Assembly: GCA_977862235.1 (NCBI GenBank)
Contig: OZ374564.1
Span: forward strand, 1,922,001-1,986,000
DNA length: 64,000 nucleotides
Direction of reading: 5' to 3'
Source of the DNA: Dudresnaya verticillata
Taxonomy: Eukaryota
Below the pieces are notes generated by a model. It was not told where the DNA came from and did no database searches. It was given only the letters and a program-made list of their open reading frames with translations. Of this stretch, positions 1 through 64,000 are shown piece after piece. The translations under genes and the position numbers were made by a program. Positions within the stretch are counted from its first letter, which is position 1, and each line of letters starts with the position of its first letter.

Positions 1-169
1 TCCGACTGGTGCACCCTTGATTTCGGAAAACGCAAGGGGGTACGCGTAAGGGCGCCGCCATCCCCGCCTCACGGCGTTCCACCTCTCGTGAGTGTGGACT
101 CGCCCGGGGATCGGTGAAATACCGTTACGGAACCCCCATTGGCTTTTCAGACCAATGATCCTATATGTG

Positions 170-3100
170 TTATGCACCAAAAAGATTATAAGATTCAAAT
201 TACCGTGGGACGGACAGATAGCGTGATGCTTCCTGTAACCTGCGTATTGGAATCTGGCGCGGGGCCAAATCTCAAGTAGTGCCAGGCGACTTCCCCGTCA
301 ATGGCTACCCCTCATTCGCCCCGCCACCAGTCCTCCGCTACGGGATGCATCTAATCGCGCTATCCGCCCCTTGGTCAGATGCAACTTTTCGTCCGCATCG
401 GAGAGCTCCGTGCTCGCGTCCACTTCCTCGTGGTCGCGAACTTAGCTGCTCCGTGTATCTTGGGGACTACCTTCATCGACCGCTATGTAAAGGCCATCCT
501 TCCCCCGTTACGGAAAGTTGTTTTTCACCATTACCCCCCGGTATCCCCTGTTGGTCAAGCCAAAATTCCGAAGACGGGTACCGCCGCAACCCTACAGCCC
601 TCATCTTTATCCACCGCTACGTTTTCTCAGAAAATTCGTTTAGGAAGATCTACCCCTATTTCCCCTATGACTCAATCCTCCGTAACGGTTAATACCCCAC
701 GGGTGGGTTATGTTTTCTACAAAATCATCCTAAGCCGGCTTTTAAGCACCTGACGTTAATGGCTAATGATATTATGGATGTTGTACCTAACAAACCGTTT
801 CGGATCTGGGTCTCTAATTTTTCTAACAAGCCGGTACGGTTGCCCAAATCCACTGCCGTGGGCCTCGCTACTGCTGTCCCTTCTTCTATTTTTACCGTTG
901 ACGGTATACCTCCATCTAAGGAGGGGGAGGAATTATTCAATCATTTAATTCTAACCTTACCTCCTAAAAGGCCAGCAGCATCTCCCCTCACGGCAATGAA
1001 GTAAGCAAACCCGTAACGGAAACTACAAATACTACCGACTGGAAGGATCAAGTCCAGATCGTTACAGAAGAAGCATCGCTCCGTAAACGGATTTTGACCG
1101 TACTCGAAGAATACAAGTCGATGTGGAGTGGCGCTCTTGGCAACATTGCAGCTGCCAAGCACCGCATCGAGTTAACTCCCGGAGCTAAGCCAGTATATCA
1201 GGCCCCATAATGTGCCGGACATAAGCAGCGAGACCTCTAAAAGACAGAGATCGATCGCATGCTTTCCGCTAAGGTAATTGAGCCAGCCTCATCGGAGTGG
1301 GCTAGTCCCGTGGTTTTCGTTCCAAAAAAGGACGGCACCATCCGGTTCTGTGTTTACTATAGAAGGCTCAATTCCGCAACGTTTAGGGACTCATATCCAT
1401 TGCCCCGGATGGATCAGTGCATAGATTCCCTTGGGGAAGCTACTGTATTTACCACTCTGCATTGCAATAGCGGGTATTGGCAAGTTGAGATTCCGGAAGA
1501 GGAAAGGGACAAAACTACCTTCACTAGCCATTTTGGCTTATAACATTTTCGGAGAATGCCATTCGGATTGAGGAACGCACCGGCAACCTTCCAACGGACA
1601 GTGGATATAATATTTTCTACGGTTAAATGGCAATTTGCCTTCGTCTACCTAGACGATGTAATTGTCTACTCAAAAACCGTTACGGAACATTTCCACCACC
1701 TGAAGGAAGTCCTTACGCTTTTACGATCTGCTGGGGTAACGTTGAAGTTGTCAAAGTGTGACTTCTTCAACGCGTCTGTACAATACCTGGGGCATGTTAT
1801 GCGTCCTGGAAAATTAGAAGTGGATAATCTGAATATCCAACTACTTAAGGTTGCGAAGCCACCGACTAACCAAACGGAATTGCGATCCTTCTTGGGAATG
1901 TGCAACGTGTATCGTCGCTTTGCACCCAACTTCGCCCGGATTTCAGCTCCGCTGAATACGAAAACCGGCAAGGGCTCACCCTTTGAGTTTGGTATATTGT
2001 CCGATACGGAATATGAAGCCTTCGAGGAATTGAAGAGAAGCCTTATCTCTTCACCTATATTGGCTCTACCCCGTCACGGATATAAATATACGTTGGACAC
2101 TGACGTATGTGACCATCAAGTCGGCTGTTTCCTTCTGCAGGAACAACCGAATGCCGATCACCTCCCTATTGGATACTGGAGCCGAAGCCCCACCGATGCG
2201 GAGAAAAATTATACTACAACCGAAAAGGAGTGCTTAGCCGTGGTCTAGAGCATGTTGACGCTTCGACCATACCTTTACGGTGACAAGTTTATTCTCCAAA
2301 CGGATCACGATGCTCTGCGATGGATCCTGAACCTCGCAGACTCATCTGGCCGCCTGGTCAGGTGGAGGCTCCACCTACTGGAATTTGAATTTGAGGTGCA
2401 ATACCGTCTAGGAATTAAGCATCAAATAGCCAATGGGATGTCGCGACTCCGAACGGATGGCGGTGGTGATAGACCTTTGGATGAAGAGATATCTTGCTTT
2501 GTCGCCAAAAATACCGTCGGCGGATTATATGAGCATGGAGTTTATTTAACCGATTGGGCCACATCAGAAGAAACCGCTACCGAAAATAACGTAATATGAA
2601 CCGTGGAGCCCGCCAGTGGAAGTGCATCCGCCTCCCCTGACAAGCCCGACGCAATACCGTCACGGTTTACTGTAATCCAAGAATCCGACGTTAAGGATGA
2701 GACAATAACCAGGGAGGCGTTCCTCGAAGCGCAAGCCCGGGACCCTTTCTGCCGTCTCAAAGTCGATACGGTAGGCTCCACTGGATCACAATTTGACTAT
2801 GACCGTAACGGACTCTTGGTACGCAAGTCCCAATTGGATGGTGCTCTGTAGAAGGTGGTGCCAAGCGAACTCCGTGGACGGGTATTGTATTTATCCCACT
2901 ACACCCTGATGTCGGGTCGCTCAGGCGCAATTAAAATGTATTATACACTCCGACAGGATTATTATTGGCCTCATATGGTCAACGATGTATTTCATTCCGT
3001 TCGGAAATGTCGTTCCTGCGTGAAGACGAAAGGAACCCGCTTTTGGAATAAAAGGTTTATGAAACGCTTCCCTGCTATCGGACCTTTGGCATTTGTCACT

Positions 3101-4378
3101 ATCGACATCCTCGGGCCACTTCCGAAGACAAAACGGAGTTACATCTATGTTTTGGTAAATACCGATCGGTTCTCTAAGCTGACGCGCTGCATTACGTTAC
3201 GGACAACAACAGCCGTTGTGGTGGCTAACGCCTTCTTGGACTTTTGGGTGTACGCCTATGGCGCACCCCAATTTTCCCTAACCGATAACGGACCGCAGTT
3301 TACTGCTAAGTTCTTTGATGAAGTGTGTTCCTTACTCGGCGTCAGGCATCTACTCACCGCTGCCTACCATCCGCAGAGAAATGGGCAAGCTGAGTGATTT
3401 AATAAGACAATCGCCCAGCGTTTGCGCCATTACGTTGAGGATCATCACTCCGATTGGGATTTGTACCTGCAACCGTTGATGGATGCGTACAACTTGCAGG
3501 TACACCGTATTACGGAAACAACGCCATTTGATTTGGTGCTGACACGCCACCTATCGGACATTGTTGTACGAGGGGCTCCTGTCGAGCATCAAAAAACCGT
3601 TACGGAAGGGCGTATGACCCCGGTGCTGCAGAAGCGGAGCACGATGCGCCGTTTACGGTATGCGCTCCAGACAGCGCGCACGAAGCAGACAGTGGCCCAG
3701 CAAAAATCCAAGGAACTGTTTGACCGTAAGGTGCGCTTTAGGCCCATAATCCGTAGCGGAGACCACGTGTATGTCTACCGGCCGCCCCATAACTTGCGGC
3801 CTGCCGAACGCCGTGAACGGGAACGATTGGAAGGTACACCGGATGATGTGGAAGAGGTGGCTCAGGAAATGAAGAAACGCCTTCCGAGAGCCACGGGGCC
3901 TTATGAAGTGGAATCCGCAACGGACCATGTGGTTACAATCCGCAAGGAAGGGGTATTGATCCCAGTAAGTATCGATCGCATCACGAAGGTTCCGATCGGA
4001 GTGGCGGTTCAGCCGGCACCCTTAACAGTGCCGCCTGTCACGCCATCAACCGTTTACGGAGAAGTAGTGCCACATCCAGAAGGTACTACAGTAGCTCCTA
4101 CACCTTCAGCGGGCATTACACCCTCCGTAGCAGAACCCCTACAAGCCGGTACGGAATATTTGATCGCCAAGATTGTCCGTCACCGCGACGAACATACAGG
4201 GATGACATATAAGGTCCGTTGGTATGGTTACCCTCCGGATCAGGACACTTTTGAACCCGCTGAGGAGTTGCCGCAAAATTTCATCTACCAGTATTGGAAG
4301 TATTGGAAGCAAAAGAAAAAGACATCCGCTAAGGGTAAGCTACGGCGACGTGCTAATCCAAAACGTCGCTCATCGTAA
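170..4378 (+). pseudogene. pol: pol of element A (protease, RT, RNase H, integrase, GPY, chromodomain), multiple stops/frameshifts
   Basis: WASPVVFVPKKDG, MPFGLRNAPATFQR, YLDD, EKECLAVV, TDNGPQF, YHPQRNGQAE, GPY, EYLIAKIVRH...YKVRWYGY...DTFEP; start approximate. Confidence 0.95.
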
Positions 4379-4453
4379 CGAACAACTGGAGTGCTAGTGT
4401 GTGGTAACACACAATGTTTATCGCAAGCTAATATCGGGGTATACTTGAAACCG

Positions 4454-7290
4454 TTAAGGAGATCGTCTAACTGTAACTCTAAGAGGCACGGCGACGCCGC
4501 TTCGGAGCAGGGGCAACTGTATCTTCCTCGTTGCCCCTTGACCAGTTCGTAAGTCGGGTTCTCCAGTCGGATAGGATTGGAATGCGCGGTGCGTATTATC
4601 TCCCAAGACGCGAATCGCATTGTCCATTCGCCGACGCTGACGATGGACCACTGCGCTGAGATGAATCACGTTCTCCATCAGTCCCTCCGCTAAGGTTAGC
4701 GCCTCCTGAACAGATCGTGGCAATGGGAAGCGCTGTGTACGGAAAATACCCCGTAGCACCTGTAACCCGCTTTCCGTAGCGGCTGAGTGAGCTGGAACCG
4801 TAACGGTGGAATCTTCATCTTCTTGAAACTCTACCTTCGGGGATATCGACGGCTTATCCCTAAGCCCGGCTTCGATTGAGTGCTCCGTTGAGGAAACCAC
4901 CAATACAGATGGTCCTGAATCGGGTCAAGGTACTTCCTTCCGCGGAGGTGGATTCTTGTCCTTCTCCGGAGAGGCGATATCGCTTTTCTGTAACGGTTCA
5001 GGACTTAACGAGGGGGCCAAAGGCTTGTCACCAATTTTACCGGCACTTGGGCGTATTGGCGCCACTTCCGGTATGGTGATCGGTGCCTCACTCACCACTG
5101 GTGTGGGCGCGGGTGCCAACAGAGAAGCACTTAGCGGGAGCGGTTCGGTGGTTGCAGGCATTTTCTTCGCAGAAGAAGGTGCCGCTGGCACCGTACCCGG
5201 CGCTACTTCCCAAACGGTCTGCTCCTTCGGAGCCCCCTTCTTGTATGGTGCCGCGGGCTTGGGCACCGCCACAGTAGGCGCAACCACATCTATGGGTGTC
5301 GGGGCCTTATCCGATTCCTGAGTAGTAGTCTTACGATCTACATCGCGCGATGTGGGTGTAGCGACCACCGGAAGGACTGGAGCGGCTATTTTCTCAATAT
5401 CCTCTGCCATGGGTTCGACGGGCATGACCTCCTCCTGCTCTTAGGGGCCAGCTTCTTGCGGCCTCACCGTGACGGAATCGCGTGGGTCGATTGCACGCGA
5501 ACGCCCCGCTGTCTCCTGCCAGCTCCCCCAATCTTCGGCCCCGTCAAAACCTTCACGGTACGCATCCCTTGGTGCTTGGCGAGGCTCATAACCCCGATGG
5601 GCCTGCACCTTTAAGGCCAACCATTCCGGACGGGGATCTTCTCGATGAAGGAAATATTGCTCACCCACTCCGGGCCTATGCGAGGGCACCGATAGGAAAC
5701 GGTCCTCATCCCAACTATACCCAAGAAGTCCGGAGTGCGTTGCCAATCCTGCTCTCCGTGTAAGGATAAAAGACGCTCAACCCGATGGAGAGGATACGCC
5801 GACCCCGTCACCGAATCGGCTACGCCCACTTGGCTAATTAGGGTGATCACCGTCACGGGAAGTTGAAAGATACGGCCAAAGTCTCCTCCGGGTAGGTCAG
5901 CTTCGTCACGCGGGAAGCAGGGCCAGTCGAATAACGTGGTATTATACCGCACTCCGTAGGAGGCAACCTGGAGCCACGAAATTAGCACCAGCATTGCCCA
6001 CTCCGATCGGAAGATGCGCCAAAGCACGTCGAGCTGATCTTGGTTCGGGGGACGCTCTCCGTTCGGATGTTCGCGATTCCACTACCGCTCAGTGAGCAGA
6101 TTCGCGGAGAAGTACGCCCCCACAGAAGGCGTGGGCACGGATAACCAACGGGTTACCTCGTAGCTATCCCACAACGAGGGAGCTGTGAGGTAGAGCTCAC
6201 GTCGCATCCGATACGGAAGGTGGAAGAACTCTTTGGTATTCCATGTGTGCAAGATGGGCACACCGACATGCATTCCGTCTCTGTAGCGCGTCCGCAATCG
6301 GTGTTCCGTTGCCACGTCGTCTTTCCACCCGTCGGCATAGCGGAACCAATACACCGATTGGTCATACGGTGGGTCGAAGCAGATGAACTGCAACCCGATC
6401 GGTGCACCCCGTAGACGGAACGCCGTGGCCAACAAGCGGCTCACCTTCGCCGTATACCCAACTTCCCGTGGCAACGGTACCCCAACAAATCCGAAACGGT
6501 AGTGGTGCGTTCTTGGCAGTAGCTATGTATCCATCGGCTTTCCCACACATACGCAGGGATTACTGGCGGGAATTGGGAACGAAACCAATTCTCTGGTTTA
6601 CTTTGAAGGGCTGCTCCGAAACGGCTTGCACAGTATCATCGCGCTTCCAAAATGGTTGGGTAATTATCGATGAAGTACGACACTGTCATCGGCGGTGTCA
6701 CCTTCGCCCGTTCCGCATCGGATCTCGCCGGGCGCCCAGCACGGTGATCGAAATGGTGCCCTGGCCAGTATCCACTTGGGACAGGGCCCTCACCCCTACG
6801 GGTACGCGCCATCGACATCCAAGGGCTTGAGGCCGGCGTAGTGCTTCGAGCTGGCACATGCGACTGTCTCGGAGTGTTGCCAGCAGGATGTGGGCTCGCA
6901 CCCATGCTCCGCATCGGCGTGGAGACTGGGATCGATGGCGTCCGTAACGGAATGGATGGTAGGTCCGCCAAGTTGAGCTCCTCAACACCACGTCGGACCT
7001 CCTCATCATCATCCTTGGTCGAATCTTCTCCGTCACAGTGGGTAGCTGTATTCCCTAACCGGGCGCTCCTTGTGGCTGCGCCAGCAGCAAACCGATTCGG
7101 ATCGTAGACAGACCAGCCACGGCCCGCTGATAGTGCCTGTGACGGTCCCGCTGCGGTAACGTCCGCGCGACCATGCGTCGTGCGTGGTGCCGCAACCGCA
7201 GAGGAAGAGGCCTGCGCTTGAGGCGAAGCATCCGTAACGGTAGGCGCGCCCGGTGCTCTCGTCGTCGAGCTCGCTCGGATACGCCGCATC
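4454..7290 (-). pseudogene. antisense accessory ORF of element A, fragmented, unknown function
   Basis: Fragments align by eye with antisense ORF of element C (EVGY; PSLWDSYEV~PPMWRDFEV; WRIFRSEW~WIVFFTEW), followed by Pro/Ala-rich tail; ends approximate. Confidence 0.7.
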
Positions 7291-7467
7291 GGTTGAAAGG
7301 GGTAGGGAGAGCGCTTGCTCTTCTCCCCTGCTATATTGGAAGAAGGCGCACGAAGGAGAAGGAAAAGTGAAGGGCGGTAGCCGTATCGGTTGTGTGTGTG
7401 GGTTTGGAAGCGATGGCAATCCGTGACGGTGGGCCCCGAGGACGTGGCGCCATTTAAGAAGGGGGTC

Positions 7468-8153
7468 TGTGGTGAAGTGAACCGTGACGCGCGTGCGGCG
7501 CGCCGACGGCGAGCCAGCAGTAACGGGTGATGTGGCAATACGCCACGCTGATGATCTGGCAACGTGTAACCGTGTCGGGTGTGTGCGCATCACTGTACAC
7601 TGGTACGCATCGCTGTACTGTAAGTAGAGCGCACCAACCGTAGCGGAGTATTTGTAGTTTTTATTCCTTATTCTTAGTGAGTATCTGTACACTGTGTAGA
7701 GTAGCGCGCCAGCCAATGAGAATGCTGCGCTATGTGTCGGAGATTGGGACCAGCAGGGCCGATTCCACCATAGGACCAGACAACTAGGGTCTGGCCCCCA
7801 CGGACCGGACCGCTCGGTGCCACCCTGACTTGTATATCAGGTCGGCACCGCAGCGGCTCCTAGGGTAAACGGGCAAGCACCCCTTGAGCGTCAATACCAG
7901 TGTAGCTCTTTCGTTTACGGTTTTCCCCGCGCCGAGCCCGTTGCGGTCTACCACCACCACTGTTACGGAGTCCGTCCAGGCACTTGTACCACCCCTTTGT
8001 CTGTTGCTTCCCATTATCCGTTTCGGTTAGCCGGTCGCTGATCTCCCGTCTCGGTGCGAACTGCTCTACCACCCGTGGAGGTAGTGTCGCTCTCATCCCG
8101 TGTAGGAACGTTAGGCCAGCTGTACGTTACGGGGTTCGTGGGTTTTCACTACA
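7468..8153 (+). repeat. 3' LTR of element A (~686 bp)
   Basis: Follows purine tract 7454-7465; terminal inverted repeats 8/9 match; partner LTR outside window. Confidence 0.7.
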
Positions 8154-8634
8154 CCACACGCTCGTTAGCGTCACCGCCGCTAACCACGTTGTCTACGCGT
8201 CAATTTCCGTCTTTGACGTGTATCCCCATTGGTTTCTTCTCCGAGAATCTCGGTGGTTCTTCACCCCCAGCGCTGAATTGAGCGAGCAGGTGATGTACTC
8301 TCCAGCAAGATCTTAAGATACTCTCGAGCAAGATCTTAAGATCTTGCTGGAGAGTACATCACCTCTGTTAGCATGGGCTATGCGTCGGACTACCACACAC
8401 TCCTCGACTCCGTCGTGGACGCGTGTTTTCCTCTTTTACCGCTTTTTCCGTCAGTACGACGCTTCCATTTTCCATTTATACCGCCTCGGGCGTTTGCAGT
8501 CCGCCCTTTTCGTGTTATCAGTCTAGTCTCTACCCCCATCTACAGCCCTTGGCACTCATCCGCCAGAGGCATGCTACCGGCCAGGCTACGAACGGCCCGG
8601 ACAGAGTTTTCCGTCATAGACGTTTTGCACTACA
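8154..8634 (+). repeat. 3' remainder of an older LTR, probably interrupted by element A
   Basis: Contains family motif CCGCCTCGGGCGTTTGCAGTCCGCCC and ends GACGTTTTGCACTACA like the LTRs ending at 32043 and 54262. Confidence 0.75.
8288..8364. repeat. perfect 32-bp inverted repeat with 13-bp spacer
   Basis: AGGTGATGTACTCTCCAGCAAGATCTTAAGAT (8288-8319) and exact reverse complement (8333-8364). Confidence 0.95.
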
Positions 8635-9030
8635 GGTTTCGGTCGGTCGACTGCCGAGTGAAGCTTTGTGAATTCCGTTGGAGATCGTAAGAACACTAAG
8701 CTGAGGGTTGCCGTCCGCGTCGAGCGGTGCACGTGAGAATTGTAGGAGTACGTCAACGCAGAGAGGTATCGATCCCAATCGTTTTGGTGATCGTTGACGT
8801 AGTTCCGCAACATGGCCATGACGGTCCGGTTGCATCATTTAGCCTGCCCCTTCAACTGGGGTGGTACGCAGAGTTTAACACATTTTCCAAACCCAAATAC
8901 CGGCAGACGGCTTGGAAGAACTTCGATGTGAACTGCTTTTCGTTGTTGGAAATCAATTAAAATTGCTGCAATTGTCCTTCAGGACCTACGGGCCCGTAGT
9001 GGAAGACCCACTGTTCACAGAAGACCTCTT
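8635..9030 (-). pseudogene. gypsy integrase fragment
   Basis: AMLRNYVNDHQNDWDRYLSALTYSYNSHVHRST; YHP and QFTSKFFQ remnants. Confidence 0.85.
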
Positions 9031-9033
9031 CTA

Positions 9034-9780
9034 TGTGGTAAGCCGCAATGGTGCGTGTAGTGTAGCTGTCAGCACACCATCAGCAGCGGCTGTAAGGTAT
9101 ACTGATAGCCCCGCACTGTAATGGTACACACGATGACGCCCGCTGGCGAGTCGTGGTTGGGCAGCGTGCCCTTAGTTTTTTCGTTGATTTAGTAGTAGCG
9201 GTCGACCGCATTGCTGTCGGCAGCAGCCACGCGCCGTGCCGCACATGGCGCGCCCCAATGACGCTCTCCGGCATCGAGCCGTTGAGAGGGACGCTGCCCG
9301 TTACGCCCCACGGGCGCCCACGGGTAGCCGTTACCCGGACGTGTCGACACGTGTATGGGCGCGCGCTCGCACACTTCCCGCGTTGGTGTTGTGGGGCGCA
9401 CCTACTGTAGAGTAGCCGTAGTGTACATAGCGTAGGGTATTTAAGGCCGTCTGCCGTCGATGGCTCAGTAAACCGGGCAAGCAACAGCTCGCGCTGAAGC
9501 TTTCCCCCATCCTCTTCGGGTTCGATCCCTTTTTCTTACGCCAGCGGGCGGTTTCCCTGTTCCCCCTTGCCTCGCTAGGCTTTTCCCCTTTCCTTTTCCT
9601 TTCCGTCGGCTTCGTGCCGCCCTTCGACAGGGACGCTGGGATCCGGCCGCTGCCTACCCGCGTACCGTAAGCCCCGTGTGCGCTCGGGCATCGACGCCGT
9701 CGATTCGCACCTGCGGGGCGCACGCGGTCGACACCGCTCTACCACACACAACAGCTACCCATCGACGGGTCTGTGTGGCG
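9034..9780 (+). repeat. LTR-like fragment
   Basis: Begins TGTGGTA; carries CAGTAAACCGGGCAAGC, a pyrimidine tract and CTCTACC shared with other LTRs here; 3' end and TSD not found. Confidence 0.55.
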
Positions 9781-9789
9781 GCTTCGGAC

Positions 9790-12700
9790 CAGCGACTGGT
9801 CCTCGAGTTGCCTTTGGCCTATCTGTCCGCTGAGGGACGGCGTGAGTGCATTTCTGTTATTTGCCCTCGCCGGCGAGGGAGATGCGATAGTACGCAAGGC
9901 AGGGGGAATCCTCGTTATGATTCGCGCATACCGTTGGCTGTTCCCAATTCCAGGATCGCCCTGCGGAGGCAGATCCGCCAATACACGTTCGCGATTATTT
10001 GGAGCTGGTGTCAGCGTAGTACTTGTCAGTTTCCTGGTGGTTCCGTGGCTCGGTCCGCTGTCTCCTGGCGCAGGAAGTGCTTCCACGTTATCCGCTTTCG
10101 CCCTTTCGTCATTGGTTGCGAGCGTGGGATCGGGAGAGGTTTCAAGACCACCCTGTCGCGGGAAATCCGTTCTTGAGTGTCGTTCCCCACGTCTAGAACG
10201 ACGGTGTCGCCTTCGGCCTTCACAACCCGATACGGTCCGTCGCTGATCGGTTCAAGCTTATGCTGGGGGGTGTCCTGAGCGTAGTAACCTTTCCTTTCGA
10301 AAACGTATGAACCGTCATTGATTGCTTCCGCGGGTATACGCACTCTTGCATTGAACCGAGGTTAAGAAGAAGTGAGAGACCCTGTTGTGACAAATGCAGT
10401 TCCAGTGTCAGTGCTTGTGATACTGACGGTGTCGCCTTCGGCCTTCACAACCCGGTACGGTCCGTCGCTGATCGGATCAAGCTTATGCTGGGGGCGTCCC
10501 GAGCGTAGTAACCTTTCCTGCCGAAAACGTATGAACCGTCATTGATTACTTCCGCGGGTATAAGCACTCTTGCATTGAAGTCTGGTTTAAAACGCGCCTG
10601 TGACTTGACGAATTCCGTACCCGCGGTTTCCATTAGCCCGCGTAACCATTCTTGCCACTTTTCGCGGTACTTCGCAGTAGACGGGAAGTTCCGTAGCGAG
10701 TGTTCGGACTCGATGGCTAACAGCGGCGGTGGTAGCGACGGGACCAATGGGAATTCGAACGTTTCGTAGTAGTGTGGACCTGCGTATTGTAGGCGTATGT
10801 GAGCGCATCACTTAATAGGTCCTAGTAACGCGGATGATCCGCAACGTAGTGACGTAGACTCGCTAGGATTGTCCTATTGAATCTCTCGACCTGCCCGTTG
10901 GTATGGGGGTGATACGTAGTCGTGAACAGGTTCTTGACATCCAGTAGCCCAAATATAGCTCGGAACAGCTTCGCAGTGAACTGCGGTCCATTGCCCGATA
11001 TTAATGTCTTTGGCGCTCCATACACAAACACCCAATGGTGTACGAACGCTTTCGCAATCTCCATCGCGCATATACTCTTGAGCGGTATCGTCCGCGTGAG
11101 CTTCGAGTAGCGGTCTACTATGACCAGTAGGAATCGATTTCCGTGTCTCCATGAGCCATCTCAATGATTAGTGGTTCGTGCGAATCGTAAAGTGCTCCAA
11201 TTGGAGGTAAGGTCTCAAAGTGGTGACAGCGCACACGACAGCGAGACAATCTTGCTCGGATACGGAGTAGTTTTCTACGCTGCTGTCAGCGACCGCGAAA
11301 ATACCCGAGTGGGCCCGTTCCCCTTCAAAGGTCATTTGAAACAGGGCACACCCCACTTGATACTGACTGGCGTCGGTGTCGGGGGAGTAGGCCAGGCCCA
11401 GCTTGGGTAATCCCAAAATTGGTGGCGCAATCACCGCTTTGATGAGCGCGCGGAACGCCGCGTCTTCTTCAACGCCTAATGGTTCTAATTTCACCGGCTG
11501 GTCCTTCTTGAACAACCTGTTAAGTGGAGCAGCCACCTGTGCGTAATCGGGGATAAACCGCCGGTAGACATTGAAGAGACCTAGAAAGGAACATAACTCC
11601 GCCTGATTAAGACGGTATTGCGCCTCGCGTGATGCTGTAACCGCGGTTTGATCGATACCGAGTTGACCGGGTCATATTACGTGCCCCAGGTAGGTGACTT
11701 TATCCGTGAAGAAGTCACATTTCTTGAGCTTCAGGGTCACCCCTGCTTTCTGTATCCTGGCGAGGATTTCCTCTACGTGTTGATAATGTGAATCGATATC
11801 CCCTGAGTAGATGATAACATCATCTAGATAAACGAGGTACGTCCTCCACTTGACTCCCGACCGGAGTATATCTAATGTGCGCTGAAATGTGGCAGACGCG
11901 TTGATGAGCCCGAATGGCATTCGACGGTAGCGGAACAGACCCGCGTGGCAGTAAACGTAGTTTTGTCACGGTCGCGGGGTGCAATGTGGATCTGCCAATA
12001 CCCCGAGTTGCAGTCCAACGCCGTGTATACCGATGCATCTCCAAGCAATTCGATGCACTCGTCCATCCGCAGAAGCGGGTACGTGTGTCGCACCGTGAGG
12101 GCGTTGAACCGTCGGTAGTCGAGGCAAAATCGCAGGGTGCTATCCTTATTCGGCGCGAACACAACTGGGGATGCCCACGGTGACTGTGTGTGTTCGATGA
12201 CCCCGGCGCGGAGCATCCGCTCGACTTCGGTTTATTGCCGCTCGCTCTGTTTCGGACGAGCTCGACATGGCGGCGACGAAAAAGGGCGCGAGCCCGGAAG
12301 CAATCGATGTAGTGTTCGGTGGTGTCAATTCACCCAATTGGCCGTCCCATATAGACGAATATTTTCCGAGGACTCCCTCACGCGTACCTGGTGCGCCACT
12401 GACAGGTCCAGAGGCCAAGGTCCTCAACCGTAGGATGTTTCTCGGGGGTTTCCCCGGCTCGTGCTTCTGTCTGCGGGAACGTCCCCGGTCCGGCGTCTTC
12501 GGCGACTTCCGTCAAACGCAGCACATCCGCGAGCTTTAGATGACTCGGGATGATTGCGGTTGGATGCGGGAGTGCCATCGCCACGACTGGCCTTTTGGCC
12601 AACGTTTGCGCCTGGCGCGAGCAGTTCGCGAGTAGAATCCGAAACGGACGCGAGGGTTCGACATCGGCAATGCCGTTCGTGGCGATTGCGCCTTGTCGCT

Positions 12701-13500
12701 CGTACGGCGCATTGCTGGGCTGGAGGCAAAACACTCCAGCCGACCCGTGGTGACAGTAACCCACGTCTGCGATTGCACAGGTAGAGTGGTCTTCAAATCC
12801 ACGCGTACTTTTTCGAGGATCCTCCTCCGGTTTTACCGAACTCTTGAGCTGCTGGTAACAGCGCGTAGCACGGAGGGCGCTTCGTCTGCCGTCGGGTTAT
12901 CGGTATCCGTGTTCTCTCGTCCAGTTCGACTTATTTAGTACCAGGGTAAATGGCCTCGACAAACCTGTCGCATAAATCGCAACCCCGGATGACTGGGGTG
13001 GCCAACCACTCACACACGATGAATTAGAGCTTAAAGACGCGGGGACCGCGGCGGACGATAAGTCCGATTGTACCTAACGTCGATATCGGCTTGTTGTTCG
13101 TGTCTGCTATCGTGGATAGGTCCACGGACGTGATTTCAGAGTTCATCTCCGGTGGACGTTCTGACTTCCAAATGAAATTGGGTCCTGCGCCCGTGTCGAG
13201 AACACTCAACGTGCGAGCGAGTAGGCCCATTCTTGCGCCGATCTCGGCATATACCTTGACGTTACGCTTCGCGAGTACGCAAACGTCTTCTGTATCTCAA
13301 TGCTGTCGCGCCCTATGCCACGGACGGTGCAAGGAAGCAGGTCTTCGCGGTTTTTCCACGTCAGAGATGTCCGTTATTGGATCGGACATCAGCGTGAATA
13401 TCCCCAGTAGGTGGCTGGGTTCCTCGCCCTGGGACCCGTCGGTCAACGAAGAATAGGAAGACTCTACAACCATGGGGCCAGTAACCCCAATTAGTTTCTC
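9790..13500 (-). pseudogene. pol: pol of element B with internal deletion and duplication
   Basis: PR 13024-13230, RT 11672-12216, RNase H 11168-11536 joined directly to integrase core 10822-11160, GPY region duplicated. Confidence 0.9.
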
Positions 13501-15900
13501 TGGGCGCGGTAAGCCGCGGTTTCTTCGCGGCGGAGCACCTGAGGCGCCTTTCAGCTGCTTGAAGACGGGGTTCTGCCCCTGCTTTACGGAGTCGAGTAGC
13601 GACTAGTTAAACCGCTTGGGGATACGAATCGCGGTGGACCCACCCTTGTTATTCCGGCGATAGCGCCTCCAAGTTGCGGACCACAGACGCCGGGTCACTA
13701 AAGGGGTGCACACATGCAGTGGAGAGGTAGTTCGTCGCGTAGCACGTGAAGCAGATAATCTGTGATCGAGGCGCATTCCTGTCCCTTGCCCGGATCGGTC
13801 CGCGGTCTTTCCATCCCGACCGCGCTTGTTCAACGTGCTGCGCGTGTTCCTGGTACGGAATACGCGGGGCCGGGACGTTACGCGGGGGTCCAGCCCTTTG
13901 ATAAAGCGCCAGCGCGGGGTCGGCATTCTCGGACATCGTGTATGTTGGTAGGTCCGTCGTCGGCACCGACGCGTCCGATTGGAACAGGTGAAGTTCACCA
14001 TCGGCTTCCGCTCGCTTATGGCGTGCGATGATGCTCCTATCGCGGAATTCTACGGATGATTCGGCGAGTAGCGCCGTTGCGCGGAGACGACCTCGACTAT
14101 TCACTTGACGGTTTGACATCGTCAACAGTGGAGCTCTATTCCTGGGGAGGCCCAGCCTTGTCCGGTGCGCGTCACTTTCGTCTTTTCATAGTGCACAAGA
14201 CGCTCAAAGCACACCTCGTCCCGAGGCGTTTCCTCTCTGTAGCGCACAACTAGCGAGCAGATAGCCGGGTCTAGCCCATCAATAGAGATAGTCATCTTCT
14301 CTCACATCGCTTAAGCGTTCCCACAGCGACTGCAAGCTTTTCTCAGCCTCTCGTCGTAATCGGCTTCTTTTTCGCCCTGACGTTGGCGTGTAGAACAAAG
14401 TGCGAGCGTAGCTTCGAGAATCACGTTCGGTGTCATGTAGGTACGTAGCAGGTATTTGATTACTTCGGACCAGGCGGAGATACCTCCGGATGCGTTGGAT
14501 GGCGATAACTTGGCCGAGCAGAAAAGCGAATCGGCATTTCCGTGTACAAAGTAACCCAAAGATAGGTATGATTGGGCTTCGGACATCTCGAGGGTGTCCG
14601 CCTCGTCAACAAAACGGGCTAAGAACTTGAGAATCATGACGGAGGCTTCCCCGGTAAAGGTATTATCCCTCATGGTCAGTTCCAATCTGCGTATCTGGTC
14701 GCGGATCTTCCCCTTTTCACGTCCCGTTCTCTTTTGGGACGTGTTCTGAAGCTGCTAACGGCGATATGACAGAAGAGAATCGAAGCAAAGCGGTCGGCTT
14801 GAGCGTTTTGAGAGAGCGGTACTTCGGACCCAACTTAGGACGGCGATGACGACGAGGTGCGATGTCATCATCGGAGATCGAATCTGAAGCGGAAGAACCG
14901 TCAGTGGAGTCCGACGAGGAAGAAGAAGAGTACGACGAGGCGTCAATATCCTCGGGATCACCACGGTGACGACGCCGGTCTTACTTCTACTTGCGCTTGT
15001 GTTCGCGCTTGCGGCGGTTACGCAGTTCATGCCGTTCACGGCAGGAGCCGCGGGGCTCCTTTTTTGGGGGCTTTCCCCTTGCGAGACTTCAATATTTCTA
15101 CTTCGGGTGTCTCGTCATTATCGGGCTAATCCCCATCTTGGTGACCTCAGTGGTTATCCCCGTCACAACAGCGGCCTACCGCGCACTTGTAAGCCTGGTC
15201 TTCCAGTCGGGCGAGGCCAGCGGAAACTCGAGCGAATCTCTCCTTTTCGGGGGCGACCCCAGCCTGACGCAATTCACAGCGGTTTTCGAGAAGTGCGTTC
15301 ACTTCCGCGCGTAGGGAACGGAGGTCACACGCGAGGGTGGCCTCTGCAGTACCGGGACGGCCTTCCGTGACGCCCCGATACAGGGCGTTGACCTTAATGA
15401 CCAATTCGTCGTAACCAACTTGTAGAAGGGTCACGCAGTCTGCCGCACCGCGGATGGCGGCATCAAGTGACGCTTGCAAACCGGCGATTTGTCGCGAAAG
15501 TCGCGACGCGAGGTTTTGGTCCCCGTTGATGCAAACGGCGCGTATCGCCGCTCGCGATAAGGTGGCCCCAGACTTCACAAAAGCGCCAGTCGGGGCTGGA
15601 ATTGGGACGGTGTTGGACACTCGCGTGGGGTGTACTGGGTCCGAAGGCACCTCTTCGAGCGAGCGCTCGCCCGACGGAGCGTTCTCCGGAACGACTTGTG
15701 TCGGAAACGAGGTTCTGTCCTTGGGAGGTGTTTGCGACGGTCCAGCACCGCTCGACACGCCAGTGTTGGGGCCCGGATGGGAAGCGCTACGCGCAGATGT
15801 CTGCGGGGGTAGACGTTCGGAGGCGAGCTCCGTGGGTGGCGACGGAAACGGCGGAGGCGGTTGTACCGCGACCGCATCCGAGCGAAGTGTAGCCGTCGAG
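13491..15900 (-). pseudogene. gag: gag of element B
   Basis: FLARFVDEADTLEMSEAQ...YLLRTY matches gag of element C; degenerate zinc knuckle ICFTCYATNYLSTAC; start approximate. Confidence 0.8.
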
Positions 15901-16149
15901 TTCCCACCGAAAGCGTCGCCGATTTCAGGACTAACCCGGCGTTATTATAGCGCGCGTGAGCGCATGACGGGGACCGTTATGGCCTCCGGTGTATACGAGG
16001 TCTTCCTCGATTTCGACGGCCCCATTATGGGAAAAGTGGAAATTCACGTACGGACGTTCCATAACTTAGTACAATTACCGGGGGCTTCTCCGTGGGACCT
16101 TGATTGAACGAAAGCGGGGTAGAACCTATTGGTTGATACGAAGGGATCC

Positions 16150-16167
16150 TTCTACGTCGAGAGACCA
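16150..16167 (-). promoter_or_regulatory. primer-binding site of element B
   Basis: TGGTCTCTCGACGTAGAA 3 nt after LTR end; near-identical to PBS of element C. Confidence 0.75.
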
Positions 16168-16170
16168 CTT

Positions 16171-17001
16171 TGTAGTGCAAAACCCCAAAAACAAGGGCTG
16201 AATTGATCAGTGTACGGAGCGGTCTCCCGCGGGCGGTAGCAGACCGCGACGGTGAAGCCGACGCCAAGTATGGTAGAGAGAGGTGTGCCTCTGTGACGCG
16301 ACGCGGGGACGGGTCGACTGTAAAACCCCGAAGCGAGTTATACAGTAGTGCGCGTGAGACACGTATAGCAACAAAGGCGGTGACGCCGGTGAACGATGCC
16401 AACAACAGGCGCTGGAACGGGTTACAAAGCTCGGTTCGCTAGCCGTGGTATGACTGGGTGCGAAGTCGGGGGTATCCTTAAGCTCCTAGGCCTGCTTGGC
16501 CCTTTACTGTGAGAGGGGTTCACCCCATATATTAATTATACCCCGCGGGAGGTGCGCGCGCGTGTCTGGCGCTGTGCGTCGGACACTTTGCATGCACGCG
16601 CACCGCGAGCTCACTAAAATATTGCGCGAAAAATATCTAGCGTGAAAATACTACTATCGCACTGTAAATCAGTGTAAAGTAAGGGTGCGCATTGCTGGTG
16701 CGCACCCGGTCGAAGACGCCCTTGGATATATTCGGTGCGCGTGTCGCGCGTGTACACGTGGGTGCGCGTTATCCGTATAGGTTCATGGCGCGCGTGTCAC
16801 TGGCGCGCGCGCGTCGTGCCAAGAGCGAATCCCGTATTGGCCCGATCTCGTGCGCGCAACGCCTGCGCGCGCGCCCATCCCACTCGCCATATATCGACGC
16901 ATGCAATGCCCTCGGTCGTTCCTCGTCGTCGCCGACCGCTGACCACCCACGCGGGTGTAGCGATATAAAACGAGGCTTAACCCCCAGGTCTCTGTACCAC
17001 A
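16171..17001 (-). repeat. 5' LTR of element B (~831 bp)
   Basis: TG...CA termini, adjacent PBS, GGGT-TTTACAGTCG-ACCC motif; right boundary less certain. Confidence 0.7.
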
Positions 17002-17006
17002 TCGGG

Positions 17007-18730
17007 CACCAATATCTGGACTGGGCAAGCTATGAACCGATGATGGCAGCATAGAAGCCCATCTCCGTCCTAGTTAGTATAAAGGGCTATCGCGTGGACG
17101 GGACTCCTTTCCAGTACTTTCTGGTAGAAAGAGTCGTAGCACTGCTCGCCCGCAAATTCCTCGACGGAAATACCTGAAGGGAGCTTTACTGGCTCCAAGG
17201 ATGTCAGATCCGACGGCTCGTCACCCGCGTCGACTCGGAGGAGATCGAAGGGATCGACATCTCCTGTGTCACCCACGCCGCTTCGTCGGCCAAGTCCAGA
17301 GGCTAGTCAGCCGAGGCCGTCTCGGCCGCAGTGCCGGTGTCGCTGCACTGTACAGGCTTCTCGACAGGCTTCGCGACAGGCTTCGCTGGGTCCGTACCTG
17401 TAGGTTCGTTGGTCTTCCAGCGCGTGGTGACCAAGACGAGAGCCACGGGTTCTGTACTCTCTTTTGCCTCGGGCTTCTTAGCCGAGGGCTTCCCACGCTG
17501 TCGATCGACCGCCGGGGGTCGAAAGTAGGGACGTCTTCGTCAACCTCCTCCTGTTCCCGTGGGGACCTAACCAAGCGGGACAGGGCGTCTGGGACTTGGT
17601 GTACCCGACCTGGGCCGGACTGGATCTGGAAAGCGAATTCCGCGAGTTGCAAGCACCACCGGATCAGTCGACCCGAAGAGTCGCTCATCGACAGCAGGCA
17701 TCGAAGCTCATCATGATCGGTTCGAACCATGAATCATGTGCCTTATTTGTAGTACCGTATGTTCGTGATCAACCACAATACTGCAAAGCACTCTTGCTCA
17801 GTGGCAGAGCAGTTGCGCTCCGTCTAGTTGAGCGAGTAGGACCAATACCCGACGGGGTGTAACTGGCCGTCCTTTTGCTCCTGTAGTAGGACAAACTGGC
17901 CGTCCCCCTTCTCCTGCAGTAGACCGCATCCGAGCTCATAAGCTGATTCGTCCGTGTCGGGGACATAAGGTCTGCCCTTCTTGCGCAGCCTTAGGATAGG
18001 GGCGAAATGAGTTTCGCTCTGAGCGTCTCATATGCCTCGAGCGCGTTGCCGCTTGGATTTTTGAAATCCACATCCGTGTCTTTGCGGGTCATGTTCGTCA
18101 AGGGACGCGCGATCTTTGCAAAGTTGTGGACAGACATTGACAGCTCCGAGGAACGACCTCACCTTGGTCACGGAGGTCGGAAACTGCACATGGTGAAAAT
18201 AATCGCTGCTTGACTTCGCGTCTCGGAGCTTGCCCGGATCCATCACGTGGCCTAGATAGCCAACGCGCGACTGAAAGAAGTGGCAATTAATCCGTCTCAG
18301 GGATGCTCCTCCCTTTCGCAACAGGGTCAACACGTGGTCCAGATGATCAACGTGTTCCGCGATCGACCGCCAGAAAATGATCACATCGTCTAGATAGATC
18401 AGGAAACACTGCGATCGGACTCCTCGAACGATGATGTGCAATGTGCGCTCGAAAATCGTAGGGGCGTTCTTCAGTCCGAAGGGCATTTGCAAGTAGAGAA
18501 ACGTCCCTAAGAATGTATTAAACGTGGTCTTATCCTTCTCCGCACCTATGTGACAGAGATTTGCCAGTTCCACGCGTTACATTCCAATGCCGAGAAGACG
18601 GCTGCGTCGCCTAGAAGGTAGATGCAGTTGTCCATCCTTGGAAGGGGGTAAGCATCGCTTAGAGTTTTCGTATTGAGACGGCGATACTCCACGCGAAACC
18701 TAAGTGTGCCGTCATTTTTTGTGTTCCAGT
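17007..18730 (-). pseudogene. pol: gypsy RT/RNase H fragment
   Basis: MPFGLKNAP, IYLDDVII, VRSFLG, RTDHDELR...SSGRLIRWCLQL...PDALSR. Confidence 0.9.
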
Positions 18731-18904
18731 GTGGTTCAAAGGGGGACCCGGATTTTGTTCGCTCTGAGCGGGTTATAGCAACTACGTCAACCGACGATAT
18801 CGCCAGTAGCGCTCACCCGACATTGGCGCGAACACGACGTAGACGTACGAACGGATGACCTGCGTACGGACATCGCATTCGGCGGCTCACGCCCGCACGC
18901 CGCG

Positions 18905-20292
18905 CTACTGTACGGTGGCACATGTGGACCCCGAGGCGCCGTATGCCAGCCAGGACGCGATTCGGATGGACATCGGGATTAACGATAGTGTAAGGCTACG
19001 CGTCTGTAAGAATGGCCATATGTCCAAAAACGCCTTACGACTAAGGTTGATGTCCGGATTGCCACCCAGGGCCGCAAAGACCAGATCCACTCGCTCATCA
19101 TCCATGTGGCTGTGCTTGTTGTTCTTCCACAGTTGGTCAAACAGGAGTTTGATATCTGGGACCATTCAATTTCCATCGTCACCACCCAAGATTTCGTACG
19201 CTGACCCATGATTGCAATACCATTCCTACGCGCTTGTAGCTTATCGATGACAACTTCCTCGATATGGCCTGTGTACGCGTTGTATACAACAGCGAGCAAG
19301 ATATTGAAAAACAGAAAGTCTCCAATGACGATGAAGACCGAGAACATCAACGCACTTGCCCTCGAGAAATACAAAACAGCCATGATCTGCATCGGCCAAT
19401 CCGCAGTTGTCAACGAAGCGAAAGCGGAGTAGAGCCCAGAGGTGAGGTCCCCGAAGTAGCGATCGACCTCTGGAACATCATGGAACAGCAGGATCACGAG
19501 CCAACCGAAGAAGAACGCAAATAGAGCGACGACTGTCGCGACATCGATGAAAGGGCTTACAACGGAAACGGATTCCCATCGTACACTCACGAAGGGAATC
19601 CCAGTGAAACAAGGGCAGAGTTGCACGAATGTATGGTGCAAACCGGATAGGGGGATGGCCGGCGTGCATTGCGACGGAAATGAAAACGACCACGAGCAGA
19701 GCGAGTATGACGCGCGGAATGCGCGGACGAGAATGGAGCTGAGCAGTGGGGAGCAGAACGGTATCGTAGATGACGTAGTAGATAAAGACAGCGAGGAGCA
19801 AGGCATAGACAGCGGCGGCGTACATGGGCGGGAGATATGGGAGCCCCGAGAGGAAGAGGGAGGAGCCATCGGGTCAAACGCAGACACGGGTGGGAGAGCA
19901 ATACATCTGGAGCTGGAAGAATGAGAGCGTGAAGAGTGCGAGTATGGCAAACTGGCGGACGAAGGCGGTATTCTCAAAGAAGAGGTAGTGACGAAGGGAG
20001 GCTCTAATGCGCGGCGAGGCATCTATGTGCTTCAGAGGCGCCCCACGCATGGTCTCGTCAACTATCCATGCTGGCAAGGATTGGCGTGATAATGCGGATA
20101 CCGCCGCAACCGCGCGCGGCGTGCCGCTTCTGTCGCGGCACGCGCCCGCGCGCGTGCCGCGGAAGAATCGCCCGGGACTAACGGCATCGTCTGTGTCGTC
20201 TCGAGCTTGAAAAGAGAGGAGTTGGTGATGGTAGGAGACGGCGGTGACCACGAGGACGGTGCATGCTGTGAAGTTGCGGTGCGTGGAGACAT
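18905..20292 (-). pseudogene. two-pore channel (TPC1-like) N-terminal half, frameshifted and truncated
   Basis: TM helices, IRFAPYIR S4-like segment, pore FASLTTADWP, FFNILLAVVYNAY S6, then EF-hand-like linker; second channel repeat absent. Confidence 0.8.
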
Positions 20293-20474
20293 GCTCCGCA
20301 GCAGGCGGGTGACCAGCAGCCGGATAGCTAATTCAGTGAGACGTCCGCCGGAGCTATCGGCGCGTATGGATATTTTTTACAGCTCCTTGTCGCCGACAGA
20401 TTCGAGGAACTATTTTCTTAGCTTTCCCACTTCGGCGACTATGGGAGCTATGTAGCTAACGGAATGCCGCGAGT

Positions 20475-20574
20475 GTAATTGTCTATTGTCTTAGGTATTT
20501 CTATTTCCGGAAACACGGGAGCTATGTAGCTCCCGCGGAGGAGAAAAATAAAAAGCTAAGACAATAGATATTAC
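20475..20574. repeat. imperfect ~100-bp hairpin centred on GGGAGCTATGTAGCTCCC
   Basis: Arms TCTATTGTCTTAG (20482-20494) / CTAAGACAATAGA (20556-20568); inner palindrome 20517-20534. Confidence 0.8.
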
Positions 20575-20737
20575 CTTTCTCAAGCGCCAATAGCTATTGG
20601 CTGATATTCATATTCGTTTCTAGCTTTTCACTTCGGTCCTCCTGCGTTTGCTACTTTTCCCCACACGTGCATCCTCATGGCTGTCAGCTCGACGTCATCA
20701 CCGTACTGCCTGTGCCGCATCGCCAGGCGAGGCTTCG

Positions 20738-20923
20738 AAGCCCATGATGGCATCTCACTACGCTGCGCGTTTGCAGCGTTTGCAGCAAGCCCAGGAGGGC
20801 ATCTCACTACGCTGCGGGTTTGCAGCGTTTGCAGCAAGCCCAGGATGGCATTTCACTACGCTGCGCGTTTGCAGCGTTTGAAGCAAGCCCAGGAGGGCAT
20901 CTCACTACACTGCGCGTTTGCAG
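20738..20923. repeat. 49-bp tandem repeat, ~3.8 copies
   Basis: Unit AAGCCCAGGAGGGCATCTCACTACGCTGCGCGTTTGCAGCGTTTGCAGC at 20738, 20787, 20836, 20885. Confidence 0.95.
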
Positions 20924-20945
20924 TGAGAGCGTGCATTTCGCGTAG

Positions 20946-21670
20946 TCAAACTGGACACCTCCTGTACGGCACATGCCTTACTTCCTTAACAACATTTGCT
21001 GATTGTACTACGGTGTCACTGCGCAGGGGTTTGAGGCGAGAGAGAGCCCACCGAGCGCTGAGCCCGGTCGCCGGAGGCGGGTTTCCGCGCACATGTTGGC
21101 AGCTAACCACGATGGTCGCGTTACACAAGCAGTTCGTTGTTTCGTCAGCGTGAGGGCAGCTGGGCAGTTTTGGGCACCGAATCGGACTAGCGGATAGTGA
21201 AGCAATGGGATAACACTGGCACGCCATTTCCGCTTGCAAAGGGTAAACATCACTTACTACAGAGACATCGAACGCTTGTTCTTGAGGGATAAAGCTGCGA
21301 TCGTCCACGTAGATGTCTAGGTGAAGCATGTCGTGGGTGGGGTCAGAGGGATCAAAAAAGGGCTCTTCCAGGCCAAGTTGGACACCATGATGAAGCGCAA
21401 CAGTACGAATATGAACGGCGAGCATGAGTATATACTCATATGATTCGCACACACTATTACAGTGATGCCGAGGTGATGGGGTGTTGAAGATGCATTAACA
21501 GGACGTGGTGGAGGACAACCAGTGTTTTCTGTTATCGAGGTCGATGCGGAACCCACTACAGACTGTGGTGTTGGGCATGCCCTTGTGCACCAGGCTGGCT
21601 GCATAGGTATCCTTTGACGGTAAGTGCTACGAACAGTCTCATGTTTACTACAGTACAGTAACTGTCCCAT
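20946..21670 (-). pseudogene. Cys-rich hypothetical protein (two overlapping frames)
   Basis: ORFs 21317-21670 and 20946-21452 co-oriented with neighbouring small ORFs; no recognised domain. Confidence 0.3.
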
Positions 21671-21686
21671 GGATGTCTAGGTCGTG

Positions 21687-22067
21687 TTAATTGGAATCGG
21701 AAGAAGGATCTTCTGCGTTGCGTTCTTGACGTCCTCTGACGACACGAACGGAACTATGCAGTTCTTGAATCCGGATCCTGACGTTGCGAAGTGTTCTCAA
21801 CGTCCTTCTCCCGAAGTCATGCACAAGGTGTCTAACGAAATCAAATGCCCTTTGCACTTCGCTTTCTAGCTCCCGCACAGTGTTGCGAAGATGGTGGATT
21901 TCAGCACATATAAGTGCCAACTCTCGCTGCACTTCGGCCATTGTTGGATTGACAGGTAGCGGCATTGTTTTTGTACGAAGTCTGAAAAAGTCACATGGAA
22001 GCTTGAAACTGATTCTCAATGTCAAAGTCCAGGTCGGGCTCATCTTCTTCGTTGCGTTGTATCCCAA
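21687..22067 (-). CDS. small coiled-coil hypothetical protein
   Basis: Heptad pattern ELALICAEIHHLRNTVRELESEV; true start may be internal (MPLPVNP). Confidence 0.45.
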   Translation of the reverse strand: MGYNATKKMSPTWTLTLRISFKLPCDFFRLRTKTMPLPVNPTMAEVQRELALICAEIHHLRNTVRELESEVQRAFDFVRHLVHDFGRRTLRTLRNVRIRIQELHSSVRVVRGRQERNAEDPSSDSN

Positions 22068-22079
22068 CGCCCTTTCGAT

Positions 22080-22376
22080 TTACCGCAGCCTTCTTCTATC
22101 ACTTCGGGCAATATGAACGGTGTTTATCACTACTCTGGACAATCGGTCCATAACAGCGGTAACCACAGCCCTAATTTGTTGTCGAGCTCCTTCCACTGTC
22201 GTCCTTAATCCTTCCACCTCGCCTCGAAGAGCACGCACTTCGGACAGTAGGCGAGCAGGGTCGACATCGGAACTCCCGCTGCCTTGGTTGAGAGGAGCGT
22301 GCATGGATGCCATATTTCCTTCCAGCTGGCAATGTGCAGTGGACCGTCTACCGCTCTCGACTGGCAGGATATACAT
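22080..22376 (-). CDS. small coiled-coil hypothetical protein
   Basis: Heptad pattern LLSEVRALRGEVEGLRTTVEGARQQI. Confidence 0.45.
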   Translation of the reverse strand: MYILPVESGRRSTAHCQLEGNMASMHAPLNQGSGSSDVDPARLLSEVRALRGEVEGLRTTVEGARQQIRAVVTAVMDRLSRVVINTVHIARSDRRRLR

Positions 22377-22409
22377 CCGGTATTGCCCAAAAATAGATGG
22401 AGCAGACTT

Positions 22410-25295
22410 TCATGGCTCTCTATCACAACCCTCCATCATGTTAAGATCCCATGCGAAGAATGCGTTTAAGTCTCGCAGCAGGGCTGGCGGTTCCTCCGGA
22501 CCCTTAAAAGTGTACATATTCGGCCTCTCCGCGAACTCATCGCAAACTTTGAAGGCAAATACAGCCACGAGATTCTCTCCCTTCTTGCCGAGCTGCCGCA
22601 ACCCGTGCTGGTGTATTTCTGTCTTCAGTCCGTGGGCGTCGTTACCCGGTTACAGTACTGCCTTCCCAACCTTATCTGGACCACACAGCAGCCAAACGGC
22701 GTCACCACCTTTTAGTTGCGGTCGATCGCATGACAGCGGTTTCTCCCTAGGTTTTCCTGTACGTTTCCCAGCCTGTTGCTTACTTGGGGACATCACTAGA
22801 GTCTGTGATTCCCTTTCAGACTGATCAGTGCGTACCCTCTTTGTGTCCGGCTGTTTGTCTATCTGTTTTGCTGGACGCTTCTGTGCTTGGACCCCTGCAT
22901 CTTGAGACGACCCGTTCTGCTTCTCCTCTGCAATGCGGTGCAGGCGTGCACGAGCCAGTCTGTATGTTTCCGGGTTTCTTTCGACGAGGAAACACTCTCT
23001 GTCTGTCCGAACGCAGGCAATGACTGTAGTCATTGTCCCCACATGAGAGTCTAGGACTGAGCCACCTTCAGGGCAGAAGGTTGTGATTATCTCAGTAAGT
23101 GCATCAGGATTTTTCTCCTCCGTCAGAACTGGTGCCCTGCTAGTCCATGGCTTCATGAAATTGAAATTATCTCTGGGTATGGGAACAGAGGTTATCACAG
23201 CAAACCTTCGTCGCTCCTTACACGAGACGAATTGGTATAGGCTTGACAGGTCTGGAGAGAAAAAGTTCTTGGATATACCCTTGCGCCTTCCGAAGGCTGC
23301 TCCCTCCGCCCCATTCTGCAGTCCCTTCTTGCGACTTACCTGGACAGTAGTTGTGTCTTTGCAGAGCAAGAAAGGGTACTGTGGACTATCGAAATTCTTG
23401 TCGGTAAGTGCCTTTTGAAACAGCGGGAATTTCAAGAAGCTGCAGAACGGAAACACCCAACCACCCTCCTTCGCAACACGTCCACATAACTCGTAAAGGC
23501 GCTTGATGTATTCTTCACTGAAATGGTTTGCGTATGCAGTTCCAGCATTTGACATTCCCTTCGAGGTACGATACGGAGGGTCAGCAAGCACGAGGGCAAA
23601 TAGAGTACTGCATTCATTCCTGATTGATTGGTCATATTCCTCCCACTTCATCTGATATGTTCGTATCCTGAATTTGGAAGGCGGGTCCTTCTCCTCCACA
23701 TTAGAACCGGTATTCAGTCTCTCCGACTTGCGTGTTGAAGAAACAGAACGACTACCCGGTCCAATACACTCGTTAGTGATTTCATTGTTATCAGCTAATG
23801 TACGTGTGTCGTTGTCGTCTGTAGGATCCAGGACCGATTGCGCATTCTGCCTCTGCGTGTCAGTTACAGCCTCCTTGACGACTTCTGACTGCTTTTGGCC
23901 ACGAAGGCCCCCCTTCGAGTCATTTTCTTCCCCTCTTGAGGTTTTACATCAACTTCAGAACTCGTCTTATCAATCGCAGAAGCAAAAACTATGGGTTTCT
24001 CACTTTCTCCTATGTCTGGAGATGTATCTTTCCCAGAATCAGTTTCTGCTTGGAACTGGTGCTTGAATTTCTTTTCATTAAGTGGGGCTTGTTACGGGTA
24101 TTCCCTTTGATAAGCGGCTATCAATGGCTTGAGCACATCGGGGTCATTTCCGAAGTTTGCACCACCTCGTGGTCCAGCTTCGTGGAGTGAAGGAGTTTCT
24201 GACGAGTGACGTTCATAACTTCAGGCCAACTCTGGCTCTCGATAAGGCGTTCGAATTTACGTGCTTTCCTCATTGCTGCTTTCGCCCTTTCAAATTGTTC
24301 CAGAGTCTGAAAGCTGGTGACGGACCGGAAACTCTGAAGTTGATGTACTTCACGTAGTCGGTACAAAGTTGAAATCTGTATTTCTACGCCATTCTGCAGT
24401 TTGTTCCCATTCATGAAGGCGATTGCAGACTTCAGTGATGAAATGTGGATGAACGTTCTGTATACTCGGCAGTCAACCGTTCTCATTGCTCCGTCCTTGT
24501 CGAGTGTTGTCCCTTCCTTGTCTCCTGTCATCTTTGCAGCTAGATCTAGTCTCTCCTCATTTGCAATTTGTCCAATTGCGTGAATTACTCTCGTATCCAT
24601 CATACGCCTCCGCAATTTTTGGGACATTTGGTGATTTCGCAGTCTTGGCCTGTAACCTCTCCGCCTCCTCCCGCAGACCGCGGACCAGGTCAAAGCATGT
24701 AGTCTCGATAAAATATCCCTGGTCATGTTTCTCATTCCAATGTCTTGGCGGCTGCCAGAGCTCATGGACGTTGTGCCCACCCTTCAAAAGCGTTACAGGC
24801 CATGCGAAAGACTGCCAGACTGTTAGGAACTCTTCCATTAACTCCAAAATAACGCAATGTCTATGCAAGCCGTCAACAATGCCGTACCATTTCGAGCACT
24901 TGTTTGCCTTCTCCCAAGCCTCCTCCTCCGTGTACCCCTTCCCTTCCCCTTTCGTATTCTTGAAATACGCAACGATGTGACCTCGCAGAGACCCTGTCAT
25001 TTCGATGACAACTGGAGAGTCAGACCTGGCAACATACCCAATGGTCCCTTCACCGCCCTTCTTCTCTGATGATTGTAGATGAATGCGAGCTTTGAGCCGT
25101 TCCACTCCGGAGCGCACCACGGGTCTTATTGCCGTTAGTGGGAAGCACGCCCTGGGGCGCCCTGGGGTCAATTCTCATATTCACGGAACCCTCCATCACG
25201 TCAGAAAACAATGCCCTCCCCATACTTGCAGAAGAGCAATTTTGGTCCGCTTTAGACTGTGTAACAGCACCCTTTCCAGAACGTTTCTTGCCCAT
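22410..25295 (-). pseudogene. ParB/Srx-like + beta-class amino-DNA-methyltransferase + C-terminal SH3-like fusion (frameshifted)
   Basis: WYGIVDGLHRH (~24860-24874); LVLADPPY (DPPY 23571-23582); EEKNPDAL motif X; VLDSHVGTMTT motif I; FLVERNP motif II; frame continues past one stop to 22410. Motifs are seen directly; single-gene fusion is inferred. Confidence 0.8.
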
Positions 25296-26390
25296 CCAGC
25301 CAAACGTATAATTCAGCACTTTTGAACAAACGGTCGCCGTACGTCTTTCCAACTGGTTGCCGTAGGTGTTTCCAACTGGTTGCGTTAAGCTGATGAGCAC
25401 GGGATAAGTGTTGCGGTTTCCACGAAGAGCACTTCGGGTTTATAACAATATGTCCGTAGACAGGCCAGTGGTCACGGCAGTGAAAGACAGGATATATCAT
25501 GCCGGTTTCCAGCTCTTGCCTGGAAACGAGGTTTGTCCGCATGACTAACAGCCTCACGTACGGTTTTAACGTTGCCGGAAGGATAGTTAGAGTCCTGTAC
25601 TATTGGTGGCGCCCTGATCCATTCCGTGAGATTACATGAAGCTAGAGATCACTGCAGGGTTCTATTGGTCGTCGGTAAATATATCGACGTATTGTGCGGT
25701 AGGGGTGTTCGCCCTAAGTTCGTACTTTCTCAAAAAATATTTGGAAGTCAGTTCTAACCGTCCAACCGTACTGTGATTCCGATTCACAGCTGCCCTACTA
25801 GGGTATCTAAACGATGCTCAAGGCGGGTAAGAATTGGGCATACGAAATAGTTCCACAACGTGGAGGCGAAATTGGAAGTACGTGTGCCTGCGTAGTCACA
25901 CTCCCTTGGACTGGGGGTGATGTGGACGATTCGCAAACGTACAGTCATTCCGATTATACCGACATGAACGTGTTCCTCAGAAACGATAGGAATACCTTCG
26001 GGTTTTCGAATTGGCAAAAGATTACTGTCCGCCCTCGCAGAATCGTTTAACATTGACATTTCCTGAAACCTGCGCCTCCACCCTGCAGATATGGTCATCG
26101 TAAAACCCCTTCAGCACCGAAACAAACTGATGATCTCAATCTGCCATCGGATGCCACGACAAACGTAAGTATGCGTGTTACCCAATGATAAAGTAATATC
26201 AAGGTCAGGTAAATGATTAATACCATACATGAGACCATAATAGAGCCTGTACCAGAGTTTCCAAGTGATCCATGTAAATACGTTCCAGAATTCTCCACAG
26301 ATGAACATGTCCTCGTTCTAGCAATACAGCCCTATTCTGCGGAGGTTCAGACAGTCTGATCTGCAGTTCCACCTAATATCTTGGCGGTGT

Positions 26391-27248
26391 ATGTGGACTA
26401 TCCAGCAAGTTGAGGCTGCATTTTTGCAGGGTCCTCATACTGCTGCCGGTATAAGTACTTCGGTACAGTACGGTCATTCTGATTACCGGGATTTGAACGT
26501 GTCCAATCGAAGATATATCCGTATTTGCATACAGAGAATGACTAAGCCTCGTACACAGCCAAAACCATTAGCTACAAGTGCTACTTTCCGTTTAAAAGCA
26601 CGCAATCGTTTCATTTCACAGACTTCCTCGACGTTACTGAGGAACAGAAATACGGCTGTACACACAGAGAAGAGGATTTCTTGCCGAAGTGTAGTCATTC
26701 CTATTACTCTCGACATGCTCATTGACCTCCCGGTGTTGCCGGACGACATACAGTCAGGTTTCTGCGCATTTCATGCCTTCATGCGCTGTGAATTGAGGCT
26801 TCGATTGGCAGAGCAGCAGCGCCGCCTTAACGGTGACTCTTTGCCATTTTCGGAACGCATAATGCGATCCTTGGAGGTGAAGAATGAAGAAAGAGTCATG
26901 GAACAGGACCGTGCTCGAGAGTTTGAGGTCGTTATGGGTCAATACGACCATGACCAGAACATGCTCACAGTGGTATACCGTGGGGGTATGAAGAAGCTTG
27001 ATTACGTATCGGGGGATGTTTTCTCCGGATCTGAAGCTCATGAAATCGATGCCGTCTTGGTCGAAGCGAGTCGCCTGGGAAGCGACCCAGTACGGGAGCT
27101 GGAGCGAATGTGCCGCCTTCTCCTGACTTGGAATTTTGCCAAAACTAAGGCAGAAGGGACTGTGGCGGTAAAGGAGGTAAGGGTGGCCCGTGCGGAGCAT
27201 GACGTGCGCGTCATGTATAAGAAAGCTTCATCGTGCAAGTCTGTTTAA
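26391..27248 (+). CDS. hypothetical protein
   Basis: Open 285 codons; globular-looking C-terminal ~180 aa from MLIDLP; no recognised domain. Confidence 0.5.
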   Translation: MWTIQQVEAAFLQGPHTAAGISTSVQYGHSDYRDLNVSNRRYIRICIQRMTKPRTQPKPLATSATFRLKARNRFISQTSSTLLRNRNTAVHTEKRISCRSVVIPITLDMLIDLPVLPDDIQSGFCAFHAFMRCELRLRLAEQQRRLNGDSLPFSERIMRSLEVKNEERVMEQDRAREFEVVMGQYDHDQNMLTVVYRGGMKKLDYVSGDVFSGSEAHEIDAVLVEASRLGSDPVRELERMCRLLLTWNFAKTKAEGTVAVKEVRVARAEHDVRVMYKKASSCKSV

Positions 27249-27327
27249 TATCGACCAAGGATGAAGTCGACCAATCAATCTGATTGCGTAGCAAGGAGTA
27301 GTACTTGGAGACGCGCGTCGGTCTTGA

Positions 27328-27935
27328 CTATGTGTGCTTAAGGCCGTACCTTTCACCGTCGGTAATGTTAGAAACGAAAAGACTTCGACGGTTGTATTTT
27401 TGACGAGCGACGTAATACGAATTACGATCCTGGCGGCTTTTGAATTTTCCATATCCCCGCGAGAGTACTTCCAGCACAATAGCTGTGTCGGGATTTGACA
27501 TGAGCTTCTTTTCCTCTCTCTGCTGAATATCAACTAGGAAGGCCTTGAAACCTCCAACTCGTTCAGGTTTTCCGTAGTTCTTTACATTTGCCTGCCCATG
27601 AACGCGTTCCATAAATGTAGGAACACAGACCTGTCGAAGAGTCTGACTCCCAGCGCCTCAAGGCCGGTGAACCGCTTGCCTTCAGAGATGCAGTTGTCAA
27701 TTAATGCGAGTAAGTTGAACTCACCAATGCGGAGGACCATTTCTTTTTCGGTTTCCTCTGGTCTGCGCAGGGAATTGAAATCCAGACACGACAGATCCTG
27801 CCTCTTCCCAAGCCGTTCATCACTGACTTCTCGTGCAGGCTCCTTAGGTACGAAGTCAGACATCTTCCCCTTACGTACGAGGATGTGCATTCGGACTGCC
27901 ACAGGGGGTAGTACATCAGCGGGGGATTTCTGCAT
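27328..27935 (-). pseudogene. hypothetical protein split by one frameshift
   Basis: Overlapping ORFs 27582-27935 and 27328-27612, protein-like composition, convergent on the 26391 ORF. Confidence 0.45.
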
Positions 27936-29941
27936 CAGGAGCTTGGGTCGCTATTGTTCCGCTGGGCTATATACCGTGTACGTTTTGTACCTAAATACAA
28001 GATTGGATTCATCATGCCTGCCACGTCGAATTTTCAGACACGCAAAGTTTAACCTGCTATCCTCTCGAAACCGGGACCAGCAAATTCATTCCTTCTTCGC
28101 CAAGTACTCCAGTCAATTAATACTGCACATGTTGGTATCGACGCTTGTTTCAATACATGTGCGAGCCCGAGCCCTGTATCGTGGAAGGGGAGTATGCGCC
28201 GGCAAAATGGAGTTATCAATAGTGGTATCAGAACGACTTGTCTGGGTTCTCGTCTTCATTTCAGCAACTTCGGCTGATGGTATCCCTCCCAACTGTACTC
28301 AGACCCGTTCAGGCATTACGAAACGAGCTGGACACAATTATTCTTTAAAACCAACTGAGCCGCATGGCACAGGCAGTAAACAACCGAGGTGCATTGGCAA
28401 TTGCCTATATATTACATCCTTTTCATGAAGAGGCTATCTACGCCTTGTAGGTAGAACCATACCTGCACCAGGAACCCACAATGGCAGGTGACGAGTCAAT
28501 GTGAAGTGGGTCAAAAATGTCGCCAACAGCGGAAACATGTCCCTTTCATGAGCACGTCCTGCTCACTTAATACAGTCGATTGTAAGAGCGTTGCGGCTCA
28601 CGAGTTTGCAATTTATTCGAACCCTACCATAAAGTTCCCCCATCGATTGTAAGTGCTTCAGTTATTGAGTACACTGAATTGTTGTTAAACCTGACGCGTC
28701 TGGGGAGCAAGGTCGTCGGAGTTTGGACGCTATTCTCGACCGCAATGGTAGTGGACTGCAAGCGATCCCCCTCAAGGTTGAATGAGCCTACCAAACGCCG
28801 CATTTTCCCCCAATGGAGCTTGCGATGTTTCCTCAATGGATAAGCCTACGGACATGGTTGGAACGGAGAACCTTTGGAGTGTCGACAATGTAATCGTTCG
28901 CGCGCGTGGTTAACCGGGAAACAGCTACAGGCTTATACATTTTATTATCATTACCTAAAGAACAAGTCGCTCCGCCTTCGGCGGGGGCGGCGCCGCGCGC
29001 CGCTAGACCCCGCGCCTTCGGCGCGGGACGGCACTGAGTGCTGGTATGATAATCCCAGCGCCGAAGGCAGGCGCGTGGTGTAACGGCGGTCGCGCACAAA
29101 AGTAAAGGACCAAATTAATAAATCAGGCGCACAGCAAAGGTCTCGGCTGTAAGGAGCACTATCCCGCCAATCAATAGTGAGCTTTGCTGCTGCTGCTGCT
29201 GATTTTTTCATTGGCGCTGCGGCCGTGTATTTTAGATATAATTTCGGATGCGTAGAAACAATTGTGGCGCCAAGTGGATTTCTTGGCGCATCGATATAGA
29301 ATTTTGTTTATTTTTCGAGACGTGGCCGGGCTAATACTACCCTTTGGGCGGTCATACCCCTACAAATTCTTACTATAAGGTAAACTACGTAGTGTTGGCT
29401 GCGTGTCATGGAATGGCCATACTTGTGTCTGCGACTTGTCATGACATCGGCATGTGGCGTCCCATCGTAGAGATATACGGGGGGCGGGTCGTACAGCGCG
29501 GTCGGGGAGCGACGGGCAGGGCGCGCTGACGCGGTGACGGCAGCGGGATCCACGGTGTGCACGAGGGTGGGCAACCGCGACAGCATATTTTGCCCAACGA
29601 GTTGTGCGTCGCGGGGCGGGGCGGGGGAGCGGGCGACGAGGCAGTCTGTGTGCGGTCGCGTGCACATTTGTGCACAGGCGCGCAAAGCACAGTGCACCCG
29701 TTGCACCAGAAAGCCGAAAAACGGGCGACGAGGTAGTCTGTATGCGGCGCCGAGCACGCGCGGCGCGGGCCAGATGGGCGGTGTGGCGCGCATGCAGCGC
29801 GTGCGGCCAGGGGCATGCCGCGGGCCGGCAATTTCCAATTTGGCCCAGTGCGGACCGCGGACTGGGCCGCGCGGGCCAAATCGACGCAAGAAAAGTGAAA
29901 TTCAGAATACCTGGAAATGTTTTGGGTACATTCACGCATAC

Positions 29942-30091
29942 CGCCATAACGTTCGAAGGAATGGTCCGTTAGCCAATCGGATTTCACCACCGTACTCAGG
30001 GGACGCTCTCCTTTCCAATTATATCATAAAATAGCTATTCGACTCGAGTCTGTTTTGAAAATCATATTCTGAAATCGCTCAAATGCGTGTT
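29942..30091 (+). repeat. 150-bp conserved element, copy 1
   Basis: Gapless manual alignment to 46902-47051, 87/150 identical. Confidence 0.85.
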
Positions 30092-30780
30092 ATAGATTAG
30101 TTTTGGGTTCTAAGTCCTGCGAGGAACAACTTTATGTATGAGAAGGAGCTGAATGTCGCCTGACCACATAATAAGGGTAGCAGGCTACTCGAACTATGGC
30201 AGGATGGATGCGAATGTCTTCAGTATTAATAAAAGAAGAGTGAGGCGTGTGGTACTGCCTTTGTACGCGGCATGAAGTGGCCGAAACGTTTATACGTCGT
30301 CAACCGGCAACATCATCTTGAGGTGTTTGGTTCAAGTCAGCTTGATGCCCAAGGCATCTCGGGACTCAGTTAGAGGTTTGTGAAACACACTCATCTCCTC
30401 ATCACCGCAGCTGTGGAGTATCTTCTTCTGACATGCCACGCACGCGAGGCCAGAAGCCCACCATGAAAGTCGCGTCTATCTGCTACCGTGCTGCCGGGAA
30501 CACGATGATCGTCACGTACACCATGGCCTTTGTCACCCGTTCTTCAGGCTGTCGATGCCGTCGAACGCAGGCGCCTCGCCGCTGCGCTGTTCGAACTGTC
30601 ATGATTTGCGCGGCAAGCCATAAAATGGCTGCCACAGACCACTCCCGTTCTTGGGAGCCAATATCAGAATGACCTACCGTCTGTCTTAAGCCGTACTGGA
30701 TACTTGCGGACTAACGCTACAACTCAATGGTGTGGTCTTTATTGGGAAATTACTCAATGCAGGCATGCAATCATTGCGCA

Positions 30781-31134
30781 CTAGTTTTGGTGAAGACTCT
30801 CTCGAATATTCTTCTGTACATTGACGGGGATACGCGAAGTGCTTGTTAAGCCACTAAATTCCACAAGCACCGAGCCAGCTGAAATCTTCCCGATCCATGG
30901 CGCTTGGTCATCTAAGATGTAAGGTTGATATCGCAGCCTATATGCGTCATGCCGTTCTTGCTCAATTGCTTCGTACCAACATATCTGCAGCTGCACAGAT
31001 TGTACCTTCCGGCCTCGTGTGCTCCGCAGCACCTCTTGAATCTTCGCAATGTAGAATGGGCATTCTGGAGCGCTGCCCTAATAGCGAACGCGAAATTATT
31101 GCGCGAGAATGGGACTTGTATGTCCTCCATTAAG
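30781..31134 (-). pseudogene. 3' end of Sola-type transposase gene, left of gypsy insertion
   Basis: Removing 31135-43509 joins ...DDNERDL-MEDIQVPF in frame; continues (one frameshift) PFYIAKI...ICWYE...PWIGKI...VLVEFSGLT. Confidence 0.7.
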
Positions 31135-32043
31135 TGTAGTGCCAGGGGGGGTCCCCCGTTTTCGCTTTCAAGCGTTGATATGCAGCGTCTACCGACGGAC
31201 GACCGCCAACGGCGCGCTCAACCCGTCCGCGGCGCAAACACGTCACCGACGCAAGCCGCTGGCAACTTGGGCCAGAACGGCTCGCTGGGCGTGCAGACCG
31301 CACGCCTGAACCCGGCCACTGTACGGCGCCACGCGTACGCGCATGGCGCAGTGGCGGGAACGTTCGCTGTAAGCGTGGCCCGAATCCGGATCCAATCCGG
31401 ATCCCATATCGGGATCCCATATCGGGATTAAGAGGTGTAAGGCACGCGCCTGTAAGCCTGGCGCATCCGCATCGCTGGCCCGAATCCGGACTGGATCGGG
31501 ATTGGTGCGGATCGAGATCGCTCGCGCCATGGGGCGCATGCGGCTGTAAGGAGGTAATCCACGTGTGAGTGTAAGGACTCGAGCGGGGAAGCTACGCGTG
31601 ATCTGTCAGGAGCGCGGCTGCATGACGGACGGGTCTGTCAGACGCGCCTCGGGACAACACGTGTCCCGAGTTCCCGCGTTACGCGTACATCCGCGTCGCC
31701 GCCGCTAGGTAATCCTGTACCTAGTTGATCCGTCTCAGACATCACAGTAAACCCCGGCAAGCCGGCCTTGGTCCAGACTTCCCCGTTCAGCACGCGCGTA
31801 CCCTACCGCTGCCTACGGCTAAGCGTCTACCTCCGTGCTTCCACGTCTCTACCCGTCCACGACGTGTTCCCTTTCTGTTCTCTTTTGTTCTTCTATTCCG
31901 CCTCGGGCGTTTACAGTCCGCCCAAGGCGAGCTAACCGCTCTACCGCCAGTTGCCCACGGCGAGGCCACCCATCGCCGCAGGCGTCGCTACCCACCGAGC
32001 CTCGAACTGCTCGGTGGTGCCCGTCATCGACGTTTGCACTACA
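31135..32043 (+). repeat. 5' LTR of element C (909 bp)
   Basis: About 15 substitutions versus 3' LTR by manual comparison. Confidence 0.97.
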
Positions 32044-32045
32044 AC

Positions 32046-32063
32046 TGGTCTCCCGACCTAGAA
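32046..32063 (+). promoter_or_regulatory. primer-binding site, tRNA-Tyr-like
   Basis: TGGTCTCCCGACCTAGAA 2 nt after LTR; first 10 nt complement ...CGGGAGACCA as recalled for yeast tRNA-Tyr. Confidence 0.75.
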
Positions 32064-32170
32064 GTGTGCTACGTCTCAACGAGTTACTCCGTCGTGCGAC
32101 GTCCGACCTTCCGTCTCTAGACTTCTGTCGCTAATCGTCCACGACGTTCAAGCAACTCTACGACTGCATT

Positions 32171-34728
32171 ATGGCCTCACGACCGCCGCCGTCGCGAGGC
32201 CCCAGTTCAAGAAGACCGTCATCGACGCCGGGGAGTGTCCCCGCGTCGGAGCGGTCGCTACAGCGGATGAACACGAGGTCTGGGCGCCTCGTGAGCCCCG
32301 AGATCGCATCGGCCTTCCCGACCGGTCCAGGCCACGACCACTCCCATATATCGCTCAACAGGGGAGAAGTACCTCCCCCGCCGGTACCCGTCGTTATCCG
32401 CACCACCGTTCCCAATGAATCGGCCCTCCGAACCTACCACTCGCACGTGGATTCCGCTGACAGGGTACAAGCCGAACAGCGACCCGTCGAGGACGGAGCC
32501 CAAGCCGACATCGTCGAGGAGTAACCGGAAGATCCGGTCCACCAACCAACCTTACCCGTCAACGACGACCAGGAACGCCCTGCGGGGCGTGACGTCGTAG
32601 ACGAATCACCAATCCCAAGGGGCTGCTGCCCCTCACCCCACGGCAGTGCCGAATGTTCACCGGCCAGGCCGTTAGCGCAACCGCGCAGCACGGGAGGTCC
32701 GCCGCAGGCGTCGACACCCGCGCACACACCGCCAATGGCGTCCCCAGCATCCGCCCGCGTTGGTAATCTCACGATACCTCACGAGCGGATTCGGGAAGTA
32801 TGCGTCGCCGAAGACGATAACTTACTCGCTCGATTCGCGGAGATGCTCGACGACAATGTCGGAGGTATTTTCAGCCGTCTGCAGACGTTGGAAGAAGATC
32901 GGGACGGTGCCCTTCAAGGACTCCGTTCCGACCTCGACCGTCTGATGACGAACCCCAACCACGGGGTAGATGCCCCGCAGCCAGCGGCATTGACGGTCCA
33001 CTCTCAGTCGGAACTGAGTTCACGCGAACGTTTTCAACGATTGGCAACCCGCTTAGAGCGACTGGAAACCGCCAAATGGCGCCAAGGGCCGCCGTCCGAT
33101 GACGATAGTTCCGAAGAAGACCGTCGACGACGCAAAGACCGCAAGAGACGGGGCAAGAAACGCCGCAAGTCGCGTCATGGACGGAAGAAGAACCGTCGCC
33201 CACGAGGGGACTCATCATCATCCTCTTCAGACATGTCTAGTGACGGCAGGTCAACCGACTCTTCGTCGTCAGACGATGACGACCACGTGGCTCACGGCAG
33301 TGCAATGCGACCCCGCGGAAAGCGATACAAGGGACTGAAGGAGATAAGCCCCTCCAATCCTCTCTTCGACCAGTTGCTATCGTACCGTACATACCGTCTC
33401 CAAGACGTGGGACAGAAGCGCTCTGGACGCGAAACCGGGAAGGTCAAAGACCATATCAAGCGACTCGAGTTAACTATGAAGGACGCCGCCTTCAACGGCA
33501 GCGACCCCGTCATGGTCCTCGAATTCTTAACGCGGTTCGCGGATGAAGCGGACACGCTAGACATGAGCGAAGCACAAGCGTTCGTCGCGCTGCCGTACTT
33601 CTTAAGGGGCACGGCAGCCACGCAATTCCGCTCCGTCAAATCGACGTCCTCTCGCCACCGCGGCGGCGCATCATCGTACCCGGAGGCGGTGCACTACCTA
33701 CTTCGCACATACGCCACGCCTTCGGCGATTCGAGACGCTGTCCTCCCCCTGCGGTCGACTAGTCAGAAGCAGGGCGAAGACGAGACGACTTACGGCATGA
33801 GACTCGCCGGCGCATGTATTCGTTGCGGTAACGTTTATCCCTAATGGGAAAAGATGACACTGTTCATCGATGGGTTAGACCCGATGATCAGGTCCTTAGT
33901 GGCCCGCTTCCGCGAAGAAACGCCGAGGGCGGAGTTATCTTTTGAACGTTTAGTCCACTTCGCGCAGGACGAAGGTGACGCGCAACGCGCAAGACACGGC
34001 AGGGCCGGCTCGACGTCAGTAAGACGGGATATATTGGCCCCGGCCCAAGCCGCTCGCGCATTGCGCCCCGCCATTGGCGACAACCGAACGGTTCTACGTC
34101 AACAGACGAGGGGCACGAAGCCTGCCGCAGGCGCTATGATAGCAGAGTCCTCCGTTGAGTTCCGTGATGTCACCCGTCATGCGGACGATATGGAAACACA
34201 CGCCGATGGCGATCTCTACTTGGCCGATGAAAAAGCATCAGTGCCAACGTCAGCGTTACCAACGGACAGCTACGTCGAAGACGGGGACACAGAGGCGATG
34301 GATCCTACACTCGCCTTTGGGCGTTCCGTCGTGCCCGCGCCACGCGTCCCGTACTCGGAGTATGCCCCCACGTCCATCGGGCGAGGCCAGGTTGGCAAGA
34401 CAGGGGTCCGCTCCGTCAAGACGCTCGCAGACAGTTGATCTGTCATCAGTGTTATGCCCGTGGCCACATCGCACCGGACTGCTTCCTCCGCATGAGCGAG
34501 TATATGAAAGCGATCGCCAACTACGAAGGCTTAACAGACGCCGAGAAGGCGGGGGTCCCCGCCGATGCGTACACTCGGTACAAGGAACGCGCTGCGCGCG
34601 AAGCAGCATGCCGTGCAGCACGACCACCGTCGCCACGAGGCGGACCTATGCCGCATGCAGCAGAACGTCATCCGGCGGTGGTCAGTCGCTACACAGTGCC
34701 GCTACAACCGCCGCAGGCGAAAAACTAA
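32171..34728 (+). pseudogene. gag: gag of element C (two stops, one frameshift)
   Basis: FNGSDP...FLTRF capsid-like region, CHQCYARGHIAPDC zinc knuckle; stops at 32522 and 33842. Confidence 0.85.
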
Positions 34729-37700
34729 TAAGGGTACCAACTCCTGACACTGGGGTGTCGCACCAAGCAGAGAGGCTTCCGCCTCGAGTGCTGACACGGA
34801 AGGAGGGCCCGAACGTAGTTAACAAACACGCCGATGGGCGGGTAGACTCGTCACAGACGTCCTTAAAGCGCCCCTGGCGTAGGTACCAGCCCCCACAAGC
34901 CCGGGGACAGTTGTTCGTAATGGCCAAAAGGAACTACAAAGTATACGCCGATCTAGGCGTAACTGTAGGTACCTTGGCACGTAAACTTACTGTCCTCGAC
35001 ACGGGGGCTGGTCCGAATTTCATCCGTATTGACGATATTCCGCTAGAAGCGCGATTACGGATCGTATCCAAGAGTCTCCCCGTCATATCAGACGCTAACC
35101 ACAAGGCGATTCAGACCCGGGGCACTATCGACTTAGTCGTACGTCTCGGACGAAGGGTCGTCAAGTTGGAGTTGATCGTCTGTGAACGGCTCGCTGCGCC
35201 GGTTATACTCGGTTGCGACTTTTGCGGCCGCTTTGTCGAAGCGATTTATCCGCGGAGTCGCGAGATTGAGCTGGACGACGGCACCCGTTTCCCTATAACG
35301 CGCCTCCCGCTGCGCCGGCCCCCGTCGTACCCCCCGTTGCCAACGGAACAAGAGTACGGCACGGCCGAAGGGCGAACGTCGCCCAAGATACGCGTTGCGG
35401 AACGAACGATCATCCCGCCGCAGGCGCAAAAGTGGATCTCGTTAACGACCGAGCGAGCAGGGGTCATTACCATCCAACCGTTTGGAACGTTATATGATCG
35501 GCAAGCTTTGGCCGTTACTAACGGAGTCGCTCAAGTAGAGCCGCTGAGAGTGTTCCGGATTCTCGTCGCAAACTTCTCCCCGCGCCCGCAAGCGCTCGTC
35601 AAAGGACAAGTCGTCTCTACCGCGTTGCCACATCCCACAGCAGTGTTCCCCAGTCACATAAGTCTGGCCGATGTCCTAGGTATCACCGAGGAGCAGGCAA
35701 CGGAGGAGGAAGCGAATCAAGATTTTCGTTTTCAAACGAAGGATGGGGTAACGGCGCAGCCGGATACATTCGCTAAGTCGATCGAAGCAACTGTAGCTAA
35801 ACCTCCGTCAGTGGACGAGTTGGACCTGAGCCATCTCTCAGCCGAACATCAAGGACGGCTGAAGGAGATGCTGCGCAGGTACTCGTCGATGTGGGACGGT
35901 TCATTAGGAGAAATCGCAACCACGGAGCACTATATTGACTTGCTCCCCGGCTCCAGGCCGATTTCATCCCCGCCCTACCGCGCTGGCCCAAATCAAAGGC
36001 AACTCGCTCAAGCGAAGGTGGATCGCATGTTGCGTCAGGGGGTTATCGAACCCGCACAATCGCCATGGGCGTCGCCGGTCGTCTTCGCTCCCAAGAAGGA
36101 CGGTACACTCCGCTTCTGCGTTGACTACCGTCGCTTGAACGCGGTAACGGTACGAGATACGTACCCTCTCCCGCGAATCGACGAATGTATTGACAGCCTA
36201 GGGGAAGCGAACGTCTTCACCACCCTAGACTGCAATAGTGGTTACTGGCAGGTGCTCATCAATCCGCGGGATCGCGACAAGACGGCGTTCACGTGCCATG
36301 CCGGATTGTTCCGCTACAAGCGTATGCCCTTCGGACTTACTAACGCACCGGCCACATTTCAACGGACCCTCGATATCCTGCTTGCTGGTTACAAGTGGCG
36401 CTCATGCCTCGTCTACCTTGACGATGTGATCATCTTCTCTAACGATATCGACAGGCACTTTCCTCATGTTGACGAGATCCTTTCGACCTTGCATCGGGCC
36501 GGGGTGACATTGAAGTTGACCAAGTGCGACTTCTTCACCCCGACCGTCAACTATTTAGGCCATGTGATACGTCCGGGACGATTGGAAGTAGACCGTACGG
36601 TCACAGCCGCGTTACGCGAAGCCAAGCATCCGCGGGACCAGAAGGAATTACGGAGCTTTCTCGGATTGTGCACCGTCTATAGACGGTTCGTATCGCGATA
36701 CGCACACGTCGCCGCTTCCCTCAACAAATTGTTGAGGAAAGAACAAGACTTCCGGTTACAACCGTTCACCGAGGAGCAAGCTCGGGCATTCAGCACGCTT
36801 GTCGAAGCGGTGACTCACCCGCCCATCTTGGCGTTGCCACAGCAAGGACTACCGTACTCCGTCGATTGTGACGCGAGCGAATACAAGTTGGCTGCGCACT
36901 CTTCCAAACGCAGCCTGACGGCGAACGGAAGCCGCTTGGTTTCTGGTCACGCTCGTTAACCGCTCCGGAGCGCAACTACTCGGTATCCGAAAAGGAATGC
37001 CTAGCGGTAGTCTGGTCGATCACGACGTTGAGACCGTACCTTCAGATGGAGTCCTTCGTAGTCCATACGGACCATTCGTCGTTGAGGTGGCTCATGGAAA
37101 TCAGCGACCCCTCAGGACGGTTAATGAGATGGCGCCTTTGCCTCTCTGAGTTCGACTTCGTCGTGAAGTATAAAAAGGGGTACCTGAATACTCAGGCAGA
37201 TGCCCTCTCACGTCTACAGACGAACGGCGAAACTGTCGAGCCAATCGACGATGATATCCCGTGTTACCACGGGAGCTGCGTCAAAGACGAGGACCACTCG
37301 TCAGAGGACGGCTACGCTCACGCAGAAAGCGGTACGTCAAACGCCAAGAGCGAAGTCGATTTCTCCGAACGAGACTTCGAGGAGTTTGACCAAATGTTGG
37401 TTACCAGCGCGCCACCGGCGGATGAAGTGCTCCTCCGCCAATTGACGCATGAAGAGTTGGTGCATGCTCAGGGCAGTGACCAGTACTGTTCCGAGATCCG
37501 GAAACGTCTAGAGGACGGAAACAACCTACCGTTTGCAACGGACGAACAGGGACTATTCGTTCGGACCGTCGAGGCCCGACCCCAAGTCGTTGTACCATCC
37601 GCGTTACGCGTTCGATTGCTCCACCTCCGGAATCATGCTAAATTAGCAGGACATCCCGGAGGGCGGAAGCTGTACCATACGCTTCGACGCGAGTATTATT

Positions 37701-39465
37701 GGCTGTCTATGTCGGTGGACTGTTACGCGACCGTCCGCAATTGCGTTACTTGCGCGAAGAACCGGGTACTGATGCGAAAGAACGTGAAGGAGATGAAACT
37801 GTTCCGAGCAACCGAGCCTCTCGAGTTTGTGTCCATCGACATACGCGGGGAGCTCATACGCACTAAGCGGGGGAATAAGTTCTTACTCGTCATCGTGGAC
37901 CGGTTCTCAAAGCTGGTCCGGACGGTTCCCTTACGTAAGATTACGGCATTGGAAATCGCTAAGGCGTTTGTTCGACACTGGGTGTTTGTGTATGGCCCAC
38001 CTAAGAAGCTGTTGTCCGAAAATGGACCGCAATTTGTAGCCAAGTTGTTCCAGGACGTCTGCCGCATCTTAGGGGTGGAGAATCTCATCACTATTAGGTA
38101 CCATCCGCAGTGTAACGGCCAGGTGGAACGATTCAATCGAACCATCCTCGCCTCCCTGCGTCACTACGTAGCAGACCACCCCAGGGACTGGGATTTGTTC
38201 ACCGATGCCCTGACGTTCGCGTACAATACGCAACTGCACTCGTCTACCCACCTCGCTCCATTCGAGTTGGTGCTATCTAAGCCCCCGCGGGCATTGTCGC
38301 TGGAAGCGGAGCCGTCGCTTGAAAGCGTGCCCACTGCCGGACAGTACTACACCAAATGGCGAACCTCGCTGTCCGCATTGATGGGAACCGCTAACGCGTC
38401 GACGCGAAAACGCAGGCGCGTTACAAACGGAACTTCGATACTCGTCTGAGGAAATCGAAGGAGAACATCGCTGTGGGAGACTTCGCATTCGTGCGGAAGG
38501 AATACTTCGCCCGCGGCGGGAGCACCGATCGCTCAGAGCGCAAGCACAATCTCGCACCTGTAGCGGATGGACCGTATCGAGTAACACACGTCGACGACGG
38601 GACAGTCACCGTCGACAAGGGACGTGGCGAACGCGAACGCTTATCCCGAGACCGCGTGGTATGGGCGCCAACCCCACCAGGGCACACCGCCCCCGCAACC
38701 GTGCAACCACCGGGACCACCTGACGTACCGGGACCCACGGCCCCCACGTCAACCGACGAAGGAGTAGGAACCCCAGACACGCCACAGGCGGACCCGGCAG
38801 GAGGCACAGGGACACCGCGCAGCACGAACGACTCGCAGGAGCAAATGAATGCAACGCCACGAAGCCGCGGGTTAGCAGAGCTCTCGCCCTTTGCCGCTAA
38901 CCCCGACGACGGTGTCTCGCAATCCGTCTCCGACGAGGAGGAGGGTCCCGGCATCCGTACGCGAATGGGACACGCAACCTCGGCTTCGCCGGCTACCAAG
39001 GTAGGTCCCGCTTCGAGCGCATCGACTGACGATAAGGAAGACCGCGCTAATGCGAAAGATGCCGCTAGAAGCGAGGAACCAGTACGCAAAAGCGACGAAC
39101 CACAAACCGCTACGCAAGCGCTCGGGGCACCGACCCAGCGCCTCAGGCGATCGACTCGTCGAGTACGATTTGCCGAACCGGTGCAGACGCCCATCACGCA
39201 AGGAAGTGAGCCGCCCAAGGCGTTAGAACGACAGGATCCCACGTCTACCGCTGCAAGCGAGAAGGAGTACGTTATCGAACGGGTTGAGTCGCACGCACAC
39301 GCGGAAGACGGTGAGATCCTCTACCGCGTCAAGTGGTTTGGATACCCCGCTTCAGCGAATACCTGGGAATCCGTGTCCAGTCTACCGCGATCGCACGTCG
39401 TGCGGTATCACCGTCCGAAGCACACGCGTCTACCGCCAAACATCGACGACGCGCAACTCGGATAG
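34719..39465 (+). pseudogene. pol: pol of element C (PR, RT, RNase H, IN, GPY, chromodomain), frameshifts near 36890 and 38400
   Basis: LDTGAGPNFI, YLDD, HHCC (HAKLAGHPG...CVTC), YHPQCNGQVERFN, DGPY, EYVIERV...YRVKWFGY...NTWE. Confidence 0.97.
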
Positions 39466-39831
39466 CCCTAGTCAGGGTGGGCGCTGGAAGCGGAACACAC
39501 GCCACATCCTCATACGGATTGACGCAGACGTGCACTCGTTACGGACGACTGGGGCTGTAATCAACCAGATCAAGGACGATTGGGTTGGCAACACGCGAAT
39601 AGGCAACCCTCGTCGTTGACTCGTCGTTGACAACGGTCAAGTTTATTCGGGCTTCACAAGCGAGGGTAACCCCCGTGCCCGCATGACCTTTCACTACGAC
39701 CTACGTCGTGAGACGCGACACTAACCGTCTATGACGTATGAATCCCTCGCTCGCCGCCTCACCACGGGGCAGGCAAAGCGACACCACACGCGTTCTCGCG
39801 TTTGCTAACCGTTCTTAACGATCCAACAACG

Positions 39832-42132
39832 CTACGGCTTTTTCGTCGCAGACGGCCCAAGTGGGGCATCATCCCCGACGCCATTGGCGGATTCTCTTAA
39901 CGCCTCTTCGTAGAGGTCGTCTTCCGTCACAGACGGTGCGCTCGCAGCAGGGGCAGGAACGGACCGCAAGGGACCCGCCACAACCACTGCTGTCGAAGTC
40001 GCGACATCCGCCGCTGGCGACGCACCTGTCTCACAATCCGCCTTAGGCGACGACTGTTCGTCAACCGCCATAGGCGCAACGTTAGAGTCATTATCCGCCT
40101 TAGGCGCTACACCAGGAAGCTCACTCGCCTTTGGCGGTGGAGCATCCTCAACCGCCTTGGGCGAAGTCGACGGCCCCGGCACCTCCGGTGACGGGACCGC
40201 ATTAACCGCCAAAGGCGTTGAACGATCAACATCCGTCACCGACGAAGAGGCCACTGGAGCCTGCGGAACCGCCGTAGGCGCTACCACCGCAGTCGCCTTT
40301 GGCGGACTTTTGTTAGCAACGTCAGTGGACGCAATAGCGGACGGACCCGCACAACCCGCCTTAGGCGACAAAGGCTTTTTCGCCACTCCGTCATTAGACG
40401 CCACACCTTCGTCGTTAGAAGGCGCAGTCGCAACGACGGTCGACGCCGGAACCGCAGCAACGCTGGGCTGCAGAGTAGCCAGAAGCGAGTGCCCGAGGGG
40501 CGTCGTGGAGGTTCCGCCCGACCCGTCAGTGACGACACCGGTGGCTCGCAGGAATGCGAGCACCGTGCGGCGCTGCTCCTCAATCCATTCGGGCACTGCG
40601 GGAGGGCGATTCGCACCGTCAGCGACGTTGGACAAGCCGCCTTGAGGCGTAACTGCAGAACTCGCCATGGGCGCAGCCATGATGGCATCACCATCACCGT
40701 CATTGACGGGAGCCGAGAGATCCAACGGCACAACCGACGGCAAGCCAACAGGCACCACAGCCGACGGTCCTACCGCCGCTGGCGAAATCGTCGCGGGGGC
40801 TGTCGCCCCCGCAGAAAGCTCAACCGCCATAGGCGTAACGACGTCTGTCCCAGACGAGTTAACCGGTCCGCTGTTAGCGTGGAACGCATCCTCCTCCGCC
40901 ATCAAGGCGCTCAAGTGGGGTGGGAAATCCCCCGCAAAGTCGCAATTCTTGCGCAACCCACGTGGGTGATTCGCTGGCGTGAAGCGGTCCGTACGACGAT
41001 GGCTCTCAGCGATGTTCTCCGTCGTAAGACGTTTGGTCCACGGGTTGTACCATACCCAATCGCCACAGGCGGAATGATTCCTACTCATCGCGTAACGCGG
41101 ACGGTTTGCCTTATGGCGCCGGTTTCCCGGCGGCACAGCTGGCGGGTCGTCCCAGTTGACGTTATCCGCCACATGGCGTAAATCCCAGAACTCTTGGCAG
41201 TTCCTGGCACCACCCAACACTTCGGTCAAATCAAGCCCACCAAGGAGGCTGACTACGCGTGGCGGCACATAATAGAGGCGGAAGGTGTCATACACCTCCC
41301 ACATCCATGCGTAAGTTACGTTGACGACCCACTCGGTGAAAAACACGATCCAACATCGGGAGTACGGATCCGTCCGCAACTCGGAGCCTATATACGTGAC
41401 ACACGGAGGCAATTCAGCCGCAAAACCCTCGCAGACCTCAAAGTCCCGCCACATCGGCGGGACGCGAATGAAGCAATGCGGCAACTTTTCCCGCTCAATG
41501 CGATCGACTTGCGTATCTTGATACGGTACAAAAACGCCTTTGCGGCGGCGCGTTTCGCATTCTCAACGGACGCAGCGCTCCCAATAGAAGGTGCCCGTCC
41601 TATGCAAGTATCGGAAATCCGCTTTCAAGCGTACACCAAGGAGGTTAGCCTCCTGAAGCACCCGCGGCTCAGCCGAAACAGCCACATGGCTTAACGACAA
41701 CGTCCCAAGACGGTCCCCATAACCAACCTCGCCATTTGTGCGGTACTGCCCTGCGTCAAATTCAAAGACGGTGGGCGTCAATACCGACCCCGGGTAGCGG
41801 GTAAACCGCCGATACACGTCAACGAGGAAACGCGCATGTGCATCTGCACGCGTCTGGCCGGCGGCAATACGCAGCCAACCCCTCGGAATGGCGCACCGAT
41901 GGCGCCACTCGTTCGTCCACACGACGGCCAGGGGCAACTCCCCTGGCAAAAATCCGTTCACAGCGTAATGGGTGATGAGATCCTCGTGTCGCAGGGCCTC
42001 CTGGTCGAACCAGGGGGCCCGCGAGAATAATCGCGCATCGTTGCGGGGCGTCCTCCCGACAAAGTCGAAGGGGGACGGATACACCGGCGCCGCCGAAGGC
42101 GCAGCCACTTGCAGGCCATTGAACTGCGCCAT
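39832..42132 (-). CDS. antisense accessory ORF of element C (767 codons, one in-frame TGA at 41563-41565)
   Basis: ORFs 41563-42132 and 39832-41484 share a frame; Trp/aromatic-rich N-terminal domain, Pro/Ala/Ser-rich tail; homologs in elements A and D. Confidence 0.8.
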
Positions 42133-42584
42133 TACGTCTGAGACGTTGAGTAATCACACGCCACTGGCGAACTTCACGCGATACGTCAACGACGGTCTCG
42201 GACTCCGAAGTCGAGTCAACTACGCCAAAGGCGGAAGCAAACAAGGCGCACGTCAACGACGTTGGATTGGACAACGCCGAAGGCGGACCTCAAAGAAACG
42301 CCCTAGGCGATAAGCGCACACACGCGTGCACAGGATACGACGTCAATGACGGGGTTTCACGCACGCCACTGGCGAAGTTAGTCAACAACACGTCTTCGAC
42401 GGGAGTTGTTGCTGCGCCAACGGCGGGTGGGCAACTGAACGTGCGTCTTTGACGGGGCTCAACTAACGCCAAGGGCGGGCAAACGCAGACGCGAAGACGC
42501 GGGTGACCGACACGATCGGCACTGGAAGAGACGCAGATGCGGGAAAGCAGGCAGGCTGAAGCAGGTTGACGTGTTCGCGTTTTC

Positions 42585-42595
42585 GGAGGGGGTCG
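42585..42595 (+). promoter_or_regulatory. polypurine tract of element C
   Basis: GGAGGGGGTCG directly before 3' LTR. Confidence 0.75.
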
Positions 42596-43504
42596 TGTAG
42601 TGCCAGGGGGGGTCCCCCGTTTTCGCTTTCAAGCGTTGATATGCAGCGTCTACCGACGGACGACCGCCAACAGCGCGCTCAACCCGTCCGCGGCGCAAAC
42701 ACGTCACCGACGCAAGCCGCTGGCCACTGGGGCCAGAACGGCTCGCTGGGCGTGCAGACGGCACGCCTGCACCCGGCCACTGTACGGCGCCACGCGTACG
42801 CGCATGGCGCAGTGGCGGGAACGTTCGCTGTAAGCGTGGCCCGAATCCGGATCCAATCCGGATCCCATATCGGGATCCCACATCGGGATTAAGGGGTGTA
42901 AGGCACGCGCCTGTAAGCCTGGCGCATCCGCATCGCTGGCCCGAGTCCGGACTGGATCGGGATTGGTGCGGATCGAGATCGCTCGCGCCATGGGGCGCAT
43001 GCGGCTGTAAGGAGGTAATCCACGTGTGAGTGTAAGGACTCGAGCGGGGAAGCTACGCGTGATCTGTCAGGAGCGCGGCTGCATGACGGACGGGTCTGTC
43101 AGACGCGCCTCGGGACAACACGTGTCCCGAGTTCCCGCGTTACGCGTACATCCGCGGCGCCGCCGCTAGGTAATCCTGTACCTAGTTGATCCGTCTCAGA
43201 CGTCACAGTAAACCCCGGCAAGCCGGCCTTGGTCCAGACTTCCCCGTTCAGCACGCGCGTACCCTACCGCTGCCTACGGCTAAGCGTCTACCTCCGTGCT
43301 TCCACGTCTCTACTCGTCCACGACGTGTTCCCTTTCTGTTCTCTTTTGTTCTTCTTTTCCGCCTCGGGCGTTTACAGTCCGCCCAAGGCGAGTTAACCGC
43401 TCTACCGCCAGTCGCTCACGGCGAGGCCACCCATCGCCGCAGGCGTCGCTACCCACCGAGCCTCGAACTGCTCGGTGGTGCCCGTCATCGACGTTTGCAC
43501 TACA
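42596..43504 (+). repeat. 3' LTR of element C (909 bp)
   Basis: Direct repeat of 31135-32043. Confidence 0.97.
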
Positions 43505-45747
43505 TTAAGTCTCTCTCGTTGTCGTCGGGAAGGAACTCTAGCTTGTGCTCTTCCAGCCCTTCCCTTGAGTATTTCCCATTGGTTTCCAAGATATCTTCTA
43601 GATTCCAGTGAAAGGGTTCCATCCTGTCCCGATAGATGTCGTCCCGCAACTTCCGAAGCTCTTCAATCTTTTTTATGTCCTTCATCCGCCCTTCTTCAGA
43701 ACGAATGAGGTCTCAGACTTCTTTCATATCCGGGGGAGCACGGGCCCGAGTTGGAGGGGTTTTGGACAACTCAGGGGGAACAAAATGGAACCCTTCTGCG
43801 CATTGTATGTGAGTAGGGGTTTCCATTCACCGTCGCACTGTATGCGAGCCTGGCACCCCGTCTTGAAACGAGCATTAACTCCTTCCGGCTCTCCTGCCAC
43901 CCTAAAGAACCAGAAGAACCTGTAATGTGAAAAGGTTTCAACCTTCCCTACACACTTAGAATCCTGACAAAGACCTGAGAAGTTTGGAATGTGCAGTATT
44001 CTTGCAACATGAGGCTCCGGCTGGTAGGATTTGCTCAGCTCCTCTATCATGTCATCCATAGTGATGGCATCTCTTGTCTCCAACCTCCTTGAGGTACAAC
44101 TGAAGGTCTGATCAATATAAGAATGAGCGTGTCCTATCGGCAGAAATGAGGCTTGCACCTCTTGAAAAACGCCCCACGCTACTAGACTTTCCAGGTAGGA
44201 GAAAATGAACCTGTTCTTGTTCTCCCTGGTACAGTTGTCCATCTGCAGCAGAAGCGTTGGTTGCATATTCCCACTTGCCTTCCTGAGGCTAAGCGATCGG
44301 TGTATTGCCTCTATTGCATGATTGGCACCGGATTCGTACTCCGCCGTCATGACGAAAAGGCACAACTTATTCTTAGGTCCGTGATCCAGAACGCCTATAC
44401 GTTTCACCTTGATTGCGTGACCTACTGTAACTTTCGTATTCACAACAACGTGCGGCAGTCCGAACGCAGACTGGTCTGCTCCGTCTACCACAATAGAACA
44501 ATGCTCTTCAGGAAACATTATAGCTTTTTCCGAAGTCTTCTTGTACTGCACACGCTCCTTCCAGACCATAGACAGATGCTGGCGCCTGCGCATCCTAAAC
44601 GGCCTCCCCGCCCGCTTGTCGGTCCCCGCCTTGGCAAGTCCATCGCGAATCTCCTCAAATTCTGTGCACTTCGTAAAGCGACGTACTTTTTGGACCTTAA
44701 TGTGGGACCATTGTGCCTTCCACGTAGCGTAAAAGTAGCTCGCGCTTGCAGGTGTCTCGCCACTATACAAAAGGCCCTGGTCTGTTGTGAATTGCTCGTA
44801 CACAGTCTTCCTGTCAAATGATGGCAGATGTATCTGTCCAGCATATGGTCTGCAGTAGCTTCAGCAATCCTCTCGGGGTACGAAACGATTTTGTCCCGTT
44901 GTTCAGAATTTGCGTCTCGTGGAGTGGCAGCGGAGAGGGACAAAGAGCCGCCAAACGTCTTGACAGACGTTTGCAAGTCCCGTGAAAACCCAAATGCTTT
45001 CTCTAAGAAATTGTAGCACACCAGAGCACCATTGAACCGGTAAAACCTGTCAGGCTGGAGCAGGCGGAATAGATAGTCCCTCCTTTCGTTCTTTTCCATC
45101 ATCAGAACACGACGAGCTTCGGCCTTGAGTTAAACCTGCTCACAGGCCTGGAAACATTTCTTTGTAGAACAAAACTTCTTGCGCTCCCAGTCCTCCGTGT
45201 CTATCCTCGCTAGTGCAGCCTTACGCCTTATCATCAAGGAATTCTCACCCTTCTCGGGCCTCTTACTAACAAGTGAATGATAACGATAAACTTGCTTCTT
45301 AACGGCACCAATTCCCCTCGTACCGTTTCCTATACGCTCCTCAGAACCAACACGATCAGCTGCTCCTCCACTCTCTGCGTTCTCACCTCGGTAATCCAGG
45401 TCAGAGAGTATTTCTGTTCCATCTGCCACCTCCTCGGCAGGTGCTGCCACTTCATCAGCAGATTCTGTCTGTGCGCCACCCCGCGTGACAAGGTCCATAT
45501 TGGATTCCGAACCCTCACCTTCTTCGCGACGGGCTTTCCCCTCACTTGCTGCCACCACCGCCACCTCCACTTCATCGTCCTTGTGATCCCCAGCTTCCTG
45601 TTCTGCTCCTGCTATCTGGTCTGCATCCTGGCCTGGCCCTGCTTCGTGGTCTGGCCCTAGTTATCCTAAGGTCCCTGGTTCCGCTTTGGCCATAACGTTG
45701 TCGTCTTCAGTGATCCCCTTCTTCTCGTTTTGAATAATGTTGTTCAT
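43505..45747 (-). pseudogene. Sola-type DDD transposase, 5' and catalytic part (frameshifted)
   Basis: FCSTKKC, LVCYNFLEKAFG, FTKCTE, IVVDGADQ, LQMDNCTRENKN, SFLPIGHAHSYIDQTFS; subgroup and start codon uncertain. Confidence 0.8.
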
Positions 45748-46901
45748 GTTGTTCTGCTCGGTTCTGTTCAGTGCAGATGCGGCGAAAAAGGGTATTGTGA
45801 ATCCAAGTACGGTCACGGTTGAGATTGTTAAAAAGGGTGTCATGGATATGACTAGAGAGTAAGAAAACGTTACCATCGCGATTCTTCTACAGAATCGCAG
45901 CGCAAAGATTGCCGCCGAAACGGTGATGTGAGAGACCCTGCCTCTGTTCATCAGTCGCTTGAAGAGCGTCCGGAAGGAGCTCCTTTCCCAGCGGGGCGCG
46001 AGGTGTAAATGGCATGTATTGTGTCCTTGTGAAGAATATGCAGATGTTACAGAAGAGAACTACTCGTTCCCAGCTCCTGCATACACGCTTGCAACAACCG
46101 CAGATGATATAGTCATTGGATACGTTAAGGCGGAACAGTCGTTACTAATTCGCAAGCTCACCTGTCGCAAATAGGACAAACTGGATGTACCTATTGTGTA
46201 GTCAAAGTAATAGTCACTTCGTTGTTTGCGAAGCACATAAATGGCTCTCACGCGGCAGCAAAGCACCAAACAGACACACGTTCGCGCAGTATGCGTGCCA
46301 CGCGCCCATCGAAGCGCGCATACCCCGTTCGCGGACGTGCACCTCGAAGCACACATACGCTACTCGCTAGTAGATACACATTTCCACTTGGGAATATGAA
46401 AGACTCCCATGGCCCTCGTTGTTTCCTAGTTAGCAACCACCTGAAGGGCCATACCGCGAGACGTCATTCAGCTCGTTGTATTCATAACTAAACTGCATAA
46501 TGGCGCTTTTGAAGAACATAGCATAACGTTGTATCCAAGGCGGCCGTGTTAGCATCGATGCTGGATCCAGCGTCTCACAAACCACAGGAAGAGTGTGTGA
46601 TGCAGCGAGTAGGAGCGCCGGATAGGAGCGGCTGGCAGGGGCGAGAGCAGTGGTGTGGCGAGTGCACTGTCGGCCCTGGGGGCGAGCTGGAGCGACAAGC
46701 AGATGCGCGGAAATCAGGTCGGAGAGCAGGAGCGGCGGTTAGGAGCGGCTGGCAGGGGCGAACGTAGTGGTGCGGCGATTGCGCTGGCGGTCCTGGGCAA
46801 GCGCAGGGCGAGGGAAAATCTAATTAAAATTGTTTTACAGAAATTCGGAAAAGTGTGAAACTTTCGGAAACGTTTGGGGGGTGTACAGACTGTGTTTAGT
46901 G

Positions 46902-47051
46902 CGCCGTAACTTCTGAACTAGTTACGCTACAGACAAACGGATTCCATCGTTGTTCCCAGCGCACGCTCCCGGTTCCACAGAGCGAAAGAAACCGGGGTAC
47001 AATTTGGTACTGTTTTGAAAAGTTGATTCTGAATATCTCGAAAGTAGTGTT
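46902..47051 (+). repeat. 150-bp conserved element, copy 2
   Basis: Gapless match to 29942-30091, same orientation. Confidence 0.85.
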
Positions 47052-47769
47052 CATGCCCGACGCGATTGCGGTGTCCGTACGCCGTTGGGCCGACCGTCCG
47101 TAACGTGTTCACGCGCGCCAACAGCGGTTGGGACTGCCAGTCGGTCGACGTCTTATTACACGCTCCGAGCGAAAAAGGGGCTCGCCGCCCTTGCACCACA
47201 CGACCACCCTCCAAAACGCGAACACGTCCAACCGTCAACTTGCTGCCGCGCGCGTTGCCTCCTCGTCCTTGCCATCTCATGCACCCGTCTTGGTGTGCCC
47301 GCGTGTGCGTTTGCGACTTCGGCTGTGCCGTACTAACTCCGCTCGTGTTGCATGCTGCGTGCAGTTGCCCTGCCCCGACATCACCGCCCGTGGCGCCTTC
47401 CGATTCCCGTCGTTCACGTCGTTCAGGTTGCCTCCTCTTCCGGCGTCGCAACTTAATCGCCATTGAGGTTAACCTTTTACCGTATCGCCTGTGGCGTTGC
47501 AACTGAACGTTGTTGACGTAGATCTTTTCATCTCCTGTGGCGTCGAACCATAATCACCATTGACGTACGTAGTGAGACCTTCGGCATCGGCGCTGAACAG
47601 CAGTCGTCTTTGACGTTCTTGCATACATAGCCAGTGACGTTAACGTATCCTCGCATTCGCAATTATGCCGGTATTCAATGGCATGAAGGTGGTGGCGCCC
47701 TCTGCAGCGCCCGTATACGCATCGCCAGTCGACTTCTTCGGTAATAATCCTCACGATCATGCGTATTTA

Positions 47770-48960
47770 CTCGCACGGGCCCCTGGTTCGACCAGAAGGC
47801 TTTGCGCAGAGACGAATTAGTTGCTCATTACGCTACTGGCGGATTGTTGCCAGGGGGCCTGCCCCTTGGCGTCGTCTGGATGTTGCATTAGAAATTGCGC
47901 TGTACCGTTGCTCCGGAATGGCTTTGGGTCCGAGCTGGGAAGTCGCGTGCGGATGTCCAGGCTCGTTTCTTCTCAGACCTCTACAGAGATTCCCGTGTTA
48001 CCCCGGATCGGCGTTAATGCCGATCGTCTTCAACTTCGACGCCGGGCAATATCGGACAGACGGCGAGGCCGAATATGGTGGTCAGTTTGGAACATCATCG
48101 CTCAAATACGTGAGCGTGTCGATTGAAACTAGCGTTTTGCAAGAGCCTTACCTCTTAGATGTACTGCTTGAGAGCCGATTTTCGTTATCTGCATCGGACA
48201 GGTACGTTCGTTTGGGAGCGCTATGTCCGTTGAGAATGTAAAACACGTCGCCGAAAGGGCGTGTTTGCACCTTATCAGGACATACAGGTCGACCGTATTG
48301 AGCGAAGCAAGTTACCCTACTGTTTTGTGAAGATGCCGCCTGTGTGGCGTGAGTTCGATATATGCGAAGGTTTCGCAACAGAGCTCTCCCTTGTGCCACG
48401 TATCTTGGTTCCGAACTGATGAAAGACCCGTATTCGAGATATTGGGTAGCGTTCTACACCGAATGGGTGGCCAACGTAGCATACAAATGGTTATGGGAGG
48501 TGTATGAAACCTTCCGCATGCACCACTTGCCGCCGCGTTTAGTCCCCCTTCTTCGTGGCCTCGACTTAGTCGAAATACTCGGTGGTTCACGGAACTGCCA
48601 GGCGTTCTGGGACTTGCGCGCTGTTGTGGGTAGCATTGATTGGACCAACCCGGTTGCCGTGCCGTTAGCGAACAACCACCGCAAGGCGAATCGTCCGCGT
48701 TACTCAATGAGCCGTACTCATTCCGGCGGTGGCGATTGTAGTTGCTCCATCACCTGCGGCGGGTACTCTAACGACGACGCGAAAGGCGGTTGATGAGTTT
48801 TCCCCTACGCCTGTGGCGCCTGCCCGATCACTCCGGCAGTTATAGTGGCGTGGGCCTTGCGGTCCGTCCCTGCTCCTGCCGCGGGTTTACCATCGACGAC
48901 GGAGGACAACCTCTATGAGGAGGCGTTGCGCGAGAATGATGCGGTTGTCCCAGCCAACTC
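47770..48960 (+). pseudogene. antisense accessory ORF of element D, degraded, internally deleted
   Basis: FDAGQYRTDGE, FRYLHRTGT, DPYSRYWVAFYTEWV, HRKANRPRYSMSR match ORF of element C. Confidence 0.85.
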
Positions 48961-50390
48961 GTCTGCGAAGAAAGATACTTGATATCGTTTTTAGAAACGG
49001 GCGGACGCGAGAGTGTGTACTACGACACTCTTTGTCTCCTCTTCGGGCTCGAAGAGCAGGGGTAGTTCCCATTCGTCGTTGACGGTTAGAATCGCAGTCT
49101 TTGTGACGTATTAGCTGCAGTGGTCGTTAGTAAGGGTGCTGGGTTGTCCCCACTTGTTTAGTACAGTAAACGTGACCATTCTCAGTGTCTTTCTGCGTCG
49201 CGATTGGCGTCGGGCTTAGGGTGGTCCCACTTCGGATTCGCGTCATTTCCTCGATCCCCGCTACAGTAGCGTTGGAGTGTAATGGTACTAATAATAGACG
49301 CGAGTTCCGTTGTGGCGGCGTTGGTTGGTAGTATTCCGCTGTAATAGCGTTGCTGGTTCGTTTTGCATTTGCGGTAGCGGGCGGCGATACCCTACTCTTT
49401 CGTTGTAAAGCGATGATAATCGTCGAGAGACGTGGTTTGGGGAGACCCATTTCCGCTGACTTAGCGTTTTTGTCGTGCGTAGGCCACCCTAGGCGTGGTT
49501 GAGTGTAGATGGGGATGGTTTGTACCCTTATGACCCCTCATTTCGTTGCTAATACAGCGTATTGTTTTGTGTGGCGTCGTGGACGAAGGTCGCAGCGATG
49601 GTGAGGTAGATGCTTAGGCGACTTGGGGTTGCTGCTATTTTCGTCTCTGACATTCTCCTTCGGAGGTGGGGAATGGTCGCCGTCGCGCGACTGTGGCCCT
49701 GACGGCCACGCCCAGCGTTGCAGTCATTGCGCGATTTGTTGGCGCGACGTGCACGGAACCCACGACAACTGCGTCTTCAACCACATTTCCCCCCTTTTCG
49801 GTGGGTTCGTCGGCGCGCCTTTTCCTTGCGAGTCACGTCGGAGACGTAGGGCGCGAGTCTTCTTGCGCGGCAATGGCCTGTAGGGTGACGGTTCCAGGGA
49901 CTTAGCCGTGGTGTGAACGTTTGCCCCGACGTCGGAGACGGTTGTTGCGCGGTTCCACTTGCGCCTGTCGTCGCTGGTGCTCGTAGCACCTGCTTAGGCA
50001 TTTGGAATGATTGTGTTCATCGCGTCGTTGATTTTTGGGCAGTGCGCCTCGCCGTGTTTGTCGATTAAAAATTGTCCGATCGCTTTTTGATCCTATGACC
50101 CGATTGGTGGGGTGTGTACCTCGATGTGCGATCTGGATCCACTGTCAGCCACCCATCTGTCTAGGGTTCCTGTATGGGGGCCCCTTCGAGATGCCCGTTT
50201 GCGCGGCCGTCTATGGCGCAATGGTTTGCGTCCATGTGCGTCCATGACGTGCACACGTGTCTGTCGCTACAGCGGGTGCGGCCGCGTCCACACACCATGA
50301 ACTGGGCTTCCACGCCTTTGGCGACCGTAACTCGCGTATGCGATCTCGATCATCATTCCGTTCGCTGCCAGCGTTCTTCCCTGATTAGGG

Positions 50391-53300
50391 TTATCCGTGC
50401 CGAGCGCCGTCGATGTTTGGCGGTAGACGCGTGCGTTTCCGACGGTGGTACCGTACAACGTGTGATCGCTGCAAACTGGAGACTGGCTCCCATGTGTTGG
50501 CTGAAGCGGGGTAGCCAAACCACTTGATGCGTTATAGGATCTCGCCATCTTCCGTATGCGCGTGCAACTCGATTCGTTCGATAACGTATTTCTTCCCGCT
50601 CACAGAAATAGACTTGGACTTGTGCCCTTCCAGCGCCTTTACCGGTTCGTCTCGTTGCGTGATGGGCGTCTGTACCGGGTCGGCGAATCGTACTCGATGG
50701 GTTGAGCACCTATGGCGCTGGCCTTGGGCCTCCGACGCTCGTTCAGCGGTTACCGTTTTGCTGCATCTTTGGACGAGTCTATCGCTTGCGTCGCGCTAGT
50801 TCTTGTTCGCACGGTTTTCGTCATCAGAATCCGACGCGCTTGAAGCGGGGCCAACGTCAGTCGTCGGCTTTGCCGCAGTGGCGTGTTCCAAAAGAGTGTG
50901 GATCCCCGGACTTCGCTCGTCGTCAGAGACGGATTGCGATGAGTGTTCGTGGGTGTCGACCGCGAATGGTGTAAGCTCAGCTAGCCCAAGGGTTCTTGGT
51001 GTCGCAAGCACGCGCTCCTGAGAACCTTCCGCGAATCTGGTTGTCCCTGCGTCATTTTCCGGGTCTGCAGTCGGTGTAACAGGGTTAGCCACACCCTCGT
51101 CTGTTGACGTGGGGGCGGGGTTGCCTTGTTCCGAGGGCGGACCTGGTGGGAGTACGGTAAGTGAGCCATCTGCCCTGGTGGGGTCGGTACCCACACCACG
51201 CGGTCTCGCGATAAACGTTCTTGTTCTTCATGGCCCTTTTCGACGGTCACTGTATCGAGATCGACGTGTGTCACTCGGTACGGATCGTCCGCCATCGGTG
51301 CCAGTTTTTGCGTCCGCTCTGCGGGATCGATGCTCCGGCCTCGGGCGACGTATTCTTTTCGTACGAATACGAAGTCGCCTACGGCGATCTTGTCCTTCGA
51401 ATTCCTCAGACGGGTGTCAAAGTTCCCTTTGTAACGTGCTCGCGTGTTCTCTAGGGATGCTTTAGAAGTCCCCATCAGTGTGGCCAGCCAAGTTCGTCAC
51501 TTGGCGTAGTATTGCCCGACGGATGGTACGCTTTCAAGCGACGGTTCCGCTTGGAGCGACAACGGTCGTGGTGGCTTAGACAGCACCAACTCGAACGGGG
51601 CAAGGTGGGGAGAGGAATGCAGCTGTGTGTTGTACGCGACGGTCAGGGCGTCCGTGAATATATCCCAGTCCCTTAGGTGATCCGCTACGTAGCGTCGAAG
51701 CGAGGCGAGGATGGTATGATTGAATCGTTCCCCCTGGCCATTAAAATGCGGGTGGTGCTTGGTAGTGAAACGCTGCCCCACTCCCAAGAGGCTACAGATG
51801 CTCTGGAAACGTTTAGCCACAAATTGTGGTACCTTGTCGGACAGTATCTTCTTGGGGGCCATACACAAACAACCAATATCGAACAAACGCATTAGCGATT
51901 TACAATGCCATATTCTTACGCAGGGGAACCGTCCGGACCAGCTTGGAAAAGCGGTCCACGATGACGAGTAGGAATTCATTTCCCCGCTTCGTGTGTATGA
52001 GCTCGCCAAGGATGTCGATCGACACGAACTCGAGGGGCTCAGTTGCCGGGAGCAACTTTAGTTCCTTTTCGTTCCTTCGTAACAACACGATGTTCTTAGC
52101 GCAAATTACGCAGTTGCGAACGGTCGCATAACAGTAAACGGTCATCTTCGGCCAATAATATTCGCTTCGAAGCGTATGATATAACTTCCGTCCCCCTGGG
52201 TGCCCTGACAATTTGGCGTGGTGCCGGAGGTGGAGTAAGAGAGCGCGTAATGCGGATGGTACGACCACTTTCGGGCGGACTTCCACTGTTCGGACCCACA
52301 GGTCCTGTTCATCCGTTGCGAACGGAAAGGAGCTCCCGTCATCGAGACGTTTCCGGATTTCGGAACAATGTTGGTCATTGCCTTGAGCATGTAGTAACTC
52401 TTCGTGCGTCACTAGACGTAGGAGTACCTCGTGTGCCTGTGGCGTGTTGTTGATAAACACTTAGTGGAACTCTTTGAAATCTCGTTCGGGGAAGTCGACC
52501 TCGCCTTCGGCGTCTGACAAATCATCTTCCGACGTATGGTGTCCGTCTTCAACGTAGCTTCCGTCATAGCATAGTATGTCATCGTCAATTGGTTAGAAGG
52601 ATTCCCCTTCGTCTGTAGACGCGAAAGGGCATCTGCCTGAGTATTCAGGTACCCCTTTTCGTATTTCACGAAGAAGTCGAACTCGGAAAGGCGAACTCGC
52701 CACCGCATTAACCGTCCAGAGGGGTCGCTGATTTCCATCAGCCACCTCAACGATGAATGATCCGTGTGAACGGTGAATGACTCCATCTGGAGGTAAGATC
52801 GCAACGTCATGACCGACCATACTACTGAGAGGCACTCCTTCTCGGAGACCGAGTATTTACGCTCTGGAGCGGTGAGTGAGCGAGACCAGAAGCCGAGTGG
52901 CTTCCGCTCCCCGTCGGGCTGCGCTTGAAAGAGAGCGCAGCAGACTGGATACTCGCTACCGTCACAACCAACGGAGTAGGGTAGGCTCTACTGTGGTAAC
53001 GCCAGAATAGGCGGGTTGGTCACAGCCTTGAAAAGTGTGCTGAATGTTTTGGCTTGTGTCTCATCGAACGGTGACAACCGGAAGTTTTGCTCCTTCCTCA
53101 ACAACTTTTAAGGGTTACAGCGACGTGCGCGCATTGCTACACAACCCATCTGTAGACATTGCACAGCCCGAGAAAGCTCCGTAGCTCCTTCTGATGCCGT
53201 GGATGCTTGGCTTCGCGTAGCGCGGCAGTGGCAGTTCGATCAACTTACAGGCGTCCTGGACGTATGACATGACCCAAATAGTTGACGGTCGGGGTGAAGA

Positions 53301-53800
53301 AGTCACACTTGGTCAACTTGAAAGTCACCCCGGCCCGATGTAAGGTCGATAGGATCTCGTTAACGTGACGGAAATGGCTACCGATGTCGCTTGAGAAGAT
53401 GAATATGTCGTCCAGATAGTCGAGGCATGAACGCCACCTGTAAGCAGCGAGCAGGATGTCTAACGTCGATTGAAACGTATCAGGCGCGGTTGTGAGACCG
53501 AAAGGCATACGCTTATTGCGGAGCAGTCCTGCATGGCACGTGAAAGCAGTCTTATCGAGGTCTCGCGGATTGATCGGCACCTGCCAGTACCCACTGTTAC
53601 AGTCTAGGGTGGTGAAGACGTTTGCCACCCCTAGACTGTCAATGCACTCGTCGATACGCGGAAGCGGGTACGTATTCCGTACGGTTTACTGCGTTTAAAC
53701 GGCGATAGAATACCCAAAGTGGAGGGTCCCGTCCTTGTTGGGGACGAAGACCATTGGTGACTCCCACGGCGACTGTGCAGGTTCGATGACCCCTTCACCT
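50391..53800 (-). pseudogene. pol: pol of element D
   Basis: FTTLDCNSGYWQ, YLDD, HTDHSSLRW, HHAKLSGHPG...CVIC, chromodomain remnant. Confidence 0.93.
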
Positions 53801-54261
53801 GGCCTACGACGAGACGGGGAACTGAGAGGTGGTTGCAAAACGCGTGTCGTTGGGCCAATGAACGTATCAAGATCTCAATCTCAACGGTGTATAACTTTGG
53901 AAACAGCATCGCTGTACAATTCTCCACTGAGCCGGGTCGCTCAGTGTTAAGAAGGGGGCCATGTGGTACAACGAGCGCTGGGGCGCTGTAAGGATCCACG
54001 TGTACACGCGACGCCTGTAAGGAGTGGGATGCACAAATGATATGGCTACGCGCCATTGGATAATTAACTACGTGAGCGCTGTGTGCGCTGAGTGGCTGAT
54101 ACGAGCCATACTTTCGCGGCTATTTTGGCCCCGGCGTCTGCAGTCACAGCGTCTTACAGTTTCGCAATGCGCGCACAAGTGGTACGTCCGCTCATTCCTA
54201 TTTCCAATCCTTATTTTACTGTTAGTGTACAGTGTTAGTTCACTGTTATCGTTATAGCTCT

Positions 54262-55237
54262 TGTAGTGCAAAACGTCGTGGGTGGATGCCACCAAGTGCT
54301 GGGCCGTTCGTAGCCCGGCGGTAACTCGCCTCAGGCGGGTGAGCGCCGAGGGCGGTAGTAGCGGTAGAGCGTAGATGCACGCCAGGGACGGACTGTAAAC
54401 GCCCGAGACGGCGAAAGGGGGAAAACGGAAGTGTAGTACTGACGGGAAAAAGAGGCAAGGGGGAAACACACGTCAACAACGGAGACGACGCTTGTGCACG
54501 GTATTCCGGTACGAATCTGTGACAAAGTATTCTACGCTAATAGCGTAGCGATGGTGTCCGCGCTTGAACGATGAGGGTGCAGGACACGGAGTTTCTCGGA
54601 TGAGAAAGGGGAAAAGGGTACACGTCTTAGACGGAACTCGACCCGACCGTCGCGTCGCATAGCTTACAAAGTTAGCGGAAATGACGCTAACGAGCGAAGG
54701 GGCGAAGTCTGAAGGCAGACCGGCTTGGCGGAGGTTTATAGATTCGTCTCTCGACGAGTTTCCTATGTAGTACTGCCACTGCTATAGTGAAGGCGGCGGT
54801 GTCGCGGGGCGCGGGAATGCAGGACACTTGTCGTCCCAGCATGGGTCTGACAAGTGGCCTGGAATGCGGCCACGCGCCTGACAGATTTGTCTATACCGCG
54901 ACGCACGCAAAGCGGATGCTTACACTTACACGTGGGTACGTGTCGTACTTACAGGAGCGTACCACGTGATTTGGTCAGCCGCATGTTGGCCCGGTTGTGG
55001 CTCGGCTGGTGCCGAGTGTGCAACATGTCTGCGTATACAGAGTGTGTGCCGCGTGCCACTCATAGGAAACCGGCTTTGCCGGATTCCATGCCTAGGGCGA
55101 TATTCCCCGGGAAGTGCGAGCGGGTTCGCGCCCAAATCCAGATCCTGAGTGACGTTGGCGGCGAAACTCCGAGGGGGGTAGAGGTCCGTCCGAGAGGGTA
55201 TAACAGCGCCTAGGGCGGTATTGGAGTTAGCACTATA
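54262..55237 (-). repeat. solo LTR (976 bp), TSD GCTCT
   Basis: Minus-strand TATAGTGC...GCACTACA; GCTCT at 54257-54261 and 55238-55242. Confidence 0.85.
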
Positions 55238-55428
55238 GCTCTAACAGAGCGGGTAGCAGTTTTCCGGCTTCCGCCGTATTTATTACGCCCCTGAGTACCA
55301 GGGGACCCGGCTAAACGGGCAGCGGTGTGTGCGTTGGGGTTTCCCCTTTTGTCGAGCCCTCACGGTGCTACCGCTAAAACCCCCATTTGCCGTCTACAAG
55401 CCGGGCTTCCTACGACGACTGCTCTAAG

Positions 55429-56377
55429 TGTGGTGCAAGGGGAGGTAAGCCCTTTTTCGCTGAAAGCGGGCAGACCAAATACGTCGACCGACGGAGAAAC
55501 CGCCACCGGCGCTCACCACCGCCGTTGGCCCGCGAACACGTCACCGACGGCTCACTGGGGCGCGCGCGCACACTGCGCGCCGCGCGCCACGCGGGCACTG
55601 TACGGTGATGGGCCGACGTGGCGCCCCGGGGCACTGTAATACGGATCCAGATGGGATCCGGATCCGGTATCCAGATGGGATCCGGATCCGGTATCCAGAT
55701 GGGATCCGGATCCGGTATCCAGATTGGCTATCCGGATCGCCTAAGCTGTAAGATACGCGCCTGTAAGGCTGCGGGTATTCGCATTGCTGGCCCGATCCGG
55801 ATGGGATCGGGATCGGACAAGTATCGGATTAGATCCAAGGCGCACGCTCTACAGTACACGCGCGCGCACAGCTGTAAGGCACACGCGTCCACGTGTGTGT
55901 GTAAGCACGCACGCAGGGGGTTGCACGGCAACCTGTCAGGCGCGCGGCTGCATGCGATGGGTGATCTGTCAGACGCACCTCGGGACGACACGTGTCCCGA
56001 GTTCCCGCGCTACGCACACGCACCGCCGCCGCCGCACCGCCGTACTATACTTAGGTAAGCCGTCCCAGACGTAACAGTAAACGCCCGGGCAAGCCGGCCT
56101 TGGTCCAGACTTCCCCGTTCCGCACGCGCGTACCCTACCGCTGCCTACGGCTAAGCGTCTATCTCCCGTGCTTCCACGTCTACCATCGTCCTTGACGTGT
56201 TCCCTTTCTGTTTCCTTTTCCCTTCCTTTCCGCCTCGGGCGTTTACAGTCCGCCCAAGGCGTGTCCTTTGCTCTACCAACAAGTCGCCCACGGCGGGACT
56301 ACTCACCGCCAAGGGCGCAGCTACCCACCGAGCCCCGAACTGCTCGGCTGTCTATCGTCTCAGACGTTTGCACCACA
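55429..56377 (+). repeat. solo LTR (949 bp), element C family, TSD CTAAG
   Basis: TGTGGTGCAA...TTGCACCACA; CTAAG at 55424-55428 and 56378-56382; internal 24-bp tandem repeat. Confidence 0.93.
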
Positions 56378-57785
56378 CTAAGCAGTACGGTTACCCTTCC
56401 CTTCTCCCCCTCTTGACAAAGGGGTTTCAGCCCTTTCAAGTCTGCTACACTAACGTAGACCCCCTTTCGGGCTGATAGATGTTTTGGCTGTCAAGGAGTA
56501 CTTATGGGCGCTGGCATAGACGAGGCTCGCAGATTACAAACGCAGCGGAGTTGTTCGCGAATTATCCATAGTTTGGTCGTTCGGACGCTCCGTGCCTACA
56601 GGGGTCATCTAGTACGGCCCTAGGCCCGTTACAGCTGTAAATTGAACGAAACGTCTCCGGGAAACACTAGGTCGCAACCTTTATACTTCCTTCAGTTGGC
56701 CGCGCCGAGTTTTACCGCACTCCCGCATCCCCCCTTTCGGCCCATCTGGGCCTGTCCCCTTTCTAAGCCTCTACCAACCTCCCACCGGATACAACCCCAT
56801 AGCGTGTGCTAGCGGGTAGCTGTCCTCTTTTGCTGTGTGCTGTTTCTGGACGGTGCCATACTGCTACACTGTTCTATCCACAAACGTGCTGTGATCGTAC
56901 CGAGTCGACAATGCCGCAGCGTAAGCTGCACAATTTTTCGACAGGCAGGACAAACCCTTCAGCATGAAACCACTGTTAAACGGTAGGTCTGGTACAAGTT
57001 CCTTTTACTTGTTGTCCTTGTGTACAACTATCATTTATTCTACAAAACGAGACGCCATGTGCTGGTTAAGTATTGCTCCACAGAGCCTCTACTATTTCGC
57101 GGCACTGCGTGGTTCAGGGAGAGAGTTGAGACTCTCCCAGATGTTGCCTGACTGTAACAGAATTACTCTCCGCTCGATATTACCATCACCTCTCTTTCCG
57201 TTAATGCTGTCATGATTCAATGCACTCTCGCAGGCTTGAGGTTGTCTCTCCAACATCTTGCATTCAACAACCACAATGAGATACTGTATCTCGGTGTTGA
57301 TGTTTCTTTCTGATGATGTACCAGATGCGTCAGTTTGGAATCGGTTCGTGGATGACTCCTGGATTTTCGTCGCGAGCGAGCTCTCCGTTTTCGTACCACT
57401 TGGAATTTATAACCCCTGAGCACTCAACACGCCGAACGCCCGCAGGCCAAGAGCCCCGACGCCCGACCCGCTGTGGCGTCGTGAGGTGAGCTCTGTACAG
57501 AGTACGGACGCCTGTTGAGTACTCAGCCGACTCGCCGTGCTGATGCTCCAAGTGGTGCGCTCTACTGTAGCGTACGCTCACAATGCATACACAGAGCACA
57601 TGCCCCGAGCTTCCATGCCTTTCTACATGATTGGTCTGCTGCCAGGTCCCACGACTAGGGCGAGGACATGGGCGACTTTCCGTCCATCACCCGCGACGTC
57701 GGGATGGCTGGTGCCTGTAGCGGCACTGGTCTATGGATGTTCGGAACGGAACTTGCGTACGCAAGTCACGATTTGCTGTGAGTTG

Positions 57786-58607
57786 TGTGGCGCACGGGGT
57801 CAGCGCTTTTATTTCCTCGCCATGGGCGTATCAAGACCGCCTCGGCCGACGGACGGTCGCCTGAAACGGCTCATTCGCCGTTGGCGCGAACTCGTCATCG
57901 AAGATTGGCCTACCGACGCGCGAGCGTCATCCCGGCACCACGCGCGCCCGACGCACTGTACGGTATAACGCTGTGGAATGGATCTGGATGGCGCATCGGG
58001 ATCAATGTGGTGTAAGGTGCTCGACTGGCCGTTTGGCCCGAATTCCCATCGAATCCGGATCCGACATCCGCATAGGACATCGAGATCCGCTGTAATGAAG
58101 GCGCGCCTGTAATGCTGCCGCCAATCGGGATCGGAATCCAGATCGCCTGCAATACCGCACAAGCTCGCTTCGGCAAGACGCGCATGGCGGTGTACAGCGG
58201 CTGCACCGCCCCGGGACGTGTCAGAAGAACCTCTACCCGACACGCATCCCGGGTTCCCGCTCACTACGTCATGCAGCCGCCGCGCCGCGGCCCCATAGCA
58301 TTGCTTAGGTACCTCGTTTAGGACGGAGCAGTAAACTCTCGGTAAGCCGGTTTGGGTCTGGACTTCCCCTTTCGCGTCGCGCTCACGCAACCGCTACCCG
58401 AAGGCCTAAGCGTCCGTCTACCCGCGCTTCCGCGTCCGCTATAGTTCTGGACGTGTTTCTTTTTGGGGTTTCTTCCCCTTTCTACTTACGCTTTGGGCGT
58501 CTACAGTTCGTCCCTGGCGTATCATTGCTCTACCACCACACATCGCCGACGTGCTATCCGCCGAGCTGAACTGTTCGGACACTACGTCAACGACGATTTG
58601 CACGACA
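57786..58607 (+). repeat. diverged solo LTR (822 bp)
   Basis: TGTGGCGCA...TGCACGACA; flanks AGTTG/GGTTG; collinear motifs with element C LTR. Confidence 0.8.
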
Positions 58608-60328
58608 GGTTGCACAGAGCTGTCCAGCTGTAGTATCAATAAAGGCAACCCGCTGGCGTCGAACGACGGCAAGGGCATACAACCACTGGATCGGACCCGA
58701 CCAGCGCGGTATACCCATCTACTCGCCTTCCACTTTCCGCCTCTATCCTTCACTTTCTCTTTTCGTCTTCGCGTATGCGAGACTGTTTCGGACACGAATG
58801 TGCCGACTTGTCACACATTCTGTTTGAACAAACAGTTGTTGTCATTGTGGTACTAATTGGGTTTAGGAAGGTTCTTTCCCTTCGAGCGGTGTTGAGTATT
58901 CTAATTGCACTCGCCAACGTCGTGTTGGTGATATGCATTCTTCTAGTTCTGCCATCGGACCTTCCAAAAATCTATTGCGAAGAAGAACCCGGCGACAAAG
59001 ATGATGAATGTTACAAATTTTCTACGTCTTGGCAACAACGCACCCTTCTCGATTTTGGTAACGGGACAATAAGTAACAGAATTTATTGTTGCCGGCACAC
59101 TTCCAGTTGGTAGCGGTGTAAATGCGTTGTTATCGTACGGTGTGCCCTCGTACGCGAGCAAAAGGAAGTTACGAGGGAATAAGTGATGTGTATAGAGACG
59201 AGTTGTAGAGTTTATCGACGGTGGGAACAGTGGCTGTTGTGTTTGCAATCCAAGCCTTCGCCACTGAGGTTGGGGCGCTGTTTATGGCCATCGTGTTGCC
59301 GCAAATATTTGCTCTGTTAGCCCCTCTGCCGAGTGAGTATGCTGTACCTGCCTTAAAAGCTATTTGGTTGCAAAGGGCATAAACGGACTATGAGGATAGC
59401 GTCGTACTGTGAAAACGAGTGGGCTGGCCGCGGGCGTTGCATGAGAAATGGTGACATTGCTAGCAGCTCTACTGCTTGTAACAGCCGTTCCAATGTGTTC
59501 TCAATACGCTTGATGTGAGAATCCATCTCTCAATTTTAGCTGCGAAACCCACTTGTTTGCTTCGAATTGCCGCTATCGTCTCGTTTAAATGCCCTGGCTT
59601 ACCACTGAGGTTCTAATCAACTGTACCCAGCTTAGTCTACAATTGGTTATCTCGGGCCGTATCCCGCGACCAGAATGCAAAGTATATCCGCGTGGTACTC
59701 TAAAGACAACCTGAGATGTTCAGCAGAAATCTCTCCCGCTTTTTAACAGCAAGGCCCTATCTTCTTTCGCCCTCATTTAAGACATCCACGCCCCTACTGC
59801 CCATAGGCTGCTTATGAACTACTCTTCACTCAGGCTCGAAACACAAAGACAATTGTCTCAATAGATTAAACTTATGTTGCACTCGGCCCATTTCTCTTTT
59901 CTTATTGCACTCACGTACATGCTACTTTTATACACCCATCCTGCTATGTTATGTCCCCACACACCTTTTTATTAGGCGGATTTTTGGTGCAATCCCGTAG
60001 AACTGCTGCATGGAGTGTATAATTCGAGCATGGTCGTGGATATCGCACTGTATTGACGCTCATCCAGAGGTAGCGTTCCGTCCATTTTAACAATCCCCAT
60101 TATAGTTCCACGCCCTCTTACGTTGTGCCCACACACGTCTTGACAACAGACAAGTAGCTTCCACTAGCTTCCACCTTAACAGATTAAATGCATATTAGAG
60201 AGAGATCACGGTTACTCAGTTCCTTAGGTAATTCATATTACAGTATGTTACAGCGCTGTCGCGAGTTTGCGTAGATCACTCAGATATGTGTCATTGTCTC
60301 CAGGCGACGTAAAAGGAGATGCCAAGGA

Positions 60329-61404
60329 ATGCAAATCGAAGCACGACCGGGATATGGCGTCAGCTACACTGGCTTTAAATCACAGTACCGAATGGATAGA
60401 CTGCTGAAAAGGCACCGCAGTGTCCGAGGAGATGCGGATCTGTCTCAAGCAACTGTGCATCTTTCTACAGATGAGTTCGATGTTCTACGTGATTTTGTTA
60501 AGATAGAAATCAATGGGCCCGTAGATCCTTACAATACATTATCGGCTGAACAACGCAGGTGGAAACGAAAGAAAACTAAGAAAATTTGTTCGGAAGAGCT
60601 TTTGTTTATGTATCTGGAAATGCTGGGGGAGGTACATGCGGCGTAGATTCGATGGTAAACAGGGCGGGAAATTTCGGCGTTTGTAATGGAAGTGTTTGGA
60701 ACGATATACACCACACGGCTTGGGGTTGCTTTCGAGCATTAAAAAGGGTCATGCCGATAACATGGCCGGGTGTACAGGAACGGTGGTCTATGCATGGCGT
60801 AATCAAGGGAGTTCCGGGTGGTATTATGTTTGTGGATGGAACGCGTCAACCAATACAGAAGTCTGGTGACGAAGATGTTCAGAACGACCAGTTCTTCGGG
60901 AAGGATAAGGCTAACCTCTTTGTCGCATTGATATATGTGGACGTGTACGGTTTGATCAGGAGAATTGAGGTCAGCTACTCTGGAAGAATTCACGACAGAG
61001 CTCTGTTTCAGAGAAGTGATGTATTTCTAAAACGCAGTTCCGACTTCGCCCCAGGGGAACAGATTATTTGCGACGCGGGTTTTGTGGGGGCAGGAGATCC
61101 CAACTGGGTTCTGGTTGCTTTCAAGAAAGGAAGTGGTTTGTCATTTCAGTTGCGGGCTGAATGGAATAAAGACGTGCGCCAGCGCTTCCGAAACGAGATG
61201 GCAATCGGTTATATGAAGAACCGCAACAGGGCATTTTTGGGGGAGTGGCCATACTCTCAGGAGGTGTTTTACTTGTCACTAAATGTTTCTGCAATGGTCA
61301 TGAATTGGAAGTTGTTGAAAAATGGCACAATGCTGGTTCCACTTCAAAGGATGATGGACCGACTCACTCGTGCAGAAAGACTACTATTTGCAACTCAAAA
61401 TTAA
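60329..61404 (+). pseudogene. PIF/Harbinger-type DDE transposase (one frameshift near 60630)
   Basis: ITWP, FVDGT, SGRIHD, IICDAGF, RNEMAIGYMKNR. Confidence 0.88.
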
Positions 61405-61469
61405 TCCTGCCCATGGTGAATGCTAAGCATGCTGTGGCCACACATGCATACAGTTCCGTCCCGCAACGC

Positions 61470-62640
61470 CTAGCTGTTCACTTCAGCATTTCCCTCGTCC
61501 GGAGTCGCGCTAGATTCTTCTTCCGCGGAGTCATAATCCTTCTCCGAAGCAGTTGAAGAGGGCACATTTACAAGTTCCAGTGTAGGCGGATCCGGCAGAG
61601 GACCTGCGGATGGCGTGACTGGACCTAAAATTCCCTGCCGTTTTTCGGCGGCAATACCGCTTTTTGAACCAATTGGGTGCACCAAACTACCGAGAAATCC
61701 AGTCTGCCTGCCATCGTTGATGTTTGCATTCAGTAGCCTTTCCATGCGATGTTCTGATAAGCGCATGCGGTTTTCGTTTTAAGCTTCCATCGTTTTCGTG
61801 TGCTGTAAAGCCTGTACGGAAATGAAAAGGTACTAATAAGGATAGAGAGCAATGCCGATCGTTCTACGGTTATCGATCATAAGTTATCAACGATACTTTC
61901 GTCGATACTCTGTTATATATATCGTATGAGCAATCCCGATATGCCATCAGGATGAATACGCTCAAGCCAACGAACCAACACAGAATGTTCGAGGCCTCCA
62001 TATAAGGACAATAACATTCCTAGAGCCACCAATCTACCGTGGTAAGTTCCGTCCTTTCTCCCACCCACCCGCTCCTTTTCACACAGACTTTAAGTTCACA
62101 AGTTACCGTCCATTCTGGTCATGCAGACCTGACAAAACAATGCAGAAATAGACTTTCTTTGCATTACTCATTTCTGAATGAGGTGGGTCTTTAAGAATAA
62201 AGGCTACATTTCCTTTTCACCTTTCGTTTGCGAGGAAGAGATGCCTTTTGAGTGTTGGTCTGTCTTTGCCTCCGAGCGTTGCGGGTGTCAGCAGCGGTCT
62301 GCTGCACGTCAGATTGGCGTGTGTGACTAGCCTGTGTGCGGGATATCTCCCCCGCCAGTATTTTATCGTCGAACTGGAGCATATTAAGGTTTAAAAGTTT
62401 CCCCTGCGTAAGAGCGCCCTCCTAGTACTCATCCGATGTCGGCGTGTCAATACCGAGGCCGATTGCTTTTACCTTTGCTTCAAAAGACTTCTGCTTATCC
62501 ACTACGAATCGAGGGATGTTATTGATAAAAGCCTTTACATTTTCAAACTGATTTTGGCTCTGGAATGCGGACGGAACGGTGCATAAACATCGTGTCGAAT
62601 CTTGGCAATGATTTCCTCGAATAACCTGTCCTGTACGTTT
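61470..62640 (-). pseudogene. possible convergent second gene of the Harbinger element
   Basis: Fragments 61470-61766 and 62191-62382 converge on the transposase; no Myb/SANT motif recognised. Confidence 0.3.
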
Positions 62641-64000
62641 TTTGTTAACGTCCAGTAGTCACTCTCAGCGAGCATTCGATGGATGAACAACCTTTCATCT
62701 CCATTGGGGCTGAAGCGCCCGACACGGGTCGCCTGACTGGGTCTCCCAGCCCCGTGTCGGAGAGTGCTAGCGGCTCTGTCTCCTCCCGATGATATTCCGC
62801 GCCCCGAGGGCTGGGATCCCTCCGCGTCTTCGACGACGCTTGCACCATAACCATTTCAGAGAGGGGGAGGTGGAGGAGAGCGAGATTCGGACATGTCTGT
62901 GGAGAGGAAACGTGTTATGGGATTGTTCTTTGGGTGATCCACAGTGGTGTAGGGGGTCATTCAGAAATTTGTGGTGAGAGAGATCTGGGCAAGCTCTTTT
63001 TGAGGTCAGCCCAGGGTAGCGGATCTGGACAGTTCGGTGTACTGTAGAGCAATGCATCGACTTCTTTAATTGAAATCTCTGCCATTCAGATCTGGCTGTG
63101 TGCGTTGCGCAGAGCCAGATCTGGCTAAATTGAAAAACTCCAGTACTAAGTGTTTTTCTAACATTCAATTGCAGAGGCTAGACATACGGTATTTGGCAAA
63201 TGTTTGAGATGTTAGCGATTTTGCTGTACCTTGATAGGATTGAGGTTGTCGCGCACATTATCCTTACTAGCAAAAAACGCCCGATTCCTTCCAATAATGC
63301 GATGGCGCTCTTGTTTGACACTCTCAACACTATCTAATTGAAATGACATTGGATACTGCCCGACAAGTCACCTCGGAGTATTCGCTTGATCCGCTCCCTG
63401 TGTTCTGCGGAACTGCAGCCTCCAACAAAGCAATATTACTCCTGCAGATTTGCCTCTGATGTAGTGCTTAAGAGTATCCAGTAGGGATGCTCTAGTTTCA
63501 TGCTTTCGTAAAGTGACGTTTACCCCCAACATAGCTCTCTATACTGTAGATACTGACGAGATTCGTTGGGGCGCAGTACTACTGTACCTCTTGACGTACC
63601 TCTTGAGGTACGTCGTGGTTATTCGTGCTACGGAATCACGTCAAAATGCGCTTATGCGATGTTTCGGTTTCCTTGGGTATGATACTGTGTACAGTTGGAC
63701 CTGCACTTCGGCACAAGCCATCCCAGCAGAACCTCGTTATTGGACAACACTAACTAGTGAGGGCTTGCCAATGCAGCCTGGTGATGTATCGTGAACCGAA
63801 CTCTCTATTTCACTCCTGTAAAGATGCTTTGCATGCAGGATGAGCAGTGTGCTCGTCTATGCGTCAAGTGTTGCAACATGAACATGTCCCTTGCACTATC
63901 TAATTTGTATCCTTGATGGATATGTAAAGATGACTACTATTTGACTGAATATGACTGATTTGGAATAAAAAGGGCATGACTATGACTTTCCAAACCTCTG

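What the first reader, a model, noticed from the sequence alone, without database searches (positions are those of the whole stretch)
20630..47051. Candidate large cargo-carrying DNA transposon: Sola-type transposase plus ParB-MTase plus unknown ORFs
With element C removed, a ~14-kb non-retroelement block remains. It holds the transposase, the co-oriented ParB-MTase gene, five unknown ORFs, hairpins and a repeated 150-bp motif. Inference: one element or co-travelling unit. No terminal inverted repeats or TSD were found, so chance adjacency of two elements is possible.
Basis: inference. Interest (0 to 1): 0.75.

Follow-up and report, generated by a model that had tools for sequence, protein, structure and literature searches.

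The report
Decayed Sola transposon with methylase cargo
This stretch holds the broken remains of a jumping-gene family that carries, beside its cutting enzyme, a bacterial-style DNA-methylase gene predicted to mark the element's own DNA; the same design was described in a brown seaweed in 2025, and here it is likely two related pieces side by side rather than one clean element.

Summary
The parts are real. With the Gypsy LTR element (31134-43504) removed, 14,046 bp remain. They hold a dead DUF7869 (Sola-like) transposase, split by that LTR element, and a co-oriented, broken ParB-like/beta-class DNA amino-methyltransferase gene. The genes are genuine partners. The methylase family lies beside this transposase family in 6 of 10 fetched loci with enough flank. 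Seven of 12 long methylase contigs have the exact length of a transposase contig. Distances in the two families co-vary (Mantel r 0.85), and both window genes group with the same relatives. The '150-bp motif' is a transposon end: both copies stop at GTGTT (30091, 47051), and the second cuts an LTR. The copies are 60% alike and face the same way; no left end or target duplication was found. The block is therefore more likely two sibling units, nested or end to end, than one 14-kb element. Only one unknown ORF (26391-27245) looks coding. The design is known (Sola1-1_Ec32, Ectocarpus). I found no report of three points: family-wide co-divergence, a ~100-aa domain found on either partner, and a changed catalytic motif in 29 of 47 methylases.

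The parts
20315..20654 (.). AT-rich hairpin region with an array of AGCT-centred palindromes; candidate subterminal or binding-site array (role inferred)
   Evidence: 11 AGCT in 20315-20630, densest in the window (mean 0.9 per 310 bp); fold z -4.3; internal inverted repeats; contexts
20738..20923 (.). 49-bp tandem repeat, 3.8 copies
   Evidence: TRF score 323, 92% matches
22416..25295 (-). Broken accessory gene: ParB/Srx-like domain (25156-24575), helical region (24600-24150), beta-class amino-methyltransferase (about 23594-22953, DPPY motif intact), shared ~100-aa C-terminal domain (22718-22431); 4 frame changes and 2 in-frame stops against the intact homolog P0248
   Evidence: Pfam PF01555 E 9.9e-11; tblastn of P0074 and P0248; family HMMs; fold matches of the homolog's model
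26391..27248 (+). Open ORF of 285 codons from the first ATG, divergent from the methylase gene; no known family; the only unknown ORF with coding signal
   Evidence: Codon score +15.2, other frames negative; no hit in Pfam, PHROGs, ESM Atlas (42) or the 53 loci (58)
28961..29100 (.). GC-rich hairpin cluster; possible left limit of a 1.1-kb insert ending at 30091 (chance-level support only)
   Evidence: Fold z -5.1; starts AACA after AAAG versus ATAG after 30091, but is 1 of 2 such positions in 20630-29700
29738..30091 (+). End A: TIR-like terminus ending GTGTT, with GC-rich short repeats inside it (29630-29757)
   Evidence: Alignment to end B; repeat D5; next four bases ATAG
30766..31133 (-). 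C-terminal, BAH-like part of the transposase, cut off from the rest by element C
   Evidence: tblastn hits of many homologs at 31089-30766, best E 2e-12; BAH-fold matches for this domain in the model of P0007, Z 7.3, rmsd 2.8, 81 aligned
31134..43504 (+). Element C: nested Gypsy/chromodomain LTR retrotransposon, younger than the DNA transposon; 5-bp TSD TTAAG
   Evidence: LTRs 98.4% identical; RT, RNase H, integrase and chromo domains
43505..45660 (-). Main body of the DUF7869 (Sola-like) transposase; 2 frame changes, 2 in-frame stops; conserved acidic residues kept except one position conserved in at least 90% of 34 aligned sequences
   Evidence: Pfam PF25273 E 3.7e-43; 71 homologs, up to 55% identity; conserved columns; lesions
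46667..47051 (+). End B: TIR-like terminus ending GTGTT, with a duplicated 74-bp GC-rich unit inside it (46607-46797); a true insertion junction
   Evidence: LTR homology of the flank runs to 47055, four bases (CATG) from the terminus; repeat D15
47052..47207 (-). Flank: first ~150 bp of an LTR of the neighbouring Gypsy element, truncated at end B
   Evidence: Aligns to the starts of four other LTRs in the window; its remainder was not found left of the block

Best explanation
The block holds a dead DUF7869 (Sola-like) transposase gene and a broken ParB-like/DNA-methylase gene whose families sit together in other genomes, and it is likely a composite of two sibling cut-and-paste units, each with its own right end (30091 and 47051), rather than one element. 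Unit B (30092-47051 without element C, 4,584 bp) carries the transposase; unit A (about 20315-30091) carries the methylase gene and one unknown ORF. A likely inserted into, or next to, the 3' end of B, and both left ends were lost or lie outside the window. How the intact family would work (inferred, untested): the RNase H-fold DDD transposase cuts at AAC...GTT termini and makes 4-bp duplications. The accessory protein would load through its ParB-like domain on palindromic arrays in the element and write N6-methyladenine (N4-methylcytosine is possible) on the element's own DNA, shielding it from host silencing or gating transposase access. Family members with a changed catalytic motif would act as binders only. 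Both genes here are inactive.
For: Shown: linkage in fetched loci. Of 53 loci, 10 have at least 2.9 kb on one side of the transposase and 6 of those 10 carry a methylase-family gene: L001, L007, L015, L017 with the ParB-type gene divergent; L021, L023 with a methylase-like/SET gene convergent. Indirect: 7 of 12 methylase-bearing contigs of at least 6.5 kb have exactly the length of a transposase-bearing contig, about 0.005 expected each. Co-divergence over 10 pairs: Mantel r 0.85, p 3e-4; the window's identities to partners correlate (rho 0.82, p 0.004); both window genes group with pairs P0007/P0074 and P0231/P0248 (FastTree support 0.96 in each tree). Folds of homolog models: transposase core matches Mos1 and retroviral integrases (Z 8.0-8.7); methylase matches CcrM Z 24.3, rmsd 3.1, 235 aligned; N-terminus matches ParB-N 5k5d Z 8.5, PadC Z 8.0, KorB 6.7, sulfiredoxins 6.3 and 5.6, SerK 5.9. 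Two same-polarity ends, 60% alike, both stopping at GTGTT; end B abuts a cut LTR. [quoted passage not shown]
Against: No second copy from this genome was available, so neither unit's boundaries are shown. No left end or TSD was found for A or B. Co-divergence may partly reflect shared host ancestry. Four of 10 loci with long flanks (L005, L012, L043, L050) have no methylase-family gene. L001, L007 and L015 are close kin, as are L021 and L023, so the 6 are about 3 independent cases. No TIR pair was seen in 10 related loci either. Sequence searches did not assign the ParB domain (only DndB in 4 of 52 and DGQHR in 1 of 52). Transposase fold Z values are middling and Foldseek gave no E below 0.001. 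No activity, expression or methylation data.
Confidence: 0.55

Rival explanations
1. One autonomous cargo element of about 13 kb: right end 47051, transposase, unknown ORF, ParB-methylase gene, left end near the 20315-20654 hairpin array, with a 1.1-kb non-autonomous relative (28961-30091) and element C nested inside.
For: 28961 starts AACA after AAAG and 30091 is followed by ATAG, a 3-of-4 match to a 4-bp TSD, at a sharp hairpin boundary. 28961-30091 shows no clear coding signal. Both genes have the same closest relatives, one pair lying on equal-length 11.2-kb contigs. Fixed nested insertions are common in giant algal transposons.
Against: The 28961 signal is 1 of 2 such positions in 9 kb and has no inverted similarity to end A (score 27 against 25.6+-2.9). 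No inverted match of end B near 20315-20900 (score 26 against 25.4). Co-orientation differs from the divergent layout in 4 of 4 orientable ParB-type loci and from Sola1-1_Ec32.
Confidence: 0.3
2. Chance adjacency of unrelated elements in a repeat-packed region: a plain Sola-like element beside a methylase-carrying element of another superfamily (Plavaka/EnSpm, Mutator, Zisupton), which red algal accessory genes are known to ride.
For: The window is dense in repeats; accessory genes move between transposon families in red algae; unit B alone is 4.6 kb, like a simple Sola (4,606 bp for Sola2-1_Ec32).
Against: The end next to the methylase unit is homologous to the transposase's own end; both genes have the same nearest partners; no other transposase was found in the block.
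Confidence: 0.08
3. The repeated ends and hairpins belong to rolling-circle (Helentron/HINE-like) elements that captured or flank the genes, which would explain ends without inverted partners.
For: No TIR pairs here or in 10 loci; the hairpin cluster at 28961 resembles HINE ends (recalled, not tested); a host ion-channel fragment lies just left of the block.
Against: No Rep/helicase in the ORFs scanned; the end motif itself does not fold better than shuffles (z -0.4 and -0.5); its terminus resembles the Sola1 terminus.
Confidence: 0.05

Closest known systems
Sola1-1_Ec32 of Ectocarpus (PMC12477816; passages, section 5 part 2 and rows of supplement file 1 read; FASTA supplements and figures not readable)
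   Same: Sola-type transposase plus an accessory ParB-like/N4C-or-N6A methyltransferase of about 1,000-1,100 aa; long imperfect ends beginning AAC and ending GTT; nested insertions; pseudogenised genes.
   Different: There the element is complete (21,549 bp, TIR pair, 4-bp TSD) and the accessory gene is on the opposite strand. Here both genes are broken and co-oriented, two same-facing ends occur, and no left end is seen. Sequence homology to Sola1-1_Ec32 could not be tested.
Plavaka accessory genes PAG2 and PAG3 of Bostrychia and other red algae (bioRxiv 10.1101/2025.02.11.637652; passages and section 8 read; supplements not seen)
   Same: Transposon-borne PF01555 methylase and ParB-like domains, inverted-repeat arrays near the gene, proposed self-modification; loci L021 and L023 show the methylase-like/SET layout of PAG2 beside a DUF7869 transposase.
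   Different: PAG2 is methylase+SET and PAG3 is ParB+2OG oxygenase; here ParB and methylase are one protein. The carrier is Sola-like; 'sola' has 0 hits in that main text, but its Supplemental Table 6 of PAG-carrying elements was not seen and may list such elements.
Beta-class DNA amino-methyltransferases (CcrM, M.BceJIV, M1.HpyAVI, RsrI, PvuII; rotifer N4CMT) and phage ParB-terminase locus methylases (PMC4738411, passages)
   Same: Same fold (Z 19.7-24.3) and motif order IV then I; weak hits to phage methylases, some beside terminase genes.
   Different: Only 15-27% identity; fused here to ParB-like, helical and C-terminal domains; target base and site unknown.
VANDAL anti-silencing transposons and TET/JBP-carrying fungal transposons (passages)
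   Same: A transposon carrying a protein that acts, or is thought to act, on epigenetic marks of its own DNA.
   Different: Different transposases and different chemistry (loss or oxidation of 5mC, not addition of an amino-methyl mark).

Membership tests
Sola (Sola1) DNA transposons | RNase H-fold transposase with a DDD-type acidic triad (definition recalled; the founding papers were not held) | tested here: met
   Invariant acidic columns D535/D538, D618, D660 over 74 sequences, present in the window copy; model matches Mos1 and integrase cores, Z 8.0-8.7
Sola (Sola1) DNA transposons | Sequence similarity to curated Sola1 transposases | not testable with these tools
   No Repbase set; only Pfam DUF7869; 'DUF7869' gives 0 papers. 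The label Sola-like rests on recalled motifs and on the terminus resemblance.
Sola (Sola1) DNA transposons | Paired terminal inverted repeats | tested here: not met
   Two right-type ends only; no inverted partner in 64 kb. Expected in a truncated relic, so it lowers 'intact element' more than family origin.
Sola (Sola1) DNA transposons | 4-bp target-site duplication | tested here: inconclusive
   CATG after 47051 and ATAG after 30091 have no convincing left partner
Sola1-1_Ec32-type cargo elements | Accessory ParB-like plus N4C/N6A methyltransferase gene linked to the transposase | tested here: met
Sola1-1_Ec32-type cargo elements | Accessory gene on the strand opposite to the transposase | tested here: not met
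   Co-oriented in the window; opposite in L001, L007, L015, L017
Beta-class DNA amino-methyltransferases | Motif IV (D/N/S-PP-Y/F/W) before motif I; Rossmann-type fold | tested here: met
   DPPY intact in the window; canonical in 18 of 47 family members, changed in 29; CcrM Z 24.3
Beta-class DNA amino-methyltransferases | SAM-dependent methylation of adenine N6 or cytosine N4 in DNA | not testable with these tools
   Needs an assay on an intact homolog
ParB/sulfiredoxin superfamily | ParB-N/Srx fold with a DG-x-H-R-like motif | tested here: met
   Model residues 5-169 match six ParB/Srx-family chains, best Z 8.5 and 8.0; motif variants. Middling Z; sequence profiles gave only weak hints.
ParB/sulfiredoxin superfamily | CTP binding and clamp loading at palindromic sites | not testable with these tools
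   Inferred only
Plavaka/EnSpm elements with the PAG1-3 cassette | Plavaka transposase plus PAG2 (methylase+SET) and PAG3 (ParB+2OG oxygenase) | tested here: not met
   Transposase is DUF7869; no SET or oxygenase hit in the window ORFs scanned

The most novel reading that the evidence does not exclude
Sola-like transposase and ParB-methylase form an old, co-diverging two-protein system across algae and other eukaryotes: the accessory protein clamps onto palindromic arrays in the element and writes a bacterial-type 6mA mark that licenses or protects it. A shared ~100-aa domain sits on either partner but, in the 6 inferred pairs and the window, never on both, as expected of a module needed once per element. 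Most lineages (29 of 47) have turned the methylase into a non-catalytic reader or shield. This would be a transposon-encoded, sequence-specific adenine-methylation system in eukaryotes.
Probability: 0.3. Interest if true: 0.75.

Novelty: new member of a known kind. Interest (0 to 1): 0.42.

Why it matters
Transposons that bring their own chromatin or DNA-modifying enzymes are rare, and none of the algal ParB-methylase proteins has been assayed in the papers I read. This copy is dead and adds little by itself. The family survey around it is useful: it gives intact, compact candidate pairs (L007, L017; P0231/P0248, P0007/P0074), shows co-divergence, and separates catalytic from non-catalytic members, which makes the self-methylation idea directly testable and could point to a source of 6mA or 4mC in algal genomes.

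Tried and rejected
No genome held and no sequencing run was listed, so copy number, empty sites and expression were not tested. Search for longer methylase homologs by word index found none among 3,645 candidates; the HMMER search from the ParB-like piece found them. Viral contigs: no relative for three queries; a fourth was not run for lack of a conserved stretch. GTDB gave 1 contig (L053), without cargo. TIR/TSD searches among all candidate ends were at shuffle level; the 19-nt inverted match 20589/30021 is not significant (27 against 25.9+-3.5). A two-copy profile of the end motif hit only L003 weakly (E 5e-4). Unknown ORFs: no hit in Pfam, PHROGs or the loci; the ESM Atlas was blank for 26322-27245 and did not answer for the ParB-like domain. 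The shared domain recalls the C-terminal domain of plant En/Spm proteins (recalled), but 0 of 20 proteins scanned matched such a Pfam family and no fold row covered it, so it stays unassigned; the wide fold search of the transposase model could not be run. hhalign against one bacterial ParB was negative. Literature searches; 'Sola + Chondrus crispus + DNA transposon + methyltransferase' gave 0 papers. Earlier findings by place and by sequence were empty. Frameshifts as assembly errors cannot be excluded, but in-frame stops in both genes and the LTR insertion show real decay. The host was not identified; an alga, likely a red seaweed, is an inference.
Full report
Setting. The window is eukaryotic, repeat-packed DNA: several Gypsy-type LTR elements and an ion-channel gene fragment surround the block. 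I used relatives from other genomes instead. The host is unidentified; an alga, likely a red seaweed, is my inference.

Anatomy. Element C (31134-43504) has 910-bp LTRs differing at 15 positions and a TTAAG duplication. It lies inside the transposase gene: homologs align both to 45660-43505 and to 31089-30766. Without it the block is 14,046 bp. The transposase matches Pfam DUF7869 (E 3.7e-43) and has 71 homologs of 663 aa or more, up to 55% identical. It has 2 frame changes and 2 stops. A model of homolog P0007 (pLDDT 78.7) matches Mos1 and retroviral integrase cores (Z 8.0-8.7) and, at the C-terminus, BAH domains (Z 7.3); Foldseek alone gave no E below 0.001. 'Sola-like' rests on recalled motifs; the defining papers were not held.

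The second gene runs from about 25295 to 22416 on the same strand. Its first piece finds 224 relatives at E 0.001 or better (best 150 listed). Of 43 long ones scanned, 35 match PF01555 at E 0.001 or better, and they align in order across all the window's pieces, so this is one gene broken by 4 frame changes and 2 stops. A model of homolog P0248 (pLDDT 80.8) matches beta-class amino-methyltransferases (CcrM Z 24.3, rmsd 3.1, 235 aligned) and, over residues 5-169, ParB-N, PadC, KorB, sulfiredoxins and SerK (Z 8.5 to 5.6). Sequence profiles gave only weak hints for ParB. Motif IV is DPPY in the window copy, canonical in 18 of 47 members and changed in 29.

Unknown ORFs. A codon model trained on the two known genes picked the true frame in 7 of 7 held-out pieces. 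Among the unknown frames only 26322-27245(+) scored as coding; the model missed the ion-channel fragment, so it is a rough filter. That ORF has no hit in Pfam, PHROGs, the ESM Atlas or the 53 loci.

Ends. The repeated motif (29942-30091, 46902-47051) is 60% identical, E 7e-6, extends inward to about 350-385 bp (score 85 against 27+-4), and stops in both copies at GTGTT. Right of 47051 lies the first 150 bp of an LTR whose homology runs to 47055, so 47051 is a real insertion junction. Sola1-1_Ec32 has AACCG-CGGTT termini and 282-bp imperfect TIRs, which fits reading the motif as a Sola1-type end. Both copies face the same way, and no inverted partner or TSD was found in the 64 kb. One weak candidate for a left end of a 1.1-kb insert (28961) is 1 of 2 such positions in 9 kb. 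The hairpin region 20315-20654 holds 11 AGCT sites, the densest cluster in the window; a role as binding array is inferred.

Are the genes partners? A metagenome scan with the transposase alignment gave 52 loci and GTDB one more. Ten of the 53 have at least 2.9 kb of flank on one side; 6 of these 10 carry a methylase-family gene. In L001, L007, L015 and L017 it is the ParB-type gene, divergent from the transposase; in L021 and L023 it is a methylase-like/SET gene, convergent. L005 has a SET gene only; L012, L043 and L050 have none. These 6 are about 3 independent lineages. Among methylase proteins looked up, 12 lie on contigs of at least 6.5 kb and 7 of the 12 have exactly the length of a transposase contig (8748, 11236, 11185, 8751, 12040, 7943, 12959), about 0.005 expected each. 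One further match (4,334 bp) is too short for both genes and is chance; the DNA of these contigs was not seen. Over 10 pairs (6 by length, 4 seen) distances co-vary (Mantel r 0.85, p 3e-4; 0.71, p 0.001 without the outlier L017). The window's identities to partners correlate (rho 0.82), and both genes group with P0007/P0074 and P0231/P0248. Host ancestry may contribute to this signal.

A shared domain. Eight of 71 transposases begin with the ~100-aa domain that ends many of the methylases and the window gene; they fall in more than one clade. In the 6 length-inferred pairs and the window it is on the methylase in 5 cases, on the transposase in 1, absent in 1, and never on both. It has no Pfam match.

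Interpretation. The genes come from one lineage of Sola-like cargo elements, so pure chance is unlikely (0.08). The layout is best read as two sibling units, nested or end to end, with left ends missing (0.55); one 13-kb element with a small nested relative remains possible (0.3). The mechanism, cut-and-paste plus self-directed adenine (or cytosine-N4) methylation through a ParB-like binder, is inferred from folds and from the literature, not shown.

What is known. PMC12477816 describes the 21.5-kb Sola1-1_Ec32 with a 1104-aa ParB-like/methyltransferase gene on the opposite strand and proposes self-modification (passages, section 5 part 2, rows of supplement file 1; FASTA files unreadable). 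The Bostrychia preprint describes mobile accessory genes PAG2 and PAG3 on Plavaka, Mutator, Zisupton and Fanzor elements (passages and section 8; supplements not seen, and its Supplemental Table 6 may bear on novelty). PMC6431247 mentions 16-20-kb En/Spm families in Chondrus (passages); PMC4738411 and PMC12730594 were read as passages. Unchecked notes of this scan report the same design in animals and a moss. I found no report of the co-divergence, the shared domain or the motif loss in searches, which cover only the held library.

Verdict. Interest 0.42.

Noticed in passing
window 18982-20022 (-): Fragment of an ion-channel gene (Pfam Ion_trans E 1.6e-8; two-pore-channel-like by recall), cut at about 19010 by an LTR fragment and lying just left of the hairpin array; may be captured host DNA.
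   Followed up: partly
window 8288-8364: Perfect 32-bp inverted repeat with a 13-bp loop inside an LTR-like stretch.
   Followed up: no
window 47052-55400 (-) and 55428-58600 (+): Further Gypsy elements 70-84% similar to element C, in both orientations; the 3' LTR of the minus-strand element is cut at end B and its remainder is not in the window.
   Followed up: partly
L017 3-1091 (-) and 1095-5099 (-): In a 34% GC locus an intact 1,335-aa frame with ParB-like and methylase domains (DPPF) is divergent from the transposase and followed by an ORF ending in a Sir2-like motif (PHROG E 0.008): possible second chromatin-enzyme cargo in another host group.
   Followed up: partly
L021 4404-6101 (-), L023 4516-5970 (-), L005 2948-3493 (+): SET-domain genes beside DUF7869 transposases, next to or fused with methylase-like sequence in L021 and L023, like PAG2 of red algal Plavaka elements.
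   Followed up: partly
L001 2366-2480, L017 5034-5329, L021 4001-4312, L023 4131-4410, L014 2460-2814: Long hairpins or palindromes between or right after the genes in related loci; candidate binding arrays, MITEs or, for L014 at a contig end, an assembly artefact.
   Followed up: no
L053 (GTDB contig in a Bacteroidia MAG): A eukaryote-type DUF7869 transposase relative on a 4.8-kb contig of a bacterial MAG; likely binning contamination, not checked.
   Followed up: no
window 25763-26706: A short motif (about 14-22 bp) recurs four times between the methylase start and inside ORF 26391-27245 (D2, D3, D10); significance not tested.
   Followed up: no

Follow-up and report, generated by a model that had tools for sequence, protein, structure and literature searches.

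A broken fusion gene among transposons

The 64,000-nucleotide stretch of Dudresnaya verticillata DNA analysed here (the window) carries on its minus strand a gene of 2886 nt, or 962 codons, which runs from an ATG at 25295 to a final TGA at 22412-22410 (Table 1). A preliminary description had reported at this place a broken ParB-methyltransferase fusion without obvious introns, in which IVDGLHR, DPPY and methyltransferase motifs I and II follow each other in beta-class order on one strand over about 960 codons. All of these elements were located. IVDGLHR is encoded at 24880-24860, and DPPY lies N-terminal to motif I (DSHVGTMTT), as in the beta class, with the motif II glutamate found in LVERN. 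The gene is interrupted by frameshifts near 25157, 24600, 24157 and 23950 and by in-frame TAA stops at 24094-24092 and 22652-22650.

Five alignment pieces with identities of 29-64%, which together span 25223 to 22434, place an intact relative of 1003 amino acid residues (P0007) collinear with the window; the two best have E-values of 4e-85 and 4e-71. The frame pattern was identical against all eight close full-length relatives tested, and intact single-frame relatives of about 890-1050 residues, which span both halves of the fusion, align with the whole length of the gene. Since the pieces abut both in the DNA and in the query, the first three breaks are frameshifts rather than introns, in agreement with the intronless reading; the fourth falls in a poorly conserved linker and its placement is less sharp. 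Collinear intact relatives and the common frame pattern indicate a single broken gene, neither split by introns nor made up of two unrelated neighbours. This region is almost certainly a decayed copy of one fused gene for a ParB-fold domain and a beta-class methylase.

This copy cannot yield a full-length enzyme, since its reading frame is first shifted about 46 codons past the ATG. On a quick tree its end branch measures 1.0, compared with 0.17-0.4 for its clade mates, and it still keeps 50 of the 66 columns that are invariant in its seven nearest relatives. The long branch and the lost invariant columns are as expected of a pseudogene; the window copy is dead.

The window as a whole shows chromodomain Gypsy elements nested in one another, accompanied by a fragment of a two-pore-channel gene and a DDE_Tnp_4 open reading frame (ORF), which identifies its DNA as eukaryotic. 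The Gypsy element inserted in the transposase gene (Table 1) is young, near-intact and 12.4 kb long; its 3' antisense frames (39835-41562, 576 residues, and 41566-42153) have no Pfam match. A related, decayed Gypsy element is inverted at about 47100-54900 and has the antisense-frame region in common with it. The two-pore-channel-like fragment on the minus strand at 18979-20380, for which plant TPC1 was the best PDB match (E 4e-8), is apparently frameshifted and runs into Gypsy pol remnants. The DDE_Tnp_4 transposase ORF, presumably Harbinger-like, occupies 60580-61401 (E 2.9e-13), and two short isolated hairpins at 20482-20568 (26-bp arms, 85%) and 8288-8364 (32-bp perfect arms) are possibly miniature elements.

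Table 1. Features of the fusion gene and its probable carrier in the window
Feature	Position	Strand	Remarks
Tandem array, 49-bp units, 4 copies (last partial)	20738..20923		Candidate binding-site array
ParB-fold / beta-class amino-methyltransferase fusion pseudogene	22410..25295	-	4 frameshifts, 2 internal stops
Conserved C-terminal domain, about 95 residues	22434..22720	-	Interrupted by TAA 22652-22650
Beta-class amino-methyltransferase domain	22960..23680	-	DPPY 23582-23571, motif I 23051-23025, motif II 22988-22974
Conserved all-helical middle domain	24017..24595	-	Without family match
Predicted N-terminal ParB/sulfiredoxin-fold domain with IVDGLHR, then predicted helix-turn-helix-like part	24596..25223	-	From model of relative P0024
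Two protein-like reading frames, possible further cargo	26322-27248; 27328-27950	+; -	Second frameshifted; between end B and fusion gene
Putative transposon end B	29942..30091	-	4.8 kb upstream of methylase gene; begins AACAC
Probable C-terminal part of DUF7869 transposase gene	30781..31129	-	Beyond Gypsy insertion; frame continues across insertion site
Ty3/Gypsy chromodomain retrotransposon inside DUF7869 transposase gene	31135..43504	+	909-bp LTRs, 15 differences; TTAAG target duplication
Decayed DUF7869 transposase-like gene, main part	43505..45900	-	PF25273, E 3.7e-43; 5' limit approximate
Putative transposon end A	46902..47051	-	Upstream of transposase, beside older Gypsy LTR piece; begins AACAC

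Family, domains and catalytic motifs

The first protein search returned two relatives; the cluster of one of them, which has a shorter representative, holds three single-frame proteins of 1003 residues among the 15 of its 19 members listed. These proteins (P0007, P0014 and P0015) are intact, near-identical copies. A profile search yielded 18 proteins and an exhaustive search (best 150 hits) 149 clusters at E<=1e-30. The 162 aligned rows comprise 55 that cover both halves, 34 with the N-terminal half only, 43 with the methylase only and 30 partial ones. Intact members are intronless single open frames of about 770-1190 residues, and none of the clusters looked up has an informative name. The earlier label “phage-like” holds only remotely and only for the methylase half, which matches phrog_67 (E 3e-20): among the 15 of 282 records listed, phage matches have 24-29% identity within the methylase domain and never reach the N-terminal domain, and the pattern-based, weak scans of IMG/VR and GTDB returned no close viral or prokaryotic relative.

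Assignment of the N-terminal half to the ParB type is based on a relative's modelled fold, since no window piece had a Pfam ParB match and the pieces upstream of the methylase matched no Pfam family. A full-length AlphaFold model (6 rows) was unusable (pLDDT 38.5), and the fold searches were run with a model of P0024 (29-row alignment, pLDDT 77), which shares 45% and 48% identity with the two window pieces. The top five Foldseek matches were ParB/Noc proteins (probability 0.89-0.99; E 0.011-0.19, none below 0.001). In VIA the top eight rows were of the ParB/sulfiredoxin fold (Z 6.6-10.2; next row Z 5.0), including PadC (Z 10.2, rmsd 2.8 over 97) and Pnob8-like ParB-N (Z 8.8, rmsd 4.6 over 215). 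Fold matches include ParB, Noc, PadC, KorB, sulfiredoxin, SerK and SbnI, and this domain is thus predicted to adopt a ParB/sulfiredoxin fold; residues 252-315 of P0024 matched helix-turn-helix domains only at Z of about 4-4.6. The canonical ParB CTPase clamp of ParABS systems has a GxRRxxA arginine patch, hydrolyses CTP and works with a ParA partner. The signature of the present family is DGxHR, with one arginine; GxRRxxA is absent from the family motif, and no ParA-like match was found among the window ORFs scanned. Weak profile matches were obtained to DndB (3 of 9 close relatives, best 0.008; 1 of 52 full-length members, 5e-4) and to DGQHR (1 of 29, 0.027), and the first Atlas match was AIPR (0.90, low recognition). 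Given the DGxHR signature and the weak matches to the DndB/DGQHR branch, it would be unsafe to take a canonical CTP clamp for granted.

Fold matches of the middle domain were middling (VIA, Z up to 5). The C-terminal domain, which 19 of the 52 full-length relatives possess, had no family match in profile searches, which also gave no support to a possible likeness to the C-terminal domains of En/Spm TNP1. A cysteine-rich, zinc-finger-like tail takes its place in L003 (1665-3125), P0074 and P0079, as if terminal modules had been swapped. No SET or oxygenase domain was matched in 52 family proteins scanned or in nine more.

The methylase half is recognized directly, as proposed: ORF 22653-23948 matches the N6/N4-methyltransferase profile PF01555 (E 9.9e-11; 42.4 bits, curated cut-off 26.7), as do all nine close full-length relatives. 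Searched against the PDB, the profile has its best matches in two beta-class chains with DPPY, 8URK and 5HEK, in keeping with the earlier leaning from DPPY to 6mA; DpnA-labelled (E 8e-10), MT-A70 (1.5e-6 to 2e-4) and N4CMT chains (E 0.07) are also among the matches. Canonical motif I of beta-class amino-methyltransferases is FxGxG. Its second Gly is missing from the window gene and from all 52 full-length relatives and is therefore lost as a family trait, the family having its own motif, D-x-[YF]-[AG]-G-T-[LMF]-T. The motif is degenerate in the window, as noted before, but what looks peculiar to this copy is confined to two residues of DSHVG, H in place of F and V in the x position. The family resembles bacterial and phage beta-class methylases (8URK, the DpnA-labelled 5HEK, CcrM 6PBD, phrog_67) in the order of motif IV before motif I, in DPPY and in a remote match of the catalytic domain; it differs from them in its low identity, confined to that domain, and in its motif I, long helical middle domain and eukaryotic transposon context.

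We compared the catalytic state of 52 members covering both halves, after dropping 3 of 55 with methylase coverage below 85%. [DNS]PP[YF] is present in 18 of them and missing from the other 34, whose frames are open; no SPPY was seen among the family motifs counted. On the quick tree, rooted with a single long-branched locus (L007, an unrelated bacterial methylase locus used as outgroup only), the motif IV label changes five times, and at least four of these changes are forced by well-supported branches. To judge from these sequences, DPP[YF] has been lost several times in the family. The window's clade (8 rows, support 96) has DPPY in every row at 37-71% pairwise identity, which speaks for selection on catalysis, and the DPPY rows sit nearest the single outgroup; catalysis therefore seems to be an ancestral property that part of the family has kept. 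It is not assured even in members with DPPY, since the second Gly of motif I is absent throughout. DGxHR occurs in 14 of the 18 canonical members and in 7 of the 34 others; a test of their joint loss gave no sign of co-evolution (four independent pairs, median p 0.5).

The motif II acid is kept in 17 of the 18 canonical members and also in 33 of the 34 without motif IV, 23 of which retain D-x-[YF]-x-G. Together with the repeated motif IV losses and the missing Gly, this fits a non-catalytic DNA-binding helper whose methylase fold would serve to bind SAM or flip bases; such a helper would bridge the ends of its element or shield them from silencing and write no mark. Adenine methylase domains borne by DIRS1 elements have been described as inactive (PMC4738411). 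The argument has much force for two of every three family members and less for the window's clade, with its unbroken DPPY and its place among the rows nearest the outgroup, albeit a single and long-branched one. Overall, we regard such a helper as rather unlikely and predict from the sequences that the intact product methylates its own element.

A DUF7869 transposon as the likely carrier

In tandem with the fusion gene and on the same strand lies a decayed gene for a DUF7869 transposase-like protein, likely of the Sola1 type; no paper naming DUF7869 was found in the literature searched. With the Gypsy insertion discounted, 5.5 kb separate its end from the methylase gene, which lies downstream of it. 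It is 38% identical over 355 residues to an intact 823-residue ORF of locus L001, where a distant homologue of the fusion gene stands head-to-head with that ORF. Of the six family loci, L001 alone offers over 2 kb of upstream sequence, and it is the single locus behind the carrier link beyond the window. In the 43727-44860 part of the window transposase, GHAHSYIDQ stands for the GHTHEDVDQ of the intact L001 frame, as would be expected if the putative catalytic region had decayed.

Two 150-bp stretches are putative transposon ends, of which the second (B) stands between the transposase and the methylase gene. They are alike in direct orientation, with a score of 58 that was reached by none of 300 shuffles, and may well represent one and the same end in two sister elements that are nested or in tandem. 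Sola1 elements have terminal inverted repeats and 4-bp target duplications; the searches brought up neither an inverted partner nor a target duplication for end A or end B; 4 of 35 inverted pairs with distal regions scored slightly above 20 shuffles, and none of the four includes an end. As candidate for the far end, an AACAC at 20512 was discarded, since a matching duplication is absent and the match is only 6 bp. GC-rich stretches with short repeats and hairpins lie just inside the putative ends (28960-29900 and 46600-46800).

The 49-bp tandem array is 1.5 kb downstream of the methylase gene, and each of its units has a 20-bp imperfect palindrome with 7-bp arms and a 6-bp spacer. We infer a link between this array and the methylase gene, as candidate binding sites; no 10-mer is shared between the palindrome array and end A, end B or the L001 spacer. 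The two protein-like frames upstream of the gene had no Pfam or PHROGs match, the plus-strand ORF had no PDB match, and neither was found in L001-L007. Directly after the methylase stop, two further minus-strand frames (21687-22409; 109 and 130 residues) with weak sub-threshold Pfam matches are also possible cargo.

We consider it likely that the fusion gene is an accessory gene of a large DUF7869 DNA transposon. This retains the earlier view of an element-borne gene inside transposon DNA, but places the gene outside the Gypsy elements that surround it. Another carrier (Plavaka, Mutator, a similar giant element or the remnant of an endogenous virus) or a recent bacterial or phage insertion would be compatible with the unpaired ends and with the movement of red-algal accessory genes between transposon superfamilies (10.1101/2025.02.11.637652). 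Against it stand the independent DUF7869 linkage in L001, the resemblance of end B to the end upstream of the transposase, the absence of a match to any other transposase or viral gene in the ORFs scanned between 20300 and 31130 and, weakly, the lack of close relatives in the IMG/VR and GTDB pattern scans. We judge it unlikely; this estimate concerns the carrier only, on an axis of its own, and fits either mechanism.

Known systems and a possible self-marking role

The architecture is already known in seaweeds, where proteins of this kind have been described as accessory genes of an algal transposon. Sola1-1_Ec32 of Ectocarpus, with ends AACCG, encodes a 1104-residue accessory protein with ParB-like and N4C/N6A methyltransferase domains, head-to-head with its transposase, and such ParB-methylase proteins were proposed there, without test, as a new class (PMC12477816). 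By architecture and context, and from that description alone, the window family groups with this protein: it has the same domain order, about 1000 residues, an association with a large DNA transposon and, in L001, the head-to-head layout, and the end-like sequences of the window, which begin AACAC, resemble the AACCG ends. The window gene differs in being dead and in tandem with the transposase, no 282-bp inverted repeat was found, and the extra C-terminal domain of its clade has no mention in the passage of PMC12477816 on this element. What is new here, at the level of sequence, is a large intronless family with a DPPY-retaining clade, repeated loss of DPP[YF] and family-wide loss of the second motif I Gly. 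No biochemical test of a fused ParB-methylase transposon protein was found in the literature searched.

In Bostrychia as well as further red algae, Plavaka elements carry the accessory genes PAG2 (PF01555 and SET) and PAG3 (ParB-like and a putative 2OG oxygenase). Here too both domain types reside on giant algal DNA transposons, and tandem inverted-repeat arrays adjoin the ParB gene; PAG2 and PAG3 are, however, separate genes, whereas the present family fuses ParB and methylase, lacks SET and oxygenase matches and accompanies a DUF7869 transposase. For the Bostrychia genes an analogy with the anti-silencing proteins of VANDAL elements, the only transposons named as modifying their own DNA, has been proposed (10.1101/2025.02.11.637652). 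Phage loci with ParB, terminase and methylase genes have been described as origins of other eukaryotic methylases, and the ParB-HTH-fused Dam family of chlorophytes belongs to another methylase group, group 2 (PMC4738411). N4CMT of bdelloids, like the present family, is a beta-class amino-methylase of bacterial derivation in a eukaryote. N4CMT belongs to the host, combines SPPY with a chromodomain and was shown to write 4mC (PMC8885841, PMC10406627); the window family, known from sequence alone, has DPPY and a ParB-fold domain and is element-borne.

The best overall explanation, which we hold to be probable, is that the window gene is a decayed accessory gene of a DUF7869 transposon whose intact product would bind and methylate its own element. 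In the proposed mechanism, the N-terminal half would recognize palindromic arrays in its own element, with the 49-bp array as a candidate; the array-bound ParB-type domain would tether a SAM-dependent, base-flipping methylase; a methyl mark, most likely on adenine N6, would be laid in cis; and this mark may maintain the element's expression or its ability to transpose, much as has been proposed on the model of the VANDAL anti-silencing proteins. Self-marking by 6mA in this manner is a plausible scenario, somewhat short of probable. The same enzyme might make another product, namely 4mC on DNA (as bdelloid N4CMT does) or methylated RNA or single-stranded transposition intermediates, given that PF01555 spans N4C and N6A enzymes and that N4CMT, DpnA-labelled and MT-A70 chains are among the PDB matches, but the motif is DPPY and not SPPY, a contrast drawn in PMC8885841 and PMC10406627, no SPPY was counted in the family and the best PDB matches are DPPY enzymes, so that we find this improbable. 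For the history of the family we offer only a tentative proposal that builds on self-marking: an old family of transposon helpers would write 6mA on its own element, and several lineages would later have given up catalysis, with the fold preserved to read or shield.

Hardly any transposons are documented to modify their own DNA, VANDAL being the only ones named in 10.1101/2025.02.11.637652. The dead window copy adds little alone; it points to dozens of intact family members. Among them, the intact 1003-residue proteins P0007, P0014 and P0015 make the self-marking reading directly testable, the DPPY-retaining clade suits an assay, and lineages with natural loss of catalysis serve as controls. 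If active, the family would supply algal genomes with 6mA of transposon making, the mark being written by the parasite rather than the host.

What the first reader, a model, noticed from the sequence alone, without database searches (positions are those of the whole stretch)
39832..42132. Conserved antisense protein family in three chromovirus elements
A long antisense ORF lies between pol and the 3' LTR in elements C, D (47770-48960) and the distant A (4454-7290). Shared blocks: G(F/Y)xPG, EVGY, PxxWxx(F/Y)EV, Wx(V/I)FxxEW, then a Pro/Ala-rich tail. Protein-level conservation across divergent families implies selection. Antisense extra ORFs are known in some plant gypsy lineages, but I do not recognise this domain. 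An anti-silencing or targeting role is speculation.
Basis: partly seen in the sequence, partly recalled or inferred. Interest (0 to 1): 0.78.

Follow-up and report, generated by a model that had tools for sequence, protein, structure and literature searches.

The report
Seaweed retrotransposons' hidden antisense protein family
Three jumping genes in what is likely a red seaweed carry, backwards behind their enzyme genes, a conserved gene of a large unnamed protein family that is likely a nuclear helper of the element, and two copies share a stop codon followed by a predicted RNA hairpin that would likely be read through to ration the protein.

Summary
Chromodomain-bearing Ty3/gypsy elements C, D and A each carry an antisense gene between pol and the 3' LTR. 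C versus D gives dN/dS 0.15, close to pol. A profile search found 600 protein clusters at E<=0.001, one of them in Gracilariopsis chorda. None of 56 long members tested has a credible Pfam domain. A belongs to the family (E 3e-22). A relative folds confidently into one ~390-residue domain (pLDDT 92), followed by a low-complexity tail. Selection holds on both sides of it, and a shared 11-bp hairpin follows it. The family is open at this site in 95 of 149 members. Programmed readthrough in the C/D lineage is my preferred reading (~0.6); coincident decay remains possible. The function is untested; a nuclear, nucleic-acid-acting accessory regulator is the best guess (~0.45). Antisense extra ORFs are a known class, but I found neither this family nor this internal stop described.

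The parts
39832..42132 (-). Antisense accessory gene of element C, 766 codons: conserved domain (about codons 10-400), Pro/Ala/Ser/Thr/Val-rich tail, acidic end motif also kept in D
   Evidence: family profile E 1e-127
41563..41565 (-). In-frame TGA at codon 190 of C, shared with D
41527..41559 (-). Predicted 11-bp hairpin starting 3 nt after the TGA in C
47665..48982 (+). Antisense gene of element D: decayed, frameshifted, middle deleted
48231..48269 (+). TGA (48231-48233) and predicted hairpin (48237-48269) in D
4454..7289 (-). Antisense gene of element A, broken; family domain at 5728-6486
31135..32043 (+). 5' LTR of C (TG...CA; target-site duplication TTAAG at 31130-31134 and 43505-43509)
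42596..43504 (+). 3' LTR of C, 98.4% identical to the 5' LTR (15 differences)
32525..39465 (+). gag and pol of C (RT, RNase H, integrase, chromodomain PF00385); one stop in gag, frame breaks in pol
42133..42595 (-). Leader between the 3' LTR and the antisense start codon; no upstream ATG in C (two in D)
39642..39647 (-). AATAAA 185 nt after the antisense stop in C; not found at a like place in D or A, so weak
50363..53830 (-). pol remnant of D (RT to chromodomain), 76% DNA identity to C
148..4378 (+). pol of A with chromodomain; RT 66% identical to C

Best explanation
This is a third, antisense gene of chromodomain Ty3/gypsy retrotransposons, under purifying selection and belonging to a large, likely red-algal protein family; its product is predicted to be one globular domain plus a disordered tail, likely works in the nucleus on the element's own nucleic acid as an accessory regulator, and in the C/D lineage is likely rationed by occasional readthrough of an internal UGA. 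Step by step: (1) a coding gene under selection, carried by the element: shown, ~0.95; (2) transcribed as its own antisense mRNA from the 3' LTR side: inferred from anatomy and from maize Grande, ~0.7; (3) acts in trans on element DNA or RNA to promote expression or counter silencing: inferred, ~0.45; (4) in C/D most ribosomes would stop at codon 190, in the middle of a core helix, giving a fragment unlikely to fold, while a few would read through with help from the 3' hairpin and make the full protein: inferred, ~0.6. The confidence given is for step 3.
For: Selection: dN/dS 0.149 overall, 0.18 before and 0.12 after the TGA. Family: 600 clusters at E<=0.001, 235 at <=1e-10. The one named cluster among 21 proteins looked up is four G. 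chorda hypothetical proteins on four contigs, >=90% alike, as expected for a mobile element. Structure: model of P0006, the closest relative (37% over 377 aa), has pLDDT 92.4 and pTM 0.90. Soluble protein: a 19-residue hydropathy window reaches 1.8 in 4 of 56 long members, C peaks at 1.55, and 1 of 56 has a hydrophobic N-terminus. An Arg-rich helix is strongly conserved (R173 77% basic, R176 86%, R179 88%; also R117 96%, R160, R164). A two-helix tail motif was found in 9 non-seed members. Precedent: Grande GENE23 is nuclear and has its own promoter (PMC7264820); VANC is a transposon-encoded anti-silencing protein (PMC5735166); red-algal Plavaka transposons carry accessory genes with chromatin-related domains (10.1101/2025.02.11.637652). 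Readthrough: same TGA in C and D at dS 1.7. There is no CpG decay to explain it: CpG o/e is 1.3 and 0 of 23 CGA codons of C's pol are stops in D. Chance of a coincident stop is about 0.5-5%. The hairpin is the only site among 345 windows with this energy and five pairing-preserving substitutions, one cluster in 1133 pol windows comes close, and 8 of 3000 synonymous recodings match its energy. It forms on the antisense strand only. The column tolerates many residues, Trp the commonest (30 of 106), and lies inside helix 167-182 of the model.
Against: Nothing here tests function, location or expression. The domain's median net charge is 0 (52 members). Only 16 of 56 long members have a basic cluster in the tail under a loose pattern, and C has none there. 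Genomic context was seen for three copies only, so the other members are not shown to lie antisense in LTR elements. Readthrough rests on two decayed copies. The family is open at the site in 95 of 149 members, and A is open too. The hairpin has no pair changed on both sides, its thresholds were set after seeing it, and its 3-nt spacer is shorter than the 6-9 nt in the examples read in PMC3159437. The context UGA-GAA is not one of the three standard types there. C itself has other lesions (a stop in gag, frame breaks in pol), so one stop in it is expected by decay. Tca2 shows that a stop plus predicted structure need not direct readthrough (PMC2194720).
Confidence: 0.45

Rival explanations
1. 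On the stop: C and D each lost the gene by independent nonsense decay at the same codon, and the hairpin is chance. The gene family is real, but there is no recoding.
For: Both elements are decayed; 2 of 26 Trp codons of C are stops in D; the family and A are open at the site; only two copies; no double compensatory change.
Against: Coincidence is estimated at 0.5-5%. The hairpin stands out independently and is strand-specific. A stop inherited in a dead gene is excluded by dN/dS 0.12-0.18 on both sides. A conversion tract could be at most 14 nt.
Confidence: 0.33
2. On the stop: it is bypassed by another route, namely RNA editing, a tiny intron or selenocysteine insertion.
For: The stop itself is paired at the foot of the predicted structure, and a Cys follows two codons later in both copies.
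Against: No SECIS by Rfam or by motif scan. Cys is not among the six commonest residues at the column. Red algae have few or no selenoproteins (PMC7539508, passages). Codons on both sides evolve as coding sequence, leaving no room for an intron.
Confidence: 0.07
3. On function: the protein is a cytoplasmic or particle-associated factor, such as an RNA chaperone, a suppressor of RNA silencing or a scaffold for virus-like particles.
For: Long low-complexity tail and a small helical motif suited to scaffolding; Arg- and Trp-rich core; most members lack a clear basic tail.
Against: No GW/WG repeats (0-5 per protein); the characterised antisense aORF products are nuclear (PMC7264820).
Confidence: 0.3
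4. On function: the ~390-residue domain is an enzyme acting on nucleic acid or chromatin, with an acidic active site.
For: It is large for a simple binder and has near-invariant acidic residues: D112 95%, E121 99%, E175 94%, E216 94%. Red-algal transposons carry enzyme-like accessory genes (10.1101/2025.02.11.637652).
Against: No His or Cys reaches 50% conservation; no Pfam or PDB sequence match; whether the acidic residues cluster in space was not checked.
Confidence: 0.2
5. The ORF is a captured host gene or a shadow of sense-strand constraint, with no role for the element.
For: Context is known for three copies only.
Against: Only this frame shows low dN/dS; same position and strand in elements whose RTs are 66-81% identical; 600 diverse clusters.
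Confidence: 0.03

Closest known systems
Antisense additional ORFs between pol and the 3' LTR (aORF-3R): maize Grande gene23, rice RIRE2, Silene Retand, bean PvRetro13, Botrytis Boty (PMC7264820, main text read; PMC11963269, passages)
   Same: Position, antisense orientation, conservation comparable with pol, no known function, proposed regulatory role.
   Different: Unrelated sequence (no TRP28/PF04195 or other Pfam match in 56 members). The host elements carry a chromodomain, whereas Retand is non-chromovirus. The host is likely a red alga. One lineage has an internal conserved stop.
VANC anti-silencing proteins of VANDAL DNA transposons (PMC5735166, passages)
   Same: Transposon-encoded accessory protein with conserved domain and variable regions; model for the proposed mode of action.
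   Different: No DUF1985 match; LTR retrotransposon rather than Mutator-like; no tandem target array in C's internal region; activity untested.
Stop-codon readthrough signals with 3' structure: alphavirus and furovirus UGA plus stem-loop, MuLV, Drosophila examples, SEPN1 (PMC3159437, passages); SIRE1 and Tca2 named as retroelements with an in-frame stop between ORFs (PMC2194720, passages)
   Same: In-frame UGA with coding selection on both sides and a 3' hairpin.
   Different: Here the stop lies inside a predicted folded domain of an antisense accessory gene, not between gag/pol or pol/env. The context is UGA-GAA, the spacer is 3 nt, and only two copies are known.
Gracilariopsis chorda hypothetical proteins PXF40140.1, PXF49255.1, PXF40362.1, PXF47852.1
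   Same: Same family (P0011: 36% identity to C over 392 aa).
   Different: Annotated as unnamed host proteins; open across the site of C's stop; genomic context not seen here.

Membership tests
aORF-3R class | ORF between pol and the 3' LTR, antisense to gag-pol | tested here: met
   C, D and A
aORF-3R class | Conserved like the element's other proteins | tested here: met
   dN/dS 0.149 vs 0.09-0.28 for pol
aORF-3R class | Present in most copies of the family | tested here: inconclusive
   3 of 3 chromodomain-bearing elements in the window; element B (no chromodomain found) has no hit; no genome-wide view
aORF-3R class | Antisense transcript from its own promoter | not testable with these tools
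   Only anatomy: ATG-free leader and an AATAAA in C
Retand TRP28 proteins | TRP28 domain PF04195 | tested here: not met
   No match in window ORFs or 56 long members
Retand TRP28 proteins | Non-chromovirus host element | tested here: not met
   PF00385 at the end of pol in A and C; D 77% identical to C there
VANC / plant mobile domain proteins | DUF1985 or PMD sequence match | tested here: not met
   No Pfam match; a by-eye likeness of two short Trp motifs is recalled, not tested
VANC / plant mobile domain proteins | Shared fold | tested here: inconclusive
   No library of predicted cellular structures was on hand
VANC / plant mobile domain proteins | Sequence-specific anti-silencing activity | not testable with these tools
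   Needs expression assays
env-like ORFs | Sense orientation and transmembrane segment | tested here: not met
   Antisense; hydropathy >=1.8 in 4 of 56 members, 1.55 in C
Fungal antisense Cys-cluster genes (label from earlier scan notes) | Conserved six-cysteine cluster | tested here: not met
   No Cys column reaches 50%
Chromovirus (host elements) | Chromodomain at the integrase C-terminus | tested here: met
Chromovirus (host elements) | RT groups with reference chromoviruses | not tested
   No reference RT set was available
Programmed stop-codon readthrough | Conserved in-frame stop with coding selection on both sides | tested here: met
   2 of 2 copies of the subfamily; the wider family is open
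Programmed stop-codon readthrough | Standard type I-III context | tested here: not met
   UGA-GAA; exceptions such as UGA-G exist (PMC3159437, passages)
Programmed stop-codon readthrough | Conserved 3' RNA structure | tested here: inconclusive
   5 one-sided and 0 two-sided changes in 11 pairs; stands out
Programmed stop-codon readthrough | Readthrough product demonstrated | not testable with these tools
   Needs a reporter, ribosome profiling or mass spectrometry
Selenoprotein | SECIS in the 3' UTR | tested here: not met
   (models may miss algal forms)
Selenoprotein | Cys at the same column in relatives | tested here: not met
   W 30, F 23, N 9, G 8, D 8, L 5 of 106

The most novel reading that the evidence does not exclude
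Red-algal Ty3/gypsy elements carry a lineage-wide accessory protein with a fold of its own that switches off host silencing of the element, and one lineage doses it through programmed UGA readthrough inside the folded core. That would be recoding within an antisense accessory gene, and a first handle on transposon silencing in seaweeds.
Probability: 0.2. Interest if true: 0.85.

Novelty: new variant of a known kind. Interest (0 to 1): 0.63.

Why it matters
Antisense extra genes of LTR retrotransposons are a long-standing puzzle with no established function. This family is large (600 clusters), has natural intact members in a sequenced seaweed and gives a confident model, so it is directly testable. 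It also suggests that some 'hypothetical proteins' in red-algal annotations are retrotransposon genes. How red seaweeds silence transposons is described as open (10.1101/2025.02.11.637652, passages), and an element-encoded counter-factor would point to the host pathway. If the shared stop is programmed, it would extend retroelement readthrough from gag/pol and pol/env junctions to dose control of an accessory gene.

Tried and rejected
Word-seeded protein searches with C alone found nothing; the window alignment found one relative. The four metagenome loci are chance matches to one 8-residue pattern. Scans of viral contigs (65, 126) and prokaryotic genomes (66, 127) found no relative. No genome is held for the window. 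No sequencing run was listed, which is no evidence on expression. The ESM Atlas gave no usable hit for a piece of A or for P0002, which shows neither absence nor novelty. The BurrH match at E 7e-9 is a sum over repeats, best single stretch E 4.7: rejected. The five-row fold was useless (pLDDT 35). Fold searches with the good model found no Foldseek match at E<=0.001 in PDB or BFVD and a best Z of 2.2 among 48,161 chains. The model is over 400 residues and no predicted cellular structures were searched, so a new fold is possible but not shown. PDB sequence searches with the family profile gave a best E of 0.35. The tail motif matched no family consistently, is weak in C (E 0.02) and was not found in A; one search used the wrong frame and is void. 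My early by-eye guess that A has Trp at the stop column was wrong: the profile puts Thr there. CpG deamination as the cause of the shared stop was rejected. A loop-downstream pseudoknot was rejected by inspection, as the register differs between C and D. N-terminal start points of the short family members are spread out and say nothing on the stop. The tree is the quick one only, 71 rows with C and D as sisters on a long stem. No complex was predicted. Paper searches listed no description of an antisense ORF in red-algal LTR elements. RepBase and closed supplements, such as the curated Bostrychia Gypsy family, could hold one.

Full report
Setting. The window is a nest of decayed Ty3/gypsy elements. 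C is nearly complete: LTRs 31135-32043 and 42596-43504 (98.4% identical, target duplication TTAAG), gag, and pol ending in a chromodomain. D lies on the minus strand, is 76% identical to C in pol and has lost gag. A is on the plus strand with an RT 66% identical to C. The host is inferred to be a florideophyte red alga: the only named family members are from Gracilariopsis chorda. No genome was held.

Observation. C's antisense frame runs from ATG 42132 to TAG 39832, 766 codons, with one internal TGA at codon 190. D's copy (47665-48982) is frameshifted and lacks the middle but keeps the acidic end motif. Over 352 aligned codons dN/dS is 0.149 (bootstrap upper bound 0.22; dS 1.69 is near saturation), against 0.09, 0.12 and 0.28 for three parts of pol. 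Four of the other five frames give 0.97-1.77, and the in-register opposite strand gives 0.34. A's match was borderline from window data: 0 of 300 and 0 of 200 shuffles reached it, but a C+D profile gave 0.3 bits. It became clear with relatives: P 5e-4 with one added and E 3e-22 with the 149-member profile, next unrelated tile E 0.92. That profile holds no window sequence, though its members were found with a query that included pieces of A.

The family. An alignment of window pieces found one open relative, P0002 (34% over 282 aa). A profile including it found 600 clusters at 50% identity with E<=0.001, of which the best 150 were fetched. The closest full-domain match to C is 37% identical, so C's own subfamily is not represented. 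I looked up 21 members. One cluster is four G. chorda hypothetical proteins; the rest come from ENA, JGI or Logan assemblies and are unnamed, called hypothetical, or in two short fragments carry an unrelated automatic label. Of 56 long members scanned, none reaches a Pfam cut-off; four have weak unrelated hits. The profile matches no PDB sequence. The layout is a conserved domain of about 390 residues, a low-complexity tail, and in part of the family a two-helix motif near the end (9 non-seed members; weak in C, absent in A). AlphaFold2 on P0006 with 149 rows gives pLDDT 92.4 and pTM 0.90 for one mostly helical, loop-rich domain. This is a model of a relative, not of C. Fold searches are given under Tried and rejected. 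Conserved positions are Trp, Tyr, Pro, Arg and acidic residues; no His or Cys reaches 50%. There is no general transmembrane or signal segment.

The shared stop. C and D carry TGA at the same codon within 14 identical bases. Selection is as strong after it (0.12) as before it (0.18), so it was not inherited in a dead gene. CpG decay does not explain it. From the observed decay of D and the LTR divergence of C, a coincident stop has a chance of about 0.5% (Trp codons only) to 5% (any nonsense path in pol and this gene); this was noticed after the fact. Three bases later both copies can form the same 11-bp hairpin, with five substitutions that all keep pairing through G-U and none on both sides. 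The opposite strand cannot form it. No other site among 345 windows of the gene combines this energy and this number of such changes. One cluster among 1133 pol windows comes close, and 8 of 3000 synonymous recodings reach its energy. Against this, 95 of 149 relatives and A are open at the site, the context is not a standard readthrough type, and the spacer is short (PMC3159437). In Tca2 a similar-looking signal failed in a reporter (PMC2194720). The site lies inside helix 167-182 of the model, so a product ending there would probably not fold. If readthrough is real, it would set the dose of full protein rather than make two isoforms. Selenocysteine is unlikely (PMC7539508). My odds: readthrough 0.6, coincident decay 0.33, other bypass 0.07.

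How it most likely works. Shown: an element-borne coding gene under selection, in a large family. Inferred: a separate antisense mRNA from the 3' LTR side (C has an ATG-free 468-nt leader and a downstream AATAAA, the latter not shared with D). Also inferred: a soluble protein that acts in trans on the element's DNA or RNA through the Arg-rich core, with the tail recruiting host factors. The parallel is with nuclear Grande GENE23 and with VANC. The evidence for this step is thin: net charge is neutral and most members lack a clear nuclear signal. I give it 0.45, a cytoplasmic or particle role 0.3 and an enzyme 0.2.

Relation to what is known. It is a member of the antisense aORF class by position, strand and conservation. 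It is not TRP28, not env-like, not a Cys-cluster gene, and not VANC or PMD by sequence. Paper searches listed nothing on such a gene in red algae, and search 54 nothing on readthrough inside an antisense retrotransposon gene. The library lacks most subscription papers and RepBase. Earlier scan notes hold other antisense genes (fungal Cys-cluster, animal transposase-like) and gag-pol readthrough cases, but nothing like this sequence; they are unchecked and give context only.

What I read. PMC7264820: parts 1-2 of 3 (whole main text). PMC11963269, PMC2194720, PMC3159437, PMC7539508, PMC5735166, PMC6338049 and bioRxiv 10.1101/2025.02.11.637652: passages only. All others: search listings. No supplements were read; the Bostrychia supplement could bear on novelty. 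That Trp is a common residue inserted at UGA rests on passages of PMC2194720 and on recall.

Verdict. A real, previously unnamed accessory protein family of likely red-algal retrotransposons: a new variant of a known kind, with a credible but two-copy case for internal stop-codon readthrough. Interest 0.63.

Noticed in passing
window 22650-23948 (-): 432-aa frame with an N6-adenine methylase domain (PF01555, E 1e-10); may be a PAG2-like accessory gene of red-algal DNA transposons (bioRxiv 2025.02.11.637652, passages).
   Followed up: no
window 43724-44860 (-): DUF7869 frame (E 4e-43) right beside C's 3' LTR; looks transposon-related.
   Followed up: no
window 60580-61404 (+): DDE_Tnp_4 nuclease frame.
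   Followed up: no
window 18979-20022 (-): Ion-transport protein fragment (PF00520) next to a decayed RT.
   Followed up: no
window about 10100-14800 (-): Element B, RT about 69% identical to C; no chromodomain and no family hit found; a 225-nt duplication at 10200-10592.
   Followed up: partly
window 55430-56377, 58034-58551, 54262-54900, 8159-8634: Further LTR-like copies related to C's LTR; A's 3' LTR end is 74% identical to the LTR upstream of D over 250 nt although the pols are distant.
   Followed up: partly
window 8288-8364: 77-nt near-perfect palindrome inside A's 3' LTR region.
   Followed up: no
window 20738-20923: Tandem array of 3.8 copies of a 49-nt unit.
   Followed up: no
window 42133-42600 and 39466-39831: GTTGAC is enriched on both sides of C's antisense gene, in opposite orientations (8.5 and 5.5 per kb vs under 1 in coding parts); a candidate binding motif, no null computed.
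   Followed up: partly
window 34143-34438: gag and pol of C overlap in different frames with no standard slippery heptamer found.
   Followed up: partly
Many family members lie on contigs only slightly longer than the ORF (2.3-3.4 kb), which would fit transcripts or collapsed repeats.
   Followed up: no
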